IMG/VR virus record: IMGVR_UViG_3300026521_000003 | Span: 124,001 to 188,000 of that record | Direction: 5' to 3' (one strand) | DNA length: 64,000 nt | In this document: positions 1 to 64,000 of the stretch, one piece after another | How positions within the stretch are numbered: the first letter of the stretch is position 1 | Layout of the letters: every line of letters starts with the position of its first letter | Made by a program: the position numbers and the translations under genes | The notes under the pieces: generated by a model | What the model saw: only the letters and a program-made list of their open reading frames with translations | Databases searched by the model: none | What the model was told of the DNA's origin: nothing

Positions 1-2
1 GT

Positions 3-197
3 TTAATCGAAATTATTGCAGAAGAGGTAAAAGATGGTGGTGAAGTAAAATTTGGTTCACTATTTAAAGTTTATAAAAAACATAAAAATGCTAGAAAAGT
101 AAGAAATCCGAGAACTGGCGAAACTTTCATGAAAGAAGCTAGAGATGAACTAGGATGTAAAGTTATGAGAGAAGGTAAATACCTTATTCAAGACTAG
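3..197 (+). CDS. HU/IHF-family DNA-binding protein, 3' part (truncated by window start)
   Basis: Not in the ORF track. Frame from nt 3 reads LIEIIAEEVKDGGEVKFGSLFKVYKKHKNARKVRNPRTGETF...*, and ARKVRNPRTGE is the HU/IHF arm motif. Confidence 0.85.
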   Translation, partial: LIEIIAEEVKDGGEVKFGSLFKVYKKHKNARKVRNPRTGETFMKEARDELGCKVMREGKYLIQD

Positions 198-205
198 GAA
201 TTAAC

Positions 206-547
206 ATGAATGTTAAAGTTGGTGGACCAAATTCGGAAATAGAAGCTGAAGCCAAAAAAAAACTTATTACTGAGAAAAGGATTAAAGAAATCCTTTCTCA
301 AAATCCTTCAAAACACGATTTAGAATCACTTAAAGTTAAAATACGGGAATTACTACAATTCTATGAACGTATAATTAAATCTATCAATCAAACTATACGT
401 ATGGTAAAATCAAAAACGCAGATGTCTTATTTAGAACAAAAGAATTATATTCAATCACAAGAGAAAGAATTATCACAGGCTAAACGTGAAAAAAGTAGAT
501 TAAGAAAATATTTAAAAATATTGAATGAAAAGTTAGATTTAATATAA
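206..547 (+). CDS. hypothetical basic coiled-coil protein
   Basis: 113-aa ORF with AGGA RBS and heptad-like K/E/L pattern. Confidence 0.6.
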   Translation: MNVKVGGPNSEIEAEAKKKLITEKRIKEILSQNPSKHDLESLKVKIRELLQFYERIIKSINQTIRMVKSKTQMSYLEQKNYIQSQEKELSQAKREKSRLRKYLKILNEKLDLI

Positions 548-550
548 ATA
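543..550 (+). promoter_or_regulatory. T4-type late promoter TATAAATA
   Basis: Exact TATAAATA upstream of the 571 ORF and the neck genes; gp55 is encoded in the window. Confidence 0.75.
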
Positions 551-570
551 AAAAGAAAAAGGAATTTTTT

Positions 571-918
571 ATGGCATATGAATATACAAGTATAACACCA
601 GGGATATTTAGTTTCACTATCCCTGGTGAAAATAAAACAGTAAAATTATTTACAGGTGATAAAATTATTGTTAAAAAACAACTCACAGGTACATACCTCA
701 AAATGTTTATTTTTAATGGAGAAGTTCCAGATGCTGATGAAGTAAAATCTAAAAAAACTAATCCGAAAGCAAAAGTAGCAGATAAAATAACATCTGTTGT
801 TGAAACTGAAGAAATTCAATCAAATGATAATATAGATATTGAACTTAGTGATAATATTAAAGATGTTGAAGAAAAACCAACTCCTAAAAGAAGAGGGAGA
901 AAGAAAAAAGAATCATAG
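571..918 (+). CDS. hypothetical late protein with basic tail (PKRRGRKKK)
   Basis: 115-aa ORF with RBS, downstream of a late promoter. Confidence 0.6.
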   Translation: MAYEYTSITPGIFSFTIPGENKTVKLFTGDKIIVKKQLTGTYLKMFIFNGEVPDADEVKSKKTNPKAKVADKITSVVETEEIQSNDNIDIELSDNIKDVEEKPTPKRRGRKKKES

Positions 919-939
919 TGGCTCTTTATTAAAAATATT

Positions 940-1614
940 ATGACAAAAGATTTCTTAAAACAATATATATTATCTATGTTAGGAGCATCACAAACTGATG
1001 TTGAATTATCTGATGAAGATTTAGATATGTCGATATATCATGCTATAAATTATTATGGACATAATTCATCTGAGGCATGGAATGAAGAATGGGTAGTTAT
1101 ACCACTAAAAGCGGGTGAAAATTATCATGAAATAGATGATTCAATAGATTTCATTATAAGTATGAATGCTATGGCTGGACAACAAGGAGTATCATTAATC
1201 CCAGAAACTGTCGGTAAGGCTTATGAAAATGCTATGTTAGCTATGAATAATCAAGATAACGATTTACAACGAGTAATTAATCCTGTATCCACAAGGATAT
1301 TATACAGAGATAATAAAAGATTTATACAAACAGATTTTGCCCCGACATCGGATTTGAATGTAGCTGCAAAAGTTATGAGATATAAAGATTTAGCACCAAT
1401 ATATTCTGATCCTTGGGTACAAAAATATGCTTTAGCTCAAGCAAAATTTACACTAGGCAATATTCGTAGTAAATATTCTAGTGTATCTGCACCTCAGGAT
1501 ATGTCAATGAATGGTTCAGATTTAATTTCACAAGCTCAAACAGAAATTGAAAAATTAGAGCAAGAGTTATTTGATAAATCAGTTATTATGAATGGTGGTA
1601 TTTATATCGGCTAG
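940..1614 (+). CDS. gp13: neck protein (T4 gp13-like head-tail adaptor)
   Basis: N-terminal LKQYILSMLGA...VEL and C-terminal WVQKYALAQAKFTLGNIRSKY...MNGSDLISQAQTEIEKLEQEL match the gp13 family; followed by gp14/gp15-like genes. Confidence 0.85.
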   Translation: MTKDFLKQYILSMLGASQTDVELSDEDLDMSIYHAINYYGHNSSEAWNEEWVVIPLKAGENYHEIDDSIDFIISMNAMAGQQGVSLIPETVGKAYENAMLAMNNQDNDLQRVINPVSTRILYRDNKRFIQTDFAPTSDLNVAAKVMRYKDLAPIYSDPWVQKYALAQAKFTLGNIRSKYSSVSAPQDMSMNGSDLISQAQTEIEKLEQELFDKSVIMNGGIYIG

Positions 1615-1669
1615 TTTATAAATTTATTGAATAATGAATAAATATATATGAAATAATGGAGATAAATTT

Positions 1670-2419
1670 ATGACTAGAACTGATTTTTTAAATGAAATAT
1701 TACCTACATCATATACTATAAAAGGTTCATTATCTGAATCGGGACCAAATTCTAGAAAGGTATATAATAATAAACCTAAAGATGTATCTTTTATTAAACG
1801 TATTGCAAGAGAAAAAATACATCTTGATGGTGCACCGATCTTATATTTTCCAATTGACCCAACTTCAAATGATTTATTACAGTCTTTAGATTTCGATAAT
1901 AGTTTAAAAGATCATACTCATCTAACATTAGGAAAACCATTAGAAATGGTTGCAACATGGACACCACAAGAATACCAAAACGATTTATCTAAATGGGGAG
2001 TTATGATGCCAGCCGGTTCTGATCACCAACTATATATTCATGTAACTGATTTAGAAGAAATTTTAAAACGTAAACCTCTAGTTGGTGATATAATTGAAAC
2101 TGTTATGGATCGAACGAGATTTAAAGTAGCCGATGTATTCTATGGGCATTCTAATTTATGGGAGAATATATTTTGTATGGTAACATTAAGTAAAGTTACT
2201 TATGATAATTATACTTCACAATTAGATCAATATGATGAATCATACAAAGATACATATACAAAATTGGAAAGTGTTTTAGATGTTATGGATGGTACAGAAC
2301 ATCATGAATCTAATGCGGAAATACAAAAAGAAAAAACAAAAACTGATAGTCATAATAATAGTAAACCTAGAAAAAAATCTATTGATACTGCATTAGATAT
2401 AATGACTATGACATTATAA
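1670..2419 (+). CDS. gp14: neck/head-closure protein (T4 gp14-like)
   Basis: G.PILYFP, DLSKWG and P.VGDII motifs; lies between gp13 and gp15 homologues. Confidence 0.7.
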   Translation: MTRTDFLNEILPTSYTIKGSLSESGPNSRKVYNNKPKDVSFIKRIAREKIHLDGAPILYFPIDPTSNDLLQSLDFDNSLKDHTHLTLGKPLEMVATWTPQEYQNDLSKWGVMMPAGSDHQLYIHVTDLEEILKRKPLVGDIIETVMDRTRFKVADVFYGHSNLWENIFCMVTLSKVTYDNYTSQLDQYDESYKDTYTKLESVLDVMDGTEHHESNAEIQKEKTKTDSHNNSKPRKKSIDTALDIMTMTL

Positions 2420-2434
2420 AAGGAATAGTAAATT

Positions 2435-5182
2435 ATGAATCATAACTTTTATTATGAAGGTCGACAAATAAAAAATTATTTAATTGGGTTTGCAAGTATA
2501 TTTTCTGAAATACCTTATAAAAATCGAAAGGGCAAATTGGAAAGTGTGCCAATTCATTATGGTTCTCCATCAGATATAATATCATATTTAGAAATGAATG
2601 TAGATAATGATGAAACTCATAATAGAAATAGATTAAAAGATATATCTGTACCTTTATTTTCATTTCGTATGACATCGATGGAGCAAAATCTAGAACGTAG
2701 AAGAGCTCCACTCGATTCTATTGCTGTAGATTTACGTCCATTAGGATATGGAACCGGGTATGTAGCTATGAAACCATCACCATTTAAATTTACTTTTGAA
2801 TTATTGTTATGGGCGAGTAGTGATTATCAGGCGTTTGAAATAGTTGAACAAATAGTACCATATTTTAATACCCCTCAACAAGTAACAATAGAGCCCCTTC
2901 CTAGATGTCCGGTTTCAACAACAGAAGTTTTTTTAGAAAGTTTAGATATTGATACTGAGCCAGACTCTCAAAAATATTCTGCATTAGTAACAATGAATTT
3001 CAATCTAAATGGATGGTTATTATCACAACCAAGAATTTGGTCAACAAATATGCAGTTTGAATTATCTATGTTGGATAAAGAGAATATTACTCAAGGGGTC
3101 GATTTAAATGACTCTGATTATTCTATTGGACATGAGATAATTGATAATAATAGTAGAAATACCAATACAAATACTCAAAAAGAAACTACTATCGAATCAT
3201 TTATAAAAAGTTCTAATTTAAATGAATTATATTCTGAGACATTAGATATGATTAAAATATTAAAAGCAGAGGGTTATATTAGTGATGATGGTCATATTTT
3301 AACAACTGATAATATTACTATTTTTTATAAGGGTAAAGAAAAAAACCTTTCTATCGAATATATAAATTGGTTAATAGATGAAAACGAAGATCTTGAATAT
3401 CTATATGATAATTTTAATATGCAAGAAAAATTATTAGCTCAAGATTTAAAAGCTGATAATTTAGTACTTGATACTATGATTTATGATAAAAGTGAAACTG
3501 TTGAAATATATTTAAAATTGCTAGATAATAATTTAGTAACAATGGGATTTAATTTAACGGATGTACAAATAACAAATTCTGAGAAATTAAATATTTTTGG
3601 TACACCTAGAATTGATATTGATGATGCATTAAATAGAATGAAGTTATATTATAGTGTACTTAGTAATTTAAAAGTAAAAAAAGAAACTATATTATCTAAT
3701 ATTGATAGTACAATTAAACCGTCATTTATTAAATTTGATTTGCCAAATGATTTTGAAATTGATGAAAGATTAAAAAAGTATGATACTAAGTTAGTTATTA
3801 ATGATATATATACGACTATTAATGATGATTTAAGTATTGATTTAACTCTTGAAACAGAATTAGATCTTAGACTTTGTTATATAGAAAATAATGAATTGGT
3901 TGAATTAGAATATGATACAAAATTTAATTTTAGTCCACCGATTGGTACTATGAATGTTTATGCTATAATATCAAATGAATCAAATTATATCTTTGGTGGT
4001 TTATTATATGATCCATCGGATAGTTTATTTTCTAATGAGAAATATTTTATTAATGGTCAAAAAGTTCCATTGGAATTAAGTAATGATATACAAAATGTAG
4101 TTAATATAGAAAAAGTATTAAATTCTTCATTTAAAGAGATAGATAAATTTATTATTGCTATATTGATATTTAATAAATTGAAAAATAATATTGATGATAT
4201 TAATGATTTAGAAAATGATCAATTATTTAAAATCGCCAGCAAAAAATACAATATTACGAAGTATGAAATTGTTGAATTTGCAAATATCTTATATTCATTG
4301 AATAAGGAATTAAGTGATAATATTGATTTGATTAGTGTTCCATCAAATTTGCCAATTTCAACCGATGAATTTAACAATAAACAAATTAATATAGCACCAG
4401 ATTTATCTATGGTATTGGCACTAGATAAAAATAATAAGCCTATATACGATGTTAATAATGACGGTTTTATAAATAAAACCGATTTAGAAATATTGGGATC
4501 TGAGGTTGATAATATTGACTCATATGATTATGAATTGAAATATGGTGTATGGTATAAACGATTTAATATTGATAATATAACAGAAGAAAAAATACTTAAA
4601 ATATCACAAAACATTAAAACAATTTATTATTTAACTGAAAAAAACGATATGACGGAATTAAAATTATATTTAGAATTAAAAGATCAGGGATTAGTATCAG
4701 AGCAATATTCTATAATTTCTACGGAAAAAAATTTAAAAAAATTAAAAGCCTTAGGTTATAATATAGAAGAATTAGAAGATAAACTTCTTTTTATGCGAAT
4801 GTTTATAGATGCAGTAAAAAATATAATGATTGATGACCGAGATTTTATATTGTATCAAGTTCCAGAAATGAATGAAGATAGTAAGTCAATGTTATATCGA
4901 ACTGAAGGTTTGGATATTGATAGTATTGTTTTAGGTAAATTTATTGAAAAATATTTTCAATTATTAGATGATTATGACCAACGTATAATGGACGACATTC
5001 TATTTAGACAATTATTATCAAAAGATATGGGTGTGTATTATAATGCTGCATATGAATTTAATCTTGTGTGGGTAGATATAGTAAAAACGGATTTTTTTAA
5101 AAATAGTTTACAAGTAAAAACTCCAAGATTGGATGAAATTTTACCATATGTAAAAGAAAAAATAGATGAAATCCTAAAATAG
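2435..5182 (+). CDS. gp15: tail terminator/sheath stabiliser (T4 gp15-like N-terminal ~200 aa) with ~700-aa C-terminal extension
   Basis: FYYEGRQIKNYLIGFASIFSEI...VPIHYG...P.PFKFTFEL...QAFEIVEQIVPYFN is gp15-like; the remainder is unassigned. Confidence 0.8.
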   Translation: MNHNFYYEGRQIKNYLIGFASIFSEIPYKNRKGKLESVPIHYGSPSDIISYLEMNVDNDETHNRNRLKDISVPLFSFRMTSMEQNLERRRAPLDSIAVDLRPLGYGTGYVAMKPSPFKFTFELLLWASSDYQAFEIVEQIVPYFNTPQQVTIEPLPRCPVSTTEVFLESLDIDTEPDSQKYSALVTMNFNLNGWLLSQPRIWSTNMQFELSMLDKENITQGVDLNDSDYSIGHEIIDNNSRNTNTNTQKETTIESFIKSSNLNELYSETLDMIKILKAEGYISDDGHILTTDNITIFYKGKEKNLSIEYINWLIDENEDLEYLYDNFNMQEKLLAQDLKADNLVLDTMIYDKSETVEIYLKLLDNNLVTMGFNLTDVQITNSEKLNIFGTPRIDIDDALNRMKLYYSVLSNLKVKKETILSNIDSTIKPSFIKFDLPNDFEIDERLKKYDTKLVINDIYTTINDDLSIDLTLETELDLRLCYIENNELVELEYDTKFNFSPPIGTMNVYAIISNESNYIFGGLLYDPSDSLFSNEKYFINGQKVPLELSNDIQNVVNIEKVLNSSFKEIDKFIIAILIFNKLKNNIDDINDLENDQLFKIASKKYNITKYEIVEFANILYSLNKELSDNIDLISVPSNLPISTDEFNNKQINIAPDLSMVLALDKNNKPIYDVNNDGFINKTDLEILGSEVDNIDSYDYELKYGVWYKRFNIDNITEEKILKISQNIKTIYYLTEKNDMTELKLYLELKDQGLVSEQYSIISTEKNLKKLKALGYNIEELEDKLLFMRMFIDAVKNIMIDDRDFILYQVPEMNEDSKSMLYRTEGLDIDSIVLGKFIEKYFQLLDDYDQRIMDDILFRQLLSKDMGVYYNAAYEFNLVWVDIVKTDFFKNSLQVKTPRLDEILPYVKEKIDEILK

Positions 5183-5211
5183 AAATAAATAAAATAAAAA
5201 AGGAGATTAAT

Positions 5212-5409
5212 ATGAGAATTTCAAAATTATTTGAATCAGCACCTAGAAAGAAAGGAAAAACTACTGCTAATGATGTAAGAGTGTGGTTAGATAAAATAAA
5301 TAATGGTGAAGCTACTGAAGAAGATATACAATTATATGATGATTTAAAAAGCATATCACGAAAATTAGGTGGAAAAACAACAGTAATAGAAATACTTAAA
5401 GCGATTTAA
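5212..5409 (+). CDS. small late protein, putative head-internal protein
   Basis: AATAAATA and AGGAG upstream; leader MRISKLFE|S. Confidence 0.6.
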   Translation: MRISKLFESAPRKKGKTTANDVRVWLDKINNGEATEEDIQLYDDLKSISRKLGGKTTVIEILKAI

Positions 5410-5433
5410 TATAGGGATATTTATCCCTATATT
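5408..5433. terminator. bidirectional intrinsic terminator
   Basis: aatatagggat-attt-atccctatatt inverted repeat between convergent genes. Confidence 0.7.
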
Positions 5434-5441
5434 ATTATTTA

Positions 5442-6146
5442 TTAAAATATTTTACCTAATAAGACTCTCGATAAATCTTCAAGTTTATATAAACTTACAT
5501 CTTCAAACCAATGTATATTAACACCAGAGCCTTTTAAAAATTCTAACGATTTGAAATATGCATCTCTACGTTTATTTAAAATATCTATATCTAAAGTATC
5601 ATTAGAGTCTACTAAACCATTTTCAATATCTATTTCTGTTCTTTCAATTATTATCTCATTTGGTAAATCAAGAAATATAATATCTGTCGGCATTTTTATA
5701 AATTTATTTGTATTGAGTGCAACTTTTATAAATTCTAGATCGGTTCTACTATTATTATAAAATGCTTGGTATGCTAATGTAGATATAAAATAACGATCAA
5801 ATAGATAATTCGCCTCATCAATTATATTAGTATTTACAATTTGGTTATTGTTGTTAGTAGTTTCATTAATAAGTTTAGTATTTAAAAATAATTCATTCAT
5901 CCAATAGTGACTCATTTCGGATAAAAAATTAGGAGTGTTTACTATTGATAAATCTGGATTTGATGAATTTAATTCATTTCTAATTATAGCTCCAATAGGG
6001 GTAGATGCATTTGGGAATGAAAACCTATTTAATTTTTTCCCATTTGTTCCTTGCATTTGATTCCATACCATTTCAAACGAATCACAAAATGAGGATTTTC
6101 CAGTTTTATCAAGACCTTCAACGGCTATAATTTTATTAATTATCAT
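5442..6146 (-). CDS. tmk: thymidylate (dTMP) kinase
   Basis: P-loop AVEGLDKTGKSS, FP...TPIG..IR, DRYFISTLAYQ, P.DIIFLD. Confidence 0.9.
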   Translation of the reverse strand: MIINKIIAVEGLDKTGKSSFCDSFEMVWNQMQGTNGKKLNRFSFPNASTPIGAIIRNELNSSNPDLSIVNTPNFLSEMSHYWMNELFLNTKLINETTNNNNQIVNTNIIDEANYLFDRYFISTLAYQAFYNNSRTDLEFIKVALNTNKFIKMPTDIIFLDLPNEIIIERTEIDIENGLVDSNDTLDIDILNKRRDAYFKSLEFLKGSGVNIHWFEDVSLYKLEDLSRVLLGKIF

Positions 6147-6240
6147 AATTTAATACCTTTTTATTTTATTTATTTTTTATTTTACAATTTTGTCTAAATA
6201 AAGAATAAATAAAGATAATTAATAAAAACGGAGATTTAAA

Positions 6241-6867
6241 ATGTCTAGACTAATTAATATTCTGAATAAGAATAAAATGATAAAATTAAAAGAAGCCGAT
6301 GAAGAAGCTCCGGCTGAAAATACTGATGAATTAACTTTGGATGATACTTCAGCTGATACTAAAGATCCTGGAGCAGGTGAGGCTCCAGTTGAAGGTACGG
6401 AAGAAGTTCAAGATGATACTACTGAAGATGAAGAAACATCAACTAATGATGAAAAAGACAATATGGATGACGTTCCAACAGAAGAAAAAGATGATATGAA
6501 TACACCCACAGAAGACATTGATAAAGCCATTGAAGAAATGATAGGTATGACGGAAATTCAACATACATCTAGTTCAACGATAATTGATTTTGAGGATGGG
6601 GGACAAGTAATGTTTGTTCATCCAATGGTATCATTAAAAAGTGAAACATTGAATGAAATAATTAAATTGATTATGAAAGACATAACAAAGACTTATGCCT
6701 CAAATAAAGATGAAATAACAGGAAAAGATCTAAATAAAACGAGATATTGGAAAAGTTTGAGTACTCTTATTGAAACTATGGTTAGAAGTCAATTAACAAA
6801 AAGTGATAATATGAATGGTTTGATTGATGAAATTAAACAAGTATTTAAAGTTTTAGAAGTAAAATAA
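6241..6867 (+). CDS. acidic late protein, putative head/prohead-associated
   Basis: AATAAATA upstream, leader ending LKE|A, D/E-rich low-complexity N half. Confidence 0.55.
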   Translation: MSRLINILNKNKMIKLKEADEEAPAENTDELTLDDTSADTKDPGAGEAPVEGTEEVQDDTTEDEETSTNDEKDNMDDVPTEEKDDMNTPTEDIDKAIEEMIGMTEIQHTSSSTIIDFEDGGQVMFVHPMVSLKSETLNEIIKLIMKDITKTYASNKDEITGKDLNKTRYWKSLSTLIETMVRSQLTKSDNMNGLIDEIKQVFKVLEVK

Positions 6868-6876
6868 TAGGATATA

Positions 6877-9117
6877 ATGATGGCTCAACCTTTGATGATT
6901 CAATCAATAGTGACTGATAATAGGATAACTGCAAAATTTTCTGATAACGAATTGCCTAAATATGCAAGGCATGGGGAGTTATATGTTGTTAATGGGATAT
7001 TATACATTTATGTTGATTTAGATAATACCGGTTCAGATATTGGACAATGGTTTCCTATGACATATGAAAAAGAAATTGTTATGTATGTTGAAGCTGAAGA
7101 AAAGAATATTTGGTCATTTCCTATATCATTTTATACTCATAATATACATGTTATTGTATATGATCAAAATGACCGAGTATATACTTCTAATTTTGATTAT
7201 GTTATTAAAAATGGTATAATGACTTTAACTTTTAATGAATTAATATCAGGGAAAGTCTATATTATTATGGATAAAGGATTTGATTGGATTGATTCATCAT
7301 TAATTGTTGCTGATAGAAAATTTGCTATAACATCCGATGAAAATAATTTTTATTATATTGAAGTAAACACCGAAAATTTATCTATTGATAAAAATGGTAA
7401 AATTATTATTAAAAACGATTTATCTGTAAATGGTAATTTAGATATTAATGGTGATTTAAATATTACTGGTGATTTAAAAATAATGGGTGAAAACATTGAA
7501 ATAGAATCTTCAACATTAACTGTTGCTGATAATATAATAACCTTAAATAATGGATTCGTGGGTTCTCCTTTTCAGAATACAGGGATAGAAGTAGATCGTG
7601 GTAGTTTGGGTAAATTAAATATTTTAACATTTAATGAAACGATGGATTATGTGGAGATCCCAGTTATAGATAATGAAGGACTTATTAATCAAGAAGAAGT
7701 AGCTACTAAACCGTTTGTAAATAACTCAATAATGATTGAAACAACTAGAGCACAATCTGCTGAAATTATATTACAAACAAATATTGATAACGAAATTACA
7801 AGGGCACAATCTACTGAAAGTACATTACAAACAAATATTGATGATGAAGTAAATAGAGCACAATCTGCTGAAAGTACATTACAAACAAATATTGATAATG
7901 AAATTACAAGAGCACAATCTGCTGAAAGTACATTACAAACAAATATTGATAATGAAATTACAAGAGCACAATCTGCTGAAACTGTATTACAAACAAAAAT
8001 AGATGATGAAGTTAATAGAGCTATTATAGTAGAAGGTGATATTAATAATTTACAAACTAACTCTAAATCAAATTTGGTTTCTGCTATAAATGAAAACGTT
8101 GAAAGTATTAACATTGAAAAAGGACGTATTGATTCAATCTTATCAGCTAGTGAAGCTGATAAAGATTCATTTGCAGAGATAGTAACGTTGATAAATTCGG
8201 TTGATATTGAAAATGATAATGTTTTCGCTAATTATGTTTTAGTTAATGATGAACGTAGTGCTAATATTGAACAAGCAATATTAGATGAAACTACTAGAGC
8301 ACAATCTACCGAAAGTACATTACAAACAAATATTGATAACGAAGTAAATAGAGCAACTGCAGTTGAGGATAACTTAAATATATTGGTTTCTGATTTATCA
8401 GCAAATCTAGAAACAAATTTTCTCAACAAGTCAACATCAGTCGAACAGATTATAAATCCTAATTTAAAATTAGATGGTTCAATACTGACATGGTCCTTAT
8501 CAACAGAATGGTTTTATTATTCTATAAATGAAAATTTGACTACTATTAACATTAATAGTAGTACAAATATAAACGAATATGTTTATACTATGGATGCTAT
8601 TGAGACTATTAAATTTAATAAAACAGGTCAGATATGGTCATCATTATATGGTAATTTAGAAGATTATTTTTTAGGTATTAATGATCAGTCTAAAGACAGT
8701 TTATTAATTAATGGTTTAAGCGATACACAATTTGTAAGAAGTGACATAGATTATACTATGAATGCAAATTATCATATATTAAAAGATTTAACCGTAGATG
8801 GTACACTTACAGCCGGAACAATAATTGAAACTTCATCTATTAAATATAAAGAAAATGTAAAATTGATAAAATCACCATTAGAAATTGTATCTAAATTAGA
8901 TGGAGTTCGATACGTATGGAAAGATACAAAAAAAGATGATATTGGTTTTATTGCTGAAGATGTTAATTTAGTACTTCCTGAGTTAGTTCAAATTAACGAT
9001 GGAGAAATTGAAGGAATGAATTATTCAAAAATAACTGCTGTTTTAGTTGAGGCTATAAAAGAACAACAAAAACAAATTACAGAATTAATGAATGAGGTAA
9101 AAAAATTAAAAGGATAA
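6877..9117 (+). CDS. tail fibre protein with C-terminal intramolecular chaperone (peptidase S74-type)
   Basis: 18-aa coiled-coil repeats; C-terminal ETSSIKYKENV...LDGVRYVWK...IGFIAEDV..VLPELV...MNYSKITAVLVEAIKEQ. Confidence 0.85.
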   Translation: MMAQPLMIQSIVTDNRITAKFSDNELPKYARHGELYVVNGILYIYVDLDNTGSDIGQWFPMTYEKEIVMYVEAEEKNIWSFPISFYTHNIHVIVYDQNDRVYTSNFDYVIKNGIMTLTFNELISGKVYIIMDKGFDWIDSSLIVADRKFAITSDENNFYYIEVNTENLSIDKNGKIIIKNDLSVNGNLDINGDLNITGDLKIMGENIEIESSTLTVADNIITLNNGFVGSPFQNTGIEVDRGSLGKLNILTFNETMDYVEIPVIDNEGLINQEEVATKPFVNNSIMIETTRAQSAEIILQTNIDNEITRAQSTESTLQTNIDDEVNRAQSAESTLQTNIDNEITRAQSAESTLQTNIDNEITRAQSAETVLQTKIDDEVNRAIIVEGDINNLQTNSKSNLVSAINENVESINIEKGRIDSILSASEADKDSFAEIVTLINSVDIENDNVFANYVLVNDERSANIEQAILDETTRAQSTESTLQTNIDNEVNRATAVEDNLNILVSDLSANLETNFLNKSTSVEQIINPNLKLDGSILTWSLSTEWFYYSINENLTTININSSTNINEYVYTMDAIETIKFNKTGQIWSSLYGNLEDYFLGINDQSKDSLLINGLSDTQFVRSDIDYTMNANYHILKDLTVDGTLTAGTIIETSSIKYKENVKLIKSPLEIVSKLDGVRYVWKDTKKDDIGFIAEDVNLVLPELVQINDGEIEGMNYSKITAVLVEAIKEQQKQITELMNEVKKLKG
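7735..8020 (+). repeat. 54-bp tandem repeat encoding E(I/V)(T/N)RAQS(A/T)ESTLQTNID(N/D)
   Basis: About 5 consecutive near-identical units, with a further copy near 8285-8360. Confidence 0.9.
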
Positions 9118-9120
9118 TAA

Positions 9121-10131
9121 ATGTTTTCGTTACCTATATACCCAGATCTTGAACCAACGTATATTAGAGAAGAATTTATCCCTTTTTTGAAAAAATATAA
9201 ATCAATAATATATGATTTATATTTTACAGTACGTATACCTCCTTTTGAACAAGATGCAATGGGTACCATATTTAGTAAAGAAGATATACCATCATTAATT
9301 TCTAATGCTTTAATTATTCAAAATGAAACAAAAATACCTATTTCAGCTGTATTCAATAATATTTTTATATCTCCATCGGAGAAAAATTTAGATATTTTTA
9401 TTAAACATTTTACACCACTATATAATTTTGGGGTCAGATCAATAACAATTCCTTTTACATCATGGCTTATGTTTGATAAATTGCAGAATTCTTTCCCTGA
9501 ATTATATATAAAAAATACAGTTTTACAAAGTGTATCCGAACCAAGAGAAGTTTACAATCTAGCGATAAATGGATTTGATTATATTAATTTAGACCGAAAT
9601 TTATTACGTAATCAAAATAAACTTAAAATTATAGATAAAGCTAGAAAAGCTGCAGAATCAAAATTAGGAAAGCCTATCAAACTTAGTATTTTATTTAATG
9701 AGAACTGTATAGGTAATTGTCCTATACAGAACGAACATTATTTATATAATTCTCATAATAATATTAATAACCAACCATATACTTTTTTTAAATCATCTAT
9801 GAGTAAAATTAGTTGTCTTGAATGGGAAAAGAAATCTCCAGAGTTACTATTAAAAAAAGCATCAGTTATAAATGATGAGAAATTTATGAATGGTTTAGAT
9901 ATGATTGATGTATTTAAACTACATGGTCGTGAATCTAAAAATGTTTTTTTAAATAGTTTAAATATAATTAAGTCTACATATGATAAAACTGAAATAATAG
10001 ATGAATTATATTACACTCGTATTAAATATAATATAAAAGATATTGATTATAATCTATGGGTAGAAAAAGTAAAAAATTGTAACTTTGATTGTTGGGATTG
10101 TACTTATTGTGAGGATTTATTTAAAAAATAA
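9121..10131 (+). CDS. U32-family (peptidase-like/Fe-S hydroxylase-like) protein
   Basis: GFDYINLDRNL, NENCIGNCP, FKLHGRE and C-terminal CNFDCWDCTYC. Confidence 0.75.
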   Translation: MFSLPIYPDLEPTYIREEFIPFLKKYKSIIYDLYFTVRIPPFEQDAMGTIFSKEDIPSLISNALIIQNETKIPISAVFNNIFISPSEKNLDIFIKHFTPLYNFGVRSITIPFTSWLMFDKLQNSFPELYIKNTVLQSVSEPREVYNLAINGFDYINLDRNLLRNQNKLKIIDKARKAAESKLGKPIKLSILFNENCIGNCPIQNEHYLYNSHNNINNQPYTFFKSSMSKISCLEWEKKSPELLLKKASVINDEKFMNGLDMIDVFKLHGRESKNVFLNSLNIIKSTYDKTEIIDELYYTRIKYNIKDIDYNLWVEKVKNCNFDCWDCTYCEDLFKK

Positions 10132-10132
10132 T

Positions 10133-10759
10133 ATGAATATAGAATCAATCCATACTATTAGTAATAAAAATATACTTCCTAATACTATATATCAAATAGA
10201 AGGACTAACCAGTTTTAAAACCCAAAATATATTGGCTGAATTAGCAAGAAACAAGAATGTATTAGAAATAGGTAGTTTATATGGTGCAACTACTCTAGCA
10301 TTAGCATATTATGCAAAAGAAATTACAACCGTAGATAATTGGTCTGATACTGAAATTTTACCAATAAAAAACAATATTAAAATAAAAAAAAATGTAATAA
10401 ATAAGACATATGATATATTTAAAAATAATACAAAATCTGTTGATAATATTAATTTGATTATTGGTAATATTTTTTCAAAAACTGTTTGGTCTAAATTAAG
10501 ATTAAGAAAATTTGAGTTGATATTTTATGATGGACCACATGCGGTCAAAGATATTATACAGTTTATAAACTTATATGCGTTTTTATTTAAGAAAGATACT
10601 ATATTAATTTTTGATGATTATAATTTTGATACGGTTCAAGAGGGATTAAAATATGGGTTTGAATCTATAAATATAGAAATAGATAAAACAATTAAAATAG
10701 AAACTGAAGGTGAAAGTAAAGATGAAATATGGAATGGTATTGCGATTTTCCAATTTTAA
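10133..10759 (+). CDS. class I SAM-dependent methyltransferase (Methyltransf_24-like)
   Basis: VLEIGSLYGATT, TTVDNW, ELIFYDGPH, ILIFDDY; start moved to ATG 10133 just after the upstream stop. Confidence 0.85.
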   Translation: MNIESIHTISNKNILPNTIYQIEGLTSFKTQNILAELARNKNVLEIGSLYGATTLALAYYAKEITTVDNWSDTEILPIKNNIKIKKNVINKTYDIFKNNTKSVDNINLIIGNIFSKTVWSKLRLRKFELIFYDGPHAVKDIIQFINLYAFLFKKDTILIFDDYNFDTVQEGLKYGFESINIEIDKTIKIETEGESKDEIWNGIAIFQF

Positions 10760-10770
10760 AAGGGGTTTAG

Positions 10771-11841
10771 ATGGCTGATTTGATAAACATAGAAACTGTT
10801 GATGGTCAAGAAGTAATTGATTCTAATGCTCAAGTTAATTATGATGCAATATCTAATATCCCTCCATCTTTAGTTGATACTAGTACTCATAATCATGATA
10901 ATGAATACATGAGTAAGAATACTATTGAAGATGAATTTACACGTATAATGAATAAAGTAGCATCTTTAACAAAGGCATTAACCATTAGACCTTTAAAAAC
11001 GAAAGGTTTTTTAAACGGTGGTTATAAAAGTGGTTATGTTTATGCACAAAGAGTCCAACGGTTTAATACTGTTACTGAAACTGGAGTTGAAATTGGACAA
11101 ATAGGTACAGTTGCATCGTATTATACACCTGGTGCTTCATCGGAATTGAAAGGTTATTATTTTGGTGATGCTAATAGTAGTACAACTGCTGGAGATCATT
11201 CTAGAACTGGAAGAGATTTAGATAAAATTACATATTTAACTGAGGTAGAAGAATATGTAGGAAATATAACATTACATAATACAAAATCAACAATTTATAA
11301 TATATATTCGCAATCTAAAATATTTTTATCGAATGATGGAGCTGGATGGTCTAAATTATCTGTTATAACGGATACCATTGATAGTGTTTCATCAACACTT
11401 AATGGGTATGGAATGGGTAGACAAGGGTTATCTTCAGAAACGTTTGGATATGTGGTTCAAATAGGTAATTATGAAAGAACTTCATTAAAATTTGATTATT
11501 TAACAAATATAACAGATATAGGTACCACACAACAGATTAGACAACAACCTGCTGGACTTTCAAAAGATAAAGATAAAGGATATTGGATTGATTATGGTAC
11601 TGCTAATAATTGGCGAGTAGATATGTTAAATAATAGTGTGTCCAATATTGTCTGTTTTACAGAGGGATTTGGTGAAAGTAATGCGTTAGGGTCTGAGAAA
11701 GAAGGATTTATGATGGGTGGTTATGATGGTGCGCAGCACGGGAAGGTTCAAAAAATGGTATGGGAAACAGAGACTGCTAGTAATGTATTAGGTGGATCAT
11801 TAGCAATACCACAATCATCAGCTGGAATGGCAGAATCATAA
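10771..11841 (+). CDS. virion fibre/receptor-binding protein with HxH module and kelch-like beta-propeller
   Basis: HNHDNEY motif, short coiled coil, then blades such as KGFLNGGY, KGYYFGD, FGYVVQ, KGYWID and EGFMMGGY. Confidence 0.65.
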   Translation: MADLINIETVDGQEVIDSNAQVNYDAISNIPPSLVDTSTHNHDNEYMSKNTIEDEFTRIMNKVASLTKALTIRPLKTKGFLNGGYKSGYVYAQRVQRFNTVTETGVEIGQIGTVASYYTPGASSELKGYYFGDANSSTTAGDHSRTGRDLDKITYLTEVEEYVGNITLHNTKSTIYNIYSQSKIFLSNDGAGWSKLSVITDTIDSVSSTLNGYGMGRQGLSSETFGYVVQIGNYERTSLKFDYLTNITDIGTTQQIRQQPAGLSKDKDKGYWIDYGTANNWRVDMLNNSVSNIVCFTEGFGESNALGSEKEGFMMGGYDGAQHGKVQKMVWETETASNVLGGSLAIPQSSAGMAES

Positions 11842-11852
11842 GGTAATAAATA

Positions 11853-12839
11853 ATGGCAAAATTAAATCAACTTAAAGTAGATAATAATAATATATTTGAT
11901 ATTAACAATAGGATAGATTGGACAAGATTTAAAAATACACCATCGACATTAGTAAGTGCTTCGGGACATAATCATGATGATTTGTATTACAAATCATCAG
12001 TAGTTAATGATAAATTTAAATTGGAAGAGGATAAGATTGATTTGCTTGAAAAACGTATTGAAGTATTATCCTATAAAACAGATATAATGATGGCGGGTGG
12101 ATTTTTAAATGATACTAAAATTCATAACTATAATTTTTCAACTGAAGTAACTAATGAAATATCTACAAATACTAATATGATAAGTATTAATACACCTGGT
12201 ATTTCATCAAAAGAATTTGGTTATTTTACTAATAAAGATAAAATGATTGATAAATTTTATCATTTTACATTGGTAATTGAATCAATCCTGCAATCAAATA
12301 TTGAACCAAAAGCATCATTAATAGATTTTGCTGTTCAAAGTTTAGGATTTATTACGGATGGTATTGGGTGGAATAAACTCAATCAATTACTAGATATATG
12401 GGAAACTAAAAATGATAATCCAGTTGATGTGTCTGGACGTACATTTTTATCATCTAGTGTTACTGGATATTGTAAAGGATCGGATCTAGGTATGGTAAAA
12501 GAATTAACATATACAACGGAAGTATTAAAAGAATTATCAGAGATAAGAACAATCGGAATAACAACAGGACTTAATAAAAGTTCAAATTTAGGATATTGGA
12601 TTTCAAAGATAAACGGTAATTATGAACATAATTATCTAACAGAAAGCTTTAGATCGATAAATATTTTTATAGATGATATGGATAATTCATCAACCTCAAC
12701 AACTGAATTTTTTGGTATGATTGTAGCAGGAGGAATAGATGGTAATTTAACTAATAAATTGATGTGGTCTACTCTTTCAATTACGCAATCTATATCTCTT
12801 TCTTTAAATAAGAGTGGAGCTAGTTCAATAGAACTATAA
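11853..12839 (+). CDS. paralogue of the 10771 propeller fibre protein
   Basis: Shared N-terminal module (IDW..FKNTPSTLV..SGHNHDDLYY) and degenerate G(Y/F) blades. Confidence 0.6.
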   Translation: MAKLNQLKVDNNNIFDINNRIDWTRFKNTPSTLVSASGHNHDDLYYKSSVVNDKFKLEEDKIDLLEKRIEVLSYKTDIMMAGGFLNDTKIHNYNFSTEVTNEISTNTNMISINTPGISSKEFGYFTNKDKMIDKFYHFTLVIESILQSNIEPKASLIDFAVQSLGFITDGIGWNKLNQLLDIWETKNDNPVDVSGRTFLSSSVTGYCKGSDLGMVKELTYTTEVLKELSEIRTIGITTGLNKSSNLGYWISKINGNYEHNYLTESFRSINIFIDDMDNSSTSTTEFFGMIVAGGIDGNLTNKLMWSTLSITQSISLSLNKSGASSIEL

Positions 12840-12856
12840 TAAAACTGGAGAATATA

Positions 12857-13078
12857 ATGGATGTATTAAAACTAGAAATTAATAAACAAACGATATTGGA
12901 TGAAGCTAATAATATAGACTGGAGTAAGGTAAAAAACACACCTTCGATAATTATTACTAGTAATACTCATACTCATGATGATAGATATTATCGTCAAAGT
13001 GATGTTGATAGTAGAATAAATTCACTAAGTCTAGCTATAGCAGATTTAGAAGAAAAAATAAATAACTTAGGAGTATAA
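12857..13078 (+). CDS. headless mini-paralogue of the 10771/11853 N-terminal module
   Basis: IDWSKVKNTPSIIITSNTHTHDDRYY followed only by a coiled coil. Confidence 0.65.
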   Translation: MDVLKLEINKQTILDEANNIDWSKVKNTPSIIITSNTHTHDDRYYRQSDVDSRINSLSLAIADLEEKINNLGV

Positions 13079-13080
13079 AC

Positions 13081-13767
13081 ATGATAGTTCCAGAAATAGA
13101 TTACCCAATAATTAATAATATTAAAGATAAAAAAATTGTAATATATACGGCTAATAAAGTGGGTGAATTTCCACATAATTTTACCAAATCATTTATCCCT
13201 AGTAGTATTCCTATAAAATTAGATTGGTATGTTGGGTACACAAATATTATGTTGGATGATTTTAATATGATAGAAATACCATTAGATATTGCTAGGGGTT
13301 TACAATCGTTTAATATTATTAACCATTCAAAAAAAAGATATGATCAATATAATAGACCAAATCCGAATAATGAAAAAAAAGAAATAATTATGACTGAAGA
13401 TGAGATATATCTACAAGTAAAAGCTAAAAAATTTCTAATAGAGAAAGAAATTATCCGTATTTTTAATAAAAAAATTGATAGTTTATACAATCAATACGGA
13501 CGAGAATCTGATTCATGGGAGATACAATATTCAGAAGCTATTGAATACAAAAATGGAAATAATGACACCCCATTTATAGATATTTTATCTTCAAAACGAA
13601 ATATTAGTAAAGAATTATTAATTGAAAAAATTATTGCAAAAAATAAAGAATTTAAACAAAAATTTGCTAAAATTATTGCCGAAAAACATACGCTTGAAGA
13701 TAAATTGAAAAATATGAATACAGATACATTACTAAATTTATTTATTGATGAAAATATTGTAAAATAA
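13081..13767 (+). CDS. putative tail-fibre assembly/chaperone-like protein
   Basis: ESDSWEIQYSEAIEY...TPFIDILSSKRNISKELLIEKII resembles the E..SW..Q..EA...TP.L..LA..R motif of fibre-associated phage proteins. Confidence 0.55.
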   Translation: MIVPEIDYPIINNIKDKKIVIYTANKVGEFPHNFTKSFIPSSIPIKLDWYVGYTNIMLDDFNMIEIPLDIARGLQSFNIINHSKKRYDQYNRPNPNNEKKEIIMTEDEIYLQVKAKKFLIEKEIIRIFNKKIDSLYNQYGRESDSWEIQYSEAIEYKNGNNDTPFIDILSSKRNISKELLIEKIIAKNKEFKQKFAKIIAEKHTLEDKLKNMNTDTLLNLFIDENIVK

Positions 13768-13793
13768 TTTAAAAATTATGAGGTAATATATCT

Positions 13794-14477
13794 ATGTCTA
13801 AATATCAAAATGAAATCAAAGAACTTATTGACATGCAGCCCACAACAATGTCCAAATATCAAATTGATAATTTTGTTATTAATGAAAAAATGACAGACTA
13901 TAAGATTCTAAAACAAATATTATTAGAATTAGGAACTCGATATAATGCTTATGAAGATATACTGATAGATTGTGAAATTTTAGAATTGGAAATAAAAAAA
14001 TCTGAAAAAGAATATATCGAAATTAAAGATGATATAACTAAAAAAATTAAAAAATTAGAAATTCAGAAACAAAAAAATAATTTAAGACGTATGAAAAAAA
14101 CTATAAAAAATCATGAATATGAAATTGCTATTTTTGAAGAAAATTATAAAAAAATTAAAGATAATTATGAATCACCAAAATTACTTTTGCAAGATGAAAC
14201 TGGAGAAGAAATATATTGGGTTAATAAGTTTATAAAAGAAGCTCAAATTGATATAATGACTAGTGGACGTATTGGTAAAGGTGTCTTAGACGCTATTCTT
14301 ATGCTTCCAGAAAAATTACAAGAAATAATAGTAAATAATGCAATTGCTCAAGCTGCCAATTCTAATTCATATATAGGTTTCAATGAAACAGAAATTATTG
14401 AAGGTATTAAATCTTCTAAAAAAGTTTCGTTGATGTTGAATACCTTAATAGGTGAGAAAAAAGATAAGGTGGATTAA
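13794..14477 (+). CDS. conserved phage coiled-coil protein
   Basis: 227-aa ORF, MSKYQIDNFV...KQILLEL...YWV.KF.KEAQIDIM..GRIG.G.LD; last gene of the fibre cassette. Confidence 0.55.
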   Translation: MSKYQNEIKELIDMQPTTMSKYQIDNFVINEKMTDYKILKQILLELGTRYNAYEDILIDCEILELEIKKSEKEYIEIKDDITKKIKKLEIQKQKNNLRRMKKTIKNHEYEIAIFEENYKKIKDNYESPKLLLQDETGEEIYWVNKFIKEAQIDIMTSGRIGKGVLDAILMLPEKLQEIIVNNAIAQAANSNSYIGFNETEIIEGIKSSKKVSLMLNTLIGEKKDKVD

Positions 14478-15223
14478 TGGGTTTTGATTTTAATAATTCA
14501 TCTGGAGAATCATTTGGTAATATAGAAGATGTTTTTTTTAAAAAAGACGGAAAATCTATTATAGATTCTACATCTTCTAATAATTCAGAAAAGATTAATT
14601 TGAATGAACTAAAACAATCTATTCATGAAAAAAGTATGCAACATCATAATAATGCTTCTGGGACAACAATAACGATTTCTAAGGAAATTTTAGATTTAGA
14701 TGAAGATAAAATTATTCAATTATCGCCATTAGAAGAACGTAGGATGAATATTTCGTCAGTACGTAATAAATCGTTTATTAATATAAATGATGGTTCGGAA
14801 ATTACTATTATTGAAAAAACACAAATGTATAATGGTGTAAATTTATATACTGCTAAACAAGAAAATGGTGAAATGATAACATATCCTCGTAGTATGTTTG
14901 TTGGTTCTACAAAGCAATTTGTACCAAAAGAATTTTATATTCGTGAAGCTGAAAGGGTTTTGGAGGATACAATAGTAAAACACTATAATAATATTAAAGT
15001 TTTATTAGAAAAACAAGAATTATTAGAAGAAACCCCTGATAGTAAATATTTAGAACTAATGTTGTCGGAACCATTATCAATAGGCTCTATGGTTGTACCC
15101 GATAAAGTTCAAATTCCCGTTAAAAGGATTTTTGATATGGAATACAAAATAATGTTTTTAGAGAATGTTATTTGTTTAGATAATAAAATAGCATCATTAT
15201 TGTTTATTGATATTTGGTTCTAA
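14477..15223 (+). CDS. hypothetical protein
   Basis: 248-aa ORF with TAATG translational coupling to the upstream gene. Confidence 0.6.
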   Translation: MGFDFNNSSGESFGNIEDVFFKKDGKSIIDSTSSNNSEKINLNELKQSIHEKSMQHHNNASGTTITISKEILDLDEDKIIQLSPLEERRMNISSVRNKSFININDGSEITIIEKTQMYNGVNLYTAKQENGEMITYPRSMFVGSTKQFVPKEFYIREAERVLEDTIVKHYNNIKVLLEKQELLEETPDSKYLELMLSEPLSIGSMVVPDKVQIPVKRIFDMEYKIMFLENVICLDNKIASLLFIDIWF

Positions 15224-15382
15224 ATTATTATTAATTAAATAGTTTGTTAGATCACGTATGAATACAGAATTATTTGATGTGATAGGTATATCTCTAGGTA
15301 AAGTTTCTTTATCTAAAAAATCTAAAACATCAGATATTTCAAAATGATCGGTTTTTTTAATAGAGAATAATTTTCTATTCAT
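15197..15382 (-). CDS. small hypothetical protein (probable start MNRKLFS)
   Basis: Short ORF downstream of 15426..15671; start uncertain. Confidence 0.3.
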   Translation of the reverse strand: MNRKLFSIKKTDHFEISDVLDFLDKETLPRDIPITSNNSVFIRDLTNYLINNNLEPNINKQ

Positions 15383-15425
15383 TTCAATTTTTCTTAATTC
15401 TAATTGATCTAACATAAATAAAATC

Positions 15426-15671
15426 CTACATACTTTTAAAATTGAATGAAAATGATAAATCATCACTTTCTATATTTTTTTCATCTTTTAATTCTGATTC
15501 AATTAATTTTTTAATTTTTTCAGCTCTCATCTTTTTAACAATAGTTTCATTTATTTTTGCTAATGTTTCTTCACTATAATTCGCAGTAGGTATATTTGGA
15601 TTTTCATCAAAACTCATACTTATTACTTCATCATTTACACTATCAAATGGTATTTTTTTTAGTTCTGCCAT
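15426..15671 (-). CDS. small late hypothetical protein
   Basis: AGGAG RBS and a perfect late promoter upstream. Confidence 0.65.
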   Translation of the reverse strand: MAELKKIPFDSVNDEVISMSFDENPNIPTANYSEETLAKINETIVKKMRAEKIKKLIESELKDEKNIESDDLSFSFNFKSM

Positions 15672-15691
15672 TTTTTAACTCCTTCTATTTT

Positions 15692-15704
15692 AATAGTATT
15701 TATA
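15692..15704 (-). promoter_or_regulatory. late promoter TATAAATACTATT
   Basis: Minus strand reads TATAAATACTATT, the extended T4 late-promoter consensus. Confidence 0.85.
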
Positions 15705-15713
15705 TCAAAAAAA

Positions 15714-15721
15714 TGTAAAAT
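15714..15721 (+). promoter_or_regulatory. TGTAAAAT promoter-like motif (pre-replicative class)
   Basis: TGTA(A/T)AAT precedes ten non-structural transcription units (see findings). Confidence 0.6.
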
Positions 15722-15752
15722 AACTAAAAATATAATATAAGGATAAAAAATA

Positions 15753-17558
15753 ATGGGTATGACACAAGAACAAGAAGAATTTTCTAAAACACGAGACACC
15801 CATATATTGGCATTAGCATCAGCTGGAGCAGGAAAAACTCATACTTTAATCCATTTTATTCATGATAAAATTAAAAGTGGATTACGTCCAAATCAAATAA
15901 TTTCATTTTCATTTACTCGTAAAGCTGCAAATGAATTGAAAGATAGAGTTAATAGTCATTTTAAAGGTATGGATTTTGATTTTAAATATATATCAACTAT
16001 ACATTCATTTTGTTGGAATGAAATTATTAAACCATTTTATAATGAAATTGGTTATTCATCAATACCAACCATTGTACATGAATTTCCAGATGAATTTATG
16101 GAAAAAGAATACAAAGAACATGGTAAAAAACAAGATAGAGCTGGATTTAATCGAAAATTTATGGATGTAGTTTCTAAAGATTTACAAGAAGAAGATTTTA
16201 CGGCTCCAGAGACAGTACGATTATTACAATATCTTGTCGGTCATAATTTAACTATGTTTGATTTTATGATTCATTTAGCTAATTTTGTATTAAAAGAAGA
16301 GCCAGGTAAAGTACAAAAACATATAGGTACAATAGGATATGTTATAACTGATGAAGCACAAGATTTAAATCCGGCACAATATAAATTTACCAAGTTATTG
16401 CAGTCAGTTTTTAGTAATGAAAATAATAGTGTAAATCTAGTAAAAGTTGGCGATTTTAAACAATCAATATATGGTTTTAGAGGCAGTGATCCTAGAATAA
16501 TAAATACTTTTGTTGATGAATTTAATCCTGTTGTTAAAATATTATCTTATAATTTTAGGAGTGCTCCAGAAATTGTAGATTTAGCTAATGAAATTGCTGA
16601 AACTATTGATTTAGGAAATGATGCACTTAATGAATCAAAATATGCACAACATGGGTCTAGTATATCTGAAGGAGAAGTATATAATATATATGATGTTGAA
16701 GAATTTATTGATGAGCTGAAATTAATTGAAAAACCATTAGAACAAACTTGTATTTTAGCTAGAACTAATATGGTTATAAAATCATTAGCTAAGATTTTAG
16801 GAAAATTAGAAATACCGTATTATCTACATACTGAATTTGATATATTAAAGAGATCAGAAGTAAAATTTTTAATGAGTATGTTGAGTATTGTAAGTCATGG
16901 GTATAATAAAGCTATAGTTTTAGATATTATTAAAGCTGCAAAAGGTGGGATACCTATGAAAGTTGCTGCTTCAATTAATAAATGTGATAATATGCAAATG
17001 GTTGGAAGAATGTTTCAAGATATTAAAAAGATACCAGAAATTATAAAAATTTACAATGATTTAGAAAAAGGAGCATTTAATGCGGCAATACCTAAAATAG
17101 CAAAGCTTATGGAAAATTCAAAAAAATCATCTGAACAAATACAACAGTCTTTAGAACGTTTTTATCGTGACCTAAATACTGTTAAAACAACTGAAGGACT
17201 AGATTCTTGGATGGAAGCATTAGAAGAATTATTATTTGAAGCTCAATTTTTAGAAGAAAAACAGCAAGGGAAAGTACAGTTAATGACGGTTCATAAAAGT
17301 AAAGGGTTGCAATGGGATAATGTTATTTTTATTTATGATTTCAGTTTATTAGAACAGGTAGAAAATGATTTTTATGATTTGGAAGAAGAGAAACGTGTAG
17401 TATATACAGCTGTAACTAGACCAACAACCAATTTAGTTATATGGGATTTAGAACAACAGATGATTAGTAGCTATTTTACAAAAGGGTCATTATTAAAAAT
17501 GATTGAAAATGCTCTAAAAAAAGGTATTTTAGATATAGAGGATTTTTCAAAATATTAA
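15753..17558 (+). CDS. uvrD: UvrD/Rep/PcrA superfamily-1 DNA helicase
   Basis: ASAGAGKT, FTRKAANEL, STIHSF, DEAQD, VGDFKQSIYGFRG, NFRS, MTVHKSKGLQWD, VYTAVTR. Confidence 0.95.
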   Translation: MGMTQEQEEFSKTRDTHILALASAGAGKTHTLIHFIHDKIKSGLRPNQIISFSFTRKAANELKDRVNSHFKGMDFDFKYISTIHSFCWNEIIKPFYNEIGYSSIPTIVHEFPDEFMEKEYKEHGKKQDRAGFNRKFMDVVSKDLQEEDFTAPETVRLLQYLVGHNLTMFDFMIHLANFVLKEEPGKVQKHIGTIGYVITDEAQDLNPAQYKFTKLLQSVFSNENNSVNLVKVGDFKQSIYGFRGSDPRIINTFVDEFNPVVKILSYNFRSAPEIVDLANEIAETIDLGNDALNESKYAQHGSSISEGEVYNIYDVEEFIDELKLIEKPLEQTCILARTNMVIKSLAKILGKLEIPYYLHTEFDILKRSEVKFLMSMLSIVSHGYNKAIVLDIIKAAKGGIPMKVAASINKCDNMQMVGRMFQDIKKIPEIIKIYNDLEKGAFNAAIPKIAKLMENSKKSSEQIQQSLERFYRDLNTVKTTEGLDSWMEALEELLFEAQFLEEKQQGKVQLMTVHKSKGLQWDNVIFIYDFSLLEQVENDFYDLEEEKRVVYTAVTRPTTNLVIWDLEQQMISSYFTKGSLLKMIENALKKGILDIEDFSKY

Positions 17559-17580
17559 TTTAAATTCGATAAATAAATTT

Positions 17581-17958
17581 ATGATTGATATAAAAAAAAT
17601 TAAAAAAGATGATGTTGTTTGGTGTGTTTCACAATCATTAGATCAAATGATATATCCTATAAAAGCTAAATTTTTAGATATAGAATCTCCTATATCTAAT
17701 AAATTAATTCTTGTAAAATATAATAATAAAACATTATGCTACCCATCACATTTATTATTTGAAACTAAATTAGACGCTAAAGTTTATGGCTCAATAAATT
17801 TTATGAAATTATATTATAGTTTTGATCCATTTTTCATTTCAGAAAATATTGATGAAGAAATTTTAAAAGAGGCATCATTTTTAGTAAATAAGTTTGAAAA
17901 AAATAATCCTTCAAAATTTTTATATTATTGGATGGGAAATGTACCAAATAGATTCTAA
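17581..17958 (+). CDS. hypothetical protein, paralogue of next gene
   Basis: Shares W..., V.Y.N, (T/S)K(L/I)DA and NNP..(F/L)L.Y pattern with the 17939 ORF. Confidence 0.6.
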   Translation: MIDIKKIKKDDVVWCVSQSLDQMIYPIKAKFLDIESPISNKLILVKYNNKTLCYPSHLLFETKLDAKVYGSINFMKLYYSFDPFFISENIDEEILKEASFLVNKFEKNNPSKFLYYWMGNVPNRF

Positions 17959-18274
17959 AATGTGGAGTATTATTTATAAATTTGATACTCCAAAATTGGT
18001 AACTATTAAAGATATAATTACAACTAAAAATAGTCTAAAATATAAAGTTGAATATAAAAATAGATTGTTTGAAATTTTAAATATGGATATGTATCCATCA
18101 AAAATAGATGCTGATATATTTTGGGCAATTACGATGCAAGAAGAATTTAAATATACACAAAAACACCCGACTTTATTTATGACAGATGAATTTGAAATTG
18201 CAGTAAGAAAAGCAGATAAAATAATATTATATTATGCTGAAAATAATCCAGATATTTTATTAAAGTATTTTTAA
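17939..18274 (+). CDS. hypothetical protein, paralogue of previous gene
   Basis: Probable start MYQIDSK after GGGA. Confidence 0.6.
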   Translation: MYQIDSKMWSIIYKFDTPKLVTIKDIITTKNSLKYKVEYKNRLFEILNMDMYPSKIDADIFWAITMQEEFKYTQKHPTLFMTDEFEIAVRKADKIILYYAENNPDILLKYF

Positions 18275-18471
18275 GATATTACTACTTTGAATTCTCTACC
18301 TGGATAATGATCTTCATTTTTATAAAACTCACATTTAAAACTTCTTTCAGAAACTCTAAAACTGAATTGTTTTTTTGCACTTTTAAAAATTGAACAACCA
18401 TCAAAATGGTCACAACATATACACGCATAGTAAGTACAAGACTTTTCATTTAATATTGTATTTAATTTCAT
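18271..18471 (-). CDS. small Cys-rich late protein with MKLNTILNE leader
   Basis: TATAAATA on the minus strand at 18495-18502; CTYYACICCDHFDGC...C putative metal site. Confidence 0.6.
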   Translation of the reverse strand: MKLNTILNEKSCTYYACICCDHFDGCSIFKSAKKQFSFRVSERSFKCEFYKNEDHYPGREFKVVIS

Positions 18472-18543
18472 AGGACCCCCTTATAAATTTATATTATTTA
18501 TATAAAAAATGTAAAATATACTAAAATCTTATAAAGGTGAAAT

Positions 18544-19050
18544 ATGGATGAGTTAGCTCCAGGTCTAATATATCTTAATGATTTAAATAAATTGGTGTAT
18601 TCAAATTCCTATATTATAAATTCTGGAAGTAAATTGAGTTCAATTTCTAATGATTTGGGGGTGTATGCTGAGTATATTTCAGATGATGATAGAGATTTAT
18701 TATATGCTAAGTCTATTGGGGTTAAAGTTTTTAATGAGGTAGTAAATGAGTTTGATTATTCACTTATATCTGATATTGATACAGATATAGAAATCGAGAA
18801 GTTGAAAAAACAATTTTCTGAGTTAAGTGAATTAATTGAAGAAGAATATACTTATATTAAGTTATCAGAACATAATATACTTTTATTAAAAATGGCTTTT
18901 ATACTTAAAAAACATTTGGATTCATTAAATACATCGGTTTATTTAATGCGTGGATCTGGAGTAGCATCATTTATATTTTATTTAATAGGTTTAAATAAAG
19001 TTAATCCTATTAAATTTGGATTAGATTATAAAAATTTTTGGAATAATTAA
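18544..19050 (+). CDS. DNA polymerase III alpha (DnaE)-like fragment
   Basis: MRGSGVASFIFYLIGLNKVNPIKFGL matches the DnaE GRGS.AGS.V.Y.LGIT.VDP..Y.L motif; only 168 aa. Confidence 0.7.
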   Translation: MDELAPGLIYLNDLNKLVYSNSYIINSGSKLSSISNDLGVYAEYISDDDRDLLYAKSIGVKVFNEVVNEFDYSLISDIDTDIEIEKLKKQFSELSELIEEEYTYIKLSEHNILLLKMAFILKKHLDSLNTSVYLMRGSGVASFIFYLIGLNKVNPIKFGLDYKNFWNN

Positions 19051-19667
19051 TGGAGAATAAAATGGAAGAACAAACATCAACAGAACAAGTTAAGAAAAAA
19101 GGTCGACCTAAATCGGAACACTATGTTAAAGAAAGTGAATTAAGAGATGAAATTGCAATAGCTCAACAAAATGCTATAAAGGCTATTGATGAAATTACTA
19201 AAGAGTGGGATAAAAAAATTGAAAATGCATCTACGGAACCTGAAAAAGAGGCATTACGAATTGAAAAAGAAAAAGCTTTAGATAGAGCGAAGACTAAAAC
19301 GTACTGTACTCCAAGGTTAGGAGAAATTGTTGTTCTTACGGTAGATAGAGTTGGTACACAAACAAAGTTTAGACATTATACTTATTTAGATGATATGAAA
19401 GCTGAAGCTATTTATCAATCAATTAGAGGTATTATAAAATTTAATTTGGATAAAACGAATGATGCAGGACAAAAAAGTTCATCATTTTCTTACCTTACAC
19501 AAATTATTACAAATGCATTTAGACAGATATTAAAAAAAGAGAAAAAAAATCGAGAGATTAAAGATCAAGCAATTGAAATGGCGTTAGATCAACATAGTGA
19601 TATTGATGTTGATTTTGAATCTATAAAAAGAAAGAAAGATCGTTTAGATATAGCACATAGAGATTAA
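19050..19667 (+). CDS. gp55: late-transcription sigma factor (T4 gp55-like)
   Basis: HYVKESEL...LGEIV...KFRHYTYLDDMKAEAI...KFN...SFSYLTQIITNAFRQILKKEKK; many TATAAATA promoters in the window. Confidence 0.9.
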   Translation: MENKMEEQTSTEQVKKKGRPKSEHYVKESELRDEIAIAQQNAIKAIDEITKEWDKKIENASTEPEKEALRIEKEKALDRAKTKTYCTPRLGEIVVLTVDRVGTQTKFRHYTYLDDMKAEAIYQSIRGIIKFNLDKTNDAGQKSSSFSYLTQIITNAFRQILKKEKKNREIKDQAIEMALDQHSDIDVDFESIKRKKDRLDIAHRD

Positions 19668-19738
19668 TTTTTAATTTAATTTTAATTTTAATTTTTGTAT
19701 AATATATAGAAATAAATAAAAAAAGAAGGGTTTACCAC

Positions 19739-20470
19739 ATGACATATTTTGAATTTTTAGATGATATCATAGAAAATTTTAGAGTTTCTAAAATGATTGA
19801 GATTGTTAAAATTGAACAAGACGTAGAGGAAAATGAATTGCTTGCTGTTGCATATGAGGCAACAAGAAGTTTAATTGTAGTTGCAAATTATAAAGAAAGA
19901 CCTGATATTGATATGCCTCAAATTCAAGGTTTTTCACAATTAGATTTTGTCAAACAAATTATTAATATTGAAAAAAATGCTAAGAAAAGTTCTGTTAAAT
20001 TTAAAGAAAATGATGAATTAGCAGTTGAAACTATTTTTAAAATGGATGCTGCAACTATTAAAAATAAAAATGTTGCAAAATCGCTTCTACCTGAAACCCC
20101 TAAAAAACTTTCAGGATTTAAACCTGATATTGAAGTGGAATTAACATCAGATGACATTTCATCTATTGTCACTCATTTAAGTCTTAATATTTTTAATGCT
20201 AGTATATTTTTAACAAAATCATCAAAGGGTAAGTTAAGCTTTAAACTTACAAATGATGTGGATACTGTTGATTATGATACTGATTTTGATGTTGAAGATG
20301 GTATCTTAGAAGAACCATTTAAAATCGATTTAGAGAGATTACTTGCTATTTTAAGAGTTGGTAAAGAAGGTGTTAAGATTGCTATTTCTGAAGGTCAGAA
20401 TCTTGCAAGAATAATCAAAGAAGATGATAAAGCAGAATATAAATATTTCATGATTAAAAAAGCATCATAA
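19739..20470 (+). CDS. probable sliding clamp (gp45/PCNA-like)
   Basis: 243 aa, acidic, alternating beta/alpha pattern ending YKYFMIK, next to gp55; inferred from size and context. Confidence 0.5.
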   Translation: MTYFEFLDDIIENFRVSKMIEIVKIEQDVEENELLAVAYEATRSLIVVANYKERPDIDMPQIQGFSQLDFVKQIINIEKNAKKSSVKFKENDELAVETIFKMDAATIKNKNVAKSLLPETPKKLSGFKPDIEVELTSDDISSIVTHLSLNIFNASIFLTKSSKGKLSFKLTNDVDTVDYDTDFDVEDGILEEPFKIDLERLLAILRVGKEGVKIAISEGQNLARIIKEDDKAEYKYFMIKKAS

Positions 20471-20479
20471 AAAAACAAT

Positions 20480-20511
20480 CTCCCTATATAAATATAAGAA
20501 AGTATAGGGAG
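20480..20511 (+). promoter_or_regulatory. late promoter inside an RBS-sequestering hairpin
   Basis: ctccctata (20480-88) pairs with tatagggag (20503-11, the RBS of 20521); TATAAATA at 20487-94. Confidence 0.7.
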
Positions 20512-20520
20512 TATTAAATT

Positions 20521-21135
20521 ATGATAAATGAAATATATAATATTGATGAAATTCTGTTAGAAATTAATCTAGAAGATTATAATGATCAGGATATTAATGA
20601 TATTATAAATTATATATTATTAGAAGATGTTGATACATCAACATTACTTACCGAAATCCCCCAAATTATATCAAAGAAAAGAATTTTTGATGGTCAATTT
20701 AATTATTCATTTGACCCAATATTAAATGAGAGTAATATACTATTAATTGAGATAGTTTCTCCAATAATAGAAAAATATATACCTCAACACATATATAGAA
20801 GTTTTACTAATTTACATGTAAAATATATAGTATCGGAAATATTAAATGTAGATATTTCTACTGCTACAAATATTGAATATATTAAGCAAAAAATAACTGA
20901 AGTATTTTTATCTGGTGATATTAAGATTCCTATACAATCATTACGCTCCGAACCAATTGCTAATGATGTAATTAAATACGGTTTATTCGCACCAGTATTA
21001 TTCAAACTTATAAGTTTAGATAATTTAAATACTGCAAAAACTCTTAATGATTTGATCCAACCAATTAATGATGACATATATTCAATTAATATTGTATCGA
21101 GATTATTACAATTTAAAAAGGATTCTAAATGCTAA
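20521..21135 (+). CDS. hypothetical late protein
   Basis: 204-aa ORF behind a late promoter. Confidence 0.6.
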   Translation: MINEIYNIDEILLEINLEDYNDQDINDIINYILLEDVDTSTLLTEIPQIISKKRIFDGQFNYSFDPILNESNILLIEIVSPIIEKYIPQHIYRSFTNLHVKYIVSEILNVDISTATNIEYIKQKITEVFLSGDIKIPIQSLRSEPIANDVIKYGLFAPVLFKLISLDNLNTAKTLNDLIQPINDDIYSINIVSRLLQFKKDSKC

Positions 21136-21746
21136 CAGAAGAATTACGTATATTAGCCGGTTTACAAGAATCAAAAGAGATAGTAAATCCTTTACCAGAA
21201 ATAATTAAAAATGAAGAAAATAATAGTAAAATAATTAAATTGCGTAAAGAAAATGAGCAAAAAACAGTATTAGGTCATTTTCAAATATTTGAAGATAAAT
21301 TTAATAATCTATCTAATATAATGCACCGATTTGATAATTTAATAAAAAATAAAGATGTATTTATGGATGGTTTGATTGATAATAATTATCAATATTTACA
21401 GCAAGCTATTGAAATTATGATAAATGAATCTACTGAAGTTTTTATAATGTTTATAGAAAATAATAAAAATGATTTGATAAAAGAATTTGACATGATTGAT
21501 AATATCAAAGTAAACATAGATGAATCAAAGCTTAAGGATTTTTTTGTAGCTTCAGATTTAAATAAGACATTATATAAAGATATTTTATTAAAAGAAAAAA
21601 AAGATAATATCGGCATTGAATATGGTGATCATATTTTAATATTGAATGATAATTTAGCAATTATAAAAAAAAATAATAAACGATTTTATTTTAAATTAAC
21701 AGAGCAAGAAATTTTATATATGGTAGATAATAATATTTTACTATAA
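21129..21746 (+). CDS. hypothetical late protein
   Basis: 205 aa; N-terminal LRILAGLQE. Confidence 0.6.
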   Translation: MLTEELRILAGLQESKEIVNPLPEIIKNEENNSKIIKLRKENEQKTVLGHFQIFEDKFNNLSNIMHRFDNLIKNKDVFMDGLIDNNYQYLQQAIEIMINESTEVFIMFIENNKNDLIKEFDMIDNIKVNIDESKLKDFFVASDLNKTLYKDILLKEKKDNIGIEYGDHILILNDNLAIIKKNNKRFYFKLTEQEILYMVDNNILL

Positions 21747-21796
21747 AAAATTTTTTAATATAAATAACAATAATAATTAAAATAGAAGGAAAAAAA

Positions 21797-22360
21797 ATGA
21801 ACGTAACACGTTATATAAAAGAATTATCTCTATTGGAAGAATCTGAAAGAAAATCATATATTGCTCATTTGGAAATAAAAAATTATGGTTCGAATGAATT
21901 GACTGAAACTGAAATGTGGATATTGACAAATGCCAGTCAAAATGCAGAGTATCTTAATGATAAATTAAAAGAAGCCGAAGAGTTATCATTGGATCTAGAA
22001 GCACCAGAAGAAACAGAAGAAAAAGTAACTATTGAACCCGATTTGACTGTGGATGATAATGAAAGTAATGATGAAGAACTAAGTTTAGATATACCATCAG
22101 AATCAGAACCAACAACTGAAATAGACTCTAATAATGACAATGATACAGAATTAAGTTTAGATGTTTCTGATGAAGAATCAAATCAGCCAGATGAAGTAAG
22201 TACAGATAAAGACGCATCTGAGAAAAAAGAAATTGAAACATCAAAAGAAGGGATAGGCATTCTACCTTTATTAGGTGAAATTCAAGAAAAATTAGCAAAT
22301 GGGAAACCATCGGAAGTTGAATTAGCAGCACTTAAAGCGTTAAAGAAATTAGTAGGATAG
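21797..22360 (+). CDS. acidic late protein, putative head-associated
   Basis: TATAAATA at 21759-66; ELSLD repeated three times in a D/E-rich linker. Confidence 0.6.
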   Translation: MNVTRYIKELSLLEESERKSYIAHLEIKNYGSNELTETEMWILTNASQNAEYLNDKLKEAEELSLDLEAPEETEEKVTIEPDLTVDDNESNDEELSLDIPSESEPTTEIDSNNDNDTELSLDVSDEESNQPDEVSTDKDASEKKEIETSKEGIGILPLLGEIQEKLANGKPSEVELAALKALKKLVG

Positions 22361-22366
22361 AATATT

Positions 22367-22906
22367 TTAAATATATGATTTAATATAGTCTAGAATTGGT
22401 TCTATATTATTTTCTGAACTAACAAATGATTTATACTTGATTTTATTTTGGAATAGTTGGTATTTAATTAAATTGTCTATGTGTATTGATTCCTCTAAAT
22501 TTTGAATTCTGCCAGATTGTTCATAATTTATTTCTGGATTGCGTTCTAAATAGATATTGATATTTTCAGATGCACTAAACCATTTTAATATCGCAGCTTT
22601 AGTTTTATCTTTGTCTGAAGTATTATCAGGGTTAATCATATTATATACTAAACCATGTAATAAACATCCATCAGTTATAATGAAGTCGGTCTTATTATTT
22701 AATGCTTGAATTAGTTTATTTTGATAATATGATACATGGTATTGATTATTTAATAGGTCAAATTCTTCAGTCCATACTAATTGTTTTGCATATTCTGGCA
22801 CAATTTCACAATTCATTCCAGCCATTTTCATATTTGCAAAAATCAATGATGTCATTACAGATTTACCAACCCCAGGACCGGCTATAAAATTAATAACTTT
22901 ACTCAT
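22367..22906 (-). CDS. P-loop NTPase/nucleotide kinase (AAA_28/NadR-like)
   Basis: VINFIAGPGVGKS, EIVPEYAK, FIITDG, GRIQ. Confidence 0.8.
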   Translation of the reverse strand: MSKVINFIAGPGVGKSVMTSLIFANMKMAGMNCEIVPEYAKQLVWTEEFDLLNNQYHVSYYQNKLIQALNNKTDFIITDGCLLHGLVYNMINPDNTSDKDKTKAAILKWFSASENINIYLERNPEINYEQSGRIQNLEESIHIDNLIKYQLFQNKIKYKSFVSSENNIEPILDYIKSYI

Positions 22907-23017
22907 GTATTATACCCTGATATTTTTAAAATTATTATACATTTTTTTAAAAAAATTGTTACTATAATCTTTAAAATAAAAGTATAAATAAAGATAAATT
23001 AACTTAATGGAGCCAAT

Positions 23018-25180
23018 ATGATTAAGATTGAAACGTTAGAAAATTCAAAATATAAATTTGGATACCCATATAATGATTCAATAGATGTTTTTTTTGAAAG
23101 TCTACCTGAAAGTTTTATAAATGTTTATAATTTAACTGATGATGAAATAACTCTTATGCATGAATTTAAAAATAAAGTATTAGAATTAGATAGATCATTA
23201 TTTAAAAGTCTTTTAGAAATTAACTCCTTTATATTTGAATTTAATAATGTTGGAAAAGTTTTACAAGATGATTATGATGAACTTATGAATGATTATAATG
23301 CATTATTAGTTGAATTAGATAATTTACGTATAGAATTTGATCAAGTAGTTAAAACTTTTGATGATTACTCTAATACAATCTCACAATTTAATGATGATAT
23401 TGTGAAATTAGATGAGTTGGTATTATATTATTCGAGTAAACTAGTTGATAATACATATGTGTATAATAACGATTATATTGATAAAACTACATCAGATTTA
23501 ATGGTAATTGATGATGTGATCGATCAATCTAATCAAGAATATTTATATTATAAAGATAAACTTAAAATTACTATTGATGAAATGATTTCAAAACTTTCAA
23601 ATTTAGGTGACTATGATTTTTACCAAGTAAGTTTAAAGACTTCATACGAAGAATGGCTCAAAAGACCTGAGGATTATTATAAACAATTAGTAGTGTATTT
23701 TAAAGAAGAGTATGATTCGATATGGACTTATGGCAGTAGTCTTATGTATGATGAACATTTAGAGTACGTTAATATTTCTAAAGCATTAGTCGAGGAAACA
23801 TATTATATAATGCGTGGCCATTTATTTAAAAATTATTCCTTTAAAATTGAGAAAGATATAAAACTTTATTCATTAGAATGGTTAGAAAACCATGAAACGT
23901 TTGAATATGATGAATTTACAATTGCAATAGAGAAAAAGAAAAAAGAAATTATAGAATCTAAATTGATAGAAATTGAAAATATTATAGCATCTTCATCTTT
24001 TGCATTAAACTCTGTTATTTCAAAAGAGGATATGGATGTATATTATTTATATAAAGAAATAGTATTAGAGAAACGAAAATACATATATCTTCACATTGAT
24101 AATATTACAGATGATGTGCTTGAAAATTATAATCTGCGTATTGAAGAGTTATATCCGACATATTTAAAAGTTGAAAATAAGCTTAATCAATCAACCTATT
24201 GGATTTATTATTATGACTTAGAACAATATAAATTTATACGTGATGATTTACAACGTCAAATAACTCTTTCAGATCTAATAATTAGTCAAGAAGCTCAACA
24301 AACTTTAAATAATAATGAAGAATATGTTTCAAAAATTAATTTTTATACTTTAGAAAAAGATTCATTATTATTAAAAATAGATGATTTAATAGAATTGAAA
24401 GATAAGGTTGAAATTGAAAAAAATGTATATGGTGATGAAATAACAATAAAAGAATCAAAATTATTTGAAATGTTGGAAAAGAAAGAAGAATTAGTGGATA
24501 GTTATAAAAATTATTTTATGACTAGATTAGATTTTTATATTAATAATATCATACAACGTGATATAGATATTTATACTATTATTGCAGAAGGATTTAATCT
24601 GTCATATGTATTGCAGTTGGATGAATTAGATAGTACAATCCCTAATAATATTTCATGGTATGATAAAGATAATAAAGATAAATTATTTGGATATTATTAT
24701 TATATACTTGATACGTTAAAAAATAATTTAAGTGATCAATGGGAAGTAGAATTTAATCATGAAATTTATATTAATGAGTATATTAAAATTATGAATGATT
24801 ATCTAAATATAGTCATGCTTGAATATTTTGCTTGGAGTAATAAGTTTTTATTAGATGAAACATTTGATAATGAATTGAACTTAAATATAGATGTCTATGA
24901 AACTAAACTAATTAGTATATTTAAGGAATTATCAGAGAAAGCATTTAAATATAAGGTTAATATTATGGTTAAAAAAGATATGTTTGATTATGAAATTGAA
25001 CAAGTTTTTTACATTGATAATACATTAGGTGATATTGAAAGTATTAACAAAATTTTTAAAGGTATATTGGATAATATTCGATATATACTAGTATTAAAAA
25101 ATAGTGAATATGGATCTTTAATAGATAAGATTGAAGAAAATATAGAAATTAATAAAATATGGGATCAAATTGGGGTGTAA
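23018..25180 (+). CDS. large acidic coiled-coil late protein
   Basis: 720 aa; TATAAATA at 22983-90. Confidence 0.7.
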   Translation: MIKIETLENSKYKFGYPYNDSIDVFFESLPESFINVYNLTDDEITLMHEFKNKVLELDRSLFKSLLEINSFIFEFNNVGKVLQDDYDELMNDYNALLVELDNLRIEFDQVVKTFDDYSNTISQFNDDIVKLDELVLYYSSKLVDNTYVYNNDYIDKTTSDLMVIDDVIDQSNQEYLYYKDKLKITIDEMISKLSNLGDYDFYQVSLKTSYEEWLKRPEDYYKQLVVYFKEEYDSIWTYGSSLMYDEHLEYVNISKALVEETYYIMRGHLFKNYSFKIEKDIKLYSLEWLENHETFEYDEFTIAIEKKKKEIIESKLIEIENIIASSSFALNSVISKEDMDVYYLYKEIVLEKRKYIYLHIDNITDDVLENYNLRIEELYPTYLKVENKLNQSTYWIYYYDLEQYKFIRDDLQRQITLSDLIISQEAQQTLNNNEEYVSKINFYTLEKDSLLLKIDDLIELKDKVEIEKNVYGDEITIKESKLFEMLEKKEELVDSYKNYFMTRLDFYINNIIQRDIDIYTIIAEGFNLSYVLQLDELDSTIPNNISWYDKDNKDKLFGYYYYILDTLKNNLSDQWEVEFNHEIYINEYIKIMNDYLNIVMLEYFAWSNKFLLDETFDNELNLNIDVYETKLISIFKELSEKAFKYKVNIMVKKDMFDYEIEQVFYIDNTLGDIESINKIFKGILDNIRYILVLKNSEYGSLIDKIEENIEINKIWDQIGV

Positions 25181-25182
25181 CA

Positions 25183-28100
25183 ATGTTTGAAGAGAAATTT
25201 AATGATTTAGTAATTGGTATCAACGCTTTTATTATAAAGACAAAAAAAACTTTAGGTTTTGAAACACTTGAAGAAAAAATCGATTTTTATCATAATTTGG
25301 TTGATGAATTTAATTTTTATACTTTACTTATAAGTGAGCTAGGTAATGAAGTAGATAAAGATAAATATATAGATATTTATTCATCTTTAACTGATTATAA
25401 AGAAGATCTAAATAATGCATTCGATAGTATTAAAGATAACCCAATTATCAAGGCTTATATCGAAGATTTAAATAATGATATTATAACAAAAGGATTATAT
25501 TCTGAAATATACAATTATGAACGAAGTCTAGTAAATATACCATTACGTAAAATAGATATTGAGTATATTCAAAGAGTAATGGATGTCGTTAATAATTATA
25601 ATATTGAACTATTTGAATTTTATAAAAATAATCCATATAATATTGATGAAAGTCTAGATTTAGTAATTCCAGAAAAAGTAGAATGTATAGACAAGAATGA
25701 TTTTACGAATAAAATATATAATTATTTACTCGAATTATTTAATATTTATAAAATCCAGAACAAATTATTATTGGAAGAATTAGAGGTTCAAGAAAAAAAT
25801 ATTGATGAATTGCTAATTGAAACTAATACGATACTTCGGGATTATAATAATAATAAAGAAATATATGAATATGGTATGACCTCAGAAGAATATTATAATG
25901 CTGCTAATACACGTATAGATATATTAAATGGGTATATTTCTAGATTAATAAACTTAGAAATTGAAAGATTTTATAATAAATATATTTCATTTGAATTATT
26001 ACAAACTCAAATAAAAAGCTTAATATCATATTATACAGATAATAGTTTATATAAAGAATTTTTAAATAAAATTAAATTTAACAATCTCTTAGAAGAATTA
26101 CAGTCGGTGCTAACATTAATTGAAGATGGTAAAATTAATATTGACAAAAATTATATAGTTGACAATATTAACTTAAAGGATATTACATTAGAAATTGTTG
26201 AATTATCATCCATATTGAAACAAAAAATTTATTATGTTGAAAATATTAATATTACTGGTGTACCATTACTTAAAGAGTTTGAGTTTTATCAATCTTCAGA
26301 CTTTCTAGAAAGTATTAAAAAATACTATTATAATTTAGTTAATAATACTATATCAAATAATTCTCAATTAACAGTATATGAAATAGGTGATAATACTATT
26401 GATGATGTCCGTAATGAGTTCTTAAATTTATATGCTAATTATAAAAAAATGGTTTCATTTCCTATTCAATATATGACTTTATATCAGATCGAAGATTACG
26501 TAGATGATATTATCAAAACACAAGAAGAATTAAAAAAAATAGCTACTATATTTTATAATTCTGCAATATTGACTTCGCCTCCAACTTATAAAACAAGTAT
26601 TGAAAATCAATTTAATCTTTTTTTAGATGAGATAAAAGAAGATTTAATAAATGTATCTAACATAAAAAATTCAAAATCTCTCGATAGTTTAGATGAAAAC
26701 TATGAAAGTGCGAATATAATAATGGATAAAATTCAAAATAATTTAAGTGTATTAGACAATATTATAACTTTATCTGATAAAACTATTCTTCTAGGTTATA
26801 AAGATTTTATATATGATAAATTAATAAGTAAGATTAATATCATATATACAAAGCTAATTCAATTTTATAACAACAAACAATATATAGAACTTATTGAATA
26901 CTATAATATTGAATATAAGAAAAATCTAATAGATTTTAATTTTATGTATAGCCTGGAAAATTATAGTGATTTATTATCGAATATTATTGATGATGAACAA
27001 AACGTAGATAAATTATTTATGGAAGAACAAATATCTAAAAAAAATGATAGCTCTATGGAATATATACGGGCATTTTTAATTTCGCTAATAGAAGAAGAAA
27101 AATATAAAACTATAAGAGTAGAAATCTATAAAAGTCTTGATAATTTATATAGTTATTTTATTGATGATAATATTTATGATTTGACATTTTTAAACAATGA
27201 AAAAAAGCTTAAAAAACTCTATTTAGATAATATCTTAATAAAGGAGAATTATATTTATTGGTATGATCGAATTATCAATGTTATGGATCGATTTAATCAT
27301 ATTGACAAAACTTTATTTAGTAGTAGTCTATTAGATTCTAAAGTAATAGAGTTTAATTCATATACATTGTTAGAACAAATAGAAAATCTAGTTATGAATC
27401 AATATAGAATTATTGCGGACATTAATAGAATGTTACAAGAAGGAATATCTAGTACTTATGATGAAAGTATTGAAAATAGTATTGAAATTATTGATAAATT
27501 CAATATTAAATTTATAGAGGATTTTAATGAATATCAAAAATTGGTTGAAAATATTGAAAAATTAGAAGCAAGTTTTAAGATAGATTTGGAATTTAATACT
27601 AAATTATTAAAAGTCAAAGAAGAATGGGATAATTTAATTGAAATGAATAATATAAGAGATATAATCCCAGTCTCGTATGGTGATATAGACATTATAACAG
27701 GTAATATTCCTTTTAATGTTGAATTTAGTGCTAGACCAGAAATTATAGAATTTAATAATGATGATGTAGTAGAAACGACTTTTAAATGGTATATTGACGG
27801 TAATGTTATAGAAGGAGATAAAATAAATTATACCTTTTATAGAGAAGATAATTATAAAATTGAGTGTGAAATGAATTATCCCGATGGACGTATTTCTACT
27901 CGAAGGATTGAATTAGAATTAGGTGGACCAACAAATTCACAGATTGTTAAAGAATCAAGTTTATTATATAATCCTATAAAAAATATCAACCAACCAAAAC
28001 TAACTTATTTTGATATAGAATTAAATATGCAGCGTACTATACCACTCATTATAGATGGTGACATAGCTCCTATGATTGATGAAGGGAATATTAAAATAGC

Positions 28101-29574
28101 TTTAGATGACAATGGTTTATTGGATAATAAAGTAGGTTATATTATAATGGGTTATGAAGGAGTAATATTTGCAGGTCAAGAGTTTGATACAACTCAAATA
28201 TTTTCTGATGATTTTGAATTTCCTAATGATAATGAATTTTTATTTGATTTTCATGTTAGTGATCCTATTGTAGGTAAGTCATATTTAACAATTAAAAACT
28301 CTAGATTAGTAGAATTTATGGTTAAATTATCACCTGAGAGAATTAACTCGGTTTATGAGATAGATGATGCATCAATATTCTTGGATCATAGTATGGAAGA
28401 AACCGAAATAATCAATGGTGATTTAATTCTTATGAAGAATATTTCTGGTAGATATATGGTTTTTGAGATTATTGAGATAAATGAAAGTACTAATATAGAG
28501 TTAGAAGAATTTTACTTCGAGATGAATTTTAAGTTTTATGTTAATATTGCTATAAATGAATATGAACGTTCAACGTTTAAACCGTTAAGTACTAATTATG
28601 TTGTGCCTACATTAATTTTTGAGTTAGATTCTAAAGAAATATTTACATCTCTTATTTCTAGACTCAAAAAGATAGAATCACTTAAATTAGAATTAGATAC
28701 AAATAATGATTATGAAACGGTAATAAACATACATAATGAAATAGAATTATTAGAAAATGAAAACAAAAGCTTTTTTATTTTTGAAGAATTAAATCATATT
28801 ATGATGAATATTAATCAACTTAATGATAGTATGAAATATTTTAATTCATGTATTATAGATGAAAATAATGTTGATGATTGTATCAATATTGAGGAATATA
28901 CTTCTAAGTATAGAAATGAAATTGATACTTGTCTTACTTTTGAACAATTAGTAAATAGTATAACTAGTGTAGAATTTAAGGATAATATGATACATAAAAA
29001 AATTATATTATCTTACTATCAAGAAGAATATGAATTGTTATCATTGTTAATAGATACTTTTAGTTATAATAATTTTAATATTTCATATTTTAAAGAAAAA
29101 CTTAGTAATATTTTATCTAATAATATATATTTTGAAAATGAAAATGATTATAATTTATTTATATGTGAAGTAGTTGAATTGATACGTAAAAGAATGTATA
29201 AACTTAAATTAATTATTAATATGCTTATAATGAGTGTCGACAATGATATAATTCTTACAACACCATATTTACGTTATTCGCTTGATACAAATGGTAATAT
29301 TATTTCGTATGAAGAAGATAATATGTATTTATTCTATAAAAAAATAGAATTAAACTATGGGTATGAAAATTTAAAATTGGAAGAAGGCGAAAAATTAATA
29401 GATTCCCTTAGTGATATAGTTTCAAAATCTAAGAATCTTTTTGGTAAAGGACTTTCAGAAGATGAAGAAGATAATTTATCCAATTATATCAGTACTTTAG
29501 AAGATCTTTTAATAACTGAATATGATAATTTTTTTATGATTCCATATTGGATAGATTATTTAAATCAAAAATAA
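25183..29574 (+). CDS. very large late protein with a PKD/Ig-like domain
   Basis: ~1460 aa (start moved to ATG 25183 after GGGGTG); GNIPFNVEFSA...FKWYIDG...INYTF...YKIEC is PKD-like. Confidence 0.65.
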   Translation: MFEEKFNDLVIGINAFIIKTKKTLGFETLEEKIDFYHNLVDEFNFYTLLISELGNEVDKDKYIDIYSSLTDYKEDLNNAFDSIKDNPIIKAYIEDLNNDIITKGLYSEIYNYERSLVNIPLRKIDIEYIQRVMDVVNNYNIELFEFYKNNPYNIDESLDLVIPEKVECIDKNDFTNKIYNYLLELFNIYKIQNKLLLEELEVQEKNIDELLIETNTILRDYNNNKEIYEYGMTSEEYYNAANTRIDILNGYISRLINLEIERFYNKYISFELLQTQIKSLISYYTDNSLYKEFLNKIKFNNLLEELQSVLTLIEDGKINIDKNYIVDNINLKDITLEIVELSSILKQKIYYVENINITGVPLLKEFEFYQSSDFLESIKKYYYNLVNNTISNNSQLTVYEIGDNTIDDVRNEFLNLYANYKKMVSFPIQYMTLYQIEDYVDDIIKTQEELKKIATIFYNSAILTSPPTYKTSIENQFNLFLDEIKEDLINVSNIKNSKSLDSLDENYESANIIMDKIQNNLSVLDNIITLSDKTILLGYKDFIYDKLISKINIIYTKLIQFYNNKQYIELIEYYNIEYKKNLIDFNFMYSLENYSDLLSNIIDDEQNVDKLFMEEQISKKNDSSMEYIRAFLISLIEEEKYKTIRVEIYKSLDNLYSYFIDDNIYDLTFLNNEKKLKKLYLDNILIKENYIYWYDRIINVMDRFNHIDKTLFSSSLLDSKVIEFNSYTLLEQIENLVMNQYRIIADINRMLQEGISSTYDESIENSIEIIDKFNIKFIEDFNEYQKLVENIEKLEASFKIDLEFNTKLLKVKEEWDNLIEMNNIRDIIPVSYGDIDIITGNIPFNVEFSARPEIIEFNNDDVVETTFKWYIDGNVIEGDKINYTFYREDNYKIECEMNYPDGRISTRRIELELGGPTNSQIVKESSLLYNPIKNINQPKLTYFDIELNMQRTIPLIIDGDIAPMIDEGNIKIALDDNGLLDNKVGYIIMGYEGVIFAGQEFDTTQIFSDDFEFPNDNEFLFDFHVSDPIVGKSYLTIKNSRLVEFMVKLSPERINSVYEIDDASIFLDHSMEETEIINGDLILMKNISGRYMVFEIIEINESTNIELEEFYFEMNFKFYVNIAINEYERSTFKPLSTNYVVPTLIFELDSKEIFTSLISRLKKIESLKLELDTNNDYETVINIHNEIELLENENKSFFIFEELNHIMMNINQLNDSMKYFNSCIIDENNVDDCINIEEYTSKYRNEIDTCLTFEQLVNSITSVEFKDNMIHKKIILSYYQEEYELLSLLIDTFSYNNFNISYFKEKLSNILSNNIYFENENDYNLFICEVVELIRKRMYKLKLIINMLIMSVDNDIILTTPYLRYSLDTNGNIISYEEDNMYLFYKKIELNYGYENLKLEEGEKLIDSLSDIVSKSKNLFGKGLSEDEEDNLSNYISTLEDLLITEYDNFFMIPYWIDYLNQK

Positions 29575-29643
29575 TAAAAAATATCTAAATTGTGAATAAA
29601 TAAGATAAAATTAAGATAAAATTCTTTAGAATAGGAGAAAATA

Positions 29644-30012
29644 ATGGGTCGATTAACAGATTTATTGTCAGCTAATAACGTAGTTGAAAATAAAATAAAG
29701 ACGAATAAAATAACTACTAAGTTAGATACTAATACGATAACTGAAAGTGAAACAAGTACCATAGGAACTCTAACAGTTGATGAATATCAAATGGTTAAAG
29801 ATTCTATAAAACAAATTGATATGAATAATAAAACAAGACGAGAAATTATAATAGGTATGTATGGAAGTATTACCAATCCTAAAACTAATAAAAGGTTTGT
29901 TATCCCTATGCTTTCATATCAAGATGAAGACTATATATATCAATATGCAAAGTATATGAAAACATTAATTAATAGACCTGAAGAGTTTACAAAAGTAATG
30001 GAAATGGAGTAG
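29644..30012 (+). CDS. hypothetical late protein, first gene of the AAA/vWA operon
   Basis: AATAAATA near 29595 and AGGAG RBS. Confidence 0.6.
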   Translation: MGRLTDLLSANNVVENKIKTNKITTKLDTNTITESETSTIGTLTVDEYQMVKDSIKQIDMNNKTRREIIIGMYGSITNPKTNKRFVIPMLSYQDEDYIYQYAKYMKTLINRPEEFTKVMEME

Positions 30013-30015
30013 GAA

Positions 30016-33000
30016 ATGAATAAATTGAAATCTATAATATTAACAGAAGCATCATTAAATGATAAAATAACATCTAGAGCAAAAATAACGTATGATGCAT
30101 TAATAGCAATAATTTTAGCAACTGATGATGGTAAAATCACAGATAAAAATAAAAAAGAAATAGCTGATGAATTAGATATTACTATTCCTACATTAGAACG
30201 GTATATCAAACAAGCAGTCACAAATAAATTTATTAGTTCATCTGGAGAGGTTCTTGACAAATATAAAAAGGAATCTACTGGTAAAGTAAAAGCATCGGGT
30301 AAAGTATCTCAAGCATTAAATGCGAGAGTTAAAAAATTTAAAGCACCAAAAGTTTCTTCTAATAATTTATTTTCTGAACAAGTATTTAAAATGTTATCAT
30401 TAATGGATGGTCAAGCAGCACAGGCAGGTGTTAAAAACTCATTAATGTTGACAGGAGATCCTGGAACTGGAAAAACTTCATTTATTCGTAATTTCGCTAA
30501 ATTATTAGGATTACCTCTTATTCCAATAGAGGCACCTCATATTACAGAAGAACATATTATAAATATACCATTTATGATTATTAGAGGTAATAAAGTAAAA
30601 AAAGAAAATGCTATTATTGAAACTGCTGGAAAAGCAAATTTGGATGATAAACAAGAATTTGATATTGTTCAAGCAGAATCAAATCTAGTCACTAAATTAA
30701 AAGCTATGAAGAATCTTAAACTAAAAGATCAACAACATATTGCATCAATAGCTAGTGATAAAAATTTAAGACCTATATACTTAAATTATAAATCATTAAT
30801 TGATTCAATTAGAGATAGTTACCATTGTATTTTATTTTTAGATGAATATTATAGAAATGATAATATGAAAATCAGAAATATTCTTAGAAATATTTTAAAT
30901 GGGCGAATAGGTAATGATAAAATACCAAAAGGGACATTTATTGTTTATGCATCAAATATGGAAGATGATGGTGTTGAAGATATTCCTATGAATAACGATT
31001 TTGCAGAAATGGAATTTAAAACTCCTGATAGAGAACAATGGTTTAAATATATATTAAATAAATATGAAGAGAATTCAGGAAATGATTATCCTGGTGTAAA
31101 ACTGCAACCAGAAGTTTTTAATAAATTTTATGACGTATTAGAGCAATCAGATTTATCATATGAAGATGCTACAGCAGAAGTTAGAAATTCTCCAAGAAGA
31201 TGGGAGCAAATATTATTATATGTTAATGCATCTTTACCGGTATCAAATATTAAAGAAGCTAGAACATTAATGTCAAATTTACAAGTTAATTTTAGAAATT
31301 ATACTGAAGAAACTGTTTCAAATTTATATCCTAAATTTGAAAAAATGGTAGTTGGATTAATTAAAGAAACTTCAGGAATTGAATTTGATGGACGACCAAC
31401 TAATCAAGTTGATTGGAAAGATACTCTCCAACAACAATTAGAAGTTAAAATTAAATTAGATGGACAAAGTGATTCTGAGAAAGAGGTTAGACAATACGTG
31501 CCTGTTGTTTCGGGTGAACCTGGTATTGGTAAAACGGCGCATATGAGAACGGTAGCTGATGATTTAGATCTCCATTTTATTCATATTGATGTATCGACAT
31601 TAACTAGAGAATCAACTACCGGTATTCCTAAAGCAAGTCAAGCAACAGATATTGATGGTAATCCAGAATTTGATCAAAATGGTAATCCTGTTATGACCAC
31701 AGAATTTTCAAAACCTGAATTGTTAGATTTGATTGAGAAAAAAATGCAAGAAGAATTAGCTGAAGATGAAATGTTTCCAGAAGATCAAAGAAAAAAAGGT
31801 AAAGGTAAATATAGATTTTTATTATTATTTGATGAATTAACAAGAGCAGATGCACAAGTCTTCAATGCTATTAGAAAATTATTATTAGAGAAATCATTTA
31901 ATGAACAATATGATTTACCAAAATCAATTATGACTGTTGGTGCTCTCAATCCAGTTGATAATGGAGCAGAAGAATTAACAAAACATATGAGAGATGTATT
32001 GGATATTATTCCATCTAGAGCATCATGGGCTAAAACAGAATCATACTTATTGAGTGAAGAACGTCCTGTTGGATTAGAAGAAGTTATGGGGTTTGATTTA
32101 AATACTGCAACAGTTGGAGCATTAAAAGGTTTACTACAACAATATCAATCTAAAGATGAAGATTGGAGAGGTAATCCAGTTTCAAAAGAAGAGCGATTAT
32201 TCAATTTACGAGATGGGTCAAATATAATTTATATTTCGCCAAGAGAAATTACGGATATTGTTACTATGACTAATGCTAATATCGTTAATAGATTAACAAA
32301 AGTTGGATTAAAAAGTTTTTCAAATGAAGTTCAATCTGAAGAAGTAGATGGTATGAGTGATGATGAATTTATGCAACTTATGATGCAACAAGCTGAAAAC
32401 CCAGATAGTGTAAAGGAAAAAATTGCTCAAGATAAGGGTATTTTTAATTTAAGAAATAGGTATAGTGAAGAAGATTACGATGTGTTTATAAGAGCTATGA
32501 TTAATGAATTTCGGGAAGCGTGGGCTTCAAAATTAACTTTTATTTGTAAAAAAATGGATATTGATGCGGCAAACGTTTTATCATTAACAACAGGTTTTAT
32601 ATCTACAAATAGTGTAGTATATGATCAATATGAGGCTATTAAAACATTAGTTGTGGATGATGTTAAAAATATTGAAGAAATGTTCGATGCTTATTGGGAT
32701 AATCCAGAAGAATTATATGATTCACCGCATTTTGATAATTATTTAACTGTAAACTTTACAGCTCCTCAAAAATTTACACAAGAAATAACAGATTATTTAA
32801 GTGATAAATTGGTGGAAATTGAACAAGATACTAGTACGGATATGGTAACTGTTGAATCTGAAAATGGACCTGTTGAAATTCCTAAAAATATAGCTAAGAA
32901 GATGGAATTATTTTATAAGTATATTTTATATACAAAGTCAATATTAAAAGTTTTAACTGATAAAAGTGAATATGCAGGGAAAGTAAAAGAGGCTCAAAGA

Positions 33001-33183
33001 ACGGGTCAATATCTAAGTAATCTTCATATCGCATTACAAATGCATGGTAAAGATTTTATGTCTAAAAGTGGATTATTACCATATGTATTAAATAAAAATC
33101 TTGATGCTGATATGGTTAAGAAAGTATCGGAAGCAGGAAATGAAATTAGAACAATGTTAAGTAATTTTGGTATTAAAGGTTAA
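30016..33183 (+). CDS. tandem MoxR-like AAA+ ATPase (two AAA modules) with N-terminal HTH
   Basis: HTH KKEIADELDITIPTLERYIK. Module 1: GDPGTGKT / ILFLDEYYR / VYASN / SPRRWE. Module 2: GEPGIGKT / LLLFDELTR / VGALN / SPREI. Confidence 0.85.
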   Translation: MNKLKSIILTEASLNDKITSRAKITYDALIAIILATDDGKITDKNKKEIADELDITIPTLERYIKQAVTNKFISSSGEVLDKYKKESTGKVKASGKVSQALNARVKKFKAPKVSSNNLFSEQVFKMLSLMDGQAAQAGVKNSLMLTGDPGTGKTSFIRNFAKLLGLPLIPIEAPHITEEHIINIPFMIIRGNKVKKENAIIETAGKANLDDKQEFDIVQAESNLVTKLKAMKNLKLKDQQHIASIASDKNLRPIYLNYKSLIDSIRDSYHCILFLDEYYRNDNMKIRNILRNILNGRIGNDKIPKGTFIVYASNMEDDGVEDIPMNNDFAEMEFKTPDREQWFKYILNKYEENSGNDYPGVKLQPEVFNKFYDVLEQSDLSYEDATAEVRNSPRRWEQILLYVNASLPVSNIKEARTLMSNLQVNFRNYTEETVSNLYPKFEKMVVGLIKETSGIEFDGRPTNQVDWKDTLQQQLEVKIKLDGQSDSEKEVRQYVPVVSGEPGIGKTAHMRTVADDLDLHFIHIDVSTLTRESTTGIPKASQATDIDGNPEFDQNGNPVMTTEFSKPELLDLIEKKMQEELAEDEMFPEDQRKKGKGKYRFLLLFDELTRADAQVFNAIRKLLLEKSFNEQYDLPKSIMTVGALNPVDNGAEELTKHMRDVLDIIPSRASWAKTESYLLSEERPVGLEEVMGFDLNTATVGALKGLLQQYQSKDEDWRGNPVSKEERLFNLRDGSNIIYISPREITDIVTMTNANIVNRLTKVGLKSFSNEVQSEEVDGMSDDEFMQLMMQQAENPDSVKEKIAQDKGIFNLRNRYSEEDYDVFIRAMINEFREAWASKLTFICKKMDIDAANVLSLTTGFISTNSVVYDQYEAIKTLVVDDVKNIEEMFDAYWDNPEELYDSPHFDNYLTVNFTAPQKFTQEITDYLSDKLVEIEQDTSTDMVTVESENGPVEIPKNIAKKMELFYKYILYTKSILKVLTDKSEYAGKVKEAQRTGQYLSNLHIALQMHGKDFMSKSGLLPYVLNKNLDADMVKKVSEAGNEIRTMLSNFGIKG

Positions 33184-33188
33184 ATGAA

Positions 33189-35378
33189 ATGAATTTTTTA
33201 GAAGATATAGAAAATCTAGCTTCAATATATTTAAATGAAGCGGGTTTGAATTATAAACATAAAAAAAAGGGTGAAACCCCCTTTGAAAAAACTGATGGGA
33301 CTGAATTTCATATTCAAACCATACTTGAAAAATTTGCAGAAGCTAATAAAATTACTAAGCAGGAAGCACAACAATATTTTGATTTAAAAAAACAAGAAGC
33401 TATAGATAATATGAAAAAATCTATGAAAATTAATGGTACTATGATTGATAATATTGGTGAGAGTATTGCATTTGAAATGTTGGAATCTATCGAAATAGAA
33501 GATATTAAATTTAATAAACGTACTTTCTTAGATTTATTTGAAAAGGTAAAATATGAAGTGCCAGAATTTTACCCTCTTTCAAATTCATTTGAACCTAGAC
33601 GAATAGAACCAAAAATTGTTTTTGTACCAGATCCATTGTCTCCAGAATATGCTAGTGTAGGTACAGCTGCATGTACACCAACTGCAACATTAATATTTAA
33701 TGTTCCTTTTTTAGAAAATCTTATGAAATTTTCAAATATAAAAGGTCTTAAAGCTAATCCAAATTTTTTACATGGTCAAAAGTATGTATCACAAGGTGGA
33801 GATATTCCTGATGAATATCTGTATTGTGAATTTGTTTTATTACATGAAATTATGCATTATGCTAATGGAGATTTCTTTTTTGAAAAAGCTTTCAATTTAA
33901 ATGGGAAATTAGTCAATTATGTCGGAGATTTCATAACTAATTATAATTTGGTTAAAAGTGGTTATGCTCAATTACCGATAGGTTTATTTAATGATGAAAT
34001 TAATTATGATCGTTATAATTCATATCAAGAAATGTACAATGTAGTTGAAGAAGAAATGAAACGATTATCTGATGAAGAAAAAGAAAAAATGATGGATCAG
34101 TTAGATCAATTAGGTGATGAAATGCCGGATGAGGGAGAAGGTGCAGATCCTGAAAATAAGAATGGACAACCTCAAGATGGACAACCTCAAGATGGACAAC
34201 CTCAAGATGGACAACCTCAAGATGGACAACCTCAAGATGGACAACCTCAAGATGGACAACCTCAAGATGGACAAAATGGTTCTGGAGATGGTGAAAAATC
34301 AGATGATAAACAAGATGGACAAAATGGTTCTGGAGATGGTGAAAAATCAGATGATAAACAAGATGGACAAAATGGTTCTGGAGATGGTGAAAAATCAAAA
34401 GAAGAGTTAGATAAAGAAGCTCAAGAAGCTGAAAAAAGAGCAAAAGAAAGAGAAGAGGCAGAAAATGAAGGTAAAACTTCTGGAACAGTTCCAAAAAGTA
34501 TTGATGATGCCATTAAACAAAATCAACAAATGCAACAAAAAGGTCAAGAAGACTTAGGACGAGAAACAAAACCCGGAATGAATAAAGATGGTATGCAACC
34601 CGGTGATATATCAAATATTATGAAAGGTAATAATAATGGAGGACCGTTAAGTGCTGATGGAAATCCATATGCTCTTCCTGAAAGACAATATAAACCAAAG
34701 TTAAATTGGAAACAAATGCTTAAGAAAATGATACCTAGTGGTACTGATAAAGACGAAACTTATACGAAACCATCGAGACGAACAACTTCATCGATGGTAT
34801 CTATAGCTCAAACAGGTTCTGGTGTTGTTAAACCAGGAATTAAAGAAAATCCTTCAGATAAGAAAGGTTTATGTTTTGTATTGGATGAATCTGGTTCTAC
34901 AATGGGTGCAATTGGTGAAATGAAATCAGCTATCCTAAAACTTATGGAGAAAAATGCAAAACAACTTAATGGTATTATGTATATTATTAAGTTTTCAAAT
35001 GATGTACATTTATTTAAAGTAGATGTTAAAAAGAAAAAATATGGTCGAGTAACAAATATCCAAGAGTTTATTAAAACTGGTAAATCGGATATTAAATGTA
35101 CTAAAAATGCATTGGAATTATTTAAATCTACTTATGGTGGTGGAACAAATTTAAATAGTAAAATTGCTAATATTGTTATTAAAATGAAAACACAATTAAA
35201 TTTTAATACTGTTATATTTAGTGATACAGATATAGCATATGGTGATAATGCTCAAACACTTAAACGTATGTATAAACAATTAGGACCAAAAGCATTTGCT
35301 TTAATAGGTACTGATCTTGAAGATTATAAAGCTTTTGTTAAACTTTTAGGCGACAAAAAAAATATTACTCACTTTTAA
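33189..35378 (+). CDS. HEXXH metallopeptidase-like + acidic repeat linker + vWA (MIDAS) protein (DUF2201-like)
   Basis: TAAC...LIFNVPF, FVLLHEIMH, D..TN, LNWKQML...TYTKPSRR, FVLDESGST, GGGT, VIFSDTD. Confidence 0.85.
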   Translation: MNFLEDIENLASIYLNEAGLNYKHKKKGETPFEKTDGTEFHIQTILEKFAEANKITKQEAQQYFDLKKQEAIDNMKKSMKINGTMIDNIGESIAFEMLESIEIEDIKFNKRTFLDLFEKVKYEVPEFYPLSNSFEPRRIEPKIVFVPDPLSPEYASVGTAACTPTATLIFNVPFLENLMKFSNIKGLKANPNFLHGQKYVSQGGDIPDEYLYCEFVLLHEIMHYANGDFFFEKAFNLNGKLVNYVGDFITNYNLVKSGYAQLPIGLFNDEINYDRYNSYQEMYNVVEEEMKRLSDEEKEKMMDQLDQLGDEMPDEGEGADPENKNGQPQDGQPQDGQPQDGQPQDGQPQDGQPQDGQPQDGQNGSGDGEKSDDKQDGQNGSGDGEKSDDKQDGQNGSGDGEKSKEELDKEAQEAEKRAKEREEAENEGKTSGTVPKSIDDAIKQNQQMQQKGQEDLGRETKPGMNKDGMQPGDISNIMKGNNNGGPLSADGNPYALPERQYKPKLNWKQMLKKMIPSGTDKDETYTKPSRRTTSSMVSIAQTGSGVVKPGIKENPSDKKGLCFVLDESGSTMGAIGEMKSAILKLMEKNAKQLNGIMYIIKFSNDVHLFKVDVKKKKYGRVTNIQEFIKTGKSDIKCTKNALELFKSTYGGGTNLNSKIANIVIKMKTQLNFNTVIFSDTDIAYGDNAQTLKRMYKQLGPKAFALIGTDLEDYKAFVKLLGDKKNITHF
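34164..34397 (+). repeat. coding tandem repeats: 7 x 15 bp (GQPQD), then ~2.7 x 48 bp (GQNGSGDGEKSDDKQD)
   Basis: Perfect ggacaacctcaagat units followed by perfect 48-bp units. Confidence 0.95.
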
Positions 35379-35407
35379 AATATGCTTTCTAGATAAGAAA
35401 GCATATT
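35379..35407 (+). terminator. intrinsic terminator-like hairpin
   Basis: aatatgctttct-agata-agaaagcatatt immediately after the vWA gene. Confidence 0.7.
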
Positions 35408-35456
35408 ATCCACGATATACACTTATCAGACTTTTTGTAAAATAGTTAATATTAAT

Positions 35457-35478
35457 TTAAGTATTAATTTAATATAAT
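35457..35478 (+). promoter_or_regulatory. TTAAG-N11-TATAAT host-sigma70-type promoter
   Basis: Same spacing recurs at 54497, 55915 and 58910. Confidence 0.6.
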
Positions 35479-35505
35479 AACTAAGAAAAGAAACAAGGAG
35501 TTTTA

Positions 35506-35814
35506 GTGGGTGCAATTTCAACACAAACAGAATCAAAAACAAAAACTAAAATCAAAAAACCTAGTAAATATGCTGTATATATATTGAATGATGATTATAC
35601 ACCATGGAATTTTGTAGTATCTACGCTTGTTAAAATATTTAATAAAAGTGAAGAAGAAGCAAATAATTTGACATCGAGTGTTCATAATTCTGGTGAAGGT
35701 TTATGTGGTATTTATACTAAAGAAATAGCAGAATCTAAGGTTGCAGCATCTACTGAATATGCTAAAATTAATAAACAACCTCTTAGAACAACAATGCGTA
35801 TTGTTGAAGATTAA
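35506..35814 (+). CDS. clpS: ATP-dependent Clp protease adaptor ClpS
   Basis: PSKYAVYILNDDYTPWNFVV...VHNSGEGLCGIYTKEIAESKV...PLR; directly upstream of clpA. Confidence 0.95.
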   Translation: MGAISTQTESKTKTKIKKPSKYAVYILNDDYTPWNFVVSTLVKIFNKSEEEANNLTSSVHNSGEGLCGIYTKEIAESKVAASTEYAKINKQPLRTTMRIVED

Positions 35815-35828
35815 AAAGGAAAAAATCA

Positions 35829-38132
35829 ATGATTAAATTATTAAGTGAAGAAGTAGAAAATATTATTAATGTTGCATGGGAAGATGCCGCTAAACGTAAA
35901 CAGGAATATTTATTATTAGAAAATATTTTATTTAGTGCATTGGATAATAAAGAAGTTCAAGATATTATGCATGATTTGGATGTTGAATGGAAAGATTTAA
36001 AAGCTAAATTGGATTCTTTTTTAGAAACAGAAATTGAAAAAGTTGACAATGTACAACATCCTAAGCAAACGATAATGTTTAAGAAGATTCTTCAGCATTT
36101 GATATTTCATTCTCAAAATAGTGGTAAGATTGCTCAAGTCGAAGACCTACTTATTGCGATGTTTAATGAGCCAGAAACTACAGCCGTTTATCTTATGAGT
36201 GAATTCGGTATTGATGAATATGCTCTTAAAGAATTAGCAACAGAAATTCGTCATCCTGAAGATATGGATGAAGATGACGAAGATGAAGATGTAGTTCAAC
36301 CACGTAATAGTAGATCTAAGAAGAAAAAGAAATCTGCATTAGAACAATATGCTATGAATATTACGGATATGGCAAAAGAAGGTAAAATCGACCCTGTTAT
36401 TGGGAGAGATGAAGAGACAGATAGGGTTATTCAAATTCTTTGTAGAAAAAAGAAAAATAATCCACTACTTGTCGGTGAAGCTGGTGTTGGTAAAACAGCA
36501 TGTGTTGAAAAATTAGCATTAGATATTGTGAATGATGATGTCCCTTCTCAAATAAAAGATTGGCAAATTTTTTCTATAGACATTACCGCTATGATTGCAG
36601 GAGCTAAATTTAGAGGTGATTTTGAAAAGAGATTACAAGATATTTTAACTGAGTTAGAAGAAAAAGATAAATGTATTGCATTTTTTGATGAATTCCATAC
36701 AATGTTTGGTCTTGGAGCTAATAGTTCAAATCAATTAGATGCTACTAATATTCTTAAACCTGCTATGATGAATGGTAAAATTAAAATCATGGGTGCTACA
36801 ACATATGAAGAAGCTAAGAATACTGTTGATAAAAATAAACCTATGGCTAGAAGATTTCAAAAAGTAGATATTTTAGAACCTGATGAGGAAACAACATTTA
36901 AAATTTTAAAAGGTTTAAAAAATACATTTGAAGAATATCATAATGTTAGTTACTCTGATAAGATTTTAAAACAGATAGTTTCATTAAGTGGTAAACATTT
37001 AGTAGACAATCATTTTCCAGATAAAGCGATAGATATTGTTGATGAAGTCGGCTCTGTTATAAAATTAGCTACTCAAACAGAAGAAAGAGTTGCAATCAAA
37101 GAAAAAGATATTACTGATTTAATTTCAAGTAAAGCAAGAGTACCAGTAACTATTGAAGATGGTGATGATAAATTAGGATTAGAAAATCTTGAAACTAATA
37201 TCAAAGCTAAATTATATGGTCAGGATCATGCTGTATCAGAAATAGCCGAAAAAGTTATGTTAGCAAGAGCAGGATTAAATGAACCAGGGAAACCTATGGG
37301 AGCATTTATGCTTGCTGGTCCAAGTGGTGTAGGTAAAACAGAATTAGCAAGACAGTTGTCTGAACAATTAGGAAACCTTAAACTACTGCGTTATGATATG
37401 TCTGAATTTATGGAAGAAACTGGTGTAGCTAAACTTACAGGATCTGCTCAAGGGTATGTAGGATATGAAGAAGGAGGAAGATTGATTAATGATATTAAAA
37501 AGCATCCTCATTCTATTCTTTTATTGGATGAATTTGAAAAATCACATCCAAAAATTCAGAATACATTCCTTCAAATTTTAGAAGAAGCAGAATTATCTAG
37601 TTCTGATGGTACAAAAGCCGATTTTAGAAATGTATTTATTTTATTCACTACTAATGCGGGAAGTAAAGTTAGTAAAACTGTTGGTTTTGGTGGTAATGCA
37701 GGTAAATCAAAATCTATAGCAGCTATTGAAAAAGCATTTTCTCCTGAATTTAGAAATAGATTAGATGGTGTAATTCAATTCAATCCATTGGGTGATGAAC
37801 AAGTATTTAAAGTAGCTGAAAAAATACTTAATGAGATAAGAGATCAACTTAAAACTAAAAATGTACAACTTACAGTTACAAAATCAGCAAAACAAGTTAT
37901 GGCTGATAAAGGCTTTGATCCAACTATGGGTGCTCGTCCTATGAAGAGAGTTATTCAAGATCTTATTAAGAAACCAGTAGCAAAAGAAATAGTATTAGGT
38001 AAATTAAAAGATGGTGGTCGAGTTAAGGTTGATACTGATAAAGATGGTGAAATCATTTTAAAATTTACATCTCAAGAAGAATTAAATGTTAAAAAAGATA
38101 AAAAAGAGATTGTTTCTGATAAGGTGGAATAA
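35829..38132 (+). CDS. clpA: ClpA AAA+ unfoldase
   Basis: DPVIGRD, KKKNNPLLVGEAGVGKT, AGAKFRGDFEKRL, FPDKAID, GPSGVGKTELA, DMSEFME, GYVGYEEGG, VGF loop, FSPEFRNRLD, GARPM; no M domain. Confidence 0.95.
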   Translation: MIKLLSEEVENIINVAWEDAAKRKQEYLLLENILFSALDNKEVQDIMHDLDVEWKDLKAKLDSFLETEIEKVDNVQHPKQTIMFKKILQHLIFHSQNSGKIAQVEDLLIAMFNEPETTAVYLMSEFGIDEYALKELATEIRHPEDMDEDDEDEDVVQPRNSRSKKKKKSALEQYAMNITDMAKEGKIDPVIGRDEETDRVIQILCRKKKNNPLLVGEAGVGKTACVEKLALDIVNDDVPSQIKDWQIFSIDITAMIAGAKFRGDFEKRLQDILTELEEKDKCIAFFDEFHTMFGLGANSSNQLDATNILKPAMMNGKIKIMGATTYEEAKNTVDKNKPMARRFQKVDILEPDEETTFKILKGLKNTFEEYHNVSYSDKILKQIVSLSGKHLVDNHFPDKAIDIVDEVGSVIKLATQTEERVAIKEKDITDLISSKARVPVTIEDGDDKLGLENLETNIKAKLYGQDHAVSEIAEKVMLARAGLNEPGKPMGAFMLAGPSGVGKTELARQLSEQLGNLKLLRYDMSEFMEETGVAKLTGSAQGYVGYEEGGRLINDIKKHPHSILLLDEFEKSHPKIQNTFLQILEEAELSSSDGTKADFRNVFILFTTNAGSKVSKTVGFGGNAGKSKSIAAIEKAFSPEFRNRLDGVIQFNPLGDEQVFKVAEKILNEIRDQLKTKNVQLTVTKSAKQVMADKGFDPTMGARPMKRVIQDLIKKPVAKEIVLGKLKDGGRVKVDTDKDGEIILKFTSQEELNVKKDKKEIVSDKVE

Positions 38133-38135
38133 ATT

Positions 38136-38441
38136 ATGCCATATTTAATTTTAATAATGATTGGACTGATAATCTTATGGTTATTGATTGGGTTTTCATT
38201 AAAGAGAAAAAAAGAAGTTACGTTCTCTGACGAATTTTATGATCAGGTTGATTATTTTAAGCTTGATGGTAATGAGGTTGTTGCTGTTATGATTAACAAT
38301 GATAAAAAAATAGTATATAATAGTCGACGATCGAGTGCTGCTCAAGAATATTTTGATTCTATTCAAGAAAACTATAAGAAATGGTTGAGTAAAAATTCTA
38401 AATCTAAAGATAATTTAGATGGTGTAGTAAAATTTAGTTAG
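38136..38441 (+). CDS. small membrane-anchored protein
   Basis: N-terminal hydrophobic helix followed by KRKK. Confidence 0.65.
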   Translation: MPYLILIMIGLIILWLLIGFSLKRKKEVTFSDEFYDQVDYFKLDGNEVVAVMINNDKKIVYNSRRSSAAQEYFDSIQENYKKWLSKNSKSKDNLDGVVKFS

Positions 38442-38445
38442 GTTT

Positions 38446-38470
38446 TGATAGTGGATTAACTCCACTATCA
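38446..38470. terminator. bidirectional terminator
   Basis: tgatagtgga-ttaac-tccactatca between convergent genes. Confidence 0.75.
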
Positions 38471-38476
38471 GAGAAA

Positions 38477-38920
38477 TTACATATCTTCTTCAGTTTCTGC
38501 AAACTCAGAAATACCTTCAATATCAGCTAATGCTTTCTTTAGGAAATTCTTTTTATTTCCGGCAGCTCTTAAAAGTTTATCTTTTCCACCATGTGCTTTA
38601 ACTAATAATTCCATATAATCAATAGTTTCTTTAGTTAAATTACCTTTTAATAATTTTCTAAATGCCATAATATCACCACTCATAAATGCACTAATAATTT
38701 GATTTCTAGCTTCAACAACTTTATCATCTTTTAAGTTACTTAATGCTTTTTTAGCTTGCATTTTTGAAACTTTACCTTTACCAGTAATTACTTTGAATGC
38801 TTTACTTCTATCTTTTTTATATTTTGTTGCGATTTTTTCTTTTGATGCTTCACTTAAAACTTCATCAGTCTCAACAGTATTTAACTTTTCAACTTCATTT
38901 AGAATGTCCATTAATTTCAT
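38477..38920 (-). CDS. basic late protein, putative head-internal protein
   Basis: TATAAATA on the minus strand at 38954-61; leader MKLMDILNE...VLSE|A; Lys-rich body. Confidence 0.65.
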   Translation of the reverse strand: MKLMDILNEVEKLNTVETDEVLSEASKEKIATKYKKDRSKAFKVITGKGKVSKMQAKKALSNLKDDKVVEARNQIISAFMSGDIMAFRKLLKGNLTKETIDYMELLVKAHGGKDKLLRAAGNKKNFLKKALADIEGISEFAETEEDM

Positions 38921-39036
38921 ATTCTAACTCCTATTAGGTATTATAATTTATTTTATTTATACTAAAAATTAAATTTAATATAGTTATTTGATGCAAAACT
39001 ATAAAAAAATATAAATAAAAGAAAAAAGGAGGAATC

Positions 39037-39432
39037 ATGCAATCATTAACATTTGAAATGATAGGAGCAAGACCACCGGTAGAACTACTAGATAGTGAAG
39101 AAGTTAGAGTACGTTTAAATAATATTGGGTATTTAGATCCATCTATTATTATACGTACGGATAATACTGTTGCTTTAAATATTGATAAAAATGTTTATAC
39201 TATAACATCAAATTTGATTTTAGATTCCGAACAATTATTAGTTAATGGATCAACGATTTTATTGAGTAAAGATAATTTTGGTATTCAAGAATTATTAGTA
39301 AATGTAGAAACAAGTGCCGATCCAGGTTATATTGAAGTTATAAACTATGTATCTGATAATAAAATAATTACCTTAGATACGGATGAATATGATGGTAAAG
39401 AAGTTTTTATAAAATATTTAACGATTCGATAA
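39037..39432 (+). CDS. late virion-associated hypothetical protein
   Basis: TATAAATA at 39010-17 and GGAGG RBS. Confidence 0.6.
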   Translation: MQSLTFEMIGARPPVELLDSEEVRVRLNNIGYLDPSIIIRTDNTVALNIDKNVYTITSNLILDSEQLLVNGSTILLSKDNFGIQELLVNVETSADPGYIEVINYVSDNKIITLDTDEYDGKEVFIKYLTIR

Positions 39433-39536
39433 AAAATACTTAATACCCCAAAAAAATTAATATATTGATATAAATATAAAGTGAGGAGAGATTATCTCCA
39501 ACAAACTTTATAATTAAAAACACACGGGGGTTTTAC

Positions 39537-42500
39537 ATGACACATTTTATTCAATTGCCTAACAAAACGGTTTCTTTATTAGACCAAGAGTTGGCATTAA
39601 AAAATGGAAATATTGCGTTTGAATTTGGTGGTACTGAAAAAGTACTTGTTACTGAAGAAGCACTACAAACAGCAATAGCAGGGATGTCTGCACCGATTAC
39701 TGTTGCAACTAAAGCCGATTTAGATGCATTGACAAATAATGATGTAATGACACATCAGAGAATTTTTGTACAAGATGATGGTGATGGTAAATGGGCATAC
39801 TATATGATTACAGATGTTACAGGAACAGTCCCAGCATATATTAAGGTATCTGACGAAGATATTTTTGGGGCTTTATTTTCTGATGATGTAACAGCACAAA
39901 TATCTAAAATCGGAGATTTAGCTAATTTAAATACTGGTATTTCTGTTAATTTGACAGATCCTACAACAATTATTGAAGCTATTAACGAAGTTTATGCTCA
40001 ACATTTAGCTCTTAACACAAGAGTTGGTGATAATGCTGATTTAACTACTACTGAAAAGGGTACTATTGTAGGTGCTATCAATGAATTGGTTGTAAATATC
40101 TCTTCTAATGATGGTGATATTTTAACAATCCAAAACAATATTGGTGATTTAACTACTATCAACTTAACAGAAGCTGTTGATAAAGCTTCAATCGTTGCGG
40201 CAATCAACAAGGTTATTGCAGTTCAAAATACTAAATTAGATGCAGAAGATGTTGTTCCTATCATAGTTTCATATACAGGTCTTTTAACTGAATTAACAAC
40301 AACTAACCAAAATTCTTTAGTAGAAGCAATTAATGAAATTGTTGCTGATGTTCAAGCTAATGAAGATGCTACAATTGCTGTTACTGGTGATTTAGCTAAT
40401 TTAGTTACTACTGATAAAACTAATTTAGTTGCTGCAATTAATGAGGTTCAAGGAAATGTTGTTACTGAAACTAATAGAGCTACTGGAGCTGAAGCTACAT
40501 TACAATCTAATATTGATGCTGAGGTTGCTAGAGCAACAACTGCTGAAAATACATTACAAACTAATTTAGATACTGAAGCTGCTACAAGAGCTGCTAATGA
40601 TGGTGATTTAACTACTTTAACTACTGATGTTAAATCTAATTTAGTTAATGCTATTAATGAAGTTGATGCTAATACTGATGCAGAGGCTGCAAGAGCAATA
40701 GCTGCTGAAACACAATTAACAACTGATTTAAATAATGAAGTAACTGCAAGAACTGCTGCTGATACTGCGATTCAAGCTGAGTTAGATGCTACACAAGTTG
40801 CTGCTGGATTGGGTGAAGATGGAAGTTATACAGCTGATGCTACAACAAATTATATAGCGACTGCAACAACTTTAACTGGAGCTGATAAATTATTAGATGC
40901 ACAAACTAAAGTAAATGCTGATGCAATCGCTGCTGAAACTACAAGAGCGACAACTGCTGAAACTACATTACAATCAAATATTGATACTGTATCTGCAGAC
41001 TTAGCTACAGAAACAACCGATAGAATAACAGCTGATAATGCTTTAAGTGATAGAATCGATTCATTAGAATCTGATGTAGATGGCGCAACAGGTGATTTAG
41101 CCGATTTAACTACTGATGCAAAAGACACTTTAGTTGATGCAATCAATGAAGTTGATGCACATGCTGATAAAAATGCGGCTGATTTAGCTACTGAAACTAC
41201 AAGAGCCACTGCTGCTGAAACAACTCTTCAAACTAACTTAGATAATGAAACTGCTAGAGCACAAGCTGCTGAAGCAACTTTAACAACTGATTTAGCAAAT
41301 GAAGTAACTAGAGCAACAGCTGCTGAACAAGCTAATACTGATGCGATTACTACTGAAACTACAAGAGCCACTGCTGCTGAAACAACTCTTCAAACTAACT
41401 TAGATAATGAAACTGCTAGAGCACAAGCTGCTGAAGCTAATTTACAATCTAATATTGATGCTGAAGCTGCTACTAGAGCAACTAATGATGGTTCATTAAC
41501 ATTCGATGAAAGTTTAAATACTACTACTACTGTTGAAAATGAAGATGGTACAACTTCTGAAGTTGTAACAACTCCAAGTGATTTAACTGATGCTATTAAT
41601 AAAGAAAATGCTAGAGCTAAAACTGTTGAAGCTGCTATTCAAGCTGATGTTGATGCTAATGAAGCTGCTATAACAGCAACTACTGATACATTAAGAAGTG
41701 ATTTAGATGCTGAAATTGCTAGAGCTACTACTGCTGAGCAAACTTTAGATACTAAAATTGATACAGCTGTTTCTAACTTAGTTGATGGTGCTCCAGAATT
41801 ATTAGATACTTTAAATGAACTGGCTCAAGCAATCAACAATGACGAAAATTTCTCTGTAACTGTTGCTAATGATATAGCTAACGCTAAATCTGAGTTAAGA
41901 GGTGCTGCATCTGAAGCTATGGATACAATGAAAGAAATTGAAGATGCTTTCAATGCTGAAAAAGCTGCAAGAGATGCAAGAGATGCTGAACAAGAACAAG
42001 CACTTACTGATGAAGTAACTAGAGCAACAACAGCAGAAGCTACATTACAAGCTAATATCGATGATTTAGCAGCAGAAGTAGAAAGTGGTAATGATGGATT
42101 ACAAACTGAAGTAGATGCTATTGAAAGTAATGTTGGGTTAAACGCTGATGGTTCTTATACTGCAGATACAGCAACAAATTATATTGGTACTGCTTATTCA
42201 GTAAGAAATGAAACTAAATTATTAGATACACAAGTTAAAGCTAATGCTGATGCAATTACTGCTGAAACTACAAGAGCTACTGATGCTGAAGCAACTTTAA
42301 CAAATGATTTAGCAAATGAAGTTACAAGAGCAACTACTGCTGAAACTACATTACAATCAAACATTGATACTGTTAGCGCAAATTTAGCTACTGAAACTAC
42401 TGCTAGAACGGATGCAGATACAGTTCTTCAAACTAATATTGATTCTGAAGCTGCTACTAGATTAGCTGCTGATAATGCATTAGATGCTAGAATTACTACT

Positions 42501-43817
42501 GTTGAAGATCAAGTTAATGGAAATATTGGTGATTTAAATACATTAACTACTGATGATAAAACTAATTTAGTTGCTGCAATTAATGAAGTTGATGCTCATA
42601 CAGACACAAATGCTGCAGGTTTAGCTACTGAAATTACAGCTAGACAAGACGCTATAACTAATGAAGCTACTTTAAGAGCTAATGCTGATACTCAATTAAC
42701 TAATGATATAGCTGCTGAAACTACAAGAGCGACATCTGCTGAAGCGGCAAATACAGCGGCGATTGCGACTGAAACTACAAGAGCAACTACTGCTGAAGGT
42801 AATTTAGGTTTTAATGCTGTATTAACTGTTGATGATGGTGAAGGTGGTACTAGATTAGCTGGAAACTTAACTGAAGCAATTAATGCTGAAGTTGCTAGAG
42901 CAACTGCTGCTAATACAAATACTAATAACGATTTATCTGCTGAAATTACTAGAGCTACTGCTGCTGAAGCAACTCTACAAAGTAATATTGATAATGAAGC
43001 AACAAGAGCACAAGCTGCTGAAGCTACATTAACTAATGATTTAGCAAGCGAAGTAACTAGAGCTACTGCTGCTGAAGCAACTTTACAAACTAATTTAGAT
43101 AATGAAACTACAAGAGCAACTACTGCTGAAAGCACACTTCAATCTAATATTGATGCAGAAGCATTAACTAGAAGTACTAATGATGGTTCATTAATTTTCA
43201 ACTCGCCATTAGCAGATGCTACTAATTTAACAGATGCTATTAATGCTGAATTATTAAGAGCAACTACTGCTGAAGCTGCTAATACTACTGCTATCAATAA
43301 TGAAAATACAAGAGCAACTGCTGCTGAGACTGTATTAACTGATAATTTAAATACAGAAATTGCTAGAGCTACAGCAGCAGAACAAGCTAATGCTGATGCA
43401 ATCGCTGCTTTAGATGGTGCAACAGATGCAAAAATAGGAGATTTAACAACTCTTACTACTGATGCTCAAAATACTGTTGTTGCTGCTATTAATGAAGTTA
43501 ATGCTGAAACTGATGCTAATACAAATCAAGTATCAGTTATTAAAGCATTTATTAATGATATGCTAAGTAAATCTGGAAAAACAGTTGATGCGATTGAGTT
43601 AGTTGCTAATACTGAGTATTCAATCGATATTTCTGATTTAGCTTCTACAAATGTTGCTGTAACAGTTTATTCTGTTAATGGTACCATTTTGAGTCAAGAA
43701 TACGGTATGTTTATTGATATTGATACTGCTAATGCGATTGTAAAAATCACTTCTTCAATAGATGTTACTGTTAAAGCTGTTATTGCTTCTGATATTTCAG
43801 GATTAACAATAGCGTAA
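39537..43817 (+). CDS. long coiled-coil tail fibre protein
   Basis: Dozens of E.TRAT.AE.TLQ.N.D 18-aa repeats, GDL..LTT..K.NLV.AINE knots and the fibre motif LVDGAPELLDTLNELAQAINND; TATAAATA at 39469-76. Confidence 0.85.
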   Translation: MTHFIQLPNKTVSLLDQELALKNGNIAFEFGGTEKVLVTEEALQTAIAGMSAPITVATKADLDALTNNDVMTHQRIFVQDDGDGKWAYYMITDVTGTVPAYIKVSDEDIFGALFSDDVTAQISKIGDLANLNTGISVNLTDPTTIIEAINEVYAQHLALNTRVGDNADLTTTEKGTIVGAINELVVNISSNDGDILTIQNNIGDLTTINLTEAVDKASIVAAINKVIAVQNTKLDAEDVVPIIVSYTGLLTELTTTNQNSLVEAINEIVADVQANEDATIAVTGDLANLVTTDKTNLVAAINEVQGNVVTETNRATGAEATLQSNIDAEVARATTAENTLQTNLDTEAATRAANDGDLTTLTTDVKSNLVNAINEVDANTDAEAARAIAAETQLTTDLNNEVTARTAADTAIQAELDATQVAAGLGEDGSYTADATTNYIATATTLTGADKLLDAQTKVNADAIAAETTRATTAETTLQSNIDTVSADLATETTDRITADNALSDRIDSLESDVDGATGDLADLTTDAKDTLVDAINEVDAHADKNAADLATETTRATAAETTLQTNLDNETARAQAAEATLTTDLANEVTRATAAEQANTDAITTETTRATAAETTLQTNLDNETARAQAAEANLQSNIDAEAATRATNDGSLTFDESLNTTTTVENEDGTTSEVVTTPSDLTDAINKENARAKTVEAAIQADVDANEAAITATTDTLRSDLDAEIARATTAEQTLDTKIDTAVSNLVDGAPELLDTLNELAQAINNDENFSVTVANDIANAKSELRGAASEAMDTMKEIEDAFNAEKAARDARDAEQEQALTDEVTRATTAEATLQANIDDLAAEVESGNDGLQTEVDAIESNVGLNADGSYTADTATNYIGTAYSVRNETKLLDTQVKANADAITAETTRATDAEATLTNDLANEVTRATTAETTLQSNIDTVSANLATETTARTDADTVLQTNIDSEAATRLAADNALDARITTVEDQVNGNIGDLNTLTTDDKTNLVAAINEVDAHTDTNAAGLATEITARQDAITNEATLRANADTQLTNDIAAETTRATSAEAANTAAIATETTRATTAEGNLGFNAVLTVDDGEGGTRLAGNLTEAINAEVARATAANTNTNNDLSAEITRATAAEATLQSNIDNEATRAQAAEATLTNDLASEVTRATAAEATLQTNLDNETTRATTAESTLQSNIDAEALTRSTNDGSLIFNSPLADATNLTDAINAELLRATTAEAANTTAINNENTRATAAETVLTDNLNTEIARATAAEQANADAIAALDGATDAKIGDLTTLTTDAQNTVVAAINEVNAETDANTNQVSVIKAFINDMLSKSGKTVDAIELVANTEYSIDISDLASTNVAVTVYSVNGTILSQEYGMFIDIDTANAIVKITSSIDVTVKAVIASDISGLTIA
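41188..41437 (+). repeat. 88-bp exact direct repeat (41188-41275 / 41350-41437) inside the fibre gene
   Basis: Copies are offset by 162 bp, i.e. 3 x 54-bp repeat units. Confidence 0.85.
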
Positions 43818-43826
43818 GCTTACTTT

Positions 43827-43853
43827 TTCTAACCGAGTAAAACTCGGTTAGAA
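43827..43853 (+). terminator. intrinsic terminator
   Basis: Perfect 12-bp stem ttctaaccgagt-aaa-actcggttagaa followed by tttt. Confidence 0.8.
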
Positions 43854-43878
43854 TTTTAAATTTAAAGGAAATAAATTA

Positions 43879-44988
43879 ATGCAAGTTATAGAAGTAAAAC
43901 AAACAGATATTATAAATGATATACCAAATAATGTTATAGTTTTTAATAAAGAAACTCAATCATATTTTAAAAAAGACCAGTCGGTTATATTGACTGATAA
44001 TTTGACATTTAGAGATGCTATCTTGAATGAATATGCTAGCTGGGCAAGGTTTAGAGAAAAAGAGTTAGAGAGTGACTTTATTAAATACTATGATACCAAT
44101 GATAAAGAAAAGATTCTGAATGTTTTTAATGAAGACGATAAAATTATAGCTTTAGCGGAAGCTAGAAAACTAGAATTTGATACCACCCACATTTATTCTA
44201 ATATAAATGATGATATAAAAAATATATTTGAACAAAATAGACTAATAATTGATGATTTATACCTAACTCAATTTAATAAAGTAATATACGTAGATCAAAC
44301 CATAGGTTTAGATACTAATGGTGGTAGTATCGATTATCCTGTAAAAACTATACGTAGAGCGGAATCAATGATTATTGAAAAAACCGCTATAGTTTTAATG
44401 CATGGTATCTATGATATAACAAAAGGTAATACTAGATCGAATAAAAGATATTGTATCTCTGGCTTAGCAAGTAATATTGATAGCAATAATAATATTTTAT
44501 CAGTTGAATATATTAATATCGGTGCGATAGGTGATGTTATACTAATGGTTGATACAGATGGATTAGACTATGAATCAAGAGATTTATCGTTTGTTAATGG
44601 TATTATGAATGAAAATTCAAAAGCTATTGGTATTATATTTAAAATGCTTGATAAAAATAAAGAAAGCAACTATTCTGTAAGTATTGTGAGAAATTCAGAA
44701 GGATTTCAATTAATAGATTGTGTTTGTGATTTGGATGTTATGAATGGTAGTGTCGTGTATAATAAAACTGAGAATATCATTTCGGTAAAATTTATTAATA
44801 CTATTATAAATTATAAAAAAGCCTTAAATGGTGAGCAATATGATAGACCATATAGAGGTATATATGAACTTGAAAATTCTTTTATTAATAATGATCTTAA
44901 AATAAAAATTGATACGTATGATTCAAAACCTATGGATATAAATGGTAATGTATCAATGCTACAAAATTTAAATTTACGCAATTTTTAA
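43879..44988 (+). CDS. virion-associated protein with beta-helix-like (pectin-lyase fold) start motif
   Basis: VIYVDQTIGLDTNGGSIDYPVKTIRRA matches the YV....G.D.N.GS...P.KTI..A motif. Confidence 0.55.
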   Translation: MQVIEVKQTDIINDIPNNVIVFNKETQSYFKKDQSVILTDNLTFRDAILNEYASWARFREKELESDFIKYYDTNDKEKILNVFNEDDKIIALAEARKLEFDTTHIYSNINDDIKNIFEQNRLIIDDLYLTQFNKVIYVDQTIGLDTNGGSIDYPVKTIRRAESMIIEKTAIVLMHGIYDITKGNTRSNKRYCISGLASNIDSNNNILSVEYINIGAIGDVILMVDTDGLDYESRDLSFVNGIMNENSKAIGIIFKMLDKNKESNYSVSIVRNSEGFQLIDCVCDLDVMNGSVVYNKTENIISVKFINTIINYKKALNGEQYDRPYRGIYELENSFINNDLKIKIDTYDSKPMDINGNVSMLQNLNLRNF

Positions 44989-45093
44989 AAAAATACAATA
45001 TATCAGTTTAAATAATTTTTTCTCTTTTTTGAATAAATAAATAGAAAGTTAATTATGTGAACAAATAGTTTACAATAAAGGGAGAGTAAAATT

Positions 45094-48000
45094 ATGGCGA
45101 TTTTAAAAAGAAGTAAACAATCGATTGTTGGATTAGATGTTCAATTAGCAAATATTGAAACAAATATAACTAATAATCTAACCAATCTTAATGCTGAAAT
45201 TACAAGAGCACAAAATGCAGAAGGTGTAATAAACAATAATCTTAATAGTGTTACGGCTACAGTTAATATATTAAATGCTGATAGTACTACTGTGGGATCA
45301 GTTGATAAAAAAATAATCGACGCCACTTCAGAGTTAATGACCGCTACAAATACATATACTAAGGTGGAAGTTGATAATATTGTATCAACAAAACTTGATA
45401 GTTCATTGGTGTTAAGTACTGTTTCATCGGGTAATTTGATTGTAACCCAAACAGAATTAAATTTAAAAGCTAATTCGTCGGATGTTTATAGTAAATCTGA
45501 GATGGATACTAATTTAGATGGTAAAGCTGATGCATCATCAACTTATACGAAAACAGAAGTTGATAGTATAGCGGCTAATTTAGCTAATACATCTGATGTT
45601 TACACTAAAACAGAAACAGATAATCTAATTGCACCAAAAGCCAATTCATCCGATGTTTATACTAAAACAGAAGTTGATTCTAGTTTAGCTAATAAAGTAA
45701 ATACCACCGATACTATAACTGCAATTTCATCAACAAATAAAATAGCGACTCAAACAGAATTAGATTTAAAAGCTAATTCATCCGATGTTTATACTAAACC
45801 GGAAGTTGATTCTAGTTTAAGTGGTAAGATTAATACTACTGATACAGTTACGGGGATATCATCTACTAATAAGGTAGTAACTGAAGCTGAACTTTCAACT
45901 AAAGCTAATACTACTGATGTTTACACCCAAACACAGATTAATGATGCTTTAGCATTGAAACTGAATTCGACAGATGGTGGAAAAATTGGACCTTCACTTA
46001 AAGTTGTTGATGAAACTAATATTGCAGATACAAAAATATTATCGTATGATGCAGCTAGTGGTAATATAGTATATGTTGATAAGCCATCTTCTGGTGATTC
46101 TATTGATGATGGTACTATAACTAGTACTACTACTTGGAGTTCATCAAAAATTAAAACAGAATTAGATTTAAAAGCAGATGCGGATAATGTTTATACTAAA
46201 ACAGAAGTTGATACATCTATTTCTGCAGCAAGTCAAGGGATAAAATATGCTGTTGCTGATATAGATGCATTGAATGCTTTAACAGATATGGAACAAGATG
46301 ATCAAGCATTGGTTGAATCGGATAGATATGTCTATAAATATGATGCTACAGATGGTTGGGTTCAATTCTATGCAATGGATGCTACACATAATCACGATGA
46401 TTTATATTACACTAAATCAGAAGCCGATACATTTTTAGGAACAAAACTGAATTCGACAGATGGTGGAAAAATTGGACCCTCACTTAAAGTTGTTGATGAA
46501 ACTAATATTGCAGATACAAAAATATTATCGTATGATGCAGCTAGTGGTAATATAGTATATGTTGATAAGCCGGCAGATGGTCTTCCAGGAGAGGATGGGG
46601 CTGATGGTACATTGGCTGATGATTCTGTTGTATCTACAAGCACTACATGGACATCTAGTAAAATTGATAGTGAATTAAGTTTAAAAGCTGATGCAGCAGA
46701 AACATATACTAAGACAGAAGTTGATGATATTGCTTTAACAAAGGTTAATGTAGGAGATGTATTAAGTGAAATTTCAACATCAAACAAAGTTGTTACTCAA
46801 ACAGATATTGCAGGCAAAGCAGATGCAACAAATGTTTATACTACTTCAGAAATAGATTCATTAGCATTATCAAAAGTGAATACCAGCGATGTGTTATCAT
46901 CTATTACTGATAGTAATAAAGTTGTTACTCAAACAGATATTGCAGGTAAAGCGGATGCAACAAACGTATATACTAAGTCGGAAAGCGATAGTAATTTATC
47001 ATTAAAGGCTAATACATCAGATGTATATACAAAATCAGAAATAGATTCTAGTTTAGCTGGTAAATTAAATACTACGGATAGTGTTACTTCTGTTTCGGAT
47101 ACTAATAAATTAGTTACAGAATCAGAAATAACTAGTTTTGCTAATTCTGCGGATGTTTATACTAAATCAGAAGTTGATGCTATCGTTTTACCGAAATTTG
47201 ATGATGCTGTAGCTTTAACTAGTGTTTCAACAAGTAATAAGTTAGTAACTGAAACGGAATTATCAACAAAAGTTAATACTACTGATATTAAAACATCAAC
47301 ATCGTCTACTAATAAAATTGTAACAGAATCAGATGTAACCGCTGCAATAGATGCAAATAATGCTACACTATCACAAGCCCCAATTATTGCTGTAGATAGA
47401 CCTATATTATCTACACAATCTGCGAACGATCTTGATTATGTGTTTTCTTTCCCTTTAAGCAAAACACCACACGGTTTAATTGCAGTAAATGATGAAATTA
47501 CTATTTATGATTATGATGGTTCTGGACAATCGATAGTATTTGAAAATGTTTCTCTTTTTTCTGATAAACATGGTGAAATCGCAGTAACGTTAGCAAGTAC
47601 ATCAGATGAAGATGATTATGCAGGAAAAACAATTAAAGTATGTTATTTAACAACTGAAACAACAGTTACTCCAGGAACAGATGAAGCGCACCCAATTATA
47701 ATTAATACTAATGTTGAATTTGAATCACAAGGTTCGGGAACAACAAATTATTCGATTGATTTTTCACAAGGTAACTATTATATGGTACAATTTGACGTAA
47801 CAGAAGATGCTGATGGTAATGGTACTGATTGGAATCCAAAAGTTTCAGTAGTATTAGATACTTCACATTCTGCTAATGGTGGATTTCATTCTTCTAATTC
47901 AACTGATTATGAAGCAAATCTTTATTTAAATGATGACGATTACGCTGCTTTAGATAAAAAATCTATTGCATGGCCAGGAACTAGTGATGAAGCTCAGTAC

Positions 48001-48111
48001 ATTCAGTATAATTGGACAATGGCTATTGAAGCAGATGCAAATGATTCTACAGGAAATATTTATATTTTATCATTCACTCAAGGTGATTCTGTTGGTGGTG
48101 GAGCACTATAA
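45094..48111 (+). CDS. tail fibre protein with KA(N/D)..DVYTK.EVD repeats
   Basis: Many KAN.SDVYTK.E.D repeats, TTWSSSKI and HNHDDLYYTK motifs, distinct C-terminal domain. Confidence 0.8.
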   Translation: MAILKRSKQSIVGLDVQLANIETNITNNLTNLNAEITRAQNAEGVINNNLNSVTATVNILNADSTTVGSVDKKIIDATSELMTATNTYTKVEVDNIVSTKLDSSLVLSTVSSGNLIVTQTELNLKANSSDVYSKSEMDTNLDGKADASSTYTKTEVDSIAANLANTSDVYTKTETDNLIAPKANSSDVYTKTEVDSSLANKVNTTDTITAISSTNKIATQTELDLKANSSDVYTKPEVDSSLSGKINTTDTVTGISSTNKVVTEAELSTKANTTDVYTQTQINDALALKLNSTDGGKIGPSLKVVDETNIADTKILSYDAASGNIVYVDKPSSGDSIDDGTITSTTTWSSSKIKTELDLKADADNVYTKTEVDTSISAASQGIKYAVADIDALNALTDMEQDDQALVESDRYVYKYDATDGWVQFYAMDATHNHDDLYYTKSEADTFLGTKLNSTDGGKIGPSLKVVDETNIADTKILSYDAASGNIVYVDKPADGLPGEDGADGTLADDSVVSTSTTWTSSKIDSELSLKADAAETYTKTEVDDIALTKVNVGDVLSEISTSNKVVTQTDIAGKADATNVYTTSEIDSLALSKVNTSDVLSSITDSNKVVTQTDIAGKADATNVYTKSESDSNLSLKANTSDVYTKSEIDSSLAGKLNTTDSVTSVSDTNKLVTESEITSFANSADVYTKSEVDAIVLPKFDDAVALTSVSTSNKLVTETELSTKVNTTDIKTSTSSTNKIVTESDVTAAIDANNATLSQAPIIAVDRPILSTQSANDLDYVFSFPLSKTPHGLIAVNDEITIYDYDGSGQSIVFENVSLFSDKHGEIAVTLASTSDEDDYAGKTIKVCYLTTETTVTPGTDEAHPIIINTNVEFESQGSGTTNYSIDFSQGNYYMVQFDVTEDADGNGTDWNPKVSVVLDTSHSANGGFHSSNSTDYEANLYLNDDDYAALDKKSIAWPGTSDEAQYIQYNWTMAIEADANDSTGNIYILSFTQGDSVGGGAL
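45958..46571 (+). repeat. 128-bp direct repeat (45958-46085 / 46444-46571)
   Basis: Both copies encode KLNSTDGGKIGPSLKVVDETNIADTKILSYDAASGNIVYVDKP; one synonymous mismatch seen (cct/ccc). Confidence 0.9.
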
Positions 48112-48118
48112 TATAGAT

Positions 48119-48138
48119 GAGAGATTATAAAATCTCTC
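48119..48138 (+). terminator. terminator-like hairpin
   Basis: gagagatt-ataa-aatctctc after the fibre gene. Confidence 0.6.
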
Positions 48139-48172
48139 TCTATTTTAGTATAAATAAAATAAAGGAGTTAAC

Positions 48173-48520
48173 ATGGCACGACAAAAAACTATAAAAGTTA
48201 AATCATCGTTTGAAAAACAAAATAAACATTCAGAATTTAAATTGGATTTTAATAAAACAAATAAATATAAAATTGTTTTTGAAGATGGTTACTATGCTAC
48301 AATAACTGACCATACAGAGCATATTTTGAATGATGATGATGTCGAAGCTGTTTTATATTCTCCAGAAGGTAAGAAAAAACTAATAAATTGGGTGTCGGCA
48401 AAAGCTGATGAAGCTCAATTTATTGCATATAATTGGTTTATGCAAATTCAGTTATTAAAAAATAATATTTATTCATTAACATTTTATCGTGGTAAAAGTG
48501 TTGGTGGTGGTGTTTTATAA
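48173..48520 (+). CDS. stand-alone paralogue of the 45094 fibre C-terminal domain
   Basis: DEAQFIAYNWFM...NIYSLTFYRGKSVGGGVL versus DEAQYIQYNWTM...NIYILSFTQGDSVGGGAL; own TATAAATA at 48149-56. Confidence 0.75.
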   Translation: MARQKTIKVKSSFEKQNKHSEFKLDFNKTNKYKIVFEDGYYATITDHTEHILNDDDVEAVLYSPEGKKKLINWVSAKADEAQFIAYNWFMQIQLLKNNIYSLTFYRGKSVGGGVL

Positions 48521-48529
48521 GGAGTTATA

Positions 48530-48988
48530 ATGGCATTAATAAAAGAAGAATGGATTATACGGAAAACTTCGACTGTTAGTATTGATGCGGCTAATAGTTA
48601 TATTCGAGATCAATTAGACAACAAACAGGATGCAGAGGAAAATATAAGTTCGTCTGGTGATTATATTGATAATTTTTTCGCAGATCTATTTGATTCGAGG
48701 GATGGGTCGTTATATCGTATTTATTCGGTTGGTGCAACAAATAATTCTGCCGTAATTGATGGAGACGCAGATAACGGAGATTCATATTTTAATGTTGTTT
48801 TGACAGCAGACGTAATTACAGAGATTGAAAACTCTGGAACTTTCTTAAAAACAAGCGACGCTTCAGTAACTTATGCTACTAAAGATGAAATCCCTGATTT
48901 AACAAATTATAGAGTGGAATCAGAGATTGTACAAATTGTAGATGATAAAATTGGTGCAATTCAAATAGATGAAGTTATAATAGGATAG
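48530..48988 (+). CDS. virion structural protein (fibre cluster)
   Basis: Late operon context; TYATKDEIPDL fibre-like motif. Confidence 0.55.
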   Translation: MALIKEEWIIRKTSTVSIDAANSYIRDQLDNKQDAEENISSSGDYIDNFFADLFDSRDGSLYRIYSVGATNNSAVIDGDADNGDSYFNVVLTADVITEIENSGTFLKTSDASVTYATKDEIPDLTNYRVESEIVQIVDDKIGAIQIDEVIIG

Positions 48989-48992
48989 AATA

Positions 48993-49970
48993 ATGGCTAT
49001 AAAAACAATTAATGGTATATTAAAATCAGATAGTGCTAAAACAGCTGATGAATTCAATTCAGATATTTTAAACGCGTGTAATAATGCAGAGAGTTTAGAT
49101 ACGGCTAATAACTATGTGGGTTTAGTATTTAATCTTAAAGATAAAAGAATAGATTTTGTTCCTAGTGATTCTGTTAGTACTGATTTTAGTGTTAATTCTA
49201 CTACCATTGTGGATGGTAGTTCTGGTACAAATATAGAAGATGCTTATGTAAGAACGGAAGCTACACCAATTTCTGTTGGTGGTGTAACAACAGGAACAAC
49301 GTTTGATGGAACAGTTGCAGATGCATTGGATAAAGTTTTATATCCATATGTTCAACCAACATTTTCTTCATTTTATTTATCATCACAACTTACATCATTA
49401 GAAGTAGGAGATAAAATTTCGGGTGGTAGTAGAACATTTACATGGGCTACAACTACTTCTGAAAATATATCAAGTAATTCAATTAAAATTACGTTGGATT
49501 CAACAATTTTATTAGAAAATGTTGCAGATAGTGGCTCTGCAACAATAGATATTGGTTCTGATATTATTAATACAAGTGCAACATCAAATTACTTCTATAT
49601 TTATGCAACTGATACTCAAGGAGATACTATAAGTCGAATATTTGCAGTTTATTGGAAGTGGCGTTTATATTATGGTTCATCTGCATTAGAAGTAATTGAT
49701 GAAAATAATGTAAAAACACTACAAAATAGCTTTTTATATACCACAGAGAATTACACTTATGCAACTCCAGCTGAAAATTTTAAATGGATTTGTTATCCAG
49801 TATCTTTTGGATTAGCTAGTAAATTTACAGATATTGATACTGGATTTAGTGTAGCTATGGAAAGTCCACAAACGGTATCAATAACGAATGATTTTGGTGT
49901 TACAACGGATTATTATTGTTATCGTACTACTAATAGTCTGACTGGCGCAGTTAATATCAAAATAGGTTAA
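48993..49970 (+). CDS. virion structural protein (fibre cluster)
   Basis: SVGGVTTGTTFDGTVADALDKVLYPYVQPTF; Ser/Thr-rich, predicted beta-rich. Confidence 0.6.
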   Translation: MAIKTINGILKSDSAKTADEFNSDILNACNNAESLDTANNYVGLVFNLKDKRIDFVPSDSVSTDFSVNSTTIVDGSSGTNIEDAYVRTEATPISVGGVTTGTTFDGTVADALDKVLYPYVQPTFSSFYLSSQLTSLEVGDKISGGSRTFTWATTTSENISSNSIKITLDSTILLENVADSGSATIDIGSDIINTSATSNYFYIYATDTQGDTISRIFAVYWKWRLYYGSSALEVIDENNVKTLQNSFLYTTENYTYATPAENFKWICYPVSFGLASKFTDIDTGFSVAMESPQTVSITNDFGVTTDYYCYRTTNSLTGAVNIKIG

Positions 49971-49984
49971 AGGGGAGATATAAT

Positions 49985-50779
49985 ATGGCATCATATAGCG
50001 GTACAATAGTTTTATCTGGTATGATAAGTCCAACGGATACGTTAGACCAATATCCAACACATGAAGATATTTTAGGGAAAGGTGGTTATAGTACAGTATT
50101 AGATCTTACTGCTAGAGATAACATTACATCATTGCGACGTAAAAGTGGAATGATGGTATATGTTGAATCAGAAGATATGATTTATATATTAAAAGGGGGT
50201 ATAGATAATACTAATTGGACTGAATTTAGTGCATCATCTACATCTTCAACCGATGAATTGTTGATTACTACTATACCAGTCACAAATATTATTAATACTA
50301 TATTTTCAGGTGTGACAATACCGGATGGTGAAATATTATATGTGCGTGGTAATGAGGGAGAGATTGATACTACTATTTATTCTGGTACTTTATCGACAGT
50401 ATTAATCAATAATAATTACAATGATTTTATTATTGTTTTTGATGGAACTAGTTCATCGGTTTATGTAAACAGTAAGGTCGATGAATCACATGTACAGATA
50501 GCAATTAATGAATATCCAAAAAATTATGATGTAATTGATTTAAGTGTAAATTCTATTTCAGCTAATATTACATCACTTTTATCTACTAGTTATACTGATG
50601 CAGTGCAGGTATTTTCTTATGAAGGTATAATCTCAACATTAGAACGAGAGGATAATAGTTTTACTGCTTTAAATAAGAATAAAGAATTTGTAGTTATGTA
50701 TGATGGTCAGACTTTTTCAGCTTATAAAAAGCAGAAAGTTACTATTGCGGATCTACAAAATAAAAAAGTAATAATATAG
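49985..50779 (+). CDS. virion structural protein with fibre-associated N-terminal domain
   Basis: YPTH...GKGGY..V.DLTARDNI...RRKSGMMVYV...Y.L...NW. Confidence 0.6.
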   Translation: MASYSGTIVLSGMISPTDTLDQYPTHEDILGKGGYSTVLDLTARDNITSLRRKSGMMVYVESEDMIYILKGGIDNTNWTEFSASSTSSTDELLITTIPVTNIINTIFSGVTIPDGEILYVRGNEGEIDTTIYSGTLSTVLINNNYNDFIIVFDGTSSSVYVNSKVDESHVQIAINEYPKNYDVIDLSVNSISANITSLLSTSYTDAVQVFSYEGIISTLEREDNSFTALNKNKEFVVMYDGQTFSAYKKQKVTIADLQNKKVII

Positions 50780-50792
50780 AGAGGAAATATTA

Positions 50793-51458
50793 ATGGGTTT
50801 GGTGAAAAAAAATAAATTACATAATCCTCAAATTATATCTGATACACCACCCGTATCAATTACTTCTGATGATATCGGTAGATTATGGGTTGATAAGACA
50901 ACTAATACTATGTCGATTGCAATAGGTAGTAAAGTTGATGGATCTCCAGAATTACGAAATATTTTAGATTCAAACGATTTAACTAATATAGATGATAGTT
51001 TTTATAAAGGTATATCAGAAGAATTTGTTGATATAGTTTTACAAGTTTCTGGTGATAAACATTTCGATAACGGTTATGATTTTTTTAGTGATCCGGTTTT
51101 CTTAGAAAATTCAAATCAGGATTTAGATGATTATTATTCATTTTTTTATAAAGAAGTTGTAGACTCAACTTCAAATGGATATATACGTTCAATTTCAACC
51201 ATAGATGGAGTAAAGCATGTTCGAGCTGCAAATGGAAATGATTCATATTTATATGATGATAATACTATAAGTCATGTTAAATATTCTAAAATTATATTAA
51301 CATTAAAAGTTAAAGATGTAATAGGTATTACTTTTGATAATAAAGATATTTTAGAATCTGGATTTGAATTACAGTCAGATAAACAGACAATATTAATTTA
51401 TGCAGATCCAGAAGGTTTTTTTATAAATAAAAGGGTTAAAGTGAAATATATAATATAA
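50793..51458 (+). CDS. virion structural protein
   Basis: DTPP...DIGRLWVDKTT fibre-base-like motif; late operon. Confidence 0.55.
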   Translation: MGLVKKNKLHNPQIISDTPPVSITSDDIGRLWVDKTTNTMSIAIGSKVDGSPELRNILDSNDLTNIDDSFYKGISEEFVDIVLQVSGDKHFDNGYDFFSDPVFLENSNQDLDDYYSFFYKEVVDSTSNGYIRSISTIDGVKHVRAANGNDSYLYDDNTISHVKYSKIILTLKVKDVIGITFDNKDILESGFELQSDKQTILIYADPEGFFINKRVKVKYII

Positions 51459-51469
51459 AAGGTTGTATT

Positions 51470-51937
51470 GTGAAAATTGAAAAAGATACCATAATGGGTC
51501 AAGTTCTTCATCAAGTTAATGAAGATAAAAAAAATGCAAATATTATTGAAAAAATACATAACCTTATTAATTCGATTGAAGAAGAAGAATATGAGTTTAA
51601 TGATCAATTATGGACTTCATCAGATCTAATAGTTACAGATAAAAAAAATATAAGTTCTAATGATGAATTAATCATAATAACTGAATATGCTTATGAATTT
51701 AGTTGGTTGGTATATAAATTAAATGCAATATATTGTCCAAATAGAGTAACATCCAATAGATTATTTACTACTATCGGTTTTTTATTTGATATTTATATGG
51801 ATAAATATGAGGACATTATGATTGTTCTTAAAATGGTTATATTGGTATCGCTAGTTTGGTTGCACCCAGACCATATAGGACAAGATAAATTTTTAGTACA
51901 TCCGATTGATTTACCAAATTTTGGAAAGGAATTTTAA
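51470..51937 (+). CDS. hypothetical protein
   Basis: 155-aa ORF with hydrophobic C-terminal part. Confidence 0.5.
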   Translation: MKIEKDTIMGQVLHQVNEDKKNANIIEKIHNLINSIEEEEYEFNDQLWTSSDLIVTDKKNISSNDELIIITEYAYEFSWLVYKLNAIYCPNRVTSNRLFTTIGFLFDIYMDKYEDIMIVLKMVILVSLVWLHPDHIGQDKFLVHPIDLPNFGKEF

Positions 51938-52695
51938 AATTTAGAAAAAATATAAATAAATTCTGGTTTCCAATTAAGAATACTTATTCTTTTAGTAATT
52001 TCAAAATCGCCAATTATATTTGTTAATACATCTATAGCATCTTGGTCTTCTCTAATATCATCATCAGTTACCTTATCAAAATCTATATAATCGATAATTT
52101 TATCAAATATACTTTCTGAATTATCTGCAGCTAAATTTAAAAGTATATTATATTTTTCATCTAATGGTAATGACTTCTCTATTTCTAATTCTTTAGATAA
52201 TCCATTTATATCTATAAACTCTTTATAGACCATTAATAAATCTTTTGAGTCATCACTATATAGATTATCTTCTAAGTTTGATCTATGAAATTCTTTAGCT
52301 GTAGCCATCAACATATCGTAATTATATAATTCAAACAGTTCTCCATTTACTTCATATGTTACAGGGTCATCATAAGTAACATTTTCTTCTTTTATTTCAT
52401 TGAATGGTACTAATGTGAATTGGCGTAAAGCCTCAGCCATCTGTAAATTATCAAATAATAAATTTGCTAATTCTAATGTTGCAGTCTCAATATCTAATGA
52501 TTTAGACATTAACACATCTTCATTTATAGTATATTCAGACTGAAAAAACATATCTCGAGCAATAGTAAAATCTTCAATAATTTTACCTAAATTAGTATTC
52601 CATAATTCTAATCTATAACCTTTATAACGTAAAACCTCATCCTCAAATAATACATTTTTTAATTTTAAATACTCTAAATCAATTTCAATATTCAT
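51934..52695 (-). CDS. acidic late hypothetical protein
   Basis: TATAAATA on the minus strand at 52718-25 and GGAG RBS. Confidence 0.6.
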   Translation of the reverse strand: MNIEIDLEYLKLKNVLFEDEVLRYKGYRLELWNTNLGKIIEDFTIARDMFFQSEYTINEDVLMSKSLDIETATLELANLLFDNLQMAEALRQFTLVPFNEIKEENVTYDDPVTYEVNGELFELYNYDMLMATAKEFHRSNLEDNLYSDDSKDLLMVYKEFIDINGLSKELEIEKSLPLDEKYNILLNLAADNSESIFDKIIDYIDFDKVTDDDIREDQDAIDVLTNIIGDFEITKRISILNWKPEFIYIFSKF

Positions 52696-52789
52696 AACAT
52701 CTCCAATTTATATAGTATATTTATAGATTTAAAAATAATTTTTCTAAAAAATGTAAAATAGTATATAATAAATGATATAAGGAAAATGA

Positions 52790-54421
52790 ATGGCAGATAA
52801 AAATTATTCAGCTAGTGATATTAAAGTATTAAGTGATCGCGAACATGTTCGTTTAAGAACAGCAATTTACTTAGGTAGTACTGAGGAGACATCATATGAA
52901 GTGCCAATTTTTGAAAAAGATGATATAAAAATTAAGCAGAAATTTTTCATACCTGCAATTTATAAAGCATTTAATGAAATTTCAGATAATGCAATAGATG
53001 AATTGACTCAGCTTGCTAAAAAAGATAAAAAAATATCTTTTGCTCATGATACTATAAAAAATAGATTTAAAGTCTGTGATAATGGTCGAGGTGTACCTAT
53101 TGATATGCACCCTCAAACTGGTAAATATACACCTGAAACCGTTTTTACAGAATTAAGATCTGGTAGAAACTTTGATGATGATGCTAAGGATTCTGGGGTA
53201 ATTGGTACAAATGGGGTAGGTTCATCATGTGTTGCTATGTTATCTGAAGAGTTTTTAGTCCAAATTAAAAGAGATGGTAAGTTTTATGAACAAATGTATA
53301 GAGATGGTACAGCATCAATAGATGAACCAGCAATTAATAATTATAAAGGTAGAGATTCTGGAACGTGTATTGAATTTAAAATTGATACTGCATTACCTCA
53401 ATTTACTACAACGAAAATGGATCCGGAACTAATTCAAAATAGAGTTGTTGAGATTGCACTTAATAATCCACAATTAGATTTATCATATGTTAGAAAACAG
53501 TTAGATGAAGATGGAGAAGAAGAACAAATTCAAGCACATTATGCTTTTAAAGGTGGTATGTTAGAATATGTCAAGCGTGTTTCTGAAAGATTTTTTGAAT
53601 TTAAGTATGACCATGACGAATTTACAGCCAGATACTATGTAATTCTTGACAAATATCAAGGAATAGATGAAAAAATATTCGTATATGTTAATTCATCATT
53701 ACTTTATGAAGGTGGTACAGCTGCACATATGTTTTTTAATACGTTCTTTTCTAGTGTGAATGATGGTTTAAAAAGAGAAATTAAAAAACGTAAAATTGAT
53801 TTAAATAAAAATGATGTTAAACAAAACCTTTTAGTTGTTGCTGATGTTAAGATGAAAAATCCAAGATATGATAATCAATCAAAAACTAGATTAATTTCAC
53901 AAGAGATTAAAAAACATATTGATAAAATGATTGGTGATCAAATTTCAAAATTTTTATCAATTAATAAACAATGGATAGAAGAAATTCTTGATAGAGCCGA
54001 ATTTAGACAACGTATTGCTGATATGGCTGAAGTTAAGAAAAAACAAAAGAAGAAAAAAGGTAAATTGGCAAAACTAATCGATTGTTATACAAAGGATAGA
54101 AGCCAAGCAACAATCGCATTCTCAGAAGGAGATTGTATTGACTCTAACACTAAAATTCATTATGAAGGTGGCATTAAACCAATCAAAGATATTTTAGTTG
54201 GTGAAAAAGTTTTAACTCATGATGGTACTTATCAATTTGTTATTGCTAATAATTCAGTTGAGAAAGAAGAATATATTATTGAATTTGGAGATGAAAAAAT
54301 ATCATTTTCTAAAAACCATAAGCATCCTATTTTCAATACTGAAACTGGAGAGGTAGAGGTAATCGAAACTTATCTTATTAATCCAGAAGTACATAAATTA
54401 CTTAGAAAGAAAGGGTTATAA
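52790..54421 (+). CDS. gp39: type II topoisomerase ATPase subunit (gp39/GyrB-like), N-extein fused to N-terminal half-intein
   Basis: EHVRLR..IYLGS, EISDNAIDE, DNGRGVP, SGRNFDD, GTNGVGSS, SGTCIEF, NQSKTRL, KLIDC, FSEGD, then intein sequence. Confidence 0.92.
   Translation: MADKNYSASDIKVLSDREHVRLRTAIYLGSTEETSYEVPIFEKDDIKIKQKFFIPAIYKAFNEISDNAIDELTQLAKKDKKISFAHDTIKNRFKVCDNGRGVPIDMHPQTGKYTPETVFTELRSGRNFDDDAKDSGVIGTNGVGSSCVAMLSEEFLVQIKRDGKFYEQMYRDGTASIDEPAINNYKGRDSGTCIEFKIDTALPQFTTTKMDPELIQNRVVEIALNNPQLDLSYVRKQLDEDGEEEQIQAHYAFKGGMLEYVKRVSERFFEFKYDHDEFTARYYVILDKYQGIDEKIFVYVNSSLLYEGGTAAHMFFNTFFSSVNDGLKREIKKRKIDLNKNDVKQNLLVVADVKMKNPRYDNQSKTRLISQEIKKHIDKMIGDQISKFLSINKQWIEEILDRAEFRQRIADMAEVKKKQKKKKGKLAKLIDCYTKDRSQATIAFSEGDCIDSNTKIHYEGGIKPIKDILVGEKVLTHDGTYQFVIANNSVEKEEYIIEFGDEKISFSKNHKHPIFNTETGEVEVIETYLINPEVHKLLRKKGL
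54134..54418 (+). mobile_element. N-terminal half of a split intein (95 aa)
   Basis: Block A CIDSNTKI directly after EGD; IKDILVGEKVLTHDG; block B FSKNHKHP; no block F/G (HN) before the stop. Confidence 0.85.
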
Positions 54422-54432
54422 AAACTCTTTCT
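54408..54432 (+). terminator. hairpin overlapping the topoisomerase/intein stop
   Basis: agaaagggtt-ataaa-aactctttct. Confidence 0.5.
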
Positions 54433-54537
54433 CAACCATCTTAAACTCTCATATTATCTTTTCTAATAAACAATCTGAATTCTTTTTAATATATATTTAA
54501 GTTAAATTATAATATAATAATGATAAAGGGTTTTATT

Positions 54538-54738
54538 ATGAAAAAAGAAATTATCATTGAACAATTAAAAAATATAAAAAAGTCAATTGAACAGTCCGCA
54601 AAAGAAGCTGAAAAAGGGTGGTCTAGAGCTTCATGTTATCCAGAAGAAAATGCATATTGTTCTGGTTTAGATAGAGGTATTGAAATATCCTTATATGCCA
54701 TAGATGACCTTATTGATGAACTGAATGAGGACTATTAA
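54538..54738 (+). CDS. small early hypothetical protein
   Basis: TTAAG-N11-TATAAT at 54497-54518; AAGGG RBS before ATG 54538. Confidence 0.6.
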   Translation: MKKEIIIEQLKNIKKSIEQSAKEAEKGWSRASCYPEENAYCSGLDRGIEISLYAIDDLIDELNEDY

Positions 54739-55044
54739 ATGAGTAAACAAATAATTCCATATGGCAATCCAAAAAAATATTTAATATACTCTAGTATTTC
54801 TGATGATATTATAGTGTATGATGCAACAGATGATGAAATTATTGAATATTTTGCACAAGAAGCTGCAGAAAGAGCTAGAGAACAAGCTATGAGTGTATTA
54901 GAAAAATTAGATAATGGCACAAAACCTTATTTTCAGTTTACAAAAACAATAGATGAAGTATTTGAGACTATTGAAATGATACATGGGAAACGAGTATTAA
55001 ATGAAAGAAAAATAGAATTAGGACTTCAAGATGAAAAAGAATAG
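54739..55044 (+). CDS. hypothetical protein
   Basis: 101-aa ORF with GAGGA RBS. Confidence 0.6.
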   Translation: MSKQIIPYGNPKKYLIYSSISDDIIVYDATDDEIIEYFAQEAAERAREQAMSVLEKLDNGTKPYFQFTKTIDEVFETIEMIHGKRVLNERKIELGLQDEKE

Positions 55045-55912
55045 AGGAAATAAATCTAAAATAAAATTAGCCAAAGAGGCTAAATTTAAACCAAAAAGAT
55101 GGCAAGATAGTCATAATAGTTCTAAACAATTATGTTTGGTGTGCTTTAAAGCATATAAAGATACCCCCATATGTTGTAATGTGCAAACCTATAATATTGG
55201 AACTAGAGCTAGACCTCCAAAAGTAAGAGCTTCAAAAAATGAATGGAAAAAATTTATTGATATGTTTATTCACGGTGGTAGAAGTAGAAATAAATTTCAA
55301 CTTAAACAAGTTATAGAACTAAGAAAAAAATATAATCTTAGTACATTTGAAGATGAAAAACAATTAGAGAAATTGGAAAATTATATAGAAAATGATTTAA
55401 TAACTTCTTTAGATATTAAACGACATGAAGCTATACATATTAAACCATCCCAAAGCTTTTTTGATGATATTATTGCAGCAGCCGAAAAATTTAAACAGCT
55501 CCATTTACGTACAGAAATAAATGGGCAACAAGTTTATGTTGTACCTATTTTAGCATCTGATGATTATAATCATTATTTACCATCTGATTCACAACATTTT
55601 AAGATAAAGAAGGCAAGAACGAGAGTAATTACATCTGAAAATGGTCGTAGAGAATTAAATTTACAAATTATGACGAATAATACAAAAGAATTAATACCGG
55701 TTAATTACAGACCTAATTCTAAATACGCTTATCGACAAAATTTCTTCATTTTTGAAGAAAAATTGAATGCTATAGCATTTCAACAAATATTTCTAGAAAT
55801 GCTTTCAGAAATAAAAGAGACTAAAAATTTAGACTATTTTAAAGAATTATTATTGTATCAGGATATTGGTTTTGATAAAGTTTTAAAAAAAGCCCCAGAG
55901 TTATTAATTTAA
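55031..55912 (+). CDS. hypothetical protein with N-terminal Cys cluster
   Basis: CLVC...CC...IGTRARPPK...W; ends APELLI. Confidence 0.6.
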   Translation: MKKNRGNKSKIKLAKEAKFKPKRWQDSHNSSKQLCLVCFKAYKDTPICCNVQTYNIGTRARPPKVRASKNEWKKFIDMFIHGGRSRNKFQLKQVIELRKKYNLSTFEDEKQLEKLENYIENDLITSLDIKRHEAIHIKPSQSFFDDIIAAAEKFKQLHLRTEINGQQVYVVPILASDDYNHYLPSDSQHFKIKKARTRVITSENGRRELNLQIMTNNTKELIPVNYRPNSKYAYRQNFFIFEEKLNAIAFQQIFLEMLSEIKETKNLDYFKELLLYQDIGFDKVLKKAPELLI

Positions 55913-55962
55913 ATTTAAGTTGACTTAGTATAAAATATAGAAAAAAATAAAAGGTATATAAA

Positions 55963-56901
55963 ATGCAATTAAGTAATACTATTAAACAACGATTTGTAAA
56001 AGATTGGAAATTACCCTTTCATGTAGTTCAGGAACCTATGTTCAGCTATATGATTAATGAGGTGGATACTCATTTTAAATCAAAAGATAAACTTAAACTG
56101 TTAGAAGATGTTGTCGACGCATTAGGTAGTGAAGAAGCATTTTTTTCTGAGTCAAATAGAGTAAAAAATGATATAATTCAAAATATACAATCTACTCCAG
56201 TTTATAAACAATTACAAGATGATAAACTTACTAAATATGATATAGAACCGAATGGTATTAAGCAGAAAGATATTTATACGATGGAGAATGTTAATAGAAC
56301 ATTTATTTCATTGGATTTAGTTAAAGCTAACTTTAATGTTATGAAAATGTATGATAGTTCTTTAACGTTAGGGTATCAAACTTATGATGAATTAGTATCT
56401 AGTGTAACTGATTTTGACTATTTTAAAAAGTCTAAGTATTTACGCCAAGTAATATTTGGTAATATGTTGCCTAAAAAACAACAAAAATTACAAAAATGGG
56501 TTATGAGACAACTTGTCGAAATGCTAAATAAAGATATAGGTATTGATATGAATGATTTTGTATCAGCTAGTGCCGATGAAGTATTATTTGCTATTGATCC
56601 AAAAGATGCCGATAAATTTGTTGGTATGATTGAAAGAAAATTAAAAAGTAATGATAATACATCGGATTTTGCAGCATGGGTTCGAGTTGAGGCTTTCACA
56701 TTAAAATCAATAGGTAATAAGAAATTTTTTGTTAAAGAGTTTTTAGATAGTACTATTGAATTTAAGGGTATCCCAAGTTTTTTATTTATGCAAGTGTATA
56801 AACGATTTGTAAATAAAGAAGTTATAAAAATGGATAAAATGTTTTTTCACGAAGGTTATTTAGCTAGCTTTGAACAGGGAGTTTTTGATGAATCTAGTTA
56901 A
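55963..56901 (+). CDS. conserved hypothetical protein, possible polymerase/nucleotidyltransferase palm-like fold
   Basis: ISLDLVKANF...SKYLRQVIFG...SADEVLF...EFKG; promoter at 55915-36. Confidence 0.45.
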   Translation: MQLSNTIKQRFVKDWKLPFHVVQEPMFSYMINEVDTHFKSKDKLKLLEDVVDALGSEEAFFSESNRVKNDIIQNIQSTPVYKQLQDDKLTKYDIEPNGIKQKDIYTMENVNRTFISLDLVKANFNVMKMYDSSLTLGYQTYDELVSSVTDFDYFKKSKYLRQVIFGNMLPKKQQKLQKWVMRQLVEMLNKDIGIDMNDFVSASADEVLFAIDPKDADKFVGMIERKLKSNDNTSDFAAWVRVEAFTLKSIGNKKFFVKEFLDSTIEFKGIPSFLFMQVYKRFVNKEVIKMDKMFFHEGYLASFEQGVFDESS

Positions 56902-57112
56902 GTTTGGTAGTTTTTTTGGGTTTCAACATAAATTTTGGGAATTACAAGTCTGTAATACTATGGAAACATCATGGTTTAAAGTTTCGATAGATTGGACTAG
57001 AAAAGTAGATCACGCCGGTTTTTATTTTGTATTTGAATGTTATCATTTTTTTATAAATTTTATGATTTATGATTCAAGACATTGGGATTATGATACTGAT
57101 GATTATTTATAG
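56888..57112 (+). CDS. small aromatic-rich hypothetical protein
   Basis: GGGAG RBS; DHAGF...YDSRHWD. Confidence 0.55.
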   Translation: MNLVKFGSFFGFQHKFWELQVCNTMETSWFKVSIDWTRKVDHAGFYFVFECYHFFINFMIYDSRHWDYDTDDYL

Positions 57113-57407
57113 TATTAAAGTACGTTTAACTTATATAGATGAAGAAGAAGTTACAAATATTAAAATATGTACTGAAGAAATGGATGAGTATCCTACAAAT
57201 TATGTTGATTATACTACTGAAGGTAAAGTAGATTATGATACATATGAATATAACCATTTTGCTATAAATCAATATGAACTATATAAGAAAATTTTAACGT
57301 ATAAGAAATATAATTTAGAGCATTATCTATTATATAGTCCTAATCAATATTTAAAAGGATTATTCACTCAGAATCATATAGAAACATATCCAGAATTATA
57401 TATTTAG
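57069..57407 (+). CDS. hypothetical protein ending YPELYI
   Basis: ORF track; start uncertain. Confidence 0.5.
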   Translation: MIQDIGIMILMIIYSIKVRLTYIDEEEVTNIKICTEEMDEYPTNYVDYTTEGKVDYDTYEYNHFAINQYELYKKILTYKKYNLEHYLLYSPNQYLKGLFTQNHIETYPELYI

Positions 57408-57408
57408 T

Positions 57409-57452
57409 AATTTTTTCTTTAATCTATATAAATAAAAGAAAAAGAAGGAATT
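57409..57452 (+). promoter_or_regulatory. late promoter (57427-34) within an RBS-sequestering hairpin
   Basis: aattttttcttt (57409-20) can pair with aaagaaggaatt (57441-52), including two G-U pairs. Confidence 0.55.
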
Positions 57453-57456
57453 AAAA

Positions 57457-57720
57457 ATGAAATTATCGGATATGCTAAATAACTCTGAAGAAATGGTTGA
57501 AGCTTGTAAAAAGAAAAAGAAAAAAGTTTTAAAAGAAGAAGATATGGTTATTTGTGCTAAATGTGGAGAAGAGTATAGTACGTCAGAGGATAAATGTCCA
57601 AAATGTGGTTCAATAGAAACAAAAGCAATTATGAAAGAATCGGTTGAAACATTAGTTGAAACTGAAAATGCGGCTGAAAAAGCAGAGATGGATTATTTAC
57701 TTAAATTATCTGGGATTTAG
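57457..57720 (+). CDS. small late zinc-ribbon protein
   Basis: CAKC...CPKCGS; leader MKLSDMLN; ends YLLKLSGI. Confidence 0.7.
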   Translation: MKLSDMLNNSEEMVEACKKKKKKVLKEEDMVICAKCGEEYSTSEDKCPKCGSIETKAIMKESVETLVETENAAEKAEMDYLLKLSGI

Positions 57721-57722
57721 TA

Positions 57723-57917
57723 ATGAATTTACGAGATATAAATGAAAGTATTATTAATTTATTAGAAGCTCCAACACATTTATTACGATTAAAACGTAAT
57801 AAAAAGAAAATTATGAAAGGTACAGTTGAAACGATTGATGCTTTTCTAGATGGTAAAGATATGTCAAAATATGAGATTATCTCATTAGATAATTTAGATG
57901 AAGAGAATGGGAGATAA
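57723..57917 (+). CDS. small late protein
   Basis: Leader MNLRDINE|SIINLLE|A. Confidence 0.55.
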   Translation: MNLRDINESIINLLEAPTHLLRLKRNKKKIMKGTVETIDAFLDGKDMSKYEIISLDNLDEENGR

Positions 57918-58847
57918 TTACTCCCATTTACCACTATTGATTTTAGCTTCTAAATTCTTAAATTGGTTTTTCTTAGCATCATTAACTATTAAGTCCAAAT
58001 AAGTTTCTGGTATTTCTTTATATATAGAATATGCTAACCATTGCATTTGATAGTATGCAGCACCACTTAATCTTAAATCAAAGAAATTCTTTAAACTTCT
58101 TAAATTAATACTAAACATTAAATCTACACTAAATGTATCCGCTATTACAGTACCTTTTACAACGTCACCAACATTTCTCTTAGCTTTAGAAGAAAGTAAT
58201 TTAAAACATTCATCTTCATTACCTTCAAAATTATTAAATTGATCTATTAATGATTTAGCAATGGTAAGTGAAATAAATTTTTCTTCGCCTAATATAATAT
58301 ATTGGTGTTGTAATTTATTGAAAATAGTTCCAAATTCAATTGCATTATAATCTATATCGTCTGTTACTAAAAGACCTTTAAATCGGTTCATTCTATTTAT
58401 AAAGCCACTCGCACCAAGATTGTATTTCATAACTACTAGAAACGTATTAACTAAATCGCTAAGAGTGTATCTAGTTGATTGAACTGAAAATGATGCTATT
58501 CTATGTCTAGCTAATTCTTGCAAAACACCTCTTGAAGTGTTTTTAATATTGAAATTTAGTACTACATGTTCTAATGTACTCTCATGAAAATAAGTATGTG
58601 AAAGGTCGTATAATAATTTACTTCCTTTCTCATTAACGTTTTTTTCTAAAGTTGAAAGAGTATCATTATTTTTAATATAATGGTTTTCTAATTCATCTTC
58701 TAAAGTTAGAATCTCCTGATGTTCTGATTTATCAAAACTATTATAACAAGTTCTCGCTCCAAATTCACTTACAAAGAGTGGTGTAGCGTGTAAGAGAGTA
58801 GCTCTAGGTAAACTATAATTTATACCGTATGCTGTGATTTGACTCAT
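57918..58847 (-). CDS. thyX: flavin-dependent thymidylate synthase ThyX
   Basis: ARTCY.S, HESTLEH, SRGVLQELARHRIASFSVQSTRY, INLRSLKNFFDLR. Confidence 0.95.
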   Translation of the reverse strand: MSQITAYGINYSLPRATLLHATPLFVSEFGARTCYNSFDKSEHQEILTLEDELENHYIKNNDTLSTLEKNVNEKGSKLLYDLSHTYFHESTLEHVVLNFNIKNTSRGVLQELARHRIASFSVQSTRYTLSDLVNTFLVVMKYNLGASGFINRMNRFKGLLVTDDIDYNAIEFGTIFNKLQHQYIILGEEKFISLTIAKSLIDQFNNFEGNEDECFKLLSSKAKRNVGDVVKGTVIADTFSVDLMFSINLRSLKNFFDLRLSGAAYYQMQWLAYSIYKEIPETYLDLIVNDAKKNQFKNLEAKINSGKWE

Positions 58848-58957
58848 ATATTATTCCTTTATTTTTTTATATATAATTATACAAAAATAAAAGTGAGATT
58901 AAAGGTTAATTAAGTTTTGATTTAATATAATAATAAAAAAGTTTAGGAATTTAATAT

Positions 58958-59776
58958 ATGAGTAATTTATTTCAAACCCTAGAACAGTTATCATCTGATC
59001 TTATGGAAAAATCAAAAAATGCTAGAACAAAAGCTGCAAAATTAGCCTATGAAGATTCTGCTATGTTATTATTAAATGAGATTAATAGGTTGAATAAGGA
59101 AATTGAAGAAGACCAAAAAGCTAAAATAGAAGCTCAAATGAAAAAATTTGATATTCATCATCAAGATTATACAACACTTTTATCGAGAGGCCATATTGGC
59201 ATCCCCAGTAATATTCATGCTGAAATTTCATCATTTACGGTGGGACAAAAGAAAGCAGGAGAAGTTTTTCAAAATTTAAGTGAAGATTATAAACATGATG
59301 TACTAAATCATTTAGCCGCAGATAAAGAAATGATTGAACAATTAGTAGCATACCGTCATAATTATCATTATATTACTCACACAAAAGGTCATGATGGTAT
59401 TGATGAAGATAATAATGTATATGAAGTTAAAAATAGAAAATATGTTTATAAAAAAGATAAACGTGCAAATTGTGATCTTATTTTTGATAGAATTTCAAAA
59501 GCTACTGAAAGAAAATTTCGAGAAGGGCGCCCAACAATTATAATGAATATGACTGATGGTGCAAAATTATTATTAGAAATGAAAATACGTTTTTCAGACG
59601 AATTATTAGATCTTTATAGTGAAAAAGTTGAAGCATTAAAATCATCAAAAACATCTGGATTTGCAATTCCATTTAGTGAATATAAAGATTATATTGAAGA
59701 AATAACTTATGTGTGTAATGATATTGACCAATACCATATACAAAAACAGGTATTGGATTATATAACTTTATCTTAA
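58958..59776 (+). CDS. putative PD-(D/E)xK restriction-like endonuclease
   Basis: E...KGHDGIDEDNNVYEVKNR; early-type promoter at 58910-31. Confidence 0.55.
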   Translation: MSNLFQTLEQLSSDLMEKSKNARTKAAKLAYEDSAMLLLNEINRLNKEIEEDQKAKIEAQMKKFDIHHQDYTTLLSRGHIGIPSNIHAEISSFTVGQKKAGEVFQNLSEDYKHDVLNHLAADKEMIEQLVAYRHNYHYITHTKGHDGIDEDNNVYEVKNRKYVYKKDKRANCDLIFDRISKATERKFREGRPTIIMNMTDGAKLLLEMKIRFSDELLDLYSEKVEALKSSKTSGFAIPFSEYKDYIEEITYVCNDIDQYHIQKQVLDYITLS

Positions 59777-61482
59777 GCGTTTTTAAGTCGACCAGAACCA
59801 GGTTTCATAATACCATTAGAAACAGCTACTCCAATCACAGCCTTTTTATTTTGGGGTATTTTTGTAAGAAAACTAAATTTTTCTTTAAGAGTTTTTTTAA
59901 GTGCATCAATTAAATTAGTTAGTGTTTTCACTAGATTATAATTGTGTAAAAGAATAATAATTGTTATTAAAGCCATTAGAATATGATTGCCTGTTATTTG
60001 TTCACCCAATATAGTAAATTCACCGAATGGTCTTTGATCTCTTAACCAAGGACATTGTGGTGGGCAGGTTGTAATATCTTTTGGGTGTTTAATACCTAGA
60101 TAATACCAAAATAAAGTAGGACCATATGCACTACTGAACCAATCATTTAAACTATATTTGCCTGCCATAGTTACTAAAACTGCAGTAAAATCAAAATCAT
60201 ATTTTGGGTCACCAATAAAAAACATTTGTGTCCATATATGATATGCCATTTTTGCGAGATAATATCCTAGAACCATCTTTAAACCTCTTACGGCATAAGA
60301 TAATGGTTTTTTAAGATTATCTGGAATTTTATAGCCTAATATTTCATCTTTTGTACCAGCTTCAAGTTCAGATAAAAAAGTATTAAATTCATCTATTTTT
60401 CTATCCCAATTTTTAATAAAAGCTAATTCTGTAAATGGTTTGAACATTTTTGCTTGAACCCCAGCTAATTTTTCCGACATTTTTATTGCTCCGGCTTCAA
60501 CCATCTTTTTAAGTTTATTTGCAAACGATTTCATGGCTTTCATAAAACCTTCATTTCTAAAGATCCCTACTAATTCTTTCCATCCATTTTTAAGGTTTTT
60601 AACAACTAGTTTAAACATTCCGACTGCCCATTTCCAACCTGCTGCTATCTTTTGTAATATATTATCAACAGATAGATTGCTTAGATCGACTGCTATTTGT
60701 TTAAGGGTATCTAGATTTTTTTTAATATCGGTTTTTAAATTTTGTAATAATGATTTTGAAGCTGCATCTAAATCTTCTAATCTTTTAGATTTTTCATTAA
60801 ATAGAGCAAGTTTTTCTTTTATTGTATTAATTGTTATTGCGTATGCATCTGCCTCTTCATTATCTTTTTGTGTTAGTGCTTCTTTTTCTAAGGTATCAAT
60901 CTCTTTAGTTAAACTTTCAAGTTCTTTTATTAAATTATTTTTTTCTTTTTCTTCCTCAGGAGTTAATTCTCTTGAACCAACTATACTATCCATAGCTCTT
61001 TTTGCCAATTCTTTAGCATTATCTAAAAATCCCTCATTTAAAGCTTCATTTAATAGACTATTATTTGATGACACATCTATTAACATCTCATTTAATGTCG
61101 GGTCTGTTTGAATTGTGTCTTTAATTTTTTTATCTAACTTATTAATAAATTTCTCAAATACTTTATCATTATTCAAACGTCCTTCATCATAATAATTAAT
61201 TTCATTTGAAATATGTTCAACAATGGTTTTAAAAAAAATATCATTTAATGATTCATAATATCTGTTAGATTCAAGGGTTTCATATATTAATGATAGTTTG
61301 TTATTTTCGGGTTGAGAAATTTTATATGGTACTAATGCATTAGCAATTCTTGCTATTTCAATAGCATCTTTATCAATATAATCATCTACTTTTAATTCAA
61401 TCAAATAAGTTTCAACTTCGGAACCCACATTAATAATGTCTGCTTCATTAAAAATATCCGTGAATGATTTTATTTTTGTCAT
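59773..61482 (-). CDS. late protein with coiled coil and C-terminal hydrophobic segments, putative head-internal/ejection protein
   Basis: AATAAATA upstream; leader ...IFNE|A; internal LLNEALNE|GFLD; hydrophobic MVLGYYLAKMAYHIW and ILMALITIIILL. Confidence 0.6.
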   Translation of the reverse strand: MTKIKSFTDIFNEADIINVGSEVETYLIELKVDDYIDKDAIEIARIANALVPYKISQPENNKLSLIYETLESNRYYESLNDIFFKTIVEHISNEINYYDEGRLNNDKVFEKFINKLDKKIKDTIQTDPTLNEMLIDVSSNNSLLNEALNEGFLDNAKELAKRAMDSIVGSRELTPEEEKEKNNLIKELESLTKEIDTLEKEALTQKDNEEADAYAITINTIKEKLALFNEKSKRLEDLDAASKSLLQNLKTDIKKNLDTLKQIAVDLSNLSVDNILQKIAAGWKWAVGMFKLVVKNLKNGWKELVGIFRNEGFMKAMKSFANKLKKMVEAGAIKMSEKLAGVQAKMFKPFTELAFIKNWDRKIDEFNTFLSELEAGTKDEILGYKIPDNLKKPLSYAVRGLKMVLGYYLAKMAYHIWTQMFFIGDPKYDFDFTAVLVTMAGKYSLNDWFSSAYGPTLFWYYLGIKHPKDITTCPPQCPWLRDQRPFGEFTILGEQITGNHILMALITIIILLHNYNLVKTLTNLIDALKKTLKEKFSFLTKIPQNKKAVIGVAVSNGIMKPGSGRLKNA

Positions 61483-61558
61483 AGAAGATTCCTTTTTCTT
61501 TTTATTTATTCAAAAAAATGTAAAATTAGTATATAATTAGAATAAAGAGAGTTTTAAA

Positions 61559-61858
61559 ATGAGAACAGATATTACACATTCATTTGAGGATTTTGAACGC
61601 ATAGCAGAAGATTATTTTGAATTAATCCCTCCTGATACCGATTCATTTGATTTAGAATTATGTACGTTTTGGGAGTATGAGGAATGGGATAAATTATTGA
61701 TTTTTCATTTTGATAATGAAATGGATTTAAATTTTTTCTATGATAAATTAATTGAATGTCCAAAGTATGAAGAATCTTTTGATATAGAAGATCATTTTGA
61801 AGGTGTAAATAGAAAAGTATTAACAATCACAATTGAATCAAAAAGTACAGGATTATAA
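61559..61858 (+). CDS. acidic hypothetical protein
   Basis: 99-aa ORF downstream of TGTAAAAT (61519-26). Confidence 0.55.
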   Translation: MRTDITHSFEDFERIAEDYFELIPPDTDSFDLELCTFWEYEEWDKLLIFHFDNEMDLNFFYDKLIECPKYEESFDIEDHFEGVNRKVLTITIESKSTGL

Positions 61859-62662
61859 ATGAAATTAAATAAATTATATGAAAAAATTTCGGGGTTAATA
61901 GCGTTAGAATTATATGATAGCAAAACTAGTAAAGAAGCAGTCGAGCAAGAATTTTCTAAAGAGTTTTTATTTTTAAATAATATGAATAAAGATCTATTTA
62001 AAGATTTATCTGATGATGAACAGTTTCAAGTTTTACGAATATATGATGTTCACTTTAGAATTGGTGCACCGATGATCACAGATGCAGAATATGATTTATA
62101 TGATTCTATATATAAACAAGAAACAAATGATACTACTCCAATTATGTTTGAACCTAGTGTACAAGCTTGGGAGAAGGAAAAACATACTATTGTTATGGGT
62201 TCATTGAGTAAATGCAATACTTTAGAAGAAGTAGAGAAATGGAATAATAAGCCTAATATTATTGCTAGTCATAAAGTTATATCTGAAAAACTAGATGGGA
62301 TTTCTTTAGAATTGATATACGAGAAAGGTGTATTTAAAAAAGCTATTACTAGAGGAGATGGTAAAGTCGGTGAGAATATAACTGAAAATGCTATTTATTT
62401 TGATGGTGTTGTAAAAGAATTAGGAGAAAAGCTAGATTGTGCTGTAAGAGGCGAGGTTATGATTTTAAAGGATAACCTTAATAGTATTAATACTATTCTT
62501 TTAAGAGAAGGAAAGGATGCATTAAAGAATACTAGAAATGGTGTTGCCGGTCAAGCAACTAAATTTAAAGATAGAAATGAGGAAATATTATCTCTTATAA
62601 CCTTTATTGCATATGAAATTCAAATTTTTAATATTTCTCATACAGGTGAAAATGTTCTTTAA
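61859..62662 (+). CDS. ligA: NAD+-dependent DNA ligase, N-terminal (Ia + partial adenylation) part only
   Basis: ITDAEYD, H...MGSLSK, SEKLDGISLELIY, AITRGDG.VGENIT, VRGEV, NTRNGVAG, FIAYE; stops before motif IV, OB fold and BRCT. Confidence 0.85.
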   Translation: MKLNKLYEKISGLIALELYDSKTSKEAVEQEFSKEFLFLNNMNKDLFKDLSDDEQFQVLRIYDVHFRIGAPMITDAEYDLYDSIYKQETNDTTPIMFEPSVQAWEKEKHTIVMGSLSKCNTLEEVEKWNNKPNIIASHKVISEKLDGISLELIYEKGVFKKAITRGDGKVGENITENAIYFDGVVKELGEKLDCAVRGEVMILKDNLNSINTILLREGKDALKNTRNGVAGQATKFKDRNEEILSLITFIAYEIQIFNISHTGENVL

Positions 62663-63102
62663 GTTCTTTTAAATATACTTTCTTTCGGGTCATAACCTAC
62701 GGTGGAATCATTAATCCATTGTTGGTCTGTAGCTAATCTTAATTCTAAAATTTCTGTGGTTTCAAATTCTAGATATAATAATTCCATTACAATTATAACT
62801 TCTTGTTCTAGATTACCATGTGGATATGCTTCAATTCTAAGAACTTGTACTCTAGGTTCATATTTTTCAATAACTGTCTGAATTTCAGTTTTAGCTATAT
62901 TACGAATTCTATTAATATTTTGTTCATGAATTAATCTATGAAGATTGGTACCATATTCTGGATCATAAACTCTTGAACCTTTTTCTGTTTTTAAAATATT
63001 TAAAATGGATCGTTTTATTAATTCTCTATCATGATCTACAAATCCATCAATACTAGATCCCTCAATAGGGAATAGTCTAAACATGCCTGTATATGTGCTC
63101 AT
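62659..63102 (-). CDS. gp25: baseplate wedge protein (T4 gp25-like)
   Basis: IKRSILNILKTEKGSRVYDPEYGTNL...IEKYEPRV. Confidence 0.92.
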   Translation of the reverse strand: MSTYTGMFRLFPIEGSSIDGFVDHDRELIKRSILNILKTEKGSRVYDPEYGTNLHRLIHEQNINRIRNIAKTEIQTVIEKYEPRVQVLRIEAYPHGNLEQEVIIVMELLYLEFETTEILELRLATDQQWINDSTVGYDPKESIFKRT

Positions 63103-63103
63103 T

Positions 63104-63487
63104 TTAATATCCTAATGCTTTTCTTACTGAATTCATAGAAGGTATTTTTAATTTTCTACCAAAGTAGAATCCTGTAAACGGATCTGTTATTCCATTTCGT
63201 TCGGCAATAATCCACCAAAATTTTGAATTACCATAGAATTTATATGATATTGCATCAGGTCTATTAGTGTATTTTGCATGGTCAATAGTCCATACATCAT
63301 CATCTAATTCTGCAATACTTAAATCGACTCTATGTTCCCATGTTTTACTTTTTGTTCCTGGTAACATATATGAAAATCTATTAACATCTCTTTTTGATGT
63401 ATCTTGAACTTTGAACCATTCTTGTTCTTGTTGAGGTACACTAGATCTGCTATCGTCGTATGGTCTTATAGGCATATCAAACTCCAT
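63104..63487 (-). CDS. gp53: baseplate wedge protein (T4 gp53-like, LysM fold)
   Basis: RPDAISYKFYGNSKFWWIIAERNGITDPF...KLKIP; adjacent to gp25. Confidence 0.85.
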   Translation of the reverse strand: MEFDMPIRPYDDSRSSVPQQEQEWFKVQDTSKRDVNRFSYMLPGTKSKTWEHRVDLSIAELDDDVWTIDHAKYTNRPDAISYKFYGNSKFWWIIAERNGITDPFTGFYFGRKLKIPSMNSVRKALGY

Positions 63488-63547
63488 TTAGTTATTTACT
63501 TATTTATTCAGTAAAATGTAAAATATTTGTATAAAGGGGAAAATCAT

Positions 63548-63979
63548 ATGCAAGACTATTTAAAAAATGTTTATAGAATACATATTGTTGATAGTCATTC
63601 ATTACCGATCAATTTAATATTAGAGGAAGTTTATCATTTATACGATACAACTGAAAGTGGTTATGATGGATGGTCAAGTAATGACAAGTCAAAAAAATCA
63701 TTAATTATTAGTCATCGTAATTGGGCTAATATAGCATTAATATCAAATCCAAAAAATAGATCTATATCTGAATTAATAGGGTATGGTGCTGAATTGGTTG
63801 AAAAATCTTTAGTTTATGACACGATAACAGATGCAACAATACAGATGGCTTTTATAGCTACAAAATTTGATGTAGGTGCAGATAAAATATATGATGTTAC
63901 TAATAATATTTTAAGTGCATCGGCTTATAAACAATTACTAAAAATATTTTATAATGATTTTCCTGAAAAAATTATTTAA
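63548..63979 (+). CDS. hypothetical protein ending FPEKII
   Basis: AGGGG RBS before ATG 63548; TGTAAAAT at 63517-24. Confidence 0.6.
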   Translation: MQDYLKNVYRIHIVDSHSLPINLILEEVYHLYDTTESGYDGWSSNDKSKKSLIISHRNWANIALISNPKNRSISELIGYGAELVEKSLVYDTITDATIQMAFIATKFDVGADKIYDVTNNILSASAYKQLLKIFYNDFPEKII

Positions 63980-64000
63980 GGATGAAAAATGATAAGAATT

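What the first reader, a model, noticed from the sequence alone, without database searches (positions are those of the whole stretch)
5212..61900. Shared N-terminal leader M(K/N/R)(L/I)xx(I/L)(L/F)xE on about a dozen otherwise unrelated proteins
Seen: MRISKLFE|S (5212), MSRLINILN...LKE|A (6241), MKLNTILNE|K (18471-), MNVTRYIKE|LSLLEE|S (21797), MGRLTDLL (29644), MNKLKSIILTE|A (30016), ...IYLNE|A (33189), MKLMDILNE (38920-), MKLSDMLN..MVE|A (57457), MNLRDINE|S (57723), MTKIKSFTDIFNE|A (61482-) and MKLNKLYE (61859). All except 61859 lie in units behind (T/A)ATAAATA. Known: T4 internal proteins carry a ~10-aa capsid-targeting sequence removed by gp21 protease after (I/L)xE. Inference: this leader marks the phage's packaged and injected proteome, which would include two tiny metal-binding proteins and possibly the ligase fragment.
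Basis: partly seen in the sequence, partly recalled or inferred. Interest (0 to 1): 0.75.

Follow-up and report, generated by a model that had tools for sequence, protein, structure and literature searches.

The report
T4-style capsid-targeting leaders, jumbo phage
About ten otherwise unrelated late proteins of this uncultured T4-related jumbo phage start with a short leader built like the T4 capsid-targeting sequence, so they are probably loaded into the head and trimmed by the head protease, which would let the packaged proteins be read from sequence alone.

Summary
The quoted N-termini are all present. The written consensus is loose: it strictly fits only 2 of the 12, and a bare (I/L)xE near an N-terminus is common by chance and unrelated to promoter class.

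A signal does remain under a stricter test. I took the motif from the functional positions of the T4 IPIII leader (h..hh.E, E at or before residue 14). It occurs at 21% of N-termini behind late-promoter-like sites, against 6.6% inside the same proteins. In other genes it occurs at 6.6% against 6.5%.

- The phage encodes a gp21-type prohead protease, and its capsid, scaffold-like, protease and portal proteins carry the same hxE sites.
- Leaders are kept in distant homologues of five listed proteins (5212, 21797, 30016, 33189, 38920-).
- Relatives with 42-43% GC carry their own versions on many proteins, e.g. MKTFKQFLSE against T4's MKTYQEFIAE. This argues against an AT-bias artefact.
- In cultured Ralstonia phage RsoM2USA, two leader-bearing proteins and the homologue of the window's AAA ATPase are reported among abundant virion proteins.

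29644 fails, and 61859 (the ligase piece) is doubtful. Packaging, cleavage and injection are unproven for this phage. Verdict: a probable new member of a known kind.

The parts
5212..5409 (+). 65-aa basic protein (pI 9.4), leader MRISKLFE|SAP. Strong candidate for an internal-protein-like cargo.
   Evidence: AATAAATA at 5184-5191. Fits the T4-type architecture. Seven distant homologues (40-64% id) all start MR[LIT]..[LI].E|SA[PV]G. 100% identical in close relative G001.
6241..6867 (+). 208-aa very acidic protein (pI 4.3). Leader-like MSRLINILNK with K in place of E, then IKLKE|A at residue 18. Possibly a core or scaffold-accessory protein.
   Evidence: AATAAATA at 6204-6211. Sequence and pI. 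N-terminus kept in G001 at 91% identity. No distant homologues examined.
18271..18471 (-). 66-aa Cys-rich protein, leader MKLNTILNE|K.
   Evidence: TATAAATA at 18495-18502 on the minus strand. Fits both the title regex and the architecture regex. Intact ORF at 88% identity in G001, with MKLNTLLNE. No orthologue in L020.
21797..22360 (+). 187-aa acidic protein (pI 4.1), leader MNVTRYIKE|L and a second site LLEE|S.
   Evidence: TATAAATA at 21759-21766. Architecture hit. The 40%-identical orthologue in L020 starts MNKFKELLKE|L behind an ATAAATA site. LLEES is kept in L006.
29644..30012 (+). 122-aa protein MGRLTDLL..., first gene of the AAA operon. Probably not leader-bearing.
   Evidence: AATAAATA at 29595-29602. 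No architecture hit; the only hxE is VVE at residue 15. Orthologues in L010-L012 have no conserved hxE.
30016..33183 (+). 1055-aa double AAA+ (MoxR-like) ATPase, leader MNKLKSIILTE|A.
   Evidence: Pfam AAA and AAA_5 hits. Orthologue N-termini end LLTE|A, ALEE|A and LME|A. 34% identical (E 1e-145) to RsoM2USA ORF86, a 96.4-kDa protein assigned to an abundant virion band.
33189..35378 (+). 729-aa DUF2201_N metallopeptidase-like protein, leader ending IYLNE|A at residue 17.
   Evidence: Pfam PF13203. 49 of 50 homologues (28-71% id) have hxE in the first 36 residues. 35 of 50 have hxE[AS], against 5% of interior windows. The AAA gene lies next to it in every relative examined.
38477..38920 (-). 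147-aa basic protein (pI 9.3), leader MKLMDILNE|V plus a second site VLSE|A. The best internal-protein analogue.
   Evidence: TATAAATA at 38954-38961. M1, L3, I6 and L7 are invariant among four orthologues that are 28-39% identical overall. Nearly all of 35 homologues start M[RK]L[MI][ED]IL.E[VA], and most have a second hL.E|[AS] followed by KKK.
57457..57720 (+). 87-aa zinc-ribbon-like protein. MKLSDMLNN with N in place of E, then MVE|A at residue 15.
   Evidence: TATAAATA at 57427-57434. Weak zinc-ribbon Pfam hits below cut-off. No comparative data.
57723..57917 (+). 64-aa protein MNLRDINE|S ... LLE|A, 2 nt downstream of 57457.
   Evidence: Sequence. Architecture hit only for the second site at residue 15. 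No comparative data.
59773..61482 (-). 569-aa orphan protein, leader MTKIKSFTDIFNE|A.
   Evidence: AATAAATA at 61503-61510. Architecture hit. The only homologue (92% id) keeps FTDIFNE while the residues before it change. No family or Atlas lead.
61859..62662 (+). 267-aa N-terminal piece of a split NAD-dependent DNA ligase, starting MKLNKLYE|K. Doubtful member.
   Evidence: PF01653 positions 4-164 start at residue 104. The rest of the ligase is at genome 10239-11600. No late-promoter motif upstream of its unit.
1670..2419 (+). Leader-like, function unknown.
   Evidence: AATAAATA at 1637-1644. Member of the N-terminal similarity cluster. No Pfam hit.

Best explanation
The window belongs to a 290-kb, 27% GC, uncultured T4-superfamily jumbo phage. 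A subset of its late proteins carries a 8-25 residue N-terminal propeptide that works like the T4 capsid-targeting sequence (CTS).

**Proposed mechanism**
1. Two hydrophobic residues three apart (L3 and I6 in MKLMDILNE) dock the protein onto the scaffolding core while the prohead assembles.
2. The following h-x-E is the cleavage site of the phage's gp21-type serine protease.
3. After the shell closes, the protease cuts after the Glu and the leader peptide leaves.
4. The mature protein stays in the head with the DNA and may be ejected into the host.

**Likely cargo in the window**
- two small basic proteins (5212, 38920-);
- two acidic proteins (6241, 21797);
- the AAA+ ATPase and DUF2201 pair (30016, 33189);
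- a 569-aa orphan (61482-);
- less surely, three small proteins (18471-, 57457, 57723).

**Shown:** the protease gene, the motif architecture, its restriction to late-promoter genes, its conservation at protein level, and virion presence of homologous or analogous proteins in a cultured relative.

**Inferred:** binding to the core, cleavage at the marked Glu, retention in the head, and injection.
For: **1. The machinery is present.**
- Peptidase_S77 at E 1e-34 and PHROG head maturation protease at E 1e-66.
- 5JBL (T4 gp21) aligns at E 7e-21. His and Ser stand where the deposited chain has Ala, and the Asp is kept.

**2. The same site occurs in known substrate classes.**
- The capsid protein has LVE|S, LLE|G, ILE|N and LNE|A before the gp23 core. 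Its residue 41 aligns to residue 16 of mature T4 gp23*.
- The scaffold-like protein has 26 [IL]xE sites. The protease begins MADLLIE|S, and T4 gp21 has LIE-9 (PMC9026906).

**3. The architecture matches T4.**
- In T4 IPIII, MKTYQEFIAE, residues 4 and 7 target and residues 8 and 10 direct processing.
- The regex h..hh.?E with E at or before residue 14 hits 17 of 80 late-promoter genes (21%), against a 6.6% interior rate (p 1.5e-5).
- It hits 16 of 243 other genes (6.6%), against 6.5% (p 0.52). Fisher p is 5e-4.

**4. The leaders are conserved.**
- DUF2201 family: 49 of 50 homologues.
- 147-aa family: nearly all of 35 homologues.
- 65-aa family: 7 of 7.
- AAA orthologues and the 21797 orthologue.

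**5. It is not composition or a DNA cassette.**
- Relatives at 42-43% GC carry MKTFKQFLSE-type and MRYTDLFE-type leaders on many proteins.
- Leaders differ at synonymous sites and in their upstream DNA.

**6. There is experimental support in a relative.**
- In RsoM2USA, ORF89 (MKTFKQFLSE|S), ORF132 (MKTFKQFLNTLME|A) and ORF86 (the AAA homologue) were assigned to abundant virion bands (PMC8504454).
- Their predicted masses match the GenBank tags.
Against: - No proteomic or N-terminal data exist for this phage, which is an uncultured IMG/VR record.
- The motif carries little information. About 6.5% of any 14-residue stretch matches, so perhaps a third of the late-gene hits are chance. One hit looks like an ordinary DnaJ-type N-terminus by eye (genome 27158, not tested).
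- In RsoM2USA the AAA homologue itself has no leader, and ORF38, another reported virion protein, has none. A leader is therefore not necessary for virion presence.
- The RsoM2USA paper gives band assignments as 'most likely'. Two of its ORF masses (257, 438) do not match the GenBank tags.
- The generic regex is not enriched over the first 124 kb of RsoM2USA: 9 hits against 10.6 expected.
- In some DUF2201 homologues the called leader is only 3-4 residues long (MLNE|A, MRE|A). The conserved E-A-F could therefore be part of the mature fold rather than a cleavage site.
Confidence: 0.6

Rival explanations
1. It is a composition and helix artefact. In a 27% GC genome the cheapest codons give K, N, I, L, E and D. 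N-termini are often amphipathic helices, so MKLxDILNE-like strings arise without any shared function.
For: - A bare [IL]xE at residues 5-12 occurs in 20% of all proteins and is equally common in late and non-late units.
- The architecture regex matches 6.5% of interior windows.
- Column shuffles recover most of the N-terminal count: 26.0 against 33 observed, p 0.065.
- 29644 and probably 61859 look like such chance cases.
Against: - The N-terminal excess is confined to late-promoter genes, while interior rates are the same in both classes.
- Leaders are conserved in homologues only 28-40% identical overall.
- Relatives with 42-43% GC have equally stereotyped leaders.
Confidence: 0.15
2. The leader is a real, conserved N-terminal tag with another role. 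Candidates are docking to the phage's own AAA+/ClpS-ClpA machinery, acting as a degradation or assembly-chaperone signal, or targeting to tail or baseplate assembly rather than the head core. It is not necessarily cleaved.
For: - ClpS and ClpA-like genes sit directly after the AAA/DUF2201 pair, and this order is conserved.
- Virion presence in RsoM2USA does not say which part of the virion is involved.
- Some non-head late proteins also match, e.g. the tape-measure-like 2212-aa protein.
Against: - The tag ends in the exact site class of the gp21 family.
- The same sites sit at the capsid, scaffold and protease maturation positions.
- It matches the T4 CTS position for position, most clearly in RsoM2USA: MKTFKQFLSE against MKTYQEFIAE.
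- ClpS recognises free N-terminal L, F, Y or W (my own knowledge), and neither the leader nor the predicted mature ends would expose one.
Confidence: 0.15
3. The similarity lies at the nucleic-acid level: a shared translation-initiation or downstream-box element, or a mobile promoter-RBS-leader cassette that shuffles genes.
For: Leaders sit right behind a conserved late promoter and a strong RBS. A-rich early codons are known to favour initiation (my own knowledge).
Against: - Identical residues use different codons, e.g. GAC/GAT, ATT/ATA, CTA/TTA, GAA/GAG. The 20 nt upstream differ between genes.
- RsoM2USA leaders likewise differ at third positions.
- Operon-internal genes with no promoter of their own also carry leaders (30016, 33189).
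Confidence: 0.05

Closest known systems
T4 capsid-targeting sequence (CTS) of internal proteins IPI/IPII/IPIII and Alt, processed by gp21 (Mullaney & Black 1996; reviewed in PMC9026906 and PMC3012670)
   Same: - A short N-terminal leader on otherwise unrelated proteins.
- Hydrophobic residues three apart, followed by h-x-E.
- A gp21-family protease in the same genome.
- The same site class at the capsid, scaffold and protease termini.
- Small basic cargo proteins (5212, 38920-).
   Different: - No sequence homology to the T4 IPs (no PHROG or Pfam hit).
- The register is shifted by one residue (L3/I6/L7/E9 against Y4/F7/I8/E10).
- Many more candidate cargoes: about 10 in this window, with an excess of about 12 among the 80 direct late-promoter genes genome-wide.
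- The cargo includes a 1055-aa AAA+ ATPase and a 729-aa DUF2201 protein.
- Several leaders have two sites.
- Function is untested here.
[quoted passage not shown]
   Same: - The only cultured phage in the collection with the AAA/DUF2201 pair.
- It has its own stereotyped leader, MxTFKQFLxE, on at least 12 proteins.
- ORF89, ORF132 and the AAA homologue ORF86 were assigned to abundant virion bands.
   Different: - The leader dialect sits in the exact T4 register.
- The AAA homologue lacks a leader and the first ~110 residues found in the window protein.
- The paper does not mention leaders or processing in the passages read.
Propeptides of phiKZ/SPN3US head and ejection proteins, cut by the S80 protease (gp175/gp245) at S/A/G-x-E (PMC5694885)
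   Same: Jumbo phages load many proteins into the head. A gp21-related protease cuts after Glu, and sites are often multiple within a propeptide.
   Different: - P3 is small (A/S/G) there and hydrophobic here.
- Those propeptides are long and not a shared 10-residue leader.
- This phage's protease is a clear S77 member, not S80.

Membership tests
T4-type CTS / gp21-processed propeptide system | The genome encodes a gp21-family (Peptidase_S77) prohead protease with catalytic residues. | tested here: met
   PF03420 at E 1e-34 and phrog_207 at E 1e-66. The alignment to 5JBL keeps His, Ser and Asp. That the Ala residues in 5JBL are engineered catalytic mutants is my own recollection.
T4-type CTS / gp21-processed propeptide system | A leader of about 10 residues with hydrophobic residues at positions equivalent to IPIII 4 and 7 (targeting) and 8 and 10 = h-x-E (processing). 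| tested here: inconclusive
   - Strict fit for 6 of the 12.
- Variants backed by orthologues for 30016 and 33189.
- Glu replaced, with a later hxE|A, in 6241 and 57457.
- Partial fit in 57723; none in 29644.
T4-type CTS / gp21-processed propeptide system | The same cleavage-site class at the maturation sites of capsid, scaffold and protease in the same phage. | tested here: met
   - Capsid protein: ILE30|N and LNE41|A flank the position that aligns to the mature T4 gp23* N-terminus.
- Scaffold-like protein: 26 [IL]xE sites.
- Protease: LIE7|S.
T4-type CTS / gp21-processed propeptide system | The leader is shared by proteins that are otherwise unrelated. | tested here: met
   All-against-all BLASTP without the first 20 residues gives nothing better than E 0.3.
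T4-type CTS / gp21-processed propeptide system | Made when proheads assemble (late expression). | tested here: inconclusive
   Only promoter-like motifs could be read. The N-terminal excess is confined to genes with ATAAATA at -20 to -58. No transcript data were used.
T4-type CTS / gp21-processed propeptide system | The protein is present in the head and the leader is removed after Glu. | not testable with these tools
   Indirect only: RsoM2USA virion band assignments for ORF86, 89 and 132. Processing was not reported there.
T4-type CTS / gp21-processed propeptide system | The leader alone is sufficient to encapsidate a foreign protein. | not testable with these tools
   This needs a fusion experiment. 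The predicted protease-leader complex gave no answer.
T4 internal proteins IPI/IPII/IPIII (sequence homologues) | Detectable homology of the mature part to the T4 IPs. | tested here: not met
   No PHROG or Pfam hit for the small leader proteins. They are functional analogues at most.
MoxR-type AAA+ with VWA/DUF2201 partner | An AAA+ ATPase gene next to a DUF2201_N (PF13203) gene. | tested here: met
   AAA, AAA_5 and AAA_3 hits in 30016, and PF13203 in 33189. The two genes are adjacent in L007, L009-L012 and RsoM2USA. The VWA-like PF09967 domain was seen only in the most distant homologues.

The most novel reading that the evidence does not exclude
A broad, mostly uncultured clade of T4-related jumbo phages uses a CTS-like address label as a general loading system. 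The clade includes this phage, its 30-38% GC relatives, a 43% GC lineage and the RsoM2USA group. Each lineage has its own dialect: MKLxDILNE, MRYTDLFE or MKTFKQFLSE. The label sits on ten or more cargo proteins per genome, including a conserved AAA+ ATPase/DUF2201 enzyme pair that travels in the virion. If so, the packaged and probably injected proteome of such phages can be read from sequence, and the dialect co-evolves with the scaffold core and the protease.
Probability: 0.45. Interest if true: 0.65.

Novelty: new member of a known kind. Interest (0 to 1): 0.55.

Why it matters
Proteins loaded into phage heads and ejected with the DNA are the first phage products to meet host defences. T4's IPI*, for example, blocks a restriction enzyme. 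In jumbo phages these proteins are numerous and mostly unknown.

A leader that can be recognised from sequence would name the candidates in uncultured phages. Here these include an unexpected AAA+ ATPase/DUF2201 pair. It would also give a ready tag for loading foreign proteins into such capsids, as is done with T4. The concept itself is established for T4, so the gain is in reach and cargo, not in principle.

Tried and rejected
- The loose motif ([IL]xE, [ILFMV]xE, hNE) tested against promoter class showed no association. I dropped it for the T4-derived architecture.
- [ILFMV]xE[AS] within residues 5-20 is only weakly associated with late units: 10% against 4%, p about 0.05.
- The generic architecture regex is not enriched over the first 124 kb of RsoM2USA: 9 hits against 10.6 expected. 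Only the lineage-specific dialect is rare there, matching 6 of 1189 open frames.
- The predicted complex of the protease with residues 1-40 of the 147-aa protein gave no answer. It is not evidence either way.
- For the 569-aa protein, the homologue search found one 92% relative only. Pfam, PHROGs and the Atlas gave no lead.
- RsoM2USA ORF257 and ORF438 could not be matched by mass to the GenBank tags, so I did not use them.
- Walking the 264-kb relative upstream lost synteny; it encodes HSP20, HSP70, Amt and P-II there. The 58-kb relative's contig ends before the 5212/6241 orthologues.
- Metagenome contigs could not be searched as handles.
- A megablast of the window against cultured phages found nothing.
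- The RaK2, XacN1 and PA5oct papers report no leader or N-terminal processing data in the passages read.

Full report
**Setting.** The window is bases 124001-188000 of a single 289,880-bp contig with 27.4% GC. It is an IMG/VR virus record rated 87% complete. The window holds a T4 gp15-type tail sheath stabiliser, fibre-like proteins, a UvrD-type helicase, a topoisomerase II subunit, ClpS and a ClpA-like ATPase. Elsewhere the genome has a gp23-type capsid protein, a weak T4-type scaffold match, a Peptidase_S77 prohead protease and a gp20-type portal in T4 order. The capsid protein is at most about 32-35% identical to those of cultured jumbo phages of the Rak2/121Q type. This is therefore a distant T4-superfamily jumbo phage with no close cultured relative.

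**Checking the observation.** Every quoted N-terminus is present. Each except 61859 lies behind (T/A)ATAAATA 28-49 nt upstream, or 2-5 nt behind such a gene. That octamer is not over-represented overall, but 72 of its 269 copies lie 20-50 nt before a called start. The twelve proteins are unrelated beyond the leader.

The written consensus is loose. It fits only 18471- and 38920- strictly. A bare [IL]xE with E at residues 5-12 occurs in 66 of 323 called proteins, against 40 expected from interiors and 50.6 from column shuffles. It is equally frequent in late and non-late units.

**A sharper test.** In T4 IPIII the leader is MKTYQEFIAE. Residues 4 and 7 carry the targeting, and residues 8 and 10 carry the processing (PMC9026906). 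I turned this into a pattern taken from T4 rather than from this genome: h..hh.?E with the Glu at or before residue 14.
- Genes with ATAAATA at -20 to -58: 17 of 80 N-termini match (21%), against 6.6% of interior windows of the same proteins (p 1.5e-5).
- All other genes: 16 of 243 match (6.6%), against 6.5% (p 0.52).
- The contrast between the two classes gives Fisher p 5e-4.

The hits include the scaffold-like protein, the protease and the portal. N-termini are also more alike than column-shuffled controls, and the largest cluster is M[KR]hx[DE]hhx[ED]. So there is an N-terminus-specific, late-gene-specific excess of about twelve proteins among direct late-promoter genes, on a background where roughly a third of the hits are chance.

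**The same sites in head proteins.** The capsid protein begins MAQVQPKMLVE|SLLE|G...ILE|NEANYAETLNE|ATFSG. Its residue 41 aligns with residue 16 of mature T4 gp23*. The mature end should therefore fall near ILE30 or LNE41. The scaffold-like protein has 26 [IL]xE sites, about half followed by Ser or Ala. The protease starts MADLLIE|S, and T4 gp21 has LIE-9. The protease keeps His, Ser and Asp at the positions aligned to T4 gp21.

**Conservation.**
- *33189 protein (DUF2201_N).* It has 50 full-length homologues at 28-71% identity. 49 have hxE in the first 36 residues. 35 have hxE[AS], against 5% of interior windows. The leaders vary in length and end just before the conserved body, e.g. MRFNQLLNE|A, MKLHDIME|A, MKKLERLIAE|A.
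- *38920- protein (147 aa).* M1, L3, I6 and L7 are invariant among four orthologues that are 28-39% identical overall. Nearly all of 35 homologues start M[RK]L[MI][ED]IL.E[VA], and most have a second site, hL.E|[AS], followed by KKK. That predicts a basic mature protein, as for the T4 internal proteins.
- *5212 protein (65 aa).* Seven distant homologues all start MR[LIT]..[LI].E|SA[PV]G.
- *AAA ATPase (30016).* Orthologue leaders end LLTE|A, ALEE|A and LME|A.
- *21797 protein.* Its 40%-identical orthologue starts MNKFKELLKE|L.
- *Close relatives only.* They keep the cores of 6241, 18471- and 61482-.
- *29644 protein.* Its orthologues have no such site.

**Not an AT-bias or DNA effect.** A 43% GC contig that carries the AAA/DUF2201 pair has MRY(T/S/H)(D/E)L(F/Y)E on four proteins, and looser leader-like starts on at least five more. 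Ralstonia phage RsoM2USA has about 42% GC and is the only cultured phage in the collection with the pair. It has MxTFKQFLxE-type leaders on at least a dozen proteins, some in paralogous families and others unrelated. In both genomes identical residues use different codons, and the upstream DNA differs.

**Experimental support in a relative.** The RsoM2USA paper assigns the ten most abundant virion bands after LC-MS/MS (PMC8504454). The list includes ORF86 (96.44 kDa), ORF132 (76.64 kDa) and ORF89 (28.57 kDa). The GenBank tags give 96.43, 76.62 and 28.56 kDa.
- ORF86 is 34% identical (E 1e-145) to the window's AAA ATPase.
- ORF89 starts MKTFKQFLSE|S, and ORF132 starts MKTFKQFLNTLME|A.
- That dialect matches only 6 of 1189 open frames in the first 124 kb.

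There are caveats. The assignments are worded 'most likely'. ORF86 and ORF38 have no leader. ORF257 and ORF438 could not be matched by mass.

**Best explanation.** The leaders are CTS-like propeptides. They dock cargo on the scaffolding core and are removed by the gp21-type protease after Glu, leaving the cargo in the head. I put this at about 0.6 for the core set: 5212, 21797, 30016, 33189, 38920- and 61482-. It is lower for 6241, 18471-, 57457 and 57723. It is unlikely for 29644 and doubtful for 61859. Docking, cleavage, retention and injection are all inferred. The rivals (composition artefact, a tag with another role, a nucleic-acid signal) are weighed in their own sections.

**Comparison and novelty.** It works like the T4 CTS, with a one-residue shift of register. 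It is not homologous to the T4 internal proteins. The differences are the number of candidate cargoes, frequent double sites, and large enzymes among the cargo. The review I read already suggests that the CTS may be a general way for T4-like phages to load diverse proteins. This is therefore a new member of a known kind, not a new principle. I found no paper describing these leaders in jumbo phages, although the library is incomplete.

Noticed in passing
window 61859-62773 and genome 10239-11600: The NAD-dependent DNA ligase is in two pieces more than 110 kb apart.
- The window ORF has a ~100-aa N-terminal extension plus adenylation-domain positions 4-164.
- Homology runs on through two TAA stops to position 212.
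- A 453-aa ORF elsewhere holds positions 175-251 plus the OB fold.
- Both pieces start with leader-like N-termini: MKLNKLYE|K and MKIINKELFE|K.
   Followed up: partly
window 35506-38132: The phage encodes ClpS (102 aa) and a full ClpA/ClpB-like double AAA ATPase (767 aa) directly after the AAA/DUF2201 pair. This order is conserved in three metagenomic relatives (L010-L012).
   Followed up: partly
window 30016-30400: The window's AAA ATPase has about 110 extra N-terminal residues, consisting of the leader plus further sequence. RsoM2USA ORF86 lacks them; the alignment starts at residue 129.
   Followed up: no
L013 (RsoM2USA 48524-74305), L016, L017, L018: RsoM2USA has a very stereotyped leader, M(x)TFKQFLxE. 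It is almost the T4 CTS (MKTYQEFIAE) position for position. It sits on ORFs 61, 81, 89, 90, 132, 254, 255, 385, 403, 404 and probably 438. ORF258 and ORF437 carry looser versions.
   Followed up: partly
L007 373-15764: A 43% GC metagenomic phage contig carrying the AAA/DUF2201 pair has its own dialect, MRY(T/S/H)(D/E)L(F/Y)E. It includes three tandem ~250-aa genes starting MRYSDLFE, MRYTDLFE and MRYTDLFE.
   Followed up: no
L021 1301-5988: The 264-kb relative encodes HSP20, HSP70/DnaK, an ammonium transporter and a P-II protein just upstream of the syntenic block. These look like auxiliary host-type genes and are absent from the window.
   Followed up: no
window 23018-29574: Two large late proteins (720 and 1471 aa) have no family hit. 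They precede the AAA operon in all relatives and may be virion components.
   Followed up: no
window 39537-43817: A 1426-aa fibre-like protein has by far the strongest codon bias in the window and locally raised GC (34%).
   Followed up: no
genome 274313-274657 (-) and 265516-265677 (-): Two leader-bearing genes outside the window (MKLKDILLE|M and MKFKNLKE|S) sit behind CATAAATA rather than (T/A)ATAAATA. The late promoter may tolerate any first base.
   Followed up: partly

What the first reader, a model, noticed from the sequence alone, without database searches (positions are those of the whole stretch)
6179..63524. A distinct TGTA(A/T)AAT promoter class marks replication and nucleotide-metabolism units
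Seen: TGTAAAAT or TGTATAAT, preceded by an A or T tract, lies about 20-65 nt upstream of tmk (6179-86,-), uvrD (15714), the dnaE fragment/gp55 (18510), the clamp (19696), the NTPase (22934-41,-), clpS (35436), topoisomerase (52752), thyX (58876-83,-), the ligase unit (61519) and 63548 (63517). I did not see it upstream of structural genes. TG abuts the hexamer, unlike the standard TGn extended -10, and no common -35 is evident. Inference: a middle-mode promoter read by a phage sigma factor or activator.
Basis: partly seen in the sequence, partly recalled or inferred. Interest (0 to 1): 0.6.

Follow-up and report, generated by a model that had tools for sequence, protein, structure and literature searches.

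The report
Early promoter class of vent jumbo phage
An uncultured 290-kb T4-related phage from hydrothermal vents marks its replication and nucleotide-metabolism genes with a strict 8-base promoter, TGTA(A/T)AAT; this is most likely its ordinary early promoter read by the host polymerase, not a new phage-sigma "middle" class.

Summary
TGTAWAAT is not more frequent than chance overall, but its placement is far from chance. Genome-wide, 47 of 121 copies lie in the 4.6% intergenic DNA, oriented, with a median of 29 nt to a start codon. Single-mismatch variants show no such bias. The motif is kept at orthologous genes in a relative with about 62% protein identity, while the flanks diverge.

Downstream genes are almost all replication, recombination or nucleotide-metabolism genes, never structural ones. 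Structural genes carry a T4-type late motif, WATAAATAA.

The gene for the only sigma-like protein (gp55-type) itself lies behind a TGTAAAAT. I found no second sigma, MotA, AsiA or phage RNA polymerase.

So this is the pre-late promoter class. It most likely works as a -35-independent promoter read by host RNA polymerase with its primary sigma. The "middle class read by a phage sigma" reading is not supported, but it is not excluded. TG really does abut the hexamer (34 versus 4 for TGn). phiEco32's own sigma reads a similar tAATGTAtA element. A rarer third class, TTTAAGT-N10-TAWAAT, also exists.

The parts
6179..6186 (-). TGTAAAAT promoter before tmk (5442-6146). A late-type AATAAATA lies 4 nt downstream on the same strand, and a divergent late motif lies at 6205(+).
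   Evidence: kept, with its late motif, at the ortholog in relative G402
13758..13765 (+). TGTAAAAT promoter before ORF 13794-14477 (phrog_1409, unknown function).
   Evidence: conserved as TGTATAAT in L002/G402
15714..15721 (+). TGTAAAAT promoter before uvrD (15753-17558). It lies back to back with a late motif on the minus strand, 9 nt upstream.
   Evidence: conserved in G402 with diverged flanks
18510..18517 (+). TGTAAAAT promoter of the operon holding the Pol III alpha fragment (18544-19050) and the gp55-like late sigma (19050-19667).
   Evidence: no other promoter motif between 18522 and 19058; conserved in G402
19050..19667 (+). gp55-like late sigma factor gene, the only sigma-like gene found in the genome.
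   Evidence: phrog_234 at 1e-18; single locus in own-genome searches; no paralog by phmmer
19696..19703 (+). TGTATAAT promoter before ORF 19739-20470 (putative clamp, unverified). A late motif follows in tandem at 19712-19719.
   Evidence: aligned and conserved in L002 behind a terminator-like hairpin
22934..22941 (-). TGTATAAT promoter before the AAA-type NTPase gene (22367-22906).
   Evidence: conserved in G402
35436..35443 (+). TGTAAAAT promoter 62 nt before clpS (35506-35814), which is followed by clpA-like 35829-38132.
35457..35479 (+). Second clpS promoter, of the third class: TTTAAGT-N10-TATAAT.
52752..52759 (+). TGTAAAAT promoter before the GyrB-like topoisomerase subunit (52790-54421). 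A divergent late motif lies at 52724(-).
58876..58883 (-). TGTATAAT promoter before thyX (57918-58847).
61519..61526 (+). TGTAAAAT promoter of the unit 61559-61858 plus the NAD-ligase adenylation domain gene (61859-62662). A divergent late motif lies 8 nt upstream.
63517..63524 (+). TGTAAAAT promoter before ORF 63548-63979 (unknown function). A divergent late motif lies 8 nt upstream.
54497..54519 (+). Third-class promoter, TTTAAGT-N10-TATAAT.
55915..55937 (+). Third-class promoter, TTTAAGT-N10-TAAAAT, before ORF 55963-56901.
58910..58931 (+). Third-class promoter, TTAAGT-N10-TATAAT, before ORF 58958-59776. It is divergent from the thyX promoter.
39470..39476 (+). Example of the late class (TATAAATA type), before the tail-fibre-like gene 39537-43817.

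Best explanation
TGTA(A/T)AAT, preceded by a short A/T tract, is the pre-late (early / delayed-early) promoter of an uncultured T4-related jumbo phage of about 290 kb from hydrothermal vents.

How it works (inferred):
- It is a -35-independent promoter. TAWAAT is the -10 hexamer.
- The TG sits at -14/-13, one base closer than in the usual TGn extended -10.
- Transcription should start at an A about 7-9 nt downstream.
- It is read by host RNA polymerase with the host's primary sigma factor, without a phage sigma.

What it drives (shown): replication, recombination, topoisomerase and nucleotide-metabolism genes, and the operon that holds the gp55-type late sigma.

The rest of the programme:
- gp55 then reads (by analogy with T4) the second class, WATAAATAA, in front of head, portal, sheath, baseplate and fibre genes.
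- Genes needed throughout (tmk, putative clamp, RNR, replication initiator) carry both motifs in tandem. This gives 'middle-like' expression, as described for RB49 and T4-like cyanophages.

Shown here: the motif, its placement, its gene association, its conservation, and the absence of a second detectable sigma. Inferred: which factor reads it, and the start site.

The confidence of 0.6 is for the whole statement, including 'host sigma alone'. That it is the pre-late promoter class I hold at about 0.9.
For: Placement and strictness:
- Placement and orientation are far from chance.
- The 8-mer is strict: no single-base variant is enriched in intergenic DNA.
- A is enriched 7-9 nt after the motif, as expected for a start site.

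Gene association:
- 24 annotated first genes behind the motif are DNA or nucleotide metabolism and none is structural.
- 8 annotated first genes behind WATAAATA are structural.
- Fisher p = 1e-7.

Conservation in relative G402:
- Across 55 ortholog pairs with mean 62% identity, 9 of 10 motif-bearing genes keep the motif and 19 keep the late motif.
- The motif is 94% identical between the two phages and the flanks 43-54%. A and T swap freely at position 5.

Factor:
- The gp55 gene lies behind TGTAAAAT with no other promoter motif in between.
- One sigma-like gene only; no Sigma70_r2/r4, MotA, AsiA, T7-type or multisubunit RNA polymerase; no transcription factor among 110 proteins at 217-289 kb.
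- Distant gp55-bearing viral contigs have -35 + TGn + TATAAT early-type promoters and keep nATAAATA. So the early motif differs between lineages while the late one is constant.

Abutting TG in bacteria:
- The C. jejuni cj0183 promoter has TGTATAAT with TG at -14/-13, and C. jejuni promoters have a T-rich -16 region and a poorly conserved -35 (PMC3824568).
- TTTTGTAWAATW exceeds its reversed control in most of 121 Campylobacteria genomes, for example 48 v 7, 55 v 8, 32 v 3, 28 v 2.

Host hints: the habitat is vent, epibiont and biofilm metagenomes, and the nearest ThyX cluster is mostly Campylobacterota.

Literature parallel: T4 relatives lacking motA/asiA use host sigma70 early promoters and tandem early plus late promoters (PMC2984593).
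Against: - The host is unknown, so its promoter consensus could not be checked.
- In the four Campylobacteria genomes sampled in detail, the canonical TGn form outnumbers the abutting form in upstream regions (17:5, 22:8, 18:9, 42:25). The phage is the reverse, 4:34. Part of the abutting count in G008 comes from a repeat element.
- Near-invariance of all eight positions over about 50 sites resembles promoters of dedicated phage factors (T4 late; phiEco32 gp36 tAATGTAtA, PMC8948821) more than typical host promoters.
- Five canonical TGATATAAT sites exist in the phage. One is at the head of a 30-kb block of small genes. With the TTTAAGT-N10-TAWAAT class, these could be the true time-zero promoters.
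- No transcription start sites are available. The RNA run gave only contigs inside genes.
- The contig is estimated at 87% complete, so a factor gene could lie in the missing part.
Confidence: 0.6

Rival explanations
1. True middle class. The motif is read by host core polymerase carrying an unrecognised phage specificity factor. That factor could be a small region-4-less sigma, a sigma appropriator, or a covalent modification of RNA polymerase. It would be made from a few earlier promoters (canonical TGATATAAT, or TTTAAGT-N10-TAWAAT) or injected with the DNA.
For: - TG is shifted by one base relative to the canonical extended -10, and the canonical form is avoided: 34 versus 4.
- All eight positions are strict.
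- The motif closely resembles the single-element promoter tAATGTAtA of phiEco32's own sigma gp36, which has start sites 6-8 nt downstream (PMC8948821).
- Other candidate early promoters exist: TGATATAAT with a leaderless start at genome 236753, heading a block of about 30 kb of small genes whose first product is a basic Cys4 protein, and the TTTAAGT-N10 class.
- In T4, replication genes are typically served by middle promoters (established knowledge).
- The contig is only 87% complete.
Against: - No second sigma, MotA, AsiA or polymerase by profile searches of all six frames.
- No gp55 paralog.
- No transcription-factor family among 110 proteins of the small-gene region.
- The candidate earlier promoters are few (about 5 and about 11) and serve no recognisable regulator.
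- An Apyc1-like hydrolase gene (47 bits, below Pfam's 50-bit cut-off) carries TGTATAAT. If it is an anti-defence gene, it would be expected to be immediate-early.
- Abutting TG promoters occur in bacteria (PMC3824568).
Confidence: 0.27
2. The motif is not a promoter. It is a conserved intergenic site for something else, such as a DNA-binding regulator or replication protein, or an RNA-level signal in 5' leaders.
For: - No start sites have been mapped.
- Some copies lie in IS605/TnpB ends and in an iteron-rich, origin-like region.
Against: - The motif contains a consensus -10 hexamer.
- It is strictly oriented with the downstream gene, at promoter-like distances (median 29 nt to the start codon).
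- It is followed by A-rich positions where a start is expected.
- It stands at the heads of operons and at divergent junctions.
- An RNA signal would not be expected to stay fixed relative to a late -10-like motif on the opposite strand.
Confidence: 0.04
3. Chance occurrence of an A/T-rich 8-mer in an A/T-rich genome.
For: The window count equals the shuffle expectation: 28 versus 25.5.
Against: - Intergenic enrichment is about tenfold over composition-matched simulations.
- The motif is the top-ranked among 280 permutations of its letters for promoter-like context.
- It is conserved at orthologous positions while the flanks diverge.
Confidence: 0.01

Closest known systems
Early (host sigma70) plus late (gp55) promoter programme of T4 relatives that lack motA/asiA (RB49, T4-like cyanophages such as S-PM2 and Syn9)
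   Same: - gp55 homolog present.
- NATAAATA-type late motif before structural genes.
- No motA/asiA.
- Replication and nucleotide genes behind a sigma70-like early motif.
- Some genes carry early and late promoters in tandem (PMC2984593).
   Different: - Here the early motif has no -35 at all.
- TG sits directly on the hexamer, and the motif is almost invariant.
- Many early promoters sit back to back with a late promoter at fixed spacing (7-9 or 17 nt).
- The phage is a 290-kb jumbo only about 32-34% identical in major capsid protein to cultured phages.
Extended -10 (TGnTATAAT) promoters of bacterial primary sigma factors, especially the -35-poor, T-rich -16 type of Campylobacter and Helicobacter
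   Same: - -10 hexamer TAWAAT.
- TG upstream, preceded by a T-rich or A-rich tract.
- No need for a -35.
- Short leaders with an AAGGA-type ribosome site.
- The cj0183 promoter even has TGTATAAT (PMC3824568).
   Different: - TG is at -14/-13, not -15/-14.
- The canonical spacing is nearly absent from the phage's upstream regions (4 versus 34).
- The canonical spacing predominates in the four bacterial genomes sampled in detail.
phiEco32 middle/late promoters read by the phage sigma gp36 (single element tAATGTAtA)
   Same: - A single conserved element near -10 with a TGTA core and A/T before it.
- No -35.
- Start expected 6-8 nt downstream.
- The reading sigma lacks region 4 (PMC8948821).
   Different: - No gp36-like or other sigma70-family gene was found here.
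- In phiEco32 the class serves middle and late genes, including structural ones.
- Here the class never precedes structural genes, and it precedes the only sigma gene.
T4 middle promoters (MotA box at -30 plus a sigma70 -10, with AsiA)
   Same: The gene set served (replication, recombination, nucleotide metabolism) is the one T4 largely serves from middle promoters.
   Different: - No conserved box near -30 in the TGTAWAAT class.
- No MotA or AsiA.
- The rarer TTTAAGT-N10-TAWAAT class has the MotA-box-like geometry instead.

Membership tests
Extended -10 promoter of a primary sigma factor | -10 hexamer of type TAnnnT (A at position 2, T at position 6) | tested here: met
   TAWAAT is invariant in all promoter-like sites.
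Extended -10 promoter of a primary sigma factor | TG at -15/-14, one base upstream of the hexamer (TGn) | tested here: not met
   TG abuts the hexamer. In oriented upstream regions there are 34 nTG-TAWAAT and 4 TGn-TAWAAT. The relative G402 has 10 versus 2.
Extended -10 promoter of a primary sigma factor | Works without a -35 element | tested here: inconclusive
   No -35-like conservation in the alignment of 47 sites, and a generic -35/-10 scan is at shuffle level. Function was not assayed.
Extended -10 promoter of a primary sigma factor | Transcription starts about 7 nt downstream and is made by host holoenzyme alone | not testable with these tools
   Only assembled RNA contigs inside genes were available. 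A-enrichment 7-9 nt downstream is suggestive.
T4-type late promoter (gp55-dependent) | TATAAATA-like element at -10 | tested here: not met
   TGTAWAAT differs at 4 of 8 positions. A separate WATAAATAA class exists, with 106 gene-proximal sites.
T4-type late promoter (gp55-dependent) | Precedes virion structural genes | tested here: not met
   0 of about 27 annotated genes behind TGTAWAAT are structural. MCP, portal, sheath, baseplate and fibres carry WATAAATA.
T4 middle promoter (MotA/AsiA) | Conserved activator box centred near -30, 11-13 bp from the -10 | tested here: not met
   No information content upstream of -6.
T4 middle promoter (MotA/AsiA) | Phage encodes MotA and AsiA | tested here: not met
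   PF09114 and PF09010 give no match at E <= 1 in the six frames of the contig, which is 87% complete.
phiEco32-type single-element promoter of a phage sigma | Single element tAATGTAtA near -10 | tested here: inconclusive
   The TGTAWA core is shared and the preceding bases are A/T only (A 29/47 at -2; T 28/47 at -1). The phage motif extends 3' to AAT (PMC8948821).
phiEco32-type single-element promoter of a phage sigma | Phage encodes a sigma70-family protein that reads it | tested here: not met
   No Sigma70_r2/r4 match. The only sigma-like gene is of gp55 type and lies behind this promoter.
RB49 / cyanophage-type two-class programme | gp55 present, motA/asiA absent, and some genes with tandem early plus late promoters | tested here: met
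   6 of 49 sites have a late motif 2-37 nt downstream on the same strand: tmk, putative clamp, replication initiator and others.

The most novel reading that the evidence does not exclude
TGTAWAAT is read not by the host sigma but by an unrecognised phage-encoded specificity factor: a very small sigma-like or sigma-remodelling protein with no detectable homology. That factor would be made from a handful of canonical or TTTAAGT-type immediate-early promoters. A T4-related jumbo phage without MotA/AsiA would then run a three-tier cascade built on two -10-only promoter types (TGTAAAAT, then ATAAATA). The back-to-back early/late modules at fixed spacing would act as mutually exclusive switches.
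Probability: 0.25. Interest if true: 0.65.

Novelty: new variant of a known kind. Interest (0 to 1): 0.4.

Why it matters
- It gives a clean, testable transcription map for an uncultured vent jumbo phage: about 50 early, about 100 late and about 11 third-class promoters. Unknown genes can be assigned to temporal classes from sequence alone.
- The one-base shift of the TG and the strictness of the element pose a concrete question. Either some hosts, perhaps vent Campylobacterota, prefer TG at -14/-13, or the phage retargets RNA polymerase with an unknown factor.
- The fixed-spacing divergent early/late modules suggest promoter competition as part of the early-to-late switch.
- The motif could also serve as a host-prediction or classification marker for this phage lineage.

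None of this changes the general picture of T4-like gene regulation.

Tried and rejected
Host identification:
- Megablast of 8 kb against cultured phages found no match.
- tblastn with gp15 and MCP found only 26-34% relatives.
- A ClpA-based scan of genome contigs gave mixed phyla.
- The IS605/TnpB protein reached at most 36% identity in 401 Campylobacteria genomes, so no recent host copy was found.
- No tRNAs were found outside the window.
- The ClpA atlas look-up was uninformative.

RNA evidence:
- One metatranscriptome run holds 27% of the sampled words of the 8-kb query (window 15000-23000), but only as contigs inside genes.
- There are no starts, ends or strand information, and DNA carry-over is possible.
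- I gave read laying 5,901 letters.

Second sigma or activator:
- Six-frame family searches were negative for Sigma70_r2, Sigma70_r4, three sigma PHROGs, MotA, AsiA, T7-type and multisubunit RNA polymerase.
- phmmer with gp55 against all ORFs was negative.
- Pfam on 110 proteins at 217-289 kb was negative for any transcription factor.

Other items:
- A split of TGTAAAAT and TGTATAAT into two subclasses is rejected. Orthologous promoters swap A and T at that position in 4 of 9 pairs.
- I could not check in depth the bacterial lineages where abutting TG dominates.
- MAFFT misaligned two of three A/T-rich intergenic regions, so I used anchored comparison instead.
- Literature word searches for the motif found no described phage promoter class with this sequence.
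- I did not use the big protein searches, structure prediction or complex prediction. I named no alternative genetic code.

Full report
**What the DNA is.** The window is bases 124,001-188,000 of a single 289,880-bp IMG/VR virus record. The record is linear, and CheckV estimates it at 87% complete. GC content is 27%.
- It carries T4-type genes: a gp15-like tail sheath stabiliser; a gp23-like major head protein, a portal, and a baseplate wedge subunit; a tail sheath; and a gp55-like late sigma at window 19050-19667 (phrog_234, 1e-18).
- No close cultured relative exists. Megablast found nothing. The best major-capsid matches are 32-34% identical, to jumbo myoviruses of 350-470 kb.
- Runs that hold the sequence come from hydrothermal vent, epibiont and biofilm metagenomes.

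**Check of the observation.** All ten sites are present as described.
- The window holds 28 copies of TGTAWAAT against 25.5 expected, so frequency alone shows nothing.
- Placement does. Genome-wide, 47 of 121 copies lie in the 4.6% of DNA outside naive ORFs. Markov simulations of the intergenic DNA give 4-7.
- 46 of 121 copies are followed, in the right orientation, by a ribosome site and an ORF. All letter-permutations of the motif pooled do so 7.6% of the time. The only permutations that come close overlap the motif itself.
- The distance from motif end to start codon has a median of 29 nt.
- Every single-base variant of the 8-mer falls back to background intergenic fractions.
- In the alignment of 47 sites, the five bases before the motif are almost purely A/T. 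Nothing further upstream is conserved. A is enriched 7-9 nt after the motif.
- A generic -35/-10 scan is at shuffle level.
Among TAWAAT hexamers in oriented upstream regions, 34 are preceded directly by TG and only 4 by TGn.
- One more site in the window, 13758(+), has all these properties.

**Conservation.** A related contig, G402 (88 kb, 28% GC), shares 55 orthologous proteins at a mean 62% identity.
- 9 of the 10 genes that carry the motif in this genome carry it there too, and 19 late-motif genes keep the late motif.
- When orthologous promoters are anchored on the motif, the 8-mer is 94% identical and the flanks 43-54% identical.
- The only change inside the motif is A/T at position 5, which swaps in 4 of 9 pairs. 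TGTAAAAT and TGTATAAT are therefore one class.
- In the relative, the promoter before the putative clamp gene sits directly after a terminator-like hairpin.

**What the motif precedes.** PHROG and Pfam scans of the first genes downstream give:
- thymidylate kinase, UvrD, and Pol III alpha fragments, one of them in an operon with gp55;
- family-B polymerase fragments, clamp loader, and the putative clamp;
- two NAD-ligase pieces, topoisomerase II subunits, and a type IA topoisomerase;
- SbcC and SbcD, an exonuclease, a replication initiator, and a primase/helicase fragment;
- RNR large subunit, ThyX, MazG, GTP cyclohydrolase, and an NTPase;
- ClpS, a homing endonuclease, and a TnpB-type transposase.

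No structural gene is among them.

**A second motif.** WATAAATAA(A) has 106 gene-proximal copies, mostly 15-35 nt before the start codon. It precedes the major head protein, portal, sheath, baseplate wedge and fibre-like genes. This is the T4/cyanophage late motif (PMC2984593). The split between the two classes gives Fisher p = 1e-7.

**Who reads it.**
- The only sigma-like gene is the gp55 type, and it has no paralog.
- Profiles for Sigma70 regions 2 and 4, MotA, AsiA, T7-type polymerase and multisubunit polymerase find nothing.
- Pfam on 110 proteins of the small-gene region finds ankyrins, Tpt1, RNase HII, TnpB and an Apyc1-like hydrolase, but no regulator.
- The gp55 gene is co-transcribed with the Pol III alpha fragment from the TGTAAAAT at 18510, with no other promoter motif in between. 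The class must therefore work before gp55 exists.
- A phage without its own polymerase needs promoters that the unmodified host enzyme reads, and this class is by far the commonest non-late one.
- In distant gp55-bearing viral contigs (33-37% GC), the equivalent intergenic signals are classical GTTTACA/TTGACA-N17-TGnTATAAT promoters, while nATAAATA is kept. The early signal thus differs between these lineages while the late one is constant. That fits an early signal matched to the host sigma and a late one matched to the phage's own gp55.
- Published descriptions of T4 relatives without motA/asiA give the same two-class scheme, with tandem early and late promoters at 'middle' genes (PMC2984593). 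Here 6 of 49 sites have such a tandem late motif, including tmk and the putative clamp.

**Is an abutting TG compatible with a host sigma?**
- Published work on C. jejuni describes a TATAAT -10, a TTTTTTTG -16 region and a weak -35. It notes that the cj0183 promoter has TGTATAAT with TG at -14/-13 (PMC3824568).
- In 121 sampled Campylobacteria genomes, TTTTGTAWAATW exceeds its reversed control in most. Examples are 48 v 7, 55 v 8, 32 v 3 and 28 v 2.
- In some of these genomes it exceeds the canonical TTTTGNTAWAATW. G106 has 32 v 16 and G110 has 28 v 15.
- Against this, in the four genomes I could analyse by upstream region, TGn outnumbers the abutting form. Part of the abutting signal in one of them comes from a repeat.
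- The host itself is unknown. Habitat, ribosome-site style, and the nearest ThyX cluster (mostly Campylobacterota) are only hints.

**Why the phage-factor reading survives.**
- The exclusive use of the shifted register, and the invariance of eight positions over about 50 sites, are more typical of dedicated phage factors.
- phiEco32's sigma gp36, which lacks region 4, reads the single element tAATGTAtA with starts 6-8 nt downstream (PMC8948821).
- The genome also has other candidate earliest promoters:
  - Five intergenic TGATATAAT sites. One is placed so that transcription would start at the ATG of the first gene of a roughly 30-kb block of small paralogous genes.
  - A third class, TTTAAGT-N10-TAWAAT, found at exactly 10-nt spacing (11 sites against a mean of 1.6 at other spacings, p = 8e-7). 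It stands before clpS-clpA, a CCA/poly(A)-polymerase-like enzyme, phosphoesterases and unknown genes. Its geometry recalls a MotA box. Its sequence recalls the C. jejuni -35 element TTTAAGTnTT, but it lies about 12 bp closer to the -10.

I therefore put about 0.6 on host sigma alone and about 0.27 on a phage-dependent class.

**Architecture noted.** 17 of 49 early sites have a late motif on the opposite strand within 60 nt upstream. The preferred gaps between the two 8-mers are 7-9 nt (7 cases) and 17 nt (4 cases). Two -10-type elements this close cannot both be occupied, so competition between them may help the early-to-late switch. This is inference.

**Verdict.** It is the pre-late promoter class of a T4-related jumbo phage. 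It is a new sequence variant of a known kind, not a new kind of system.

Noticed in passing
window 35457-35479, 54497-54519, 55915-55937, 58910-58931; genome 6918, 32617(-), 44213, 191487(-), 217861, 228071: A third promoter-like class, (A)TTTAAGT-N10-TAWAAT, occurs only at exactly 10-nt spacing. It stands before clpS-clpA, a CCA/poly(A)-polymerase-like gene, DHH and metallophosphoesterases, an Apyc1-like hydrolase and unknown genes. TTTAAGT matches the published C. jejuni -35 word but lies about 12 bp closer to the -10. None was found in the 88-kb relative.
   Followed up: partly
window 6179/6205, 15703/15714, 18501/18510, 52724/52752, 61509/61519, 63507/63517 and 11 more in the genome: Early (TGTAWAAT) and late (WATAAATA) motifs stand back to back on opposite strands, with preferred gaps of 7-9 nt or 17 nt. 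A recurring module is TTATTTATTC-N6-TGTAAAAT.
   Followed up: partly
L014:6753-7085 (genome 236753-237085), outside the window: A canonical TGATATAAT lies 6 nt before the ATG of a 105-aa basic Cys4 protein with no ribosome site, so the mRNA is probably leaderless. It heads a tightly packed block of about 30 kb of plus-strand genes. Many of these are paralogs ending in ...IF(I/V)F.
   Followed up: partly
genome 119406-120157 (just left of the window; L010:14406-15157): A 752-bp intergenic region lies between the replication-initiator gene and sbcD. It has repeated CTGTGATTAGATTGTGTAATTT-like units and a TGATATAAT, and looks like a replication origin with iterons.
   Followed up: no
L016:5500-7140 (genome 265.5-267.1 kb) and genome about 30.6-30.8 kb: IS200/IS605-type elements with a TnpB (OrfB_IS605, Cas12f-like TNB domain) and conserved hairpin ends (CCCAATGG...CCATTGGG). 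The ends contain TGTAAAAT or TGATATAAT. The best bacterial TnpB match in 401 Campylobacteria genomes is only 36% identical.
   Followed up: partly
window 18544-19050 and 61859-62662; genome 4449-5252, 10239-11600, 25479-26633, 123161-123811, 225495-226100, 275838-277973: Replication genes are in pieces: family-B polymerase fragments, Pol III alpha fragments, NAD ligase in two separate genes far apart, and a primase/helicase fragment. There is also a large homing-endonuclease gene. Each piece has its own early promoter.
   Followed up: no
window 35506-38132: A phage-borne clpS-clpA operon with two tandem promoters of different classes.
   Followed up: no
genome 217-289 kb (L012-L017): Five ankyrin-repeat proteins, Tpt1/KptA RNA 2'-phosphotransferase, RNase HII, a CYTH protein, a cytidylyltransferase-like protein, and an MBL-fold hydrolase scoring 47 bits on the anti-Pycsar Apyc1 model (cut-off 50).
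   Followed up: partly
L003:19109-19999 (genome 19109-19999): A GTP cyclohydrolase gene sits behind an early promoter. Such genes accompany 7-deazaguanine DNA modification in some phages. If G is modified here, the single G of the promoter motif could be affected. This is pure speculation and untested.
   Followed up: no
L198-L205 (distant gp55-bearing viral contigs): These carry T4-style early promoters (GTTTACA or TTGACA, 17 nt, TGnTATAAT) together with nATAAATA late motifs. This shows how the early signal differs between T4-like lineages.
   Followed up: partly

What the first reader, a model, noticed from the sequence alone, without database searches (positions are those of the whole stretch)
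6877..14477. U32-family enzyme + SAM methyltransferase embedded in a tail-fibre operon: candidate virion-modification cassette
Seen: the genes run fibre(S74) - U32-like (ENCIGNC, FKLHGR, terminal CxxxCxxCxxC) - methyltransferase - two propeller fibres - mini fibre - chaperone-like - coiled coil. Gaps are under 30 nt and I saw no internal terminator. Known: characterised U32 proteins (RlhA, TrhP, UbiU/V) are Fe-S, O2-independent hydroxylation factors rather than proteases, and hydroxylation is often followed by SAM-dependent methylation. Aerobic T4-like phages often place 2OG-Fe(II) oxygenases near fibre genes. Inference: a hydroxylate-then-methylate pathway acting on fibre proteins or their glycans, suited to a microaerobic host.
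Basis: partly seen in the sequence, partly recalled or inferred. Interest (0 to 1): 0.72.

Follow-up and report, generated by a model that had tools for sequence, protein, structure and literature searches.

The report
U32-like enzyme module in phage fibres
A divergent iron-sulfur "U32" enzyme and an O-methyltransferase sit in a tail-fibre operon of a deep-sea jumbo phage. With a Kelch-propeller fibre and two unknown proteins they form a module repeated in hundreds of marine phage contigs, which most likely tailors the fibre, though the target is unproven.

Summary
Genes 6877-14477 are a tightly packed + strand unit: S74 fibre, a 336-aa Cys-rich TIM barrel, a SAM O-methyltransferase, two Kelch-propeller fibres, a mini fibre and two helical proteins.

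The 336-aa protein gets no Pfam U32 hit. Its model is closest to U32 structures (Mk0906 Z 15.8, MJ1657 TM 0.73), and profile comparison with canonical U32 gives 95.5% probability. It belongs to an undescribed U32 branch with the signature Cx3C..C..KxxGR..Cx3Cx2Cx2C.

The methyltransferase profile hits one solved structure: TrmR/YrrM, the O-methyltransferase that follows U32 hydroxylases in mo5U synthesis. In most relatives the two enzymes are one fused protein.

The main new result is the unit. In 80 of 80 viral loci the enzyme lies with p228 and p227 homologues, usually behind a Kelch-head fibre gene. This is cyanophage T4-GC 351-354, and whole modules are sometimes duplicated. In P-HM2 the four genes are late genes.

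The hydroxylate-then-methylate idea and the link to fibres are supported. The fibre as substrate is inferred only. The microaerobic rationale does not generalise, because most carriers are cyanophages.

The parts
6203..6212 (+). Late-promoter-like motif GAATAAATAA about 30 nt upstream of the first gene of the unit
   Evidence: The same R-W-ATAAATAA motif lies upstream of other + strand genes (22982, 29594, 45031, 39009, 21758). There are 22 matches against 14.3 expected. Inferred, not shown.
6241..6867 (+). g208, an acidic protein of unknown function and the first gene of the packed unit
   Evidence: ORF list, translation. No Pfam, PHROG or NCBIfam hit.
6877..9117 (+). Tail fibre with an 18-residue repeat coiled-coil shaft and a C-terminal S74 intramolecular chaperone domain
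   Evidence: Pfam Peptidase_S74 E 7.7e-11. Many PHROG tail-fibre families match.
9121..10131 (+). Divergent U32-superfamily TIM-barrel enzyme with seven invariant cysteines; presumed Fe-S hydroxylase
   Evidence: AF2 pLDDT 93.7. 5d88 Z 15.8 against about 11.9 for other barrels. MJ1657 TM 0.73. hhalign against canonical U32 gives 95.5% probability. Invariant residues.
10133..10759 (+). SAM-dependent, probably cation-dependent O-methyltransferase (Methyltransf_24, TrmR/COMT-like)
   Evidence: Pfam E 1e-9. The profile hits only 5zw3 YrrM/TrmR in the PDB, E 3.3e-5. It is fused to the U32-like domain in cyanophages.
10771..11841 (+). Fibre with N-terminal adaptor, coiled coil and a six-bladed Kelch propeller head (p356)
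   Evidence: AF2 model plus Foldseek against Keap1/KLHL12. Homologue of cyanophage T4-GC351 and of RP12 ORF142.
11853..12839 (+). Paralogous Kelch-head fibre (p328)
   Evidence: 26% identical to p356 with the same architecture.
12857..13078 (+). Mini fibre (p73): the shared N-terminal adaptor plus a coiled coil only
   Evidence: Translation. Matches the N-terminal part of the Kelch-fibre profile, E 9.7e-15.
13081..13767 (+). p228, an unknown helical protein (phrog_1604; cyanophage T4-GC352) that always accompanies the enzyme
13794..14477 (+). p227, an unknown acidic coiled-coil protein (phrog_1409; cyanophage T4-GC353); in most phages it lies directly upstream of the U32 gene
14477..15223 (+). 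p248, the last gene of the packed run; not conserved with the module in relatives
   Evidence: ORF list. Absent from the relative's module.

Best explanation
The two enzymes belong to a conserved, late-expressed module of phage adsorption-apparatus genes. The module comprises one or more fibres with a Kelch-propeller head, two acidic helical proteins (p228, p227), a divergent U32-superfamily Fe-S enzyme and a cation-dependent SAM O-methyltransferase.

The enzyme pair most likely performs two successive steps on one substrate. The first is an O2-independent U32-type hydroxylation of an sp2/aromatic carbon. The second is O-methylation of the new hydroxyl group. The most likely substrate is a protein of the module itself, namely the Kelch-head fibre, which would be modified in the cytoplasm before or during assembly. 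p228 and p227 would act as accessory or adaptor factors.

Shown here: the gene order, the fold and profile relationships, the fusion of the two enzymes, the universal co-occurrence, and late transcription of the P-HM2 orthologues.

Inferred: Fe-S binding, the hydroxylase chemistry, the order of the two steps, and above all the identity of the substrate.
For: 1. U32 relationship.
- Mk0906 is the top solved fold, about four Z units above generic TIM barrels.
- MJ1657, TrhP2, PrtC, TrhP and UbiU lead the Swiss-Prot models.
- Named U32 clusters match in AFDB.
- hhalign gives 95.5% probability, E 1.4e-8. It pairs the C196 motif with the U32 GAMC motif and KLHGRE with KIEGR.
- The A1 profile also hits a weak PF01136 protein.

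2. Enzyme pairing.
- The U32-like and methyltransferase domains are one polypeptide in about 70 of 80 viral loci and in cyanophage isolates.
- The methyltransferase profile has a single significant PDB hit, TrmR/YrrM. The aligned residues are FYD133 and DD161-162.
- In B. subtilis, TrmR sits in an operon with the U32 proteins TrhP1 and TrhP2 (PMC6599085).

3. Module.
- All 80 viral loci carry p228 and/or p227 next to the enzyme: 74 show both, and 6 start inside p227.
- A Kelch-fibre homologue usually precedes them: about 30 of 64 upstream ORFs at E below 0.01, with lengths clustered near 390 and 465 aa.
- Among isolates, p227 is found in the same 77 Synechococcus, 38 Cyanophage and 8 Prochlorococcus records as the enzyme.
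- A 57%-identical relative keeps the whole block with different flanking genes.
- RP12/RP31, which are PhiKZ-like, carry Kelch-like, p228-like, p227 and U32 genes in a row.
- Complete modules occur twice in tandem on L030, with a second set also seen on L067 and L037. The enzyme copies are 52% identical and the p227 copies 34-37%. Such duplication makes sense for cognate sets but not for a housekeeping tRNA or DNA enzyme.

4. Timing.
- PHM2_098 is Late(E) and PHM2_099-101 are Late(D), like the tail fibre PHM2_096. Replication and nucleotide genes are Mid (PMC5082946 supplement).
- In the window, the unit is preceded by a late-like motif, whereas the next unit has a different promoter motif.

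5. A distant family member again lies in a T4-like fibre cluster, next to an S74 fibre, a Trp-halogenase-like gene and 2OG-oxygenase-like genes.

6. One cellular member lies between an RTX-repeat protein and a C39-peptidase ABC exporter, which is a typical position for a protein-modifying enzyme.

7. The enzyme, methyltransferase and p227 are acidic, with median pI 5.7, 4.8 and 4.9. This is weak evidence against nucleic-acid binding.
Against: - No modification has been observed on any protein.
- Every characterised U32 enzyme acts on RNA or on a quinone, never on a protein.
- The closest characterised U32 plus O-methyltransferase pair (TrhP/TrmR) modifies tRNA.
- Synteny shows co-inheritance, not a shared substrate. 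Fibre regions of T4-like phages are known hot spots for accessory genes.
- Other cellular members lie next to molybdenum hydroxylase subunits, or are paired with a canonical U32 gene. These contexts point to small-molecule or RNA substrates.
- The RP31 virion proteome detected the genes flanking the module but none of its products, including the Kelch-like protein.
- RP12 has no recognisable methyltransferase next to the enzyme.
Confidence: 0.4

Rival explanations
1. Nucleic-acid modification. The pair is a phage version of TrhP + TrmR. It would hydroxylate C5 of a pyrimidine in host tRNA (U34) or rRNA, or in phage DNA or a nucleotide precursor, and then O-methylate it to give mo5U or an analogue. 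Its place among fibre genes would be incidental.
For: Two of the three characterised U32 systems hydroxylate RNA pyrimidines. The only known operon that joins U32 genes with a COMT-like O-methyltransferase is yrrM-yrrN-yrrO, which makes mo5U34. TrmR is the only significant PDB hit of the methyltransferase profile. JGI names the fused proteins 'predicted O-methyltransferase YrrM'. TrhP2 is the second-best Swiss-Prot structural match. A dCTP deaminase gene lies near the enzyme in RP12 and on L006, and a thymidylate-kinase-like gene lies just upstream in the window.
Against: The P-HM2 orthologues are late, not middle like the replication and nucleotide genes. The enzyme is obligately linked to p228, p227 and a Kelch fibre, and whole divergent modules are duplicated in tandem. 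The U32 C-terminal domain found in TrhP/RlhA is absent. The genome has no tRNA genes. The proteins are acidic. The thymidylate-kinase-like gene is on the other strand behind a different promoter motif.
Confidence: 0.18
2. Small-molecule tailoring. The pair hydroxylates and O-methylates an aromatic metabolite, such as a quinone-, catechol- or heterocycle-type compound. This would resemble UbiU/UbiV followed by UbiG. The product might be used or bound by the module's other proteins.
For: UbiU/UbiV are U32 proteins that hydroxylate an aromatic ring, and O-methylation follows in the same pathway (established knowledge). COMT-type methyltransferases typically act on catechol-like small molecules. 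Several cellular family members lie next to xanthine-dehydrogenase-type molybdenum hydroxylase and FAD subunits. The Smithella member lies among sulfotransferase, ATP-grasp, GNAT and PAPS genes. In RP12 the next gene resembles an anion transporter, DUF401/CitMHS.
Against: No other biosynthetic gene lies in the phage modules. Expression is late and the genes are embedded among structural genes. No lipid-binding UbiT-like or chorismate/prephenate gene was found.
Confidence: 0.15
3. The U32-like protein is a protease (the family was named after the PrtC collagenase) or a non-catalytic assembly factor that processes or folds the fibres.
For: This is the historical annotation of U32 as a collagenase. 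PrtC is among the structural matches. The gene is adjacent to fibres that need maturation.
Against: Seven invariant cysteines, the fusion to a SAM methyltransferase and the U32 motifs now linked to Fe-S hydroxylation argue for redox chemistry. The S74 fibre already carries its own self-cleaving chaperone.
Confidence: 0.05

Closest known systems
Bacillus subtilis trmR(yrrM)-trhP2(yrrN)-trhP1(yrrO) operon (mo5U34 synthesis in tRNA)
   Same: It combines U32-superfamily protein(s) with a COMT-like SAM O-methyltransferase encoded side by side. The logic is hydroxylation followed by O-methylation. TrmR is the only solved structure that the phage methyltransferase profile finds.
   Different: The phage enzyme is outside PF01136 and lacks the U32 C-terminal domain. 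It has a Cx3C motif instead of Cx6C, and an extra C-terminal Cx3Cx2Cx2C. It is single-copy and often fused to the methyltransferase. It is always linked to a Kelch fibre, p228 and p227, and it is expressed late.
UbiU/UbiV (with UbiT and the UbiG O-methyltransferase), O2-independent ubiquinone hydroxylation
   Same: A U32 fold, cysteine ligands for a 4Fe-4S cluster, and aromatic hydroxylation followed by O-methylation. UbiU is among the structural matches.
   Different: No heterodimer partner or lipid-binding protein lies in the phage module. The methyltransferase is of a different family. The context is structural genes.
Methanocaldococcus jannaschii MJ1657 (uncharacterised U32-family protein)
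   Same: It is the best structural match over the whole length: TM 0.73, 20% identity, residues 1-336 against 1-326.
   Different: Its function is unknown and it is cellular. Its sequence could not be fetched here, so its cysteine motifs could not be compared.
Cyanophage gene clusters T4-GC 351-354 (Sullivan et al. 2010), e.g. PSSM4_032-035, PHM2_098-101, S-RIM2 SWTG_00014-17
   Same: These are direct homologues of the Kelch-head fibre, p228, p227 and the U32 + methyltransferase pair, in a fibre region.
   Different: There the order is fibre > p228 > p227 > fused enzyme. In the window the two enzymes are separate genes placed ahead of the fibres and behind an S74 fibre. All are annotated only as hypothetical or 'sericin-like'.
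2OG-Fe(II) oxygenases of T4-like cyanophage fibre regions
   Same: They are oxidative tailoring-type enzymes encoded among fibre genes.
   Different: The fold is unrelated and the chemistry needs O2. They coexist with the U32 module in cyanophages, so the U32 module does not simply replace them. No PF13640 match was found in the window's genome.

Membership tests
Peptidase U32 superfamily (RlhA, TrhP, UbiU/UbiV, Mk0906) | Match to Pfam PF01136 above its cut-off | tested here: not met
   No Pfam hit for the protein. No PF01136 match anywhere in the 290-kb genome at E up to 1. Distant family members also have none.
Peptidase U32 superfamily (RlhA, TrhP, UbiU/UbiV, Mk0906) | TIM-barrel fold of the Mk0906 type | tested here: met
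   5d88 is the top Foldseek PDB hit. VIA-align Z 15.8, rmsd 3.3 over 222 of 247 residues, against about 11.9 for the next barrels.
Peptidase U32 superfamily (RlhA, TrhP, UbiU/UbiV, Mk0906) | Profile-level homology to canonical members | tested here: met
   hhalign of A1 against six PF01136 proteins gives 95.5% probability, E 1.4e-8, over 191 columns. The A1 profile also hits a weak PF01136 protein at E 2.3e-6.
Peptidase U32 superfamily (RlhA, TrhP, UbiU/UbiV, Mk0906) | Signature E-x-F-x2-G-[SA]-x-C-x4-G-x-C (PROSITE pattern recalled from memory) and the K-I-E-G-R motif | tested here: inconclusive
   The phage family has N-E-x-C-x-G-x-C. The two Cys are three residues apart, not six, and the essential Glu position aligns with Ser189. 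K-[LM]-H-G-R does align with KIEGR.
Peptidase U32 superfamily (RlhA, TrhP, UbiU/UbiV, Mk0906) | Four Cys ligating a 4Fe-4S cluster; prephenate-dependent hydroxylation | not testable with these tools
   Seven invariant Cys are present. Model coordinates, metal content and activity were not available.
TrhP/RlhA-type RNA hydroxylases | U32 C-terminal beta-barrel domain (PF16325) | tested here: not met
   No hit. The C-terminus is helical with a Cys4 motif. Canonical neighbours in L142 and L143 do carry the domain.
Cation-dependent COMT/TrmR-like O-methyltransferases | Class I SAM-binding domain | tested here: met
   Methyltransf_24 at E 1e-9, found in 17 of 21 family members. The glycine-rich motif and the acidic residue D68 are invariant.
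Cation-dependent COMT/TrmR-like O-methyltransferases | Sequence relation to TrmR and a metal-binding D / D-N triad | tested here: met
   The only significant PDB hit is 5zw3 YrrM (E 3.3e-5). Invariant D133 and D161-D162 (with N164) align with the FID and DN of TrmR. The match is weak and covers the C-terminal half only.
Kelch beta-propeller | Six four-stranded blades | tested here: met
   Model pLDDT 79, about 24 strands. TM by target is about 0.8 to Keap1/KLHL12 Kelch domains. No Kelch Pfam hit by sequence.
Peptidase_S74 intramolecular chaperone fibres | C-terminal S74 domain | tested here: met
   PF13884 at E 7.7e-11, 42.6 bits against a cut-off of 22.
Cyanophage T4-GC 351-354 module | Homologues of all four clusters lying together | tested here: met
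   tblastn and HMM matches for the Kelch fibre, p228, p227 and the U32 + methyltransferase pair.

The most novel reading that the evidence does not exclude
The U32-like enzyme is the first U32-type, O2-independent hydroxylase that acts on a protein. It would hydroxylate an aromatic residue of the Kelch receptor-binding head (for example Tyr to a catechol), and the fused COMT-like domain would then O-methylate the product. This would be a new kind of virion post-translational modification. It would tune host recognition in abundant ocean cyanophages and in vent phages, with p228 and p227 as substrate-delivery factors.
Probability: 0.2. Interest if true: 0.85.

Novelty: new variant of a known kind. 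Interest (0 to 1): 0.64.

Why it matters
U32 proteins have only recently been recognised as Fe-S, oxygen-independent hydroxylation factors, and only three substrates are known (23S rRNA, tRNA and ubiquinone precursors). This work identifies an undescribed branch of the superfamily with its own cysteine signature. It also shows that the branch is fixed in a four-to-five-gene module of fibre genes carried by at least 577 IMG/VR stretches, by 123 cyanophage isolate records and by PhiKZ-like Ralstonia phages.

All of these genes are currently annotated as hypothetical. If the module modifies a receptor-binding protein, it would add a new chemistry to phage host recognition and give U32 enzymes their first protein substrate. 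If it acts on RNA or DNA instead, it would be a phage-encoded mo5U-type pathway.

Either outcome can be tested directly in cultured systems such as P-HM2 on MED4 or S-RIM2 on WH7803.

Tried and rejected
- Megablast of the region against isolate phages found nothing.
- Sequence searches of the U32-like protein and its profile against the PDB found nothing. The p227 profile against the PDB gave only chance coiled-coil hits.
- Pfam, PHROG annotation and NCBIfam gave no function for the U32-like protein, p227, p228, g208 or p248.
- The ESM Atlas feature search for p227 gave no usable hit.
- Complex prediction of the U32-like protein with p227 gave no verdict (score 0.00, controls not run). It counts neither for nor against binding. 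It was sent again without those rows.
- One contig look-up failed for lack of a free slot.
- T4's late-promoter octamer TATAAATA is not enriched in the window (34 matches against 32 expected). A looser motif upstream of several genes is only mildly enriched.
- A one-mismatch copy of the AAATGTAAAATA motif lies at 8853, inside the fibre gene. I considered it as an internal promoter for the enzymes and set it aside, because it is 257 nt from the start codon and such near-matches are expected by chance.
- No RNA sequencing run was listed for the enzyme genes, so co-transcription in this phage could not be checked.
- No chorismate mutase, radical SAM or 2OG-oxygenase family match was found in the genome.
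- I considered a programmed frameshift joining the U32 and methyltransferase genes, because they are fused elsewhere. I rejected it: the U32 gene ends at a TAA and a new ATG follows one base later, in a different frame.
- DNA N-methyltransferase (a weak PHROG label) was rejected, because the domain aligns with O-methyltransferases and their metal-binding residues.

Full report
**Setting**

The window is bases 124001-188000 of a 289,880-bp IMG/VR virus record with no end repeats, estimated 87% complete. GC content is about 26%. Near-identical DNA is held by hydrothermal-vent and epibiont metagenome runs. Upstream of the finding lie T4-type neck genes: a gp13-like gene and a 915-aa protein whose first 247 residues match the tail sheath stabiliser gp15.

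**Checking the observation**

The ORF list gives a + strand run:
- 6241-6867 (g208)
- 6877-9117 (746 aa)
- 9121-10131 (336 aa)
- 10133-10759 (208 aa)
- 10771-11841 (356 aa)
- 11853-12839 (328 aa)
- 12857-13078 (73 aa)
- 13081-13767 (228 aa)
- 13794-14477 (227 aa)
- 14477-15223 (248 aa)

All gaps are at most 26 nt. Only weak hairpins inside genes resemble terminators. The methyltransferase starts at the ATG at 10133, one base after the TAA of the preceding gene.

The 746-aa protein has an 18-residue repeat shaft and a Peptidase_S74 domain.

The 356-aa protein folds into a short adaptor, a coiled-coil helix and a six-bladed Kelch propeller. The 328-aa protein is a paralogue. The 73-aa protein is the adaptor plus coiled coil alone.

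**Is the 336-aa protein U32-like?**

By Pfam it is not. It has no hit, PF01136 finds nothing in the whole genome, and distant relatives have no hit either.

By structure and profile it is:
- An alignment of 42 homologues (A1) gave a model with pLDDT 93.7 and a beta/alpha barrel pattern.
- The best solved match is the U32 protein Mk0906. Foldseek ranks it first. VIA-align gives Z 15.8 against about 11.9 for methylenetetrahydrofolate reductase and other barrels.
- Among Swiss-Prot models, MJ1657 matches over the full length (TM 0.73, E 1.3e-13). TrhP2, PrtC, TrhP, MJ0090, TrhP1 and UbiU follow.
- AFDB clusters named 'Peptidase U32' also match.
- hhalign of A1 against six canonical PF01136 proteins taken from MAGs gave 95.5% probability, E 1.4e-8. 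It aligned the N-E-x-C196 stretch with the G-A-M-C motif and K-L-H-G-R-E with K-I-E-G-R.

The family signature survives at 24-30% identity. It reads C196-x3-C200, H206, C232, D263-x2-K266-x2-G-R270 and C320-x3-C324-x2-C327-x2-C330. Cellular members share it.

It differs from canonical U32 in three ways. The spacing between the two motif cysteines is shorter. The Glu that is essential in TrhP aligns with a Ser. The C-terminal Cys4 motif is an addition. I therefore file it as a new branch of the U32 superfamily, not as a member of PF01136.

**The methyltransferase**

It matches Methyltransf_24. A profile of 21 family members (A2) searched against all PDB sequences gave one significant hit, 5zw3/5zw4 'putative O-methyltransferase YrrM' (E 3.3e-5). 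The invariant residues F-Y-D133 and D161-D162 lie opposite the metal-binding residues of that enzyme.

YrrM is TrmR, which methylates ho5U34 to mo5U34. Its gene shares an operon with the U32 genes yrrN and yrrO (TrhP2 and TrhP1), according to PMC6599085.

phrog_1458 spans both window genes. In cyanophages and most metagenomic relatives the two domains form one protein of 540-590 aa. The two enzymes therefore almost certainly act on one substrate, and hydroxylation followed by O-methylation is the natural reading.

**The real unit**

tblastn of the window's proteins against fetched loci showed that p227 has a homologue directly upstream of the enzyme gene in S-RIM2, P-SSM3, RP12 and two MAG contigs. 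It also showed that p228 and the Kelch protein recur.

In all 80 loci fetched, the enzyme lies with p228 and/or p227: 74 loci show both and 6 start inside p227. The order is nearly always p228 > p227 > fused enzyme. The gene before p228 is usually a Kelch-fibre homologue of about 390 or 465 aa with a fibre-type N-terminus.

The window's own clade has a different order: S74 fibre > U32 > methyltransferase > Kelch fibres > p228 > p227 (L023 and L025). A 57%-identical relative keeps this block between different flanking genes.

Among isolates, the enzyme is found in 126 records and p227 in 123. The taxon counts are the same for both, apart from three Ralstonia phages.

These genes are T4-GC 351-354 of Sullivan et al. 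2010, annotated 'sericin-like' or hypothetical.

L030 carries two complete, divergent modules in tandem, and parts of a second set are seen on L067 and L037. The enzyme copies are 52% identical and the p227 copies 34-37%.

A distant 432-aa member lies in another T4-like fibre cluster. Its neighbours include an 1801-aa S74 fibre, Gly_rich_2 proteins, a Trp-halogenase-like gene, 2OG-oxygenase-like genes, ferritin and gp13/gp14.

**Timing**

In the P-HM2 infection transcriptome (PMC5082946, supplementary file 3), PHM2_098 is Late(E) and PHM2_099-101 are Late(D). The tail fibre PHM2_096 is Late(E). g41, mazG and denV are Mid(C).

In the window, GAATAAATAA lies about 30 nt before g208, and the same motif precedes several other genes. 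An exact AAATGTAAAATA precedes the helicase gene at 15753 and three other genes. A one-mismatch copy of it faces the oppositely oriented thymidylate-kinase-like gene. This fits one late transcription unit from about 6200 to 15223, but it remains inference.

**What bears on the substrate**

For a protein of the module:
- the obligate linkage of the genes
- the duplication of cognate sets
- late expression
- the repeated placement among fibre genes in three unrelated phage groups (RP12 and RP31 are PhiKZ-like)
- a Desulfocapsa homologue lying between an RTX-repeat protein and a C39-peptidase ABC exporter
- acidic proteins

Against it, or in favour of the rivals:
- the TrhP/TrmR precedent is a tRNA pathway
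- other cellular members are paired with a canonical U32 + U32_C gene (L142, L143) or lie beside molybdenum hydroxylase subunits (L138-L141)
- the Smithella member lies in a sulfotransferase / ATP-grasp / GNAT / PAPS cluster
- RP12 has a transporter-like gene instead of a methyltransferase next to the enzyme
- the RP31 virion proteome detected the flanking ORF133 and ORF140 but none of ORF135-139

The genome has no tRNA gene. It also has no chorismate mutase, radical SAM or PF13640 match. Complex prediction for the enzyme with p227 gave no verdict.

**Verdict**

Two corrections are needed. First, the unit is the Kelch fibre, p228, p227 and the enzyme pair, not the S74 fibre operon as such. Second, the oxygen argument does not explain a family carried mainly by cyanophages, which also keep 2OG oxygenase genes alongside it.

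The substrate remains open. My estimates are about 0.4 for a module protein, 0.18 for a nucleic acid and 0.15 for a small molecule.

No paper in the searchable library links U32 to cyanophages or jumbo phages.

Noticed in passing
window 15711-15722, 18507-18518, 52749-52760, 63514-63525 (+); 6178-6189 (-): An exact AAATGTAAAATA lies 13-42 nt upstream of four + strand genes, including the helicase at 15753. A one-mismatch copy faces the minus-strand thymidylate-kinase-like gene. This is probably an early or middle promoter class, distinct from the ATAAATAA motif found before structural genes.
   Followed up: partly
window 5407-5434: A 12-bp-stem hairpin followed by a T-rich tail lies between the gp15-like gene block and the convergent thymidylate-kinase-like gene (5442-6146, minus strand). 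It looks like a bidirectional terminator that closes the neck-gene unit.
   Followed up: no
window 2435-5182: A 915-aa protein in which only the first 247 residues match the tail sheath stabiliser gp15. The remaining 670 or so residues are unexplained.
   Followed up: no
window 35829-38132: A 767-aa protein gives a very strong match to an ATP-dependent protease family (phrog_4871, E 1.6e-232). Such a gene is uncommon in phages.
   Followed up: no
G000, whole record: No tRNA or tmRNA gene was found in 290 kb of a jumbo phage with 26% GC.
   Followed up: yes
L011 (P-SSM3) 6968-8308 and 8293-8688: The fused U32 + methyltransferase gene of Prochlorococcus phage P-SSM3 is split by a frameshift within the methyltransferase part. 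It is left unannotated in the record. It may be a natural loss-of-function variant, or a sequencing error.
   Followed up: partly
L020 4794-6437 and 10852-11289: A T4-like metagenomic phage carries a Trp-halogenase-like flavoprotein gene and a ferritin gene inside its tail-fibre cluster, next to the distant U32-like member and 2OG-oxygenase-like genes.
   Followed up: no
L142 6532-8873; L143 6385-8846: In two Desulfobacterota genomes, a member of this Pfam-negative U32 branch follows a canonical Peptidase_U32 + U32_C gene: abutting it in L142, about 100 nt downstream in L143. This suggests heterodimers of the TrhP1/TrhP2 or UbiU/UbiV kind.
   Followed up: partly
L138-L141: Other cellular members of the branch lie next to the large subunit and the FAD subunit of xanthine-dehydrogenase-type molybdenum hydroxylases.
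   Followed up: partly
window 10771-13078: All three fibre proteins share an N-terminal H-x-H-D-x-x-Y motif. It resembles the metal-binding HxH motifs of T4 fibres. Whether it binds iron was not examined.
   Followed up: no

Follow-up and report, generated by a model that had tools for sequence, protein, structure and literature searches.

Known metal-clamped fibers and the three-gene locus

In several trimeric phage fibers and spikes (T4 gp37 and gp12, R1/R2 pyocin fibers, P2 gpV, and phi92 gp138), the HxH motif is conserved and six histidines from three chains bind Fe or Zn octahedrally on the axis; such sites are established for T4 gp37, R-pyocin fibers, and the P2 and phi92 spikes (PMC6116203). 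These solved examples are homotrimers that carry the motif inside β-helical shafts. A second architecture is that of Staphylococcus phage phi11 Gp45 and the 80alpha RBP, in which a trimeric coiled-coil stem with a six-His Fe site on the axis is followed by one β-propeller per chain, used for receptor (GlcNAc-WTA) binding (PMC4901313). Gp45 is a homotrimer with five-bladed propellers, a His-x7-His site, a long bent stem, and a C-terminal tower. Nearly all solved phage fibers are homotrimers; however, three consecutive paralogous, gp37-like tail proteins of the virophage DSLV2, conserved as a set, of similar length, and forming one joint head, are reported to copurify as a 1:1:1 heterotrimer (PMC12724248).

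Here, we analyzed a 64,000-nucleotide stretch (the window; positions 124,001 to 188,000 of IMG/VR record IMGVR_UViG_3300026521_000003) of a 290-kb phage genome. The initial annotation, made from sequence alone, described three adjacent paralogues sharing one N-terminal HxH module, two with propeller heads and one headless. This observation held in full: all three open reading frames (g1, g2, and g3) are present, each preceded by a Shine-Dalgarno sequence. The features of the region, in window coordinates, are as follows.

2435..5182 (+), T4 gp15-like tail sheath stabilizer with a long C-terminal extension (PF16724, E = 3.3e-24; phrog_227), marking a T4-like myovirus neck/tail region
6877..9117 (+), upstream tail fiber gene with a C-terminal Peptidase_S74 intramolecular chaperone (Pfam, 7.7e-11; tail-fiber PHROGs), context as part of a structural module
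10771..11841 (+), g1, 356 amino acids (aa): N-module (aa 1-76) and predicted six-bladed kelch-like propeller (aa 78-356); the most conserved of the trio
10888..10896 (+), g1 HxH codons (His40-Asn-His42)
10915..10989 (+), g1 coiled-coil segment (aa 49-73; AF2 helix 49-70), a/d core F56, I59, V63, L66, L70
11853..12839 (+), g2, 328 aa: N-module (aa 1-75) and predicted, diverged six-bladed kelch-like propeller (aa 77-328)
11967..11975 (+), g2 HxH codons (His39-Asn-His41)
11994..12068 (+), g2 coiled-coil segment (aa 48-72; AF2 helix 48-71), with a polar residue (E/Q/R in most orthologues) at core d position 58
12857..13078 (+), g3, 73 aa: N-module only (hairpin, HxH unit, three heptads), with a GGAG Shine-Dalgarno sequence
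12968..12976 (+), g3 HxH codons (His38-Thr-His40), followed by the invariant Arg-Tyr-Tyr of the canonical shaft repeat
12995..13069 (+), g3 coiled-coil segment (aa 47-71), a/d core V50, I54, L57, I61, L64, I68, L71
13081..13767 (+), g4, 228 aa, of unknown function; directly downstream of g3 in every locus, with its Shine-Dalgarno sequence inside the end of g3; given as context only

The shared N-module of about 75 residues comprises a β-hairpin, one HxH unit, and a three-heptad coil, and g3 stops where the coils of g1 and g2 end. Within the genome, g3 matched g2 at E = 4.1e-12 and g1 at E = 1.4e-5, and g1 matched g2 by BLASTP at E = 4e-21 over 343 columns, indicating real homology; only these three genes in the 290-kb genome carry the complete module. 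In an alignment of 36 N-modules from 12 genomes, M1, the Pro, and both His were invariant, and there were no indels from the DW/NY motif to the end of the coil. The heads of g1 and g2 were predicted as six-bladed kelch-like propellers (AF2 mean pLDDT, 87.6 and 87.7, respectively), and Foldseek placed Keap1/KLHL kelch domains on top for both (E = 4e-12 and 4.4e-12; TM 0.75-0.83). In contrast, no Pfam family matched g1 or g2 at E ≤ 0.1, Kelch models included, so the heads are kelch-like in fold but are not filed as members of the sequence family. The same head fold occurs in jumbo phage proteins (Ralstonia RP12 ORF142, BcepSaruman, CBB, and PhiPA3), of which RP12 ORF142 is a sequence homologue (tblastn, 1e-14; phrog_35574, 3e-15; BFVD, E = 2e-19). 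However, the RP12 propeller is a stand-alone 292-aa protein without an N-module and lies next to a collagen-like protein.

To place the module among known fibers, we ran a profile search, which returned 1,466 proteins at E ≤ 1e-3. The top hits were 470 to 2,750 aa long with 5 to 28 tandem units each, and one protein (P0034) also carries the Phage Tail Collar domain. The core of the module is one unit of a widespread tandem sHxHDdRYY... shaft repeat; here there is a single unit per chain, at the N terminus, followed by an α-helical coil and spread over three genes. A profile search of the PDB gave nothing significant. Its best match, 80alpha FibU (E = 0.11), fell in a region not resolved in that structure, and neither Gp45 nor the 80alpha RBP was among the hits; the resemblance to phi11 Gp45 is architectural only. 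A word-index search with g3 found only 2 short proteins, but this reflects a limit of the index rather than real rarity, since context look-ups and the full profile search found many. A search of the Atlas with g4 returned only viral hypothetical proteins.

Conservation of the trio and coupled loss of HxH

Conservation of the three-gene set in related phages had been proposed beforehand as a test of the heterotrimer. The trio was intact and in the same order in 19 of 19 distinct loci, with g1 identity down to 45%. g1 has 31 orthologues at 44 to 96% identity. The dN/dS of its head was 0.06 to 0.24 in most pairs and 0.48 in one distant pair; the g2 head evolves faster (0.09 to 0.49). g3 is under purifying selection like its neighbors (dN/dS, 0.17 to 0.32) and is 71 to 76 aa long in 16 of 19 trios. 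The g3 stem always ends within a few residues of the end of the g1 and g2 coils, and there are no indels between the paralogues across the stem.

The g3 of the window has no head, but orthologues in loci L006, L007, and L018 match Laminin_G_3 (PF13385; 2.5e-14, 2.5e-9, and 5.7e-13, respectively), a ConA-like lectin domain; a fourth locus, L030, was assigned by similarity only. We first considered that g3 is a truncated remnant of such a LamG-headed gene. This reading was rejected because the LamG-bearing loci are nested deep inside stub-bearing ones in both the g1 and the g2 halves of a reciprocally rooted tree, so that one gain, in a nested clade of three loci, would explain the pattern, against at least four identical truncations, and because the short versions are under selection. 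The stub is thus the ancestral state. The LamG head of L018 is different, however, and may or may not represent a second, independent fusion, since the tree is a polytomy and the two heads align at only about 23% identity (E of about 0.05 to 0.09).

The strongest new evidence comes from one lineage, seen in two independent samples (loci L028/L039 and L038), in which HxH is degraded in all three genes (g1, H→P; g2, H→N; g3, both H→Y). All three reading frames stay intact, and g1 and g2 remain under clear purifying selection (w, 0.12 to 0.33; g3, 0.35 to 0.60). HxH is present in all three paralogues in 18 of 19 trios and in 30 of 31 g1 orthologues (the exception being P0008), and no locus shows a partial loss. 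The main tail fiber of the same phage keeps a canonical DSHxH motif, so this is not a genome-wide abandonment of metal sites. With standard residue volumes, the first His layer goes from 3 × His (about 459 Å3) to Y+P+N (about 421 Å3) in a mixed trimer, whereas the homotrimers would be about 582, 339, and 342 Å3, overfilling the axis in g3 and underfilling it in g1 and g2. Summed side-chain volume is therefore conserved only for the mixed trimer, and the pattern fits one six-His site shared by three different chains, although the coupled loss is a single evolutionary event.

We next modeled a complex of g1 (aa 1-80), g2 (aa 1-80), and g3. The model passed its controls (ipSAE, 0.72; best of 3 controls, 0.26), a mark reached by 58 of 80 solved complexes and 2 of 110 mismatched pairs. 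The runs shared at least 97% of contacts, partner pLDDT was at least 88, and the predicted in-register three-chain bundle had an interface running along the hairpin, the HxH unit, and the a/d positions. Nevertheless, this test cannot separate a mixed trimer from homotrimers, because paralogues are close cousins of the true partner. Scoring of g/e' charge complementarity for homotrimers and mixed trimers in 12 genomes likewise gave no consistent preference, with self-complementary charges in the g2 coil in 7 of 12 loci. The metagenome scan brought the total to 19 trios, too few for direct-coupling analysis.

Mixed trimer or separate fibers

In our best explanation, g1, g2, and g3 are the three chains of one short virion fiber, in which the hairpins, HxH units, and helices would form a parallel, in-register stem whose six histidines, two per chain, would clamp a metal ion (Fe or Zn) on the axis, as in other phage fibers. 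At its distal end the stem would display two different propellers, one conserved (g1) and one fast evolving (g2), presumably two ligand-binding heads for host surface structures, while the third chain normally ends with the stem and in some lineages carries a lectin head instead. The homology, the predicted folds, the conservation, the selection on g3, and the coupled evolution of the HxH sites rest directly on our data; metal binding, 1:1:1 stoichiometry, location on the virion, and the receptor-binding role are inferred, as is expression, a search for RNA runs having listed none. The 1:1:1 heterotrimer is the best-supported reading, held with somewhat better than even confidence.

The interpretation in the initial annotation, a heterotrimeric fiber tip in which the headless chain makes room for two propellers, was thus partly supported. 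The steric argument is not supported and not needed, given that phi11 Gp45 carries three propellers on one homotrimer and that g3 has acquired its own head in some lineages. In addition, the shared module is the N-terminal, presumably virion-proximal, end rather than a tip. The DSLV2 precedent differs in that the chains here are very unequal (356, 328, and 73 aa) and carry separate globular heads.

The main alternative, possible but less likely, is that the genes encode three separate homotrimeric short fibers that share an inherited anchor and trimerization module and dock to equivalent sites on the virion, with (g1)3 and (g2)3 bearing three propellers each and (g3)3 serving as a headless stub, adaptor, or plug that some lineages equip with a lectin head. 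Homotrimers are the rule for phage fibers, the HxH unit is a generic repeat of mostly long, presumably homotrimeric fibers, so that each paralogue may well self-trimerize, and many phages carry several receptor-binding proteins with a common N-terminal anchor. The g2 charges and phi11 Gp45 also favor this view, and a g3 that gains a LamG head looks like an independent fiber. However, it gives no function for a headless stub kept under purifying selection across deep divergence, and it does not predict the simultaneous degradation of HxH in three genes while another fiber of that phage keeps the motif.

It is doubtful that g3 is instead an assembly factor, a decoy copy of the stem that nucleates or regulates trimerization of g1 and g2 in the manner of T4 gp57A-type chaperones or caps unoccupied docking sites, and that is absent from the mature fiber or substoichiometric in it. 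g3 is small, mostly a coil, encoded directly after its putative clients, and predicted to bind their N-modules, but a chaperone would not be expected to acquire receptor-type lectin heads at its C terminus or to keep the full HxH unit with the canonical Arg-Tyr-Tyr, and the coupled loss argues for a permanent shared core. Least likely, the trio is not a virion fiber at all but a set of intracellular host-takeover proteins with the N-module as an oligomerization tag; kelch proteins of poxviruses and giant viruses (among the BFVD hits) act inside cells, and the genes downstream are replication genes. Against this, the N-module core is a repeat specific to phage tail fiber proteins, some with the Phage Tail Collar domain, the genes sit directly after a tail fiber and a gp15-like neck protein, and related propellers in jumbo phages are annotated as virion structural proteins.

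Implications for receptor-binding fibers

The evidence also leaves room for a stronger reading, which we consider only slightly more likely than not: an obligate, asymmetric 1:1:1 fiber in which three anciently diverged paralogues jointly build one six-His metal clamp and present two different kelch propellers on one stem, with the third chain a free socket that evolution has repeatedly loaded with lectin heads and, in one lineage, the shared metal site replaced by a Tyr/Pro/Asn packing. This would be a natural example of a multispecific receptor-binding device made by subunit asymmetry rather than by several fibers.

The trio serves as a marker for a clade of uncultured, AT-rich jumbo T4-like phages. 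Phage receptor-binding fibers are almost always treated as homotrimers, and host range engineering assumes one specificity per fiber. A conserved fiber built from three different chains, with two distinct propeller heads and a stub that can accept a third, would change that picture and would be a compact route to multivalent or combinatorial host recognition. It would also give a natural system for studying how paralogues become obligate heteromers, in which the metal site shared between genes would be the coupling element and the L028 lineage, inferred to be metal free, a built-in natural control.

Genomic context of the trio

The 64-kb region (bases 124001-188000) belongs to a 289,880-bp IMG/VR virus record, is about 26% G+C, and has no tRNAs. 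It encodes a T4 gp15-like tail sheath stabiliser (PF16724, E 3.3e-24) and a tail-fibre gene with a Peptidase_S74 chaperone domain, followed by a Cys-rich protein and a methyltransferase, the three genes under study (g1, g2, and g3), and then unknown genes and a UvrD-like helicase. It is therefore an uncultured, AT-rich, T4-like jumbo myovirus; no cultured phage is close at the DNA level. The features considered here are as follows.

2435-5182 (+), T4 gp15-like tail sheath stabiliser, 915 aa
6877-9117 (+), tail-fibre gene with a Peptidase_S74 chaperone domain
9121-10131 (+), Cys-rich protein, 336 aa
10085-10759 (+), Methyltransf_24 protein
10771-11841, g1, 356 aa
11853-12839, g2, 328 aa
12857-13078, g3, 73 aa
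25159-29574, large ORF with no Pfam match
30016-33183 (+), double AAA-type ATPase, 1055 aa
35829-38132 (+), Lon-like ATP-dependent protease (phrog_4871, E 1.6e-232)
39537-43817, large ORF with no Pfam match, in a patch of higher G+C (33-35%)
45094-48111 (+), probable fibre-like protein, 1005 aa
52790-54421 (+), gyrase B-like protein

Only residues 6 to 200 of the sheath stabiliser match PF16724, and its roughly 700-aa C-terminal extension is unexplained apart from a weak dockerin-like hit below the Pfam cut-off. The S74-chaperone tail fibre contains tandem repeats of about 17 aa, and its size differs greatly among the window and its counterparts in the related loci L006, L007, L010, and L011 (746, 892, 1114, about 1938, and about 2173 aa); in contrast, the trio next to it keeps a constant size. 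The Cys-rich and Methyltransf_24 proteins together cover the two halves of one PHROG profile (phrog_1458; 519 positions) and appear to be a split, or elsewhere fused, pair. Both lie between the tail fibre and the trio in most related loci; however, three loci (L009, L013, and L016) lack a separate methyltransferase there, and in a fourth (L022) the Cys-rich gene lies downstream of the trio. A role in modifying fibre proteins is conceivable.

A shared N-terminal module and predicted propeller heads

The genes g1, g2, and g3 are consecutive, separated by 11 and 17 nt, and each has its own Shine-Dalgarno sequence (no alternative genetic code was used). Within the genome, g3 matched g2 at E 4.1e-12 and g1 at E 1.4e-5, and g1 and g2 are homologous along their whole length (BLASTP E 4e-21). 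In an alignment of 36 N-modules from 12 genomes, the initiator Met, one Pro, and both His of the HxH motif were invariant, with no indel between the DW/NY motif and the end of the helix. AF2 models of g1 and g2, built with alignments of 44 and 30 sequences, had mean pLDDT of 87.6 and 87.7, respectively, and each showed short N-terminal strands, one helix (residues 49 to 70 in g1 and 48 to 71 in g2), and an all-β domain. Foldseek placed Keap1 and KLHL kelch domains on top for both models (E about 4e-12; TM 0.75 to 0.83), although no Pfam Kelch model matched. The closest viral relative of the head is a stand-alone 292-aa protein of Ralstonia jumbo phage RP12 (ORF142), which has no N-module and is preceded by a 170-aa collagen-repeat protein (ORF143); in that phage, the trimerising element and the propeller may be separate gene products. 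Only g1 to g3 carry the full module in the 290-kb genome, whereas the 1005-aa protein at 45094-48111 carries a single internal copy of the HxH core unit, about 430 residues into the open frame, and four matches to phrog_5004. The initial annotation, which described three adjacent paralogues sharing one N-terminal HxH module, two with propeller heads and one headless, was correct in every point of observation.

To determine what the module is, we searched a profile of the 36 modules against 1.84 billion representative proteins and found 1466 proteins at E<=1e-3. The best hits were fibre-sized proteins of 470 to 2750 aa that matched 5 to 28 times each, one of which also has a Phage Tail Collar domain. 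The matching part comprised profile positions of about 35 to 64, a tandem unit of roughly 23 residues of the type 'sHxHDdRYYtesEvD.kl'. The N-terminal module is therefore a lineage-specific N-terminal hairpin, one copy of a very common fibre-shaft repeat, and a three-heptad coil. g3 keeps the canonical form of the repeat, with Arg-Tyr-Tyr invariant, whereas g1 and g2 have drifted from it. HxH motifs that build six-His octahedral Fe or Zn sites on the three-fold axis are documented for T4 gp37 and gp12, the R-pyocin fibres, and the P2 and phi92 spikes (PMC6116203; PMC11705849); however, no solved structure matched the module by sequence.

Conservation of the trio and of the headless chain

Relatives were drawn from the viral and metagenome collections and from contigs that encode g1 orthologues, giving 19 distinct loci with full coverage and g1 identity from 96% down to 45%. 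Every one of these has g1, g2, and g3 in this order. One public assembly (GCA_029935755.1) holds two different contigs (L011 and L012; 496 kb and 228 kb), each with its own diverged trio, suggesting two related very large phages in one sample or bin. On a separate 1.2-kb contig (L019, positions 1-810), g2 is split into two ORFs by a stop after its first blade while the downstream mini-gene is intact, which could reflect an assembly error or a broken g2.

g3 is 71 to 76 aa in 16 of the 19 loci. Nei-Gojobori dN/dS for g3 was 0.17 to 0.32, the same range as the neighbouring genes; the mini-gene is therefore a real, selected gene. In the remaining three loci (L006, L007, and L030), g3 is 298 to 309 aa; L006 and L007 match Laminin_G_3 (Pfam; 2.5e-14 and 2.5e-9, respectively), and L030 carries the same head by similarity. 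We first considered that the stub was a truncation of such a gene. However, a tree of g1 and g2, each rooted on the other, nested L006 and L007 deep inside stub-bearing lineages in both halves, indicating that the stub is ancestral here and that the lectin head is a later C-terminal fusion. A short contig (L018) carries a g3 with a different Laminin_G_3 head joined right after the usual C-terminal 'LFG', which may or may not represent a second, independent fusion.

One mixed trimer or three homotrimers

We next asked whether the three chains are more likely to form one mixed trimer or three homotrimers. The headless chain is kept at constant length, ending where the other two coils end, over a divergence at which the g2 heads retain only 32 to 50% identity. 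A mixed trimer explains this directly, whereas under separate homotrimers a stub needs a function of its own. The strongest evidence is coupled evolution of the putative metal site. In one lineage, sampled in two independent assemblies that differ by a few nucleotides (L028/L039 from JGI and L038 from ENA; g1 is P0008), the HxH is degraded in all three genes: g1 has Pro-Asn-His, g2 has Asn-Asn-His plus a one-residue insertion, and g3 has Tyr-Asp-Tyr. All three ORFs are otherwise intact, with g1 and g2 still under clear purifying selection (w 0.12 to 0.33) and g3 less strongly so (w 0.35 to 0.60). In contrast, the other 18 trios, 30 of 31 g1 orthologues, and every g2- or g3-type cluster seen keep both His, and no genome shows a partial loss. 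The main tail fibre of the same phage retains a canonical '...DSHxH' fibre motif (DSHNH), so the phage has not given up such sites in general. The lineage represents a natural, apparently metal-free variant of the stem. If the six-His site is shared by three different chains, losing it in one chain frees the other two, whereas three independent homotrimers give no reason for a joint loss. The replacements are also complementary in size: by standard residue volumes, the first layer changes from about 459 Å3 (3 x His) to about 421 Å3 for Tyr+Pro+Asn, compared with about 582, 339, or 342 Å3 as homotrimers. Nevertheless, this is one evolutionary event and is suggestive rather than statistical.

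We also modelled the complex of g1 (residues 1 to 80), g2 (residues 1 to 80), and g3, each with its own alignment. The score was ipSAE 0.72, compared with 0.26 for the best of three controls; this mark was reached by 58 of 80 solved complexes and by 2 of 110 mismatched pairs. The runs agreed in at least 97% of contacts, the partner pLDDT was at least 88, and the interface ran along the hairpin, the HxH, and the a/d positions. However, close cousins of a true partner also pass this test; it therefore shows that the three modules are mutually compatible, not that they prefer each other to themselves. There is a published case of such an assembly, in that three consecutive gp37-like proteins of virophage DSLV2 co-purify as a 1:1:1 heterotrimer (PMC12724248).

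On the other hand, homotrimers are the overwhelming rule, and the repeat comes from fibres that are presumably homotrimeric. The g2 coil has self-complementary g/e' charges in 7 of 12 genomes, although overall the charges did not discriminate, and g2 does carry a polar residue at one core d position in most orthologues. In addition, phi11 Gp45 is a homotrimer whose Fe-clamped coiled-coil stem carries three propellers with sparse contacts between them (PMC4901313), so that no chain needs to be headless to make room, as the initial annotation had proposed. Lineages in which g3 carries a lectin head point the same way on this argument.

Taken together, the interpretation in the initial annotation was supported in part: the heterotrimer is the best explanation and more likely than not, whereas the steric argument should be dropped. 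This inference rests mainly on conservation of the stub and on the coupled, volume-compensated loss of HxH, and three separate homotrimers remain a serious, although less likely, rival. While the gene arrangement, the shared module, and the conservation of the trio are established by the sequence comparisons, the mixed stoichiometry and metal binding are inferred, and function as a receptor-binding device and position on the virion are inferred only from gene neighbourhood and family resemblance. HxH-clamped trimeric fibres, propeller-headed receptor-binding proteins, and one reported heterotrimeric fibre are already known, and the trio varies on these rather than forming a new category. In this view, g3 is better described as the third strand of the stem and a free socket for an optional head.
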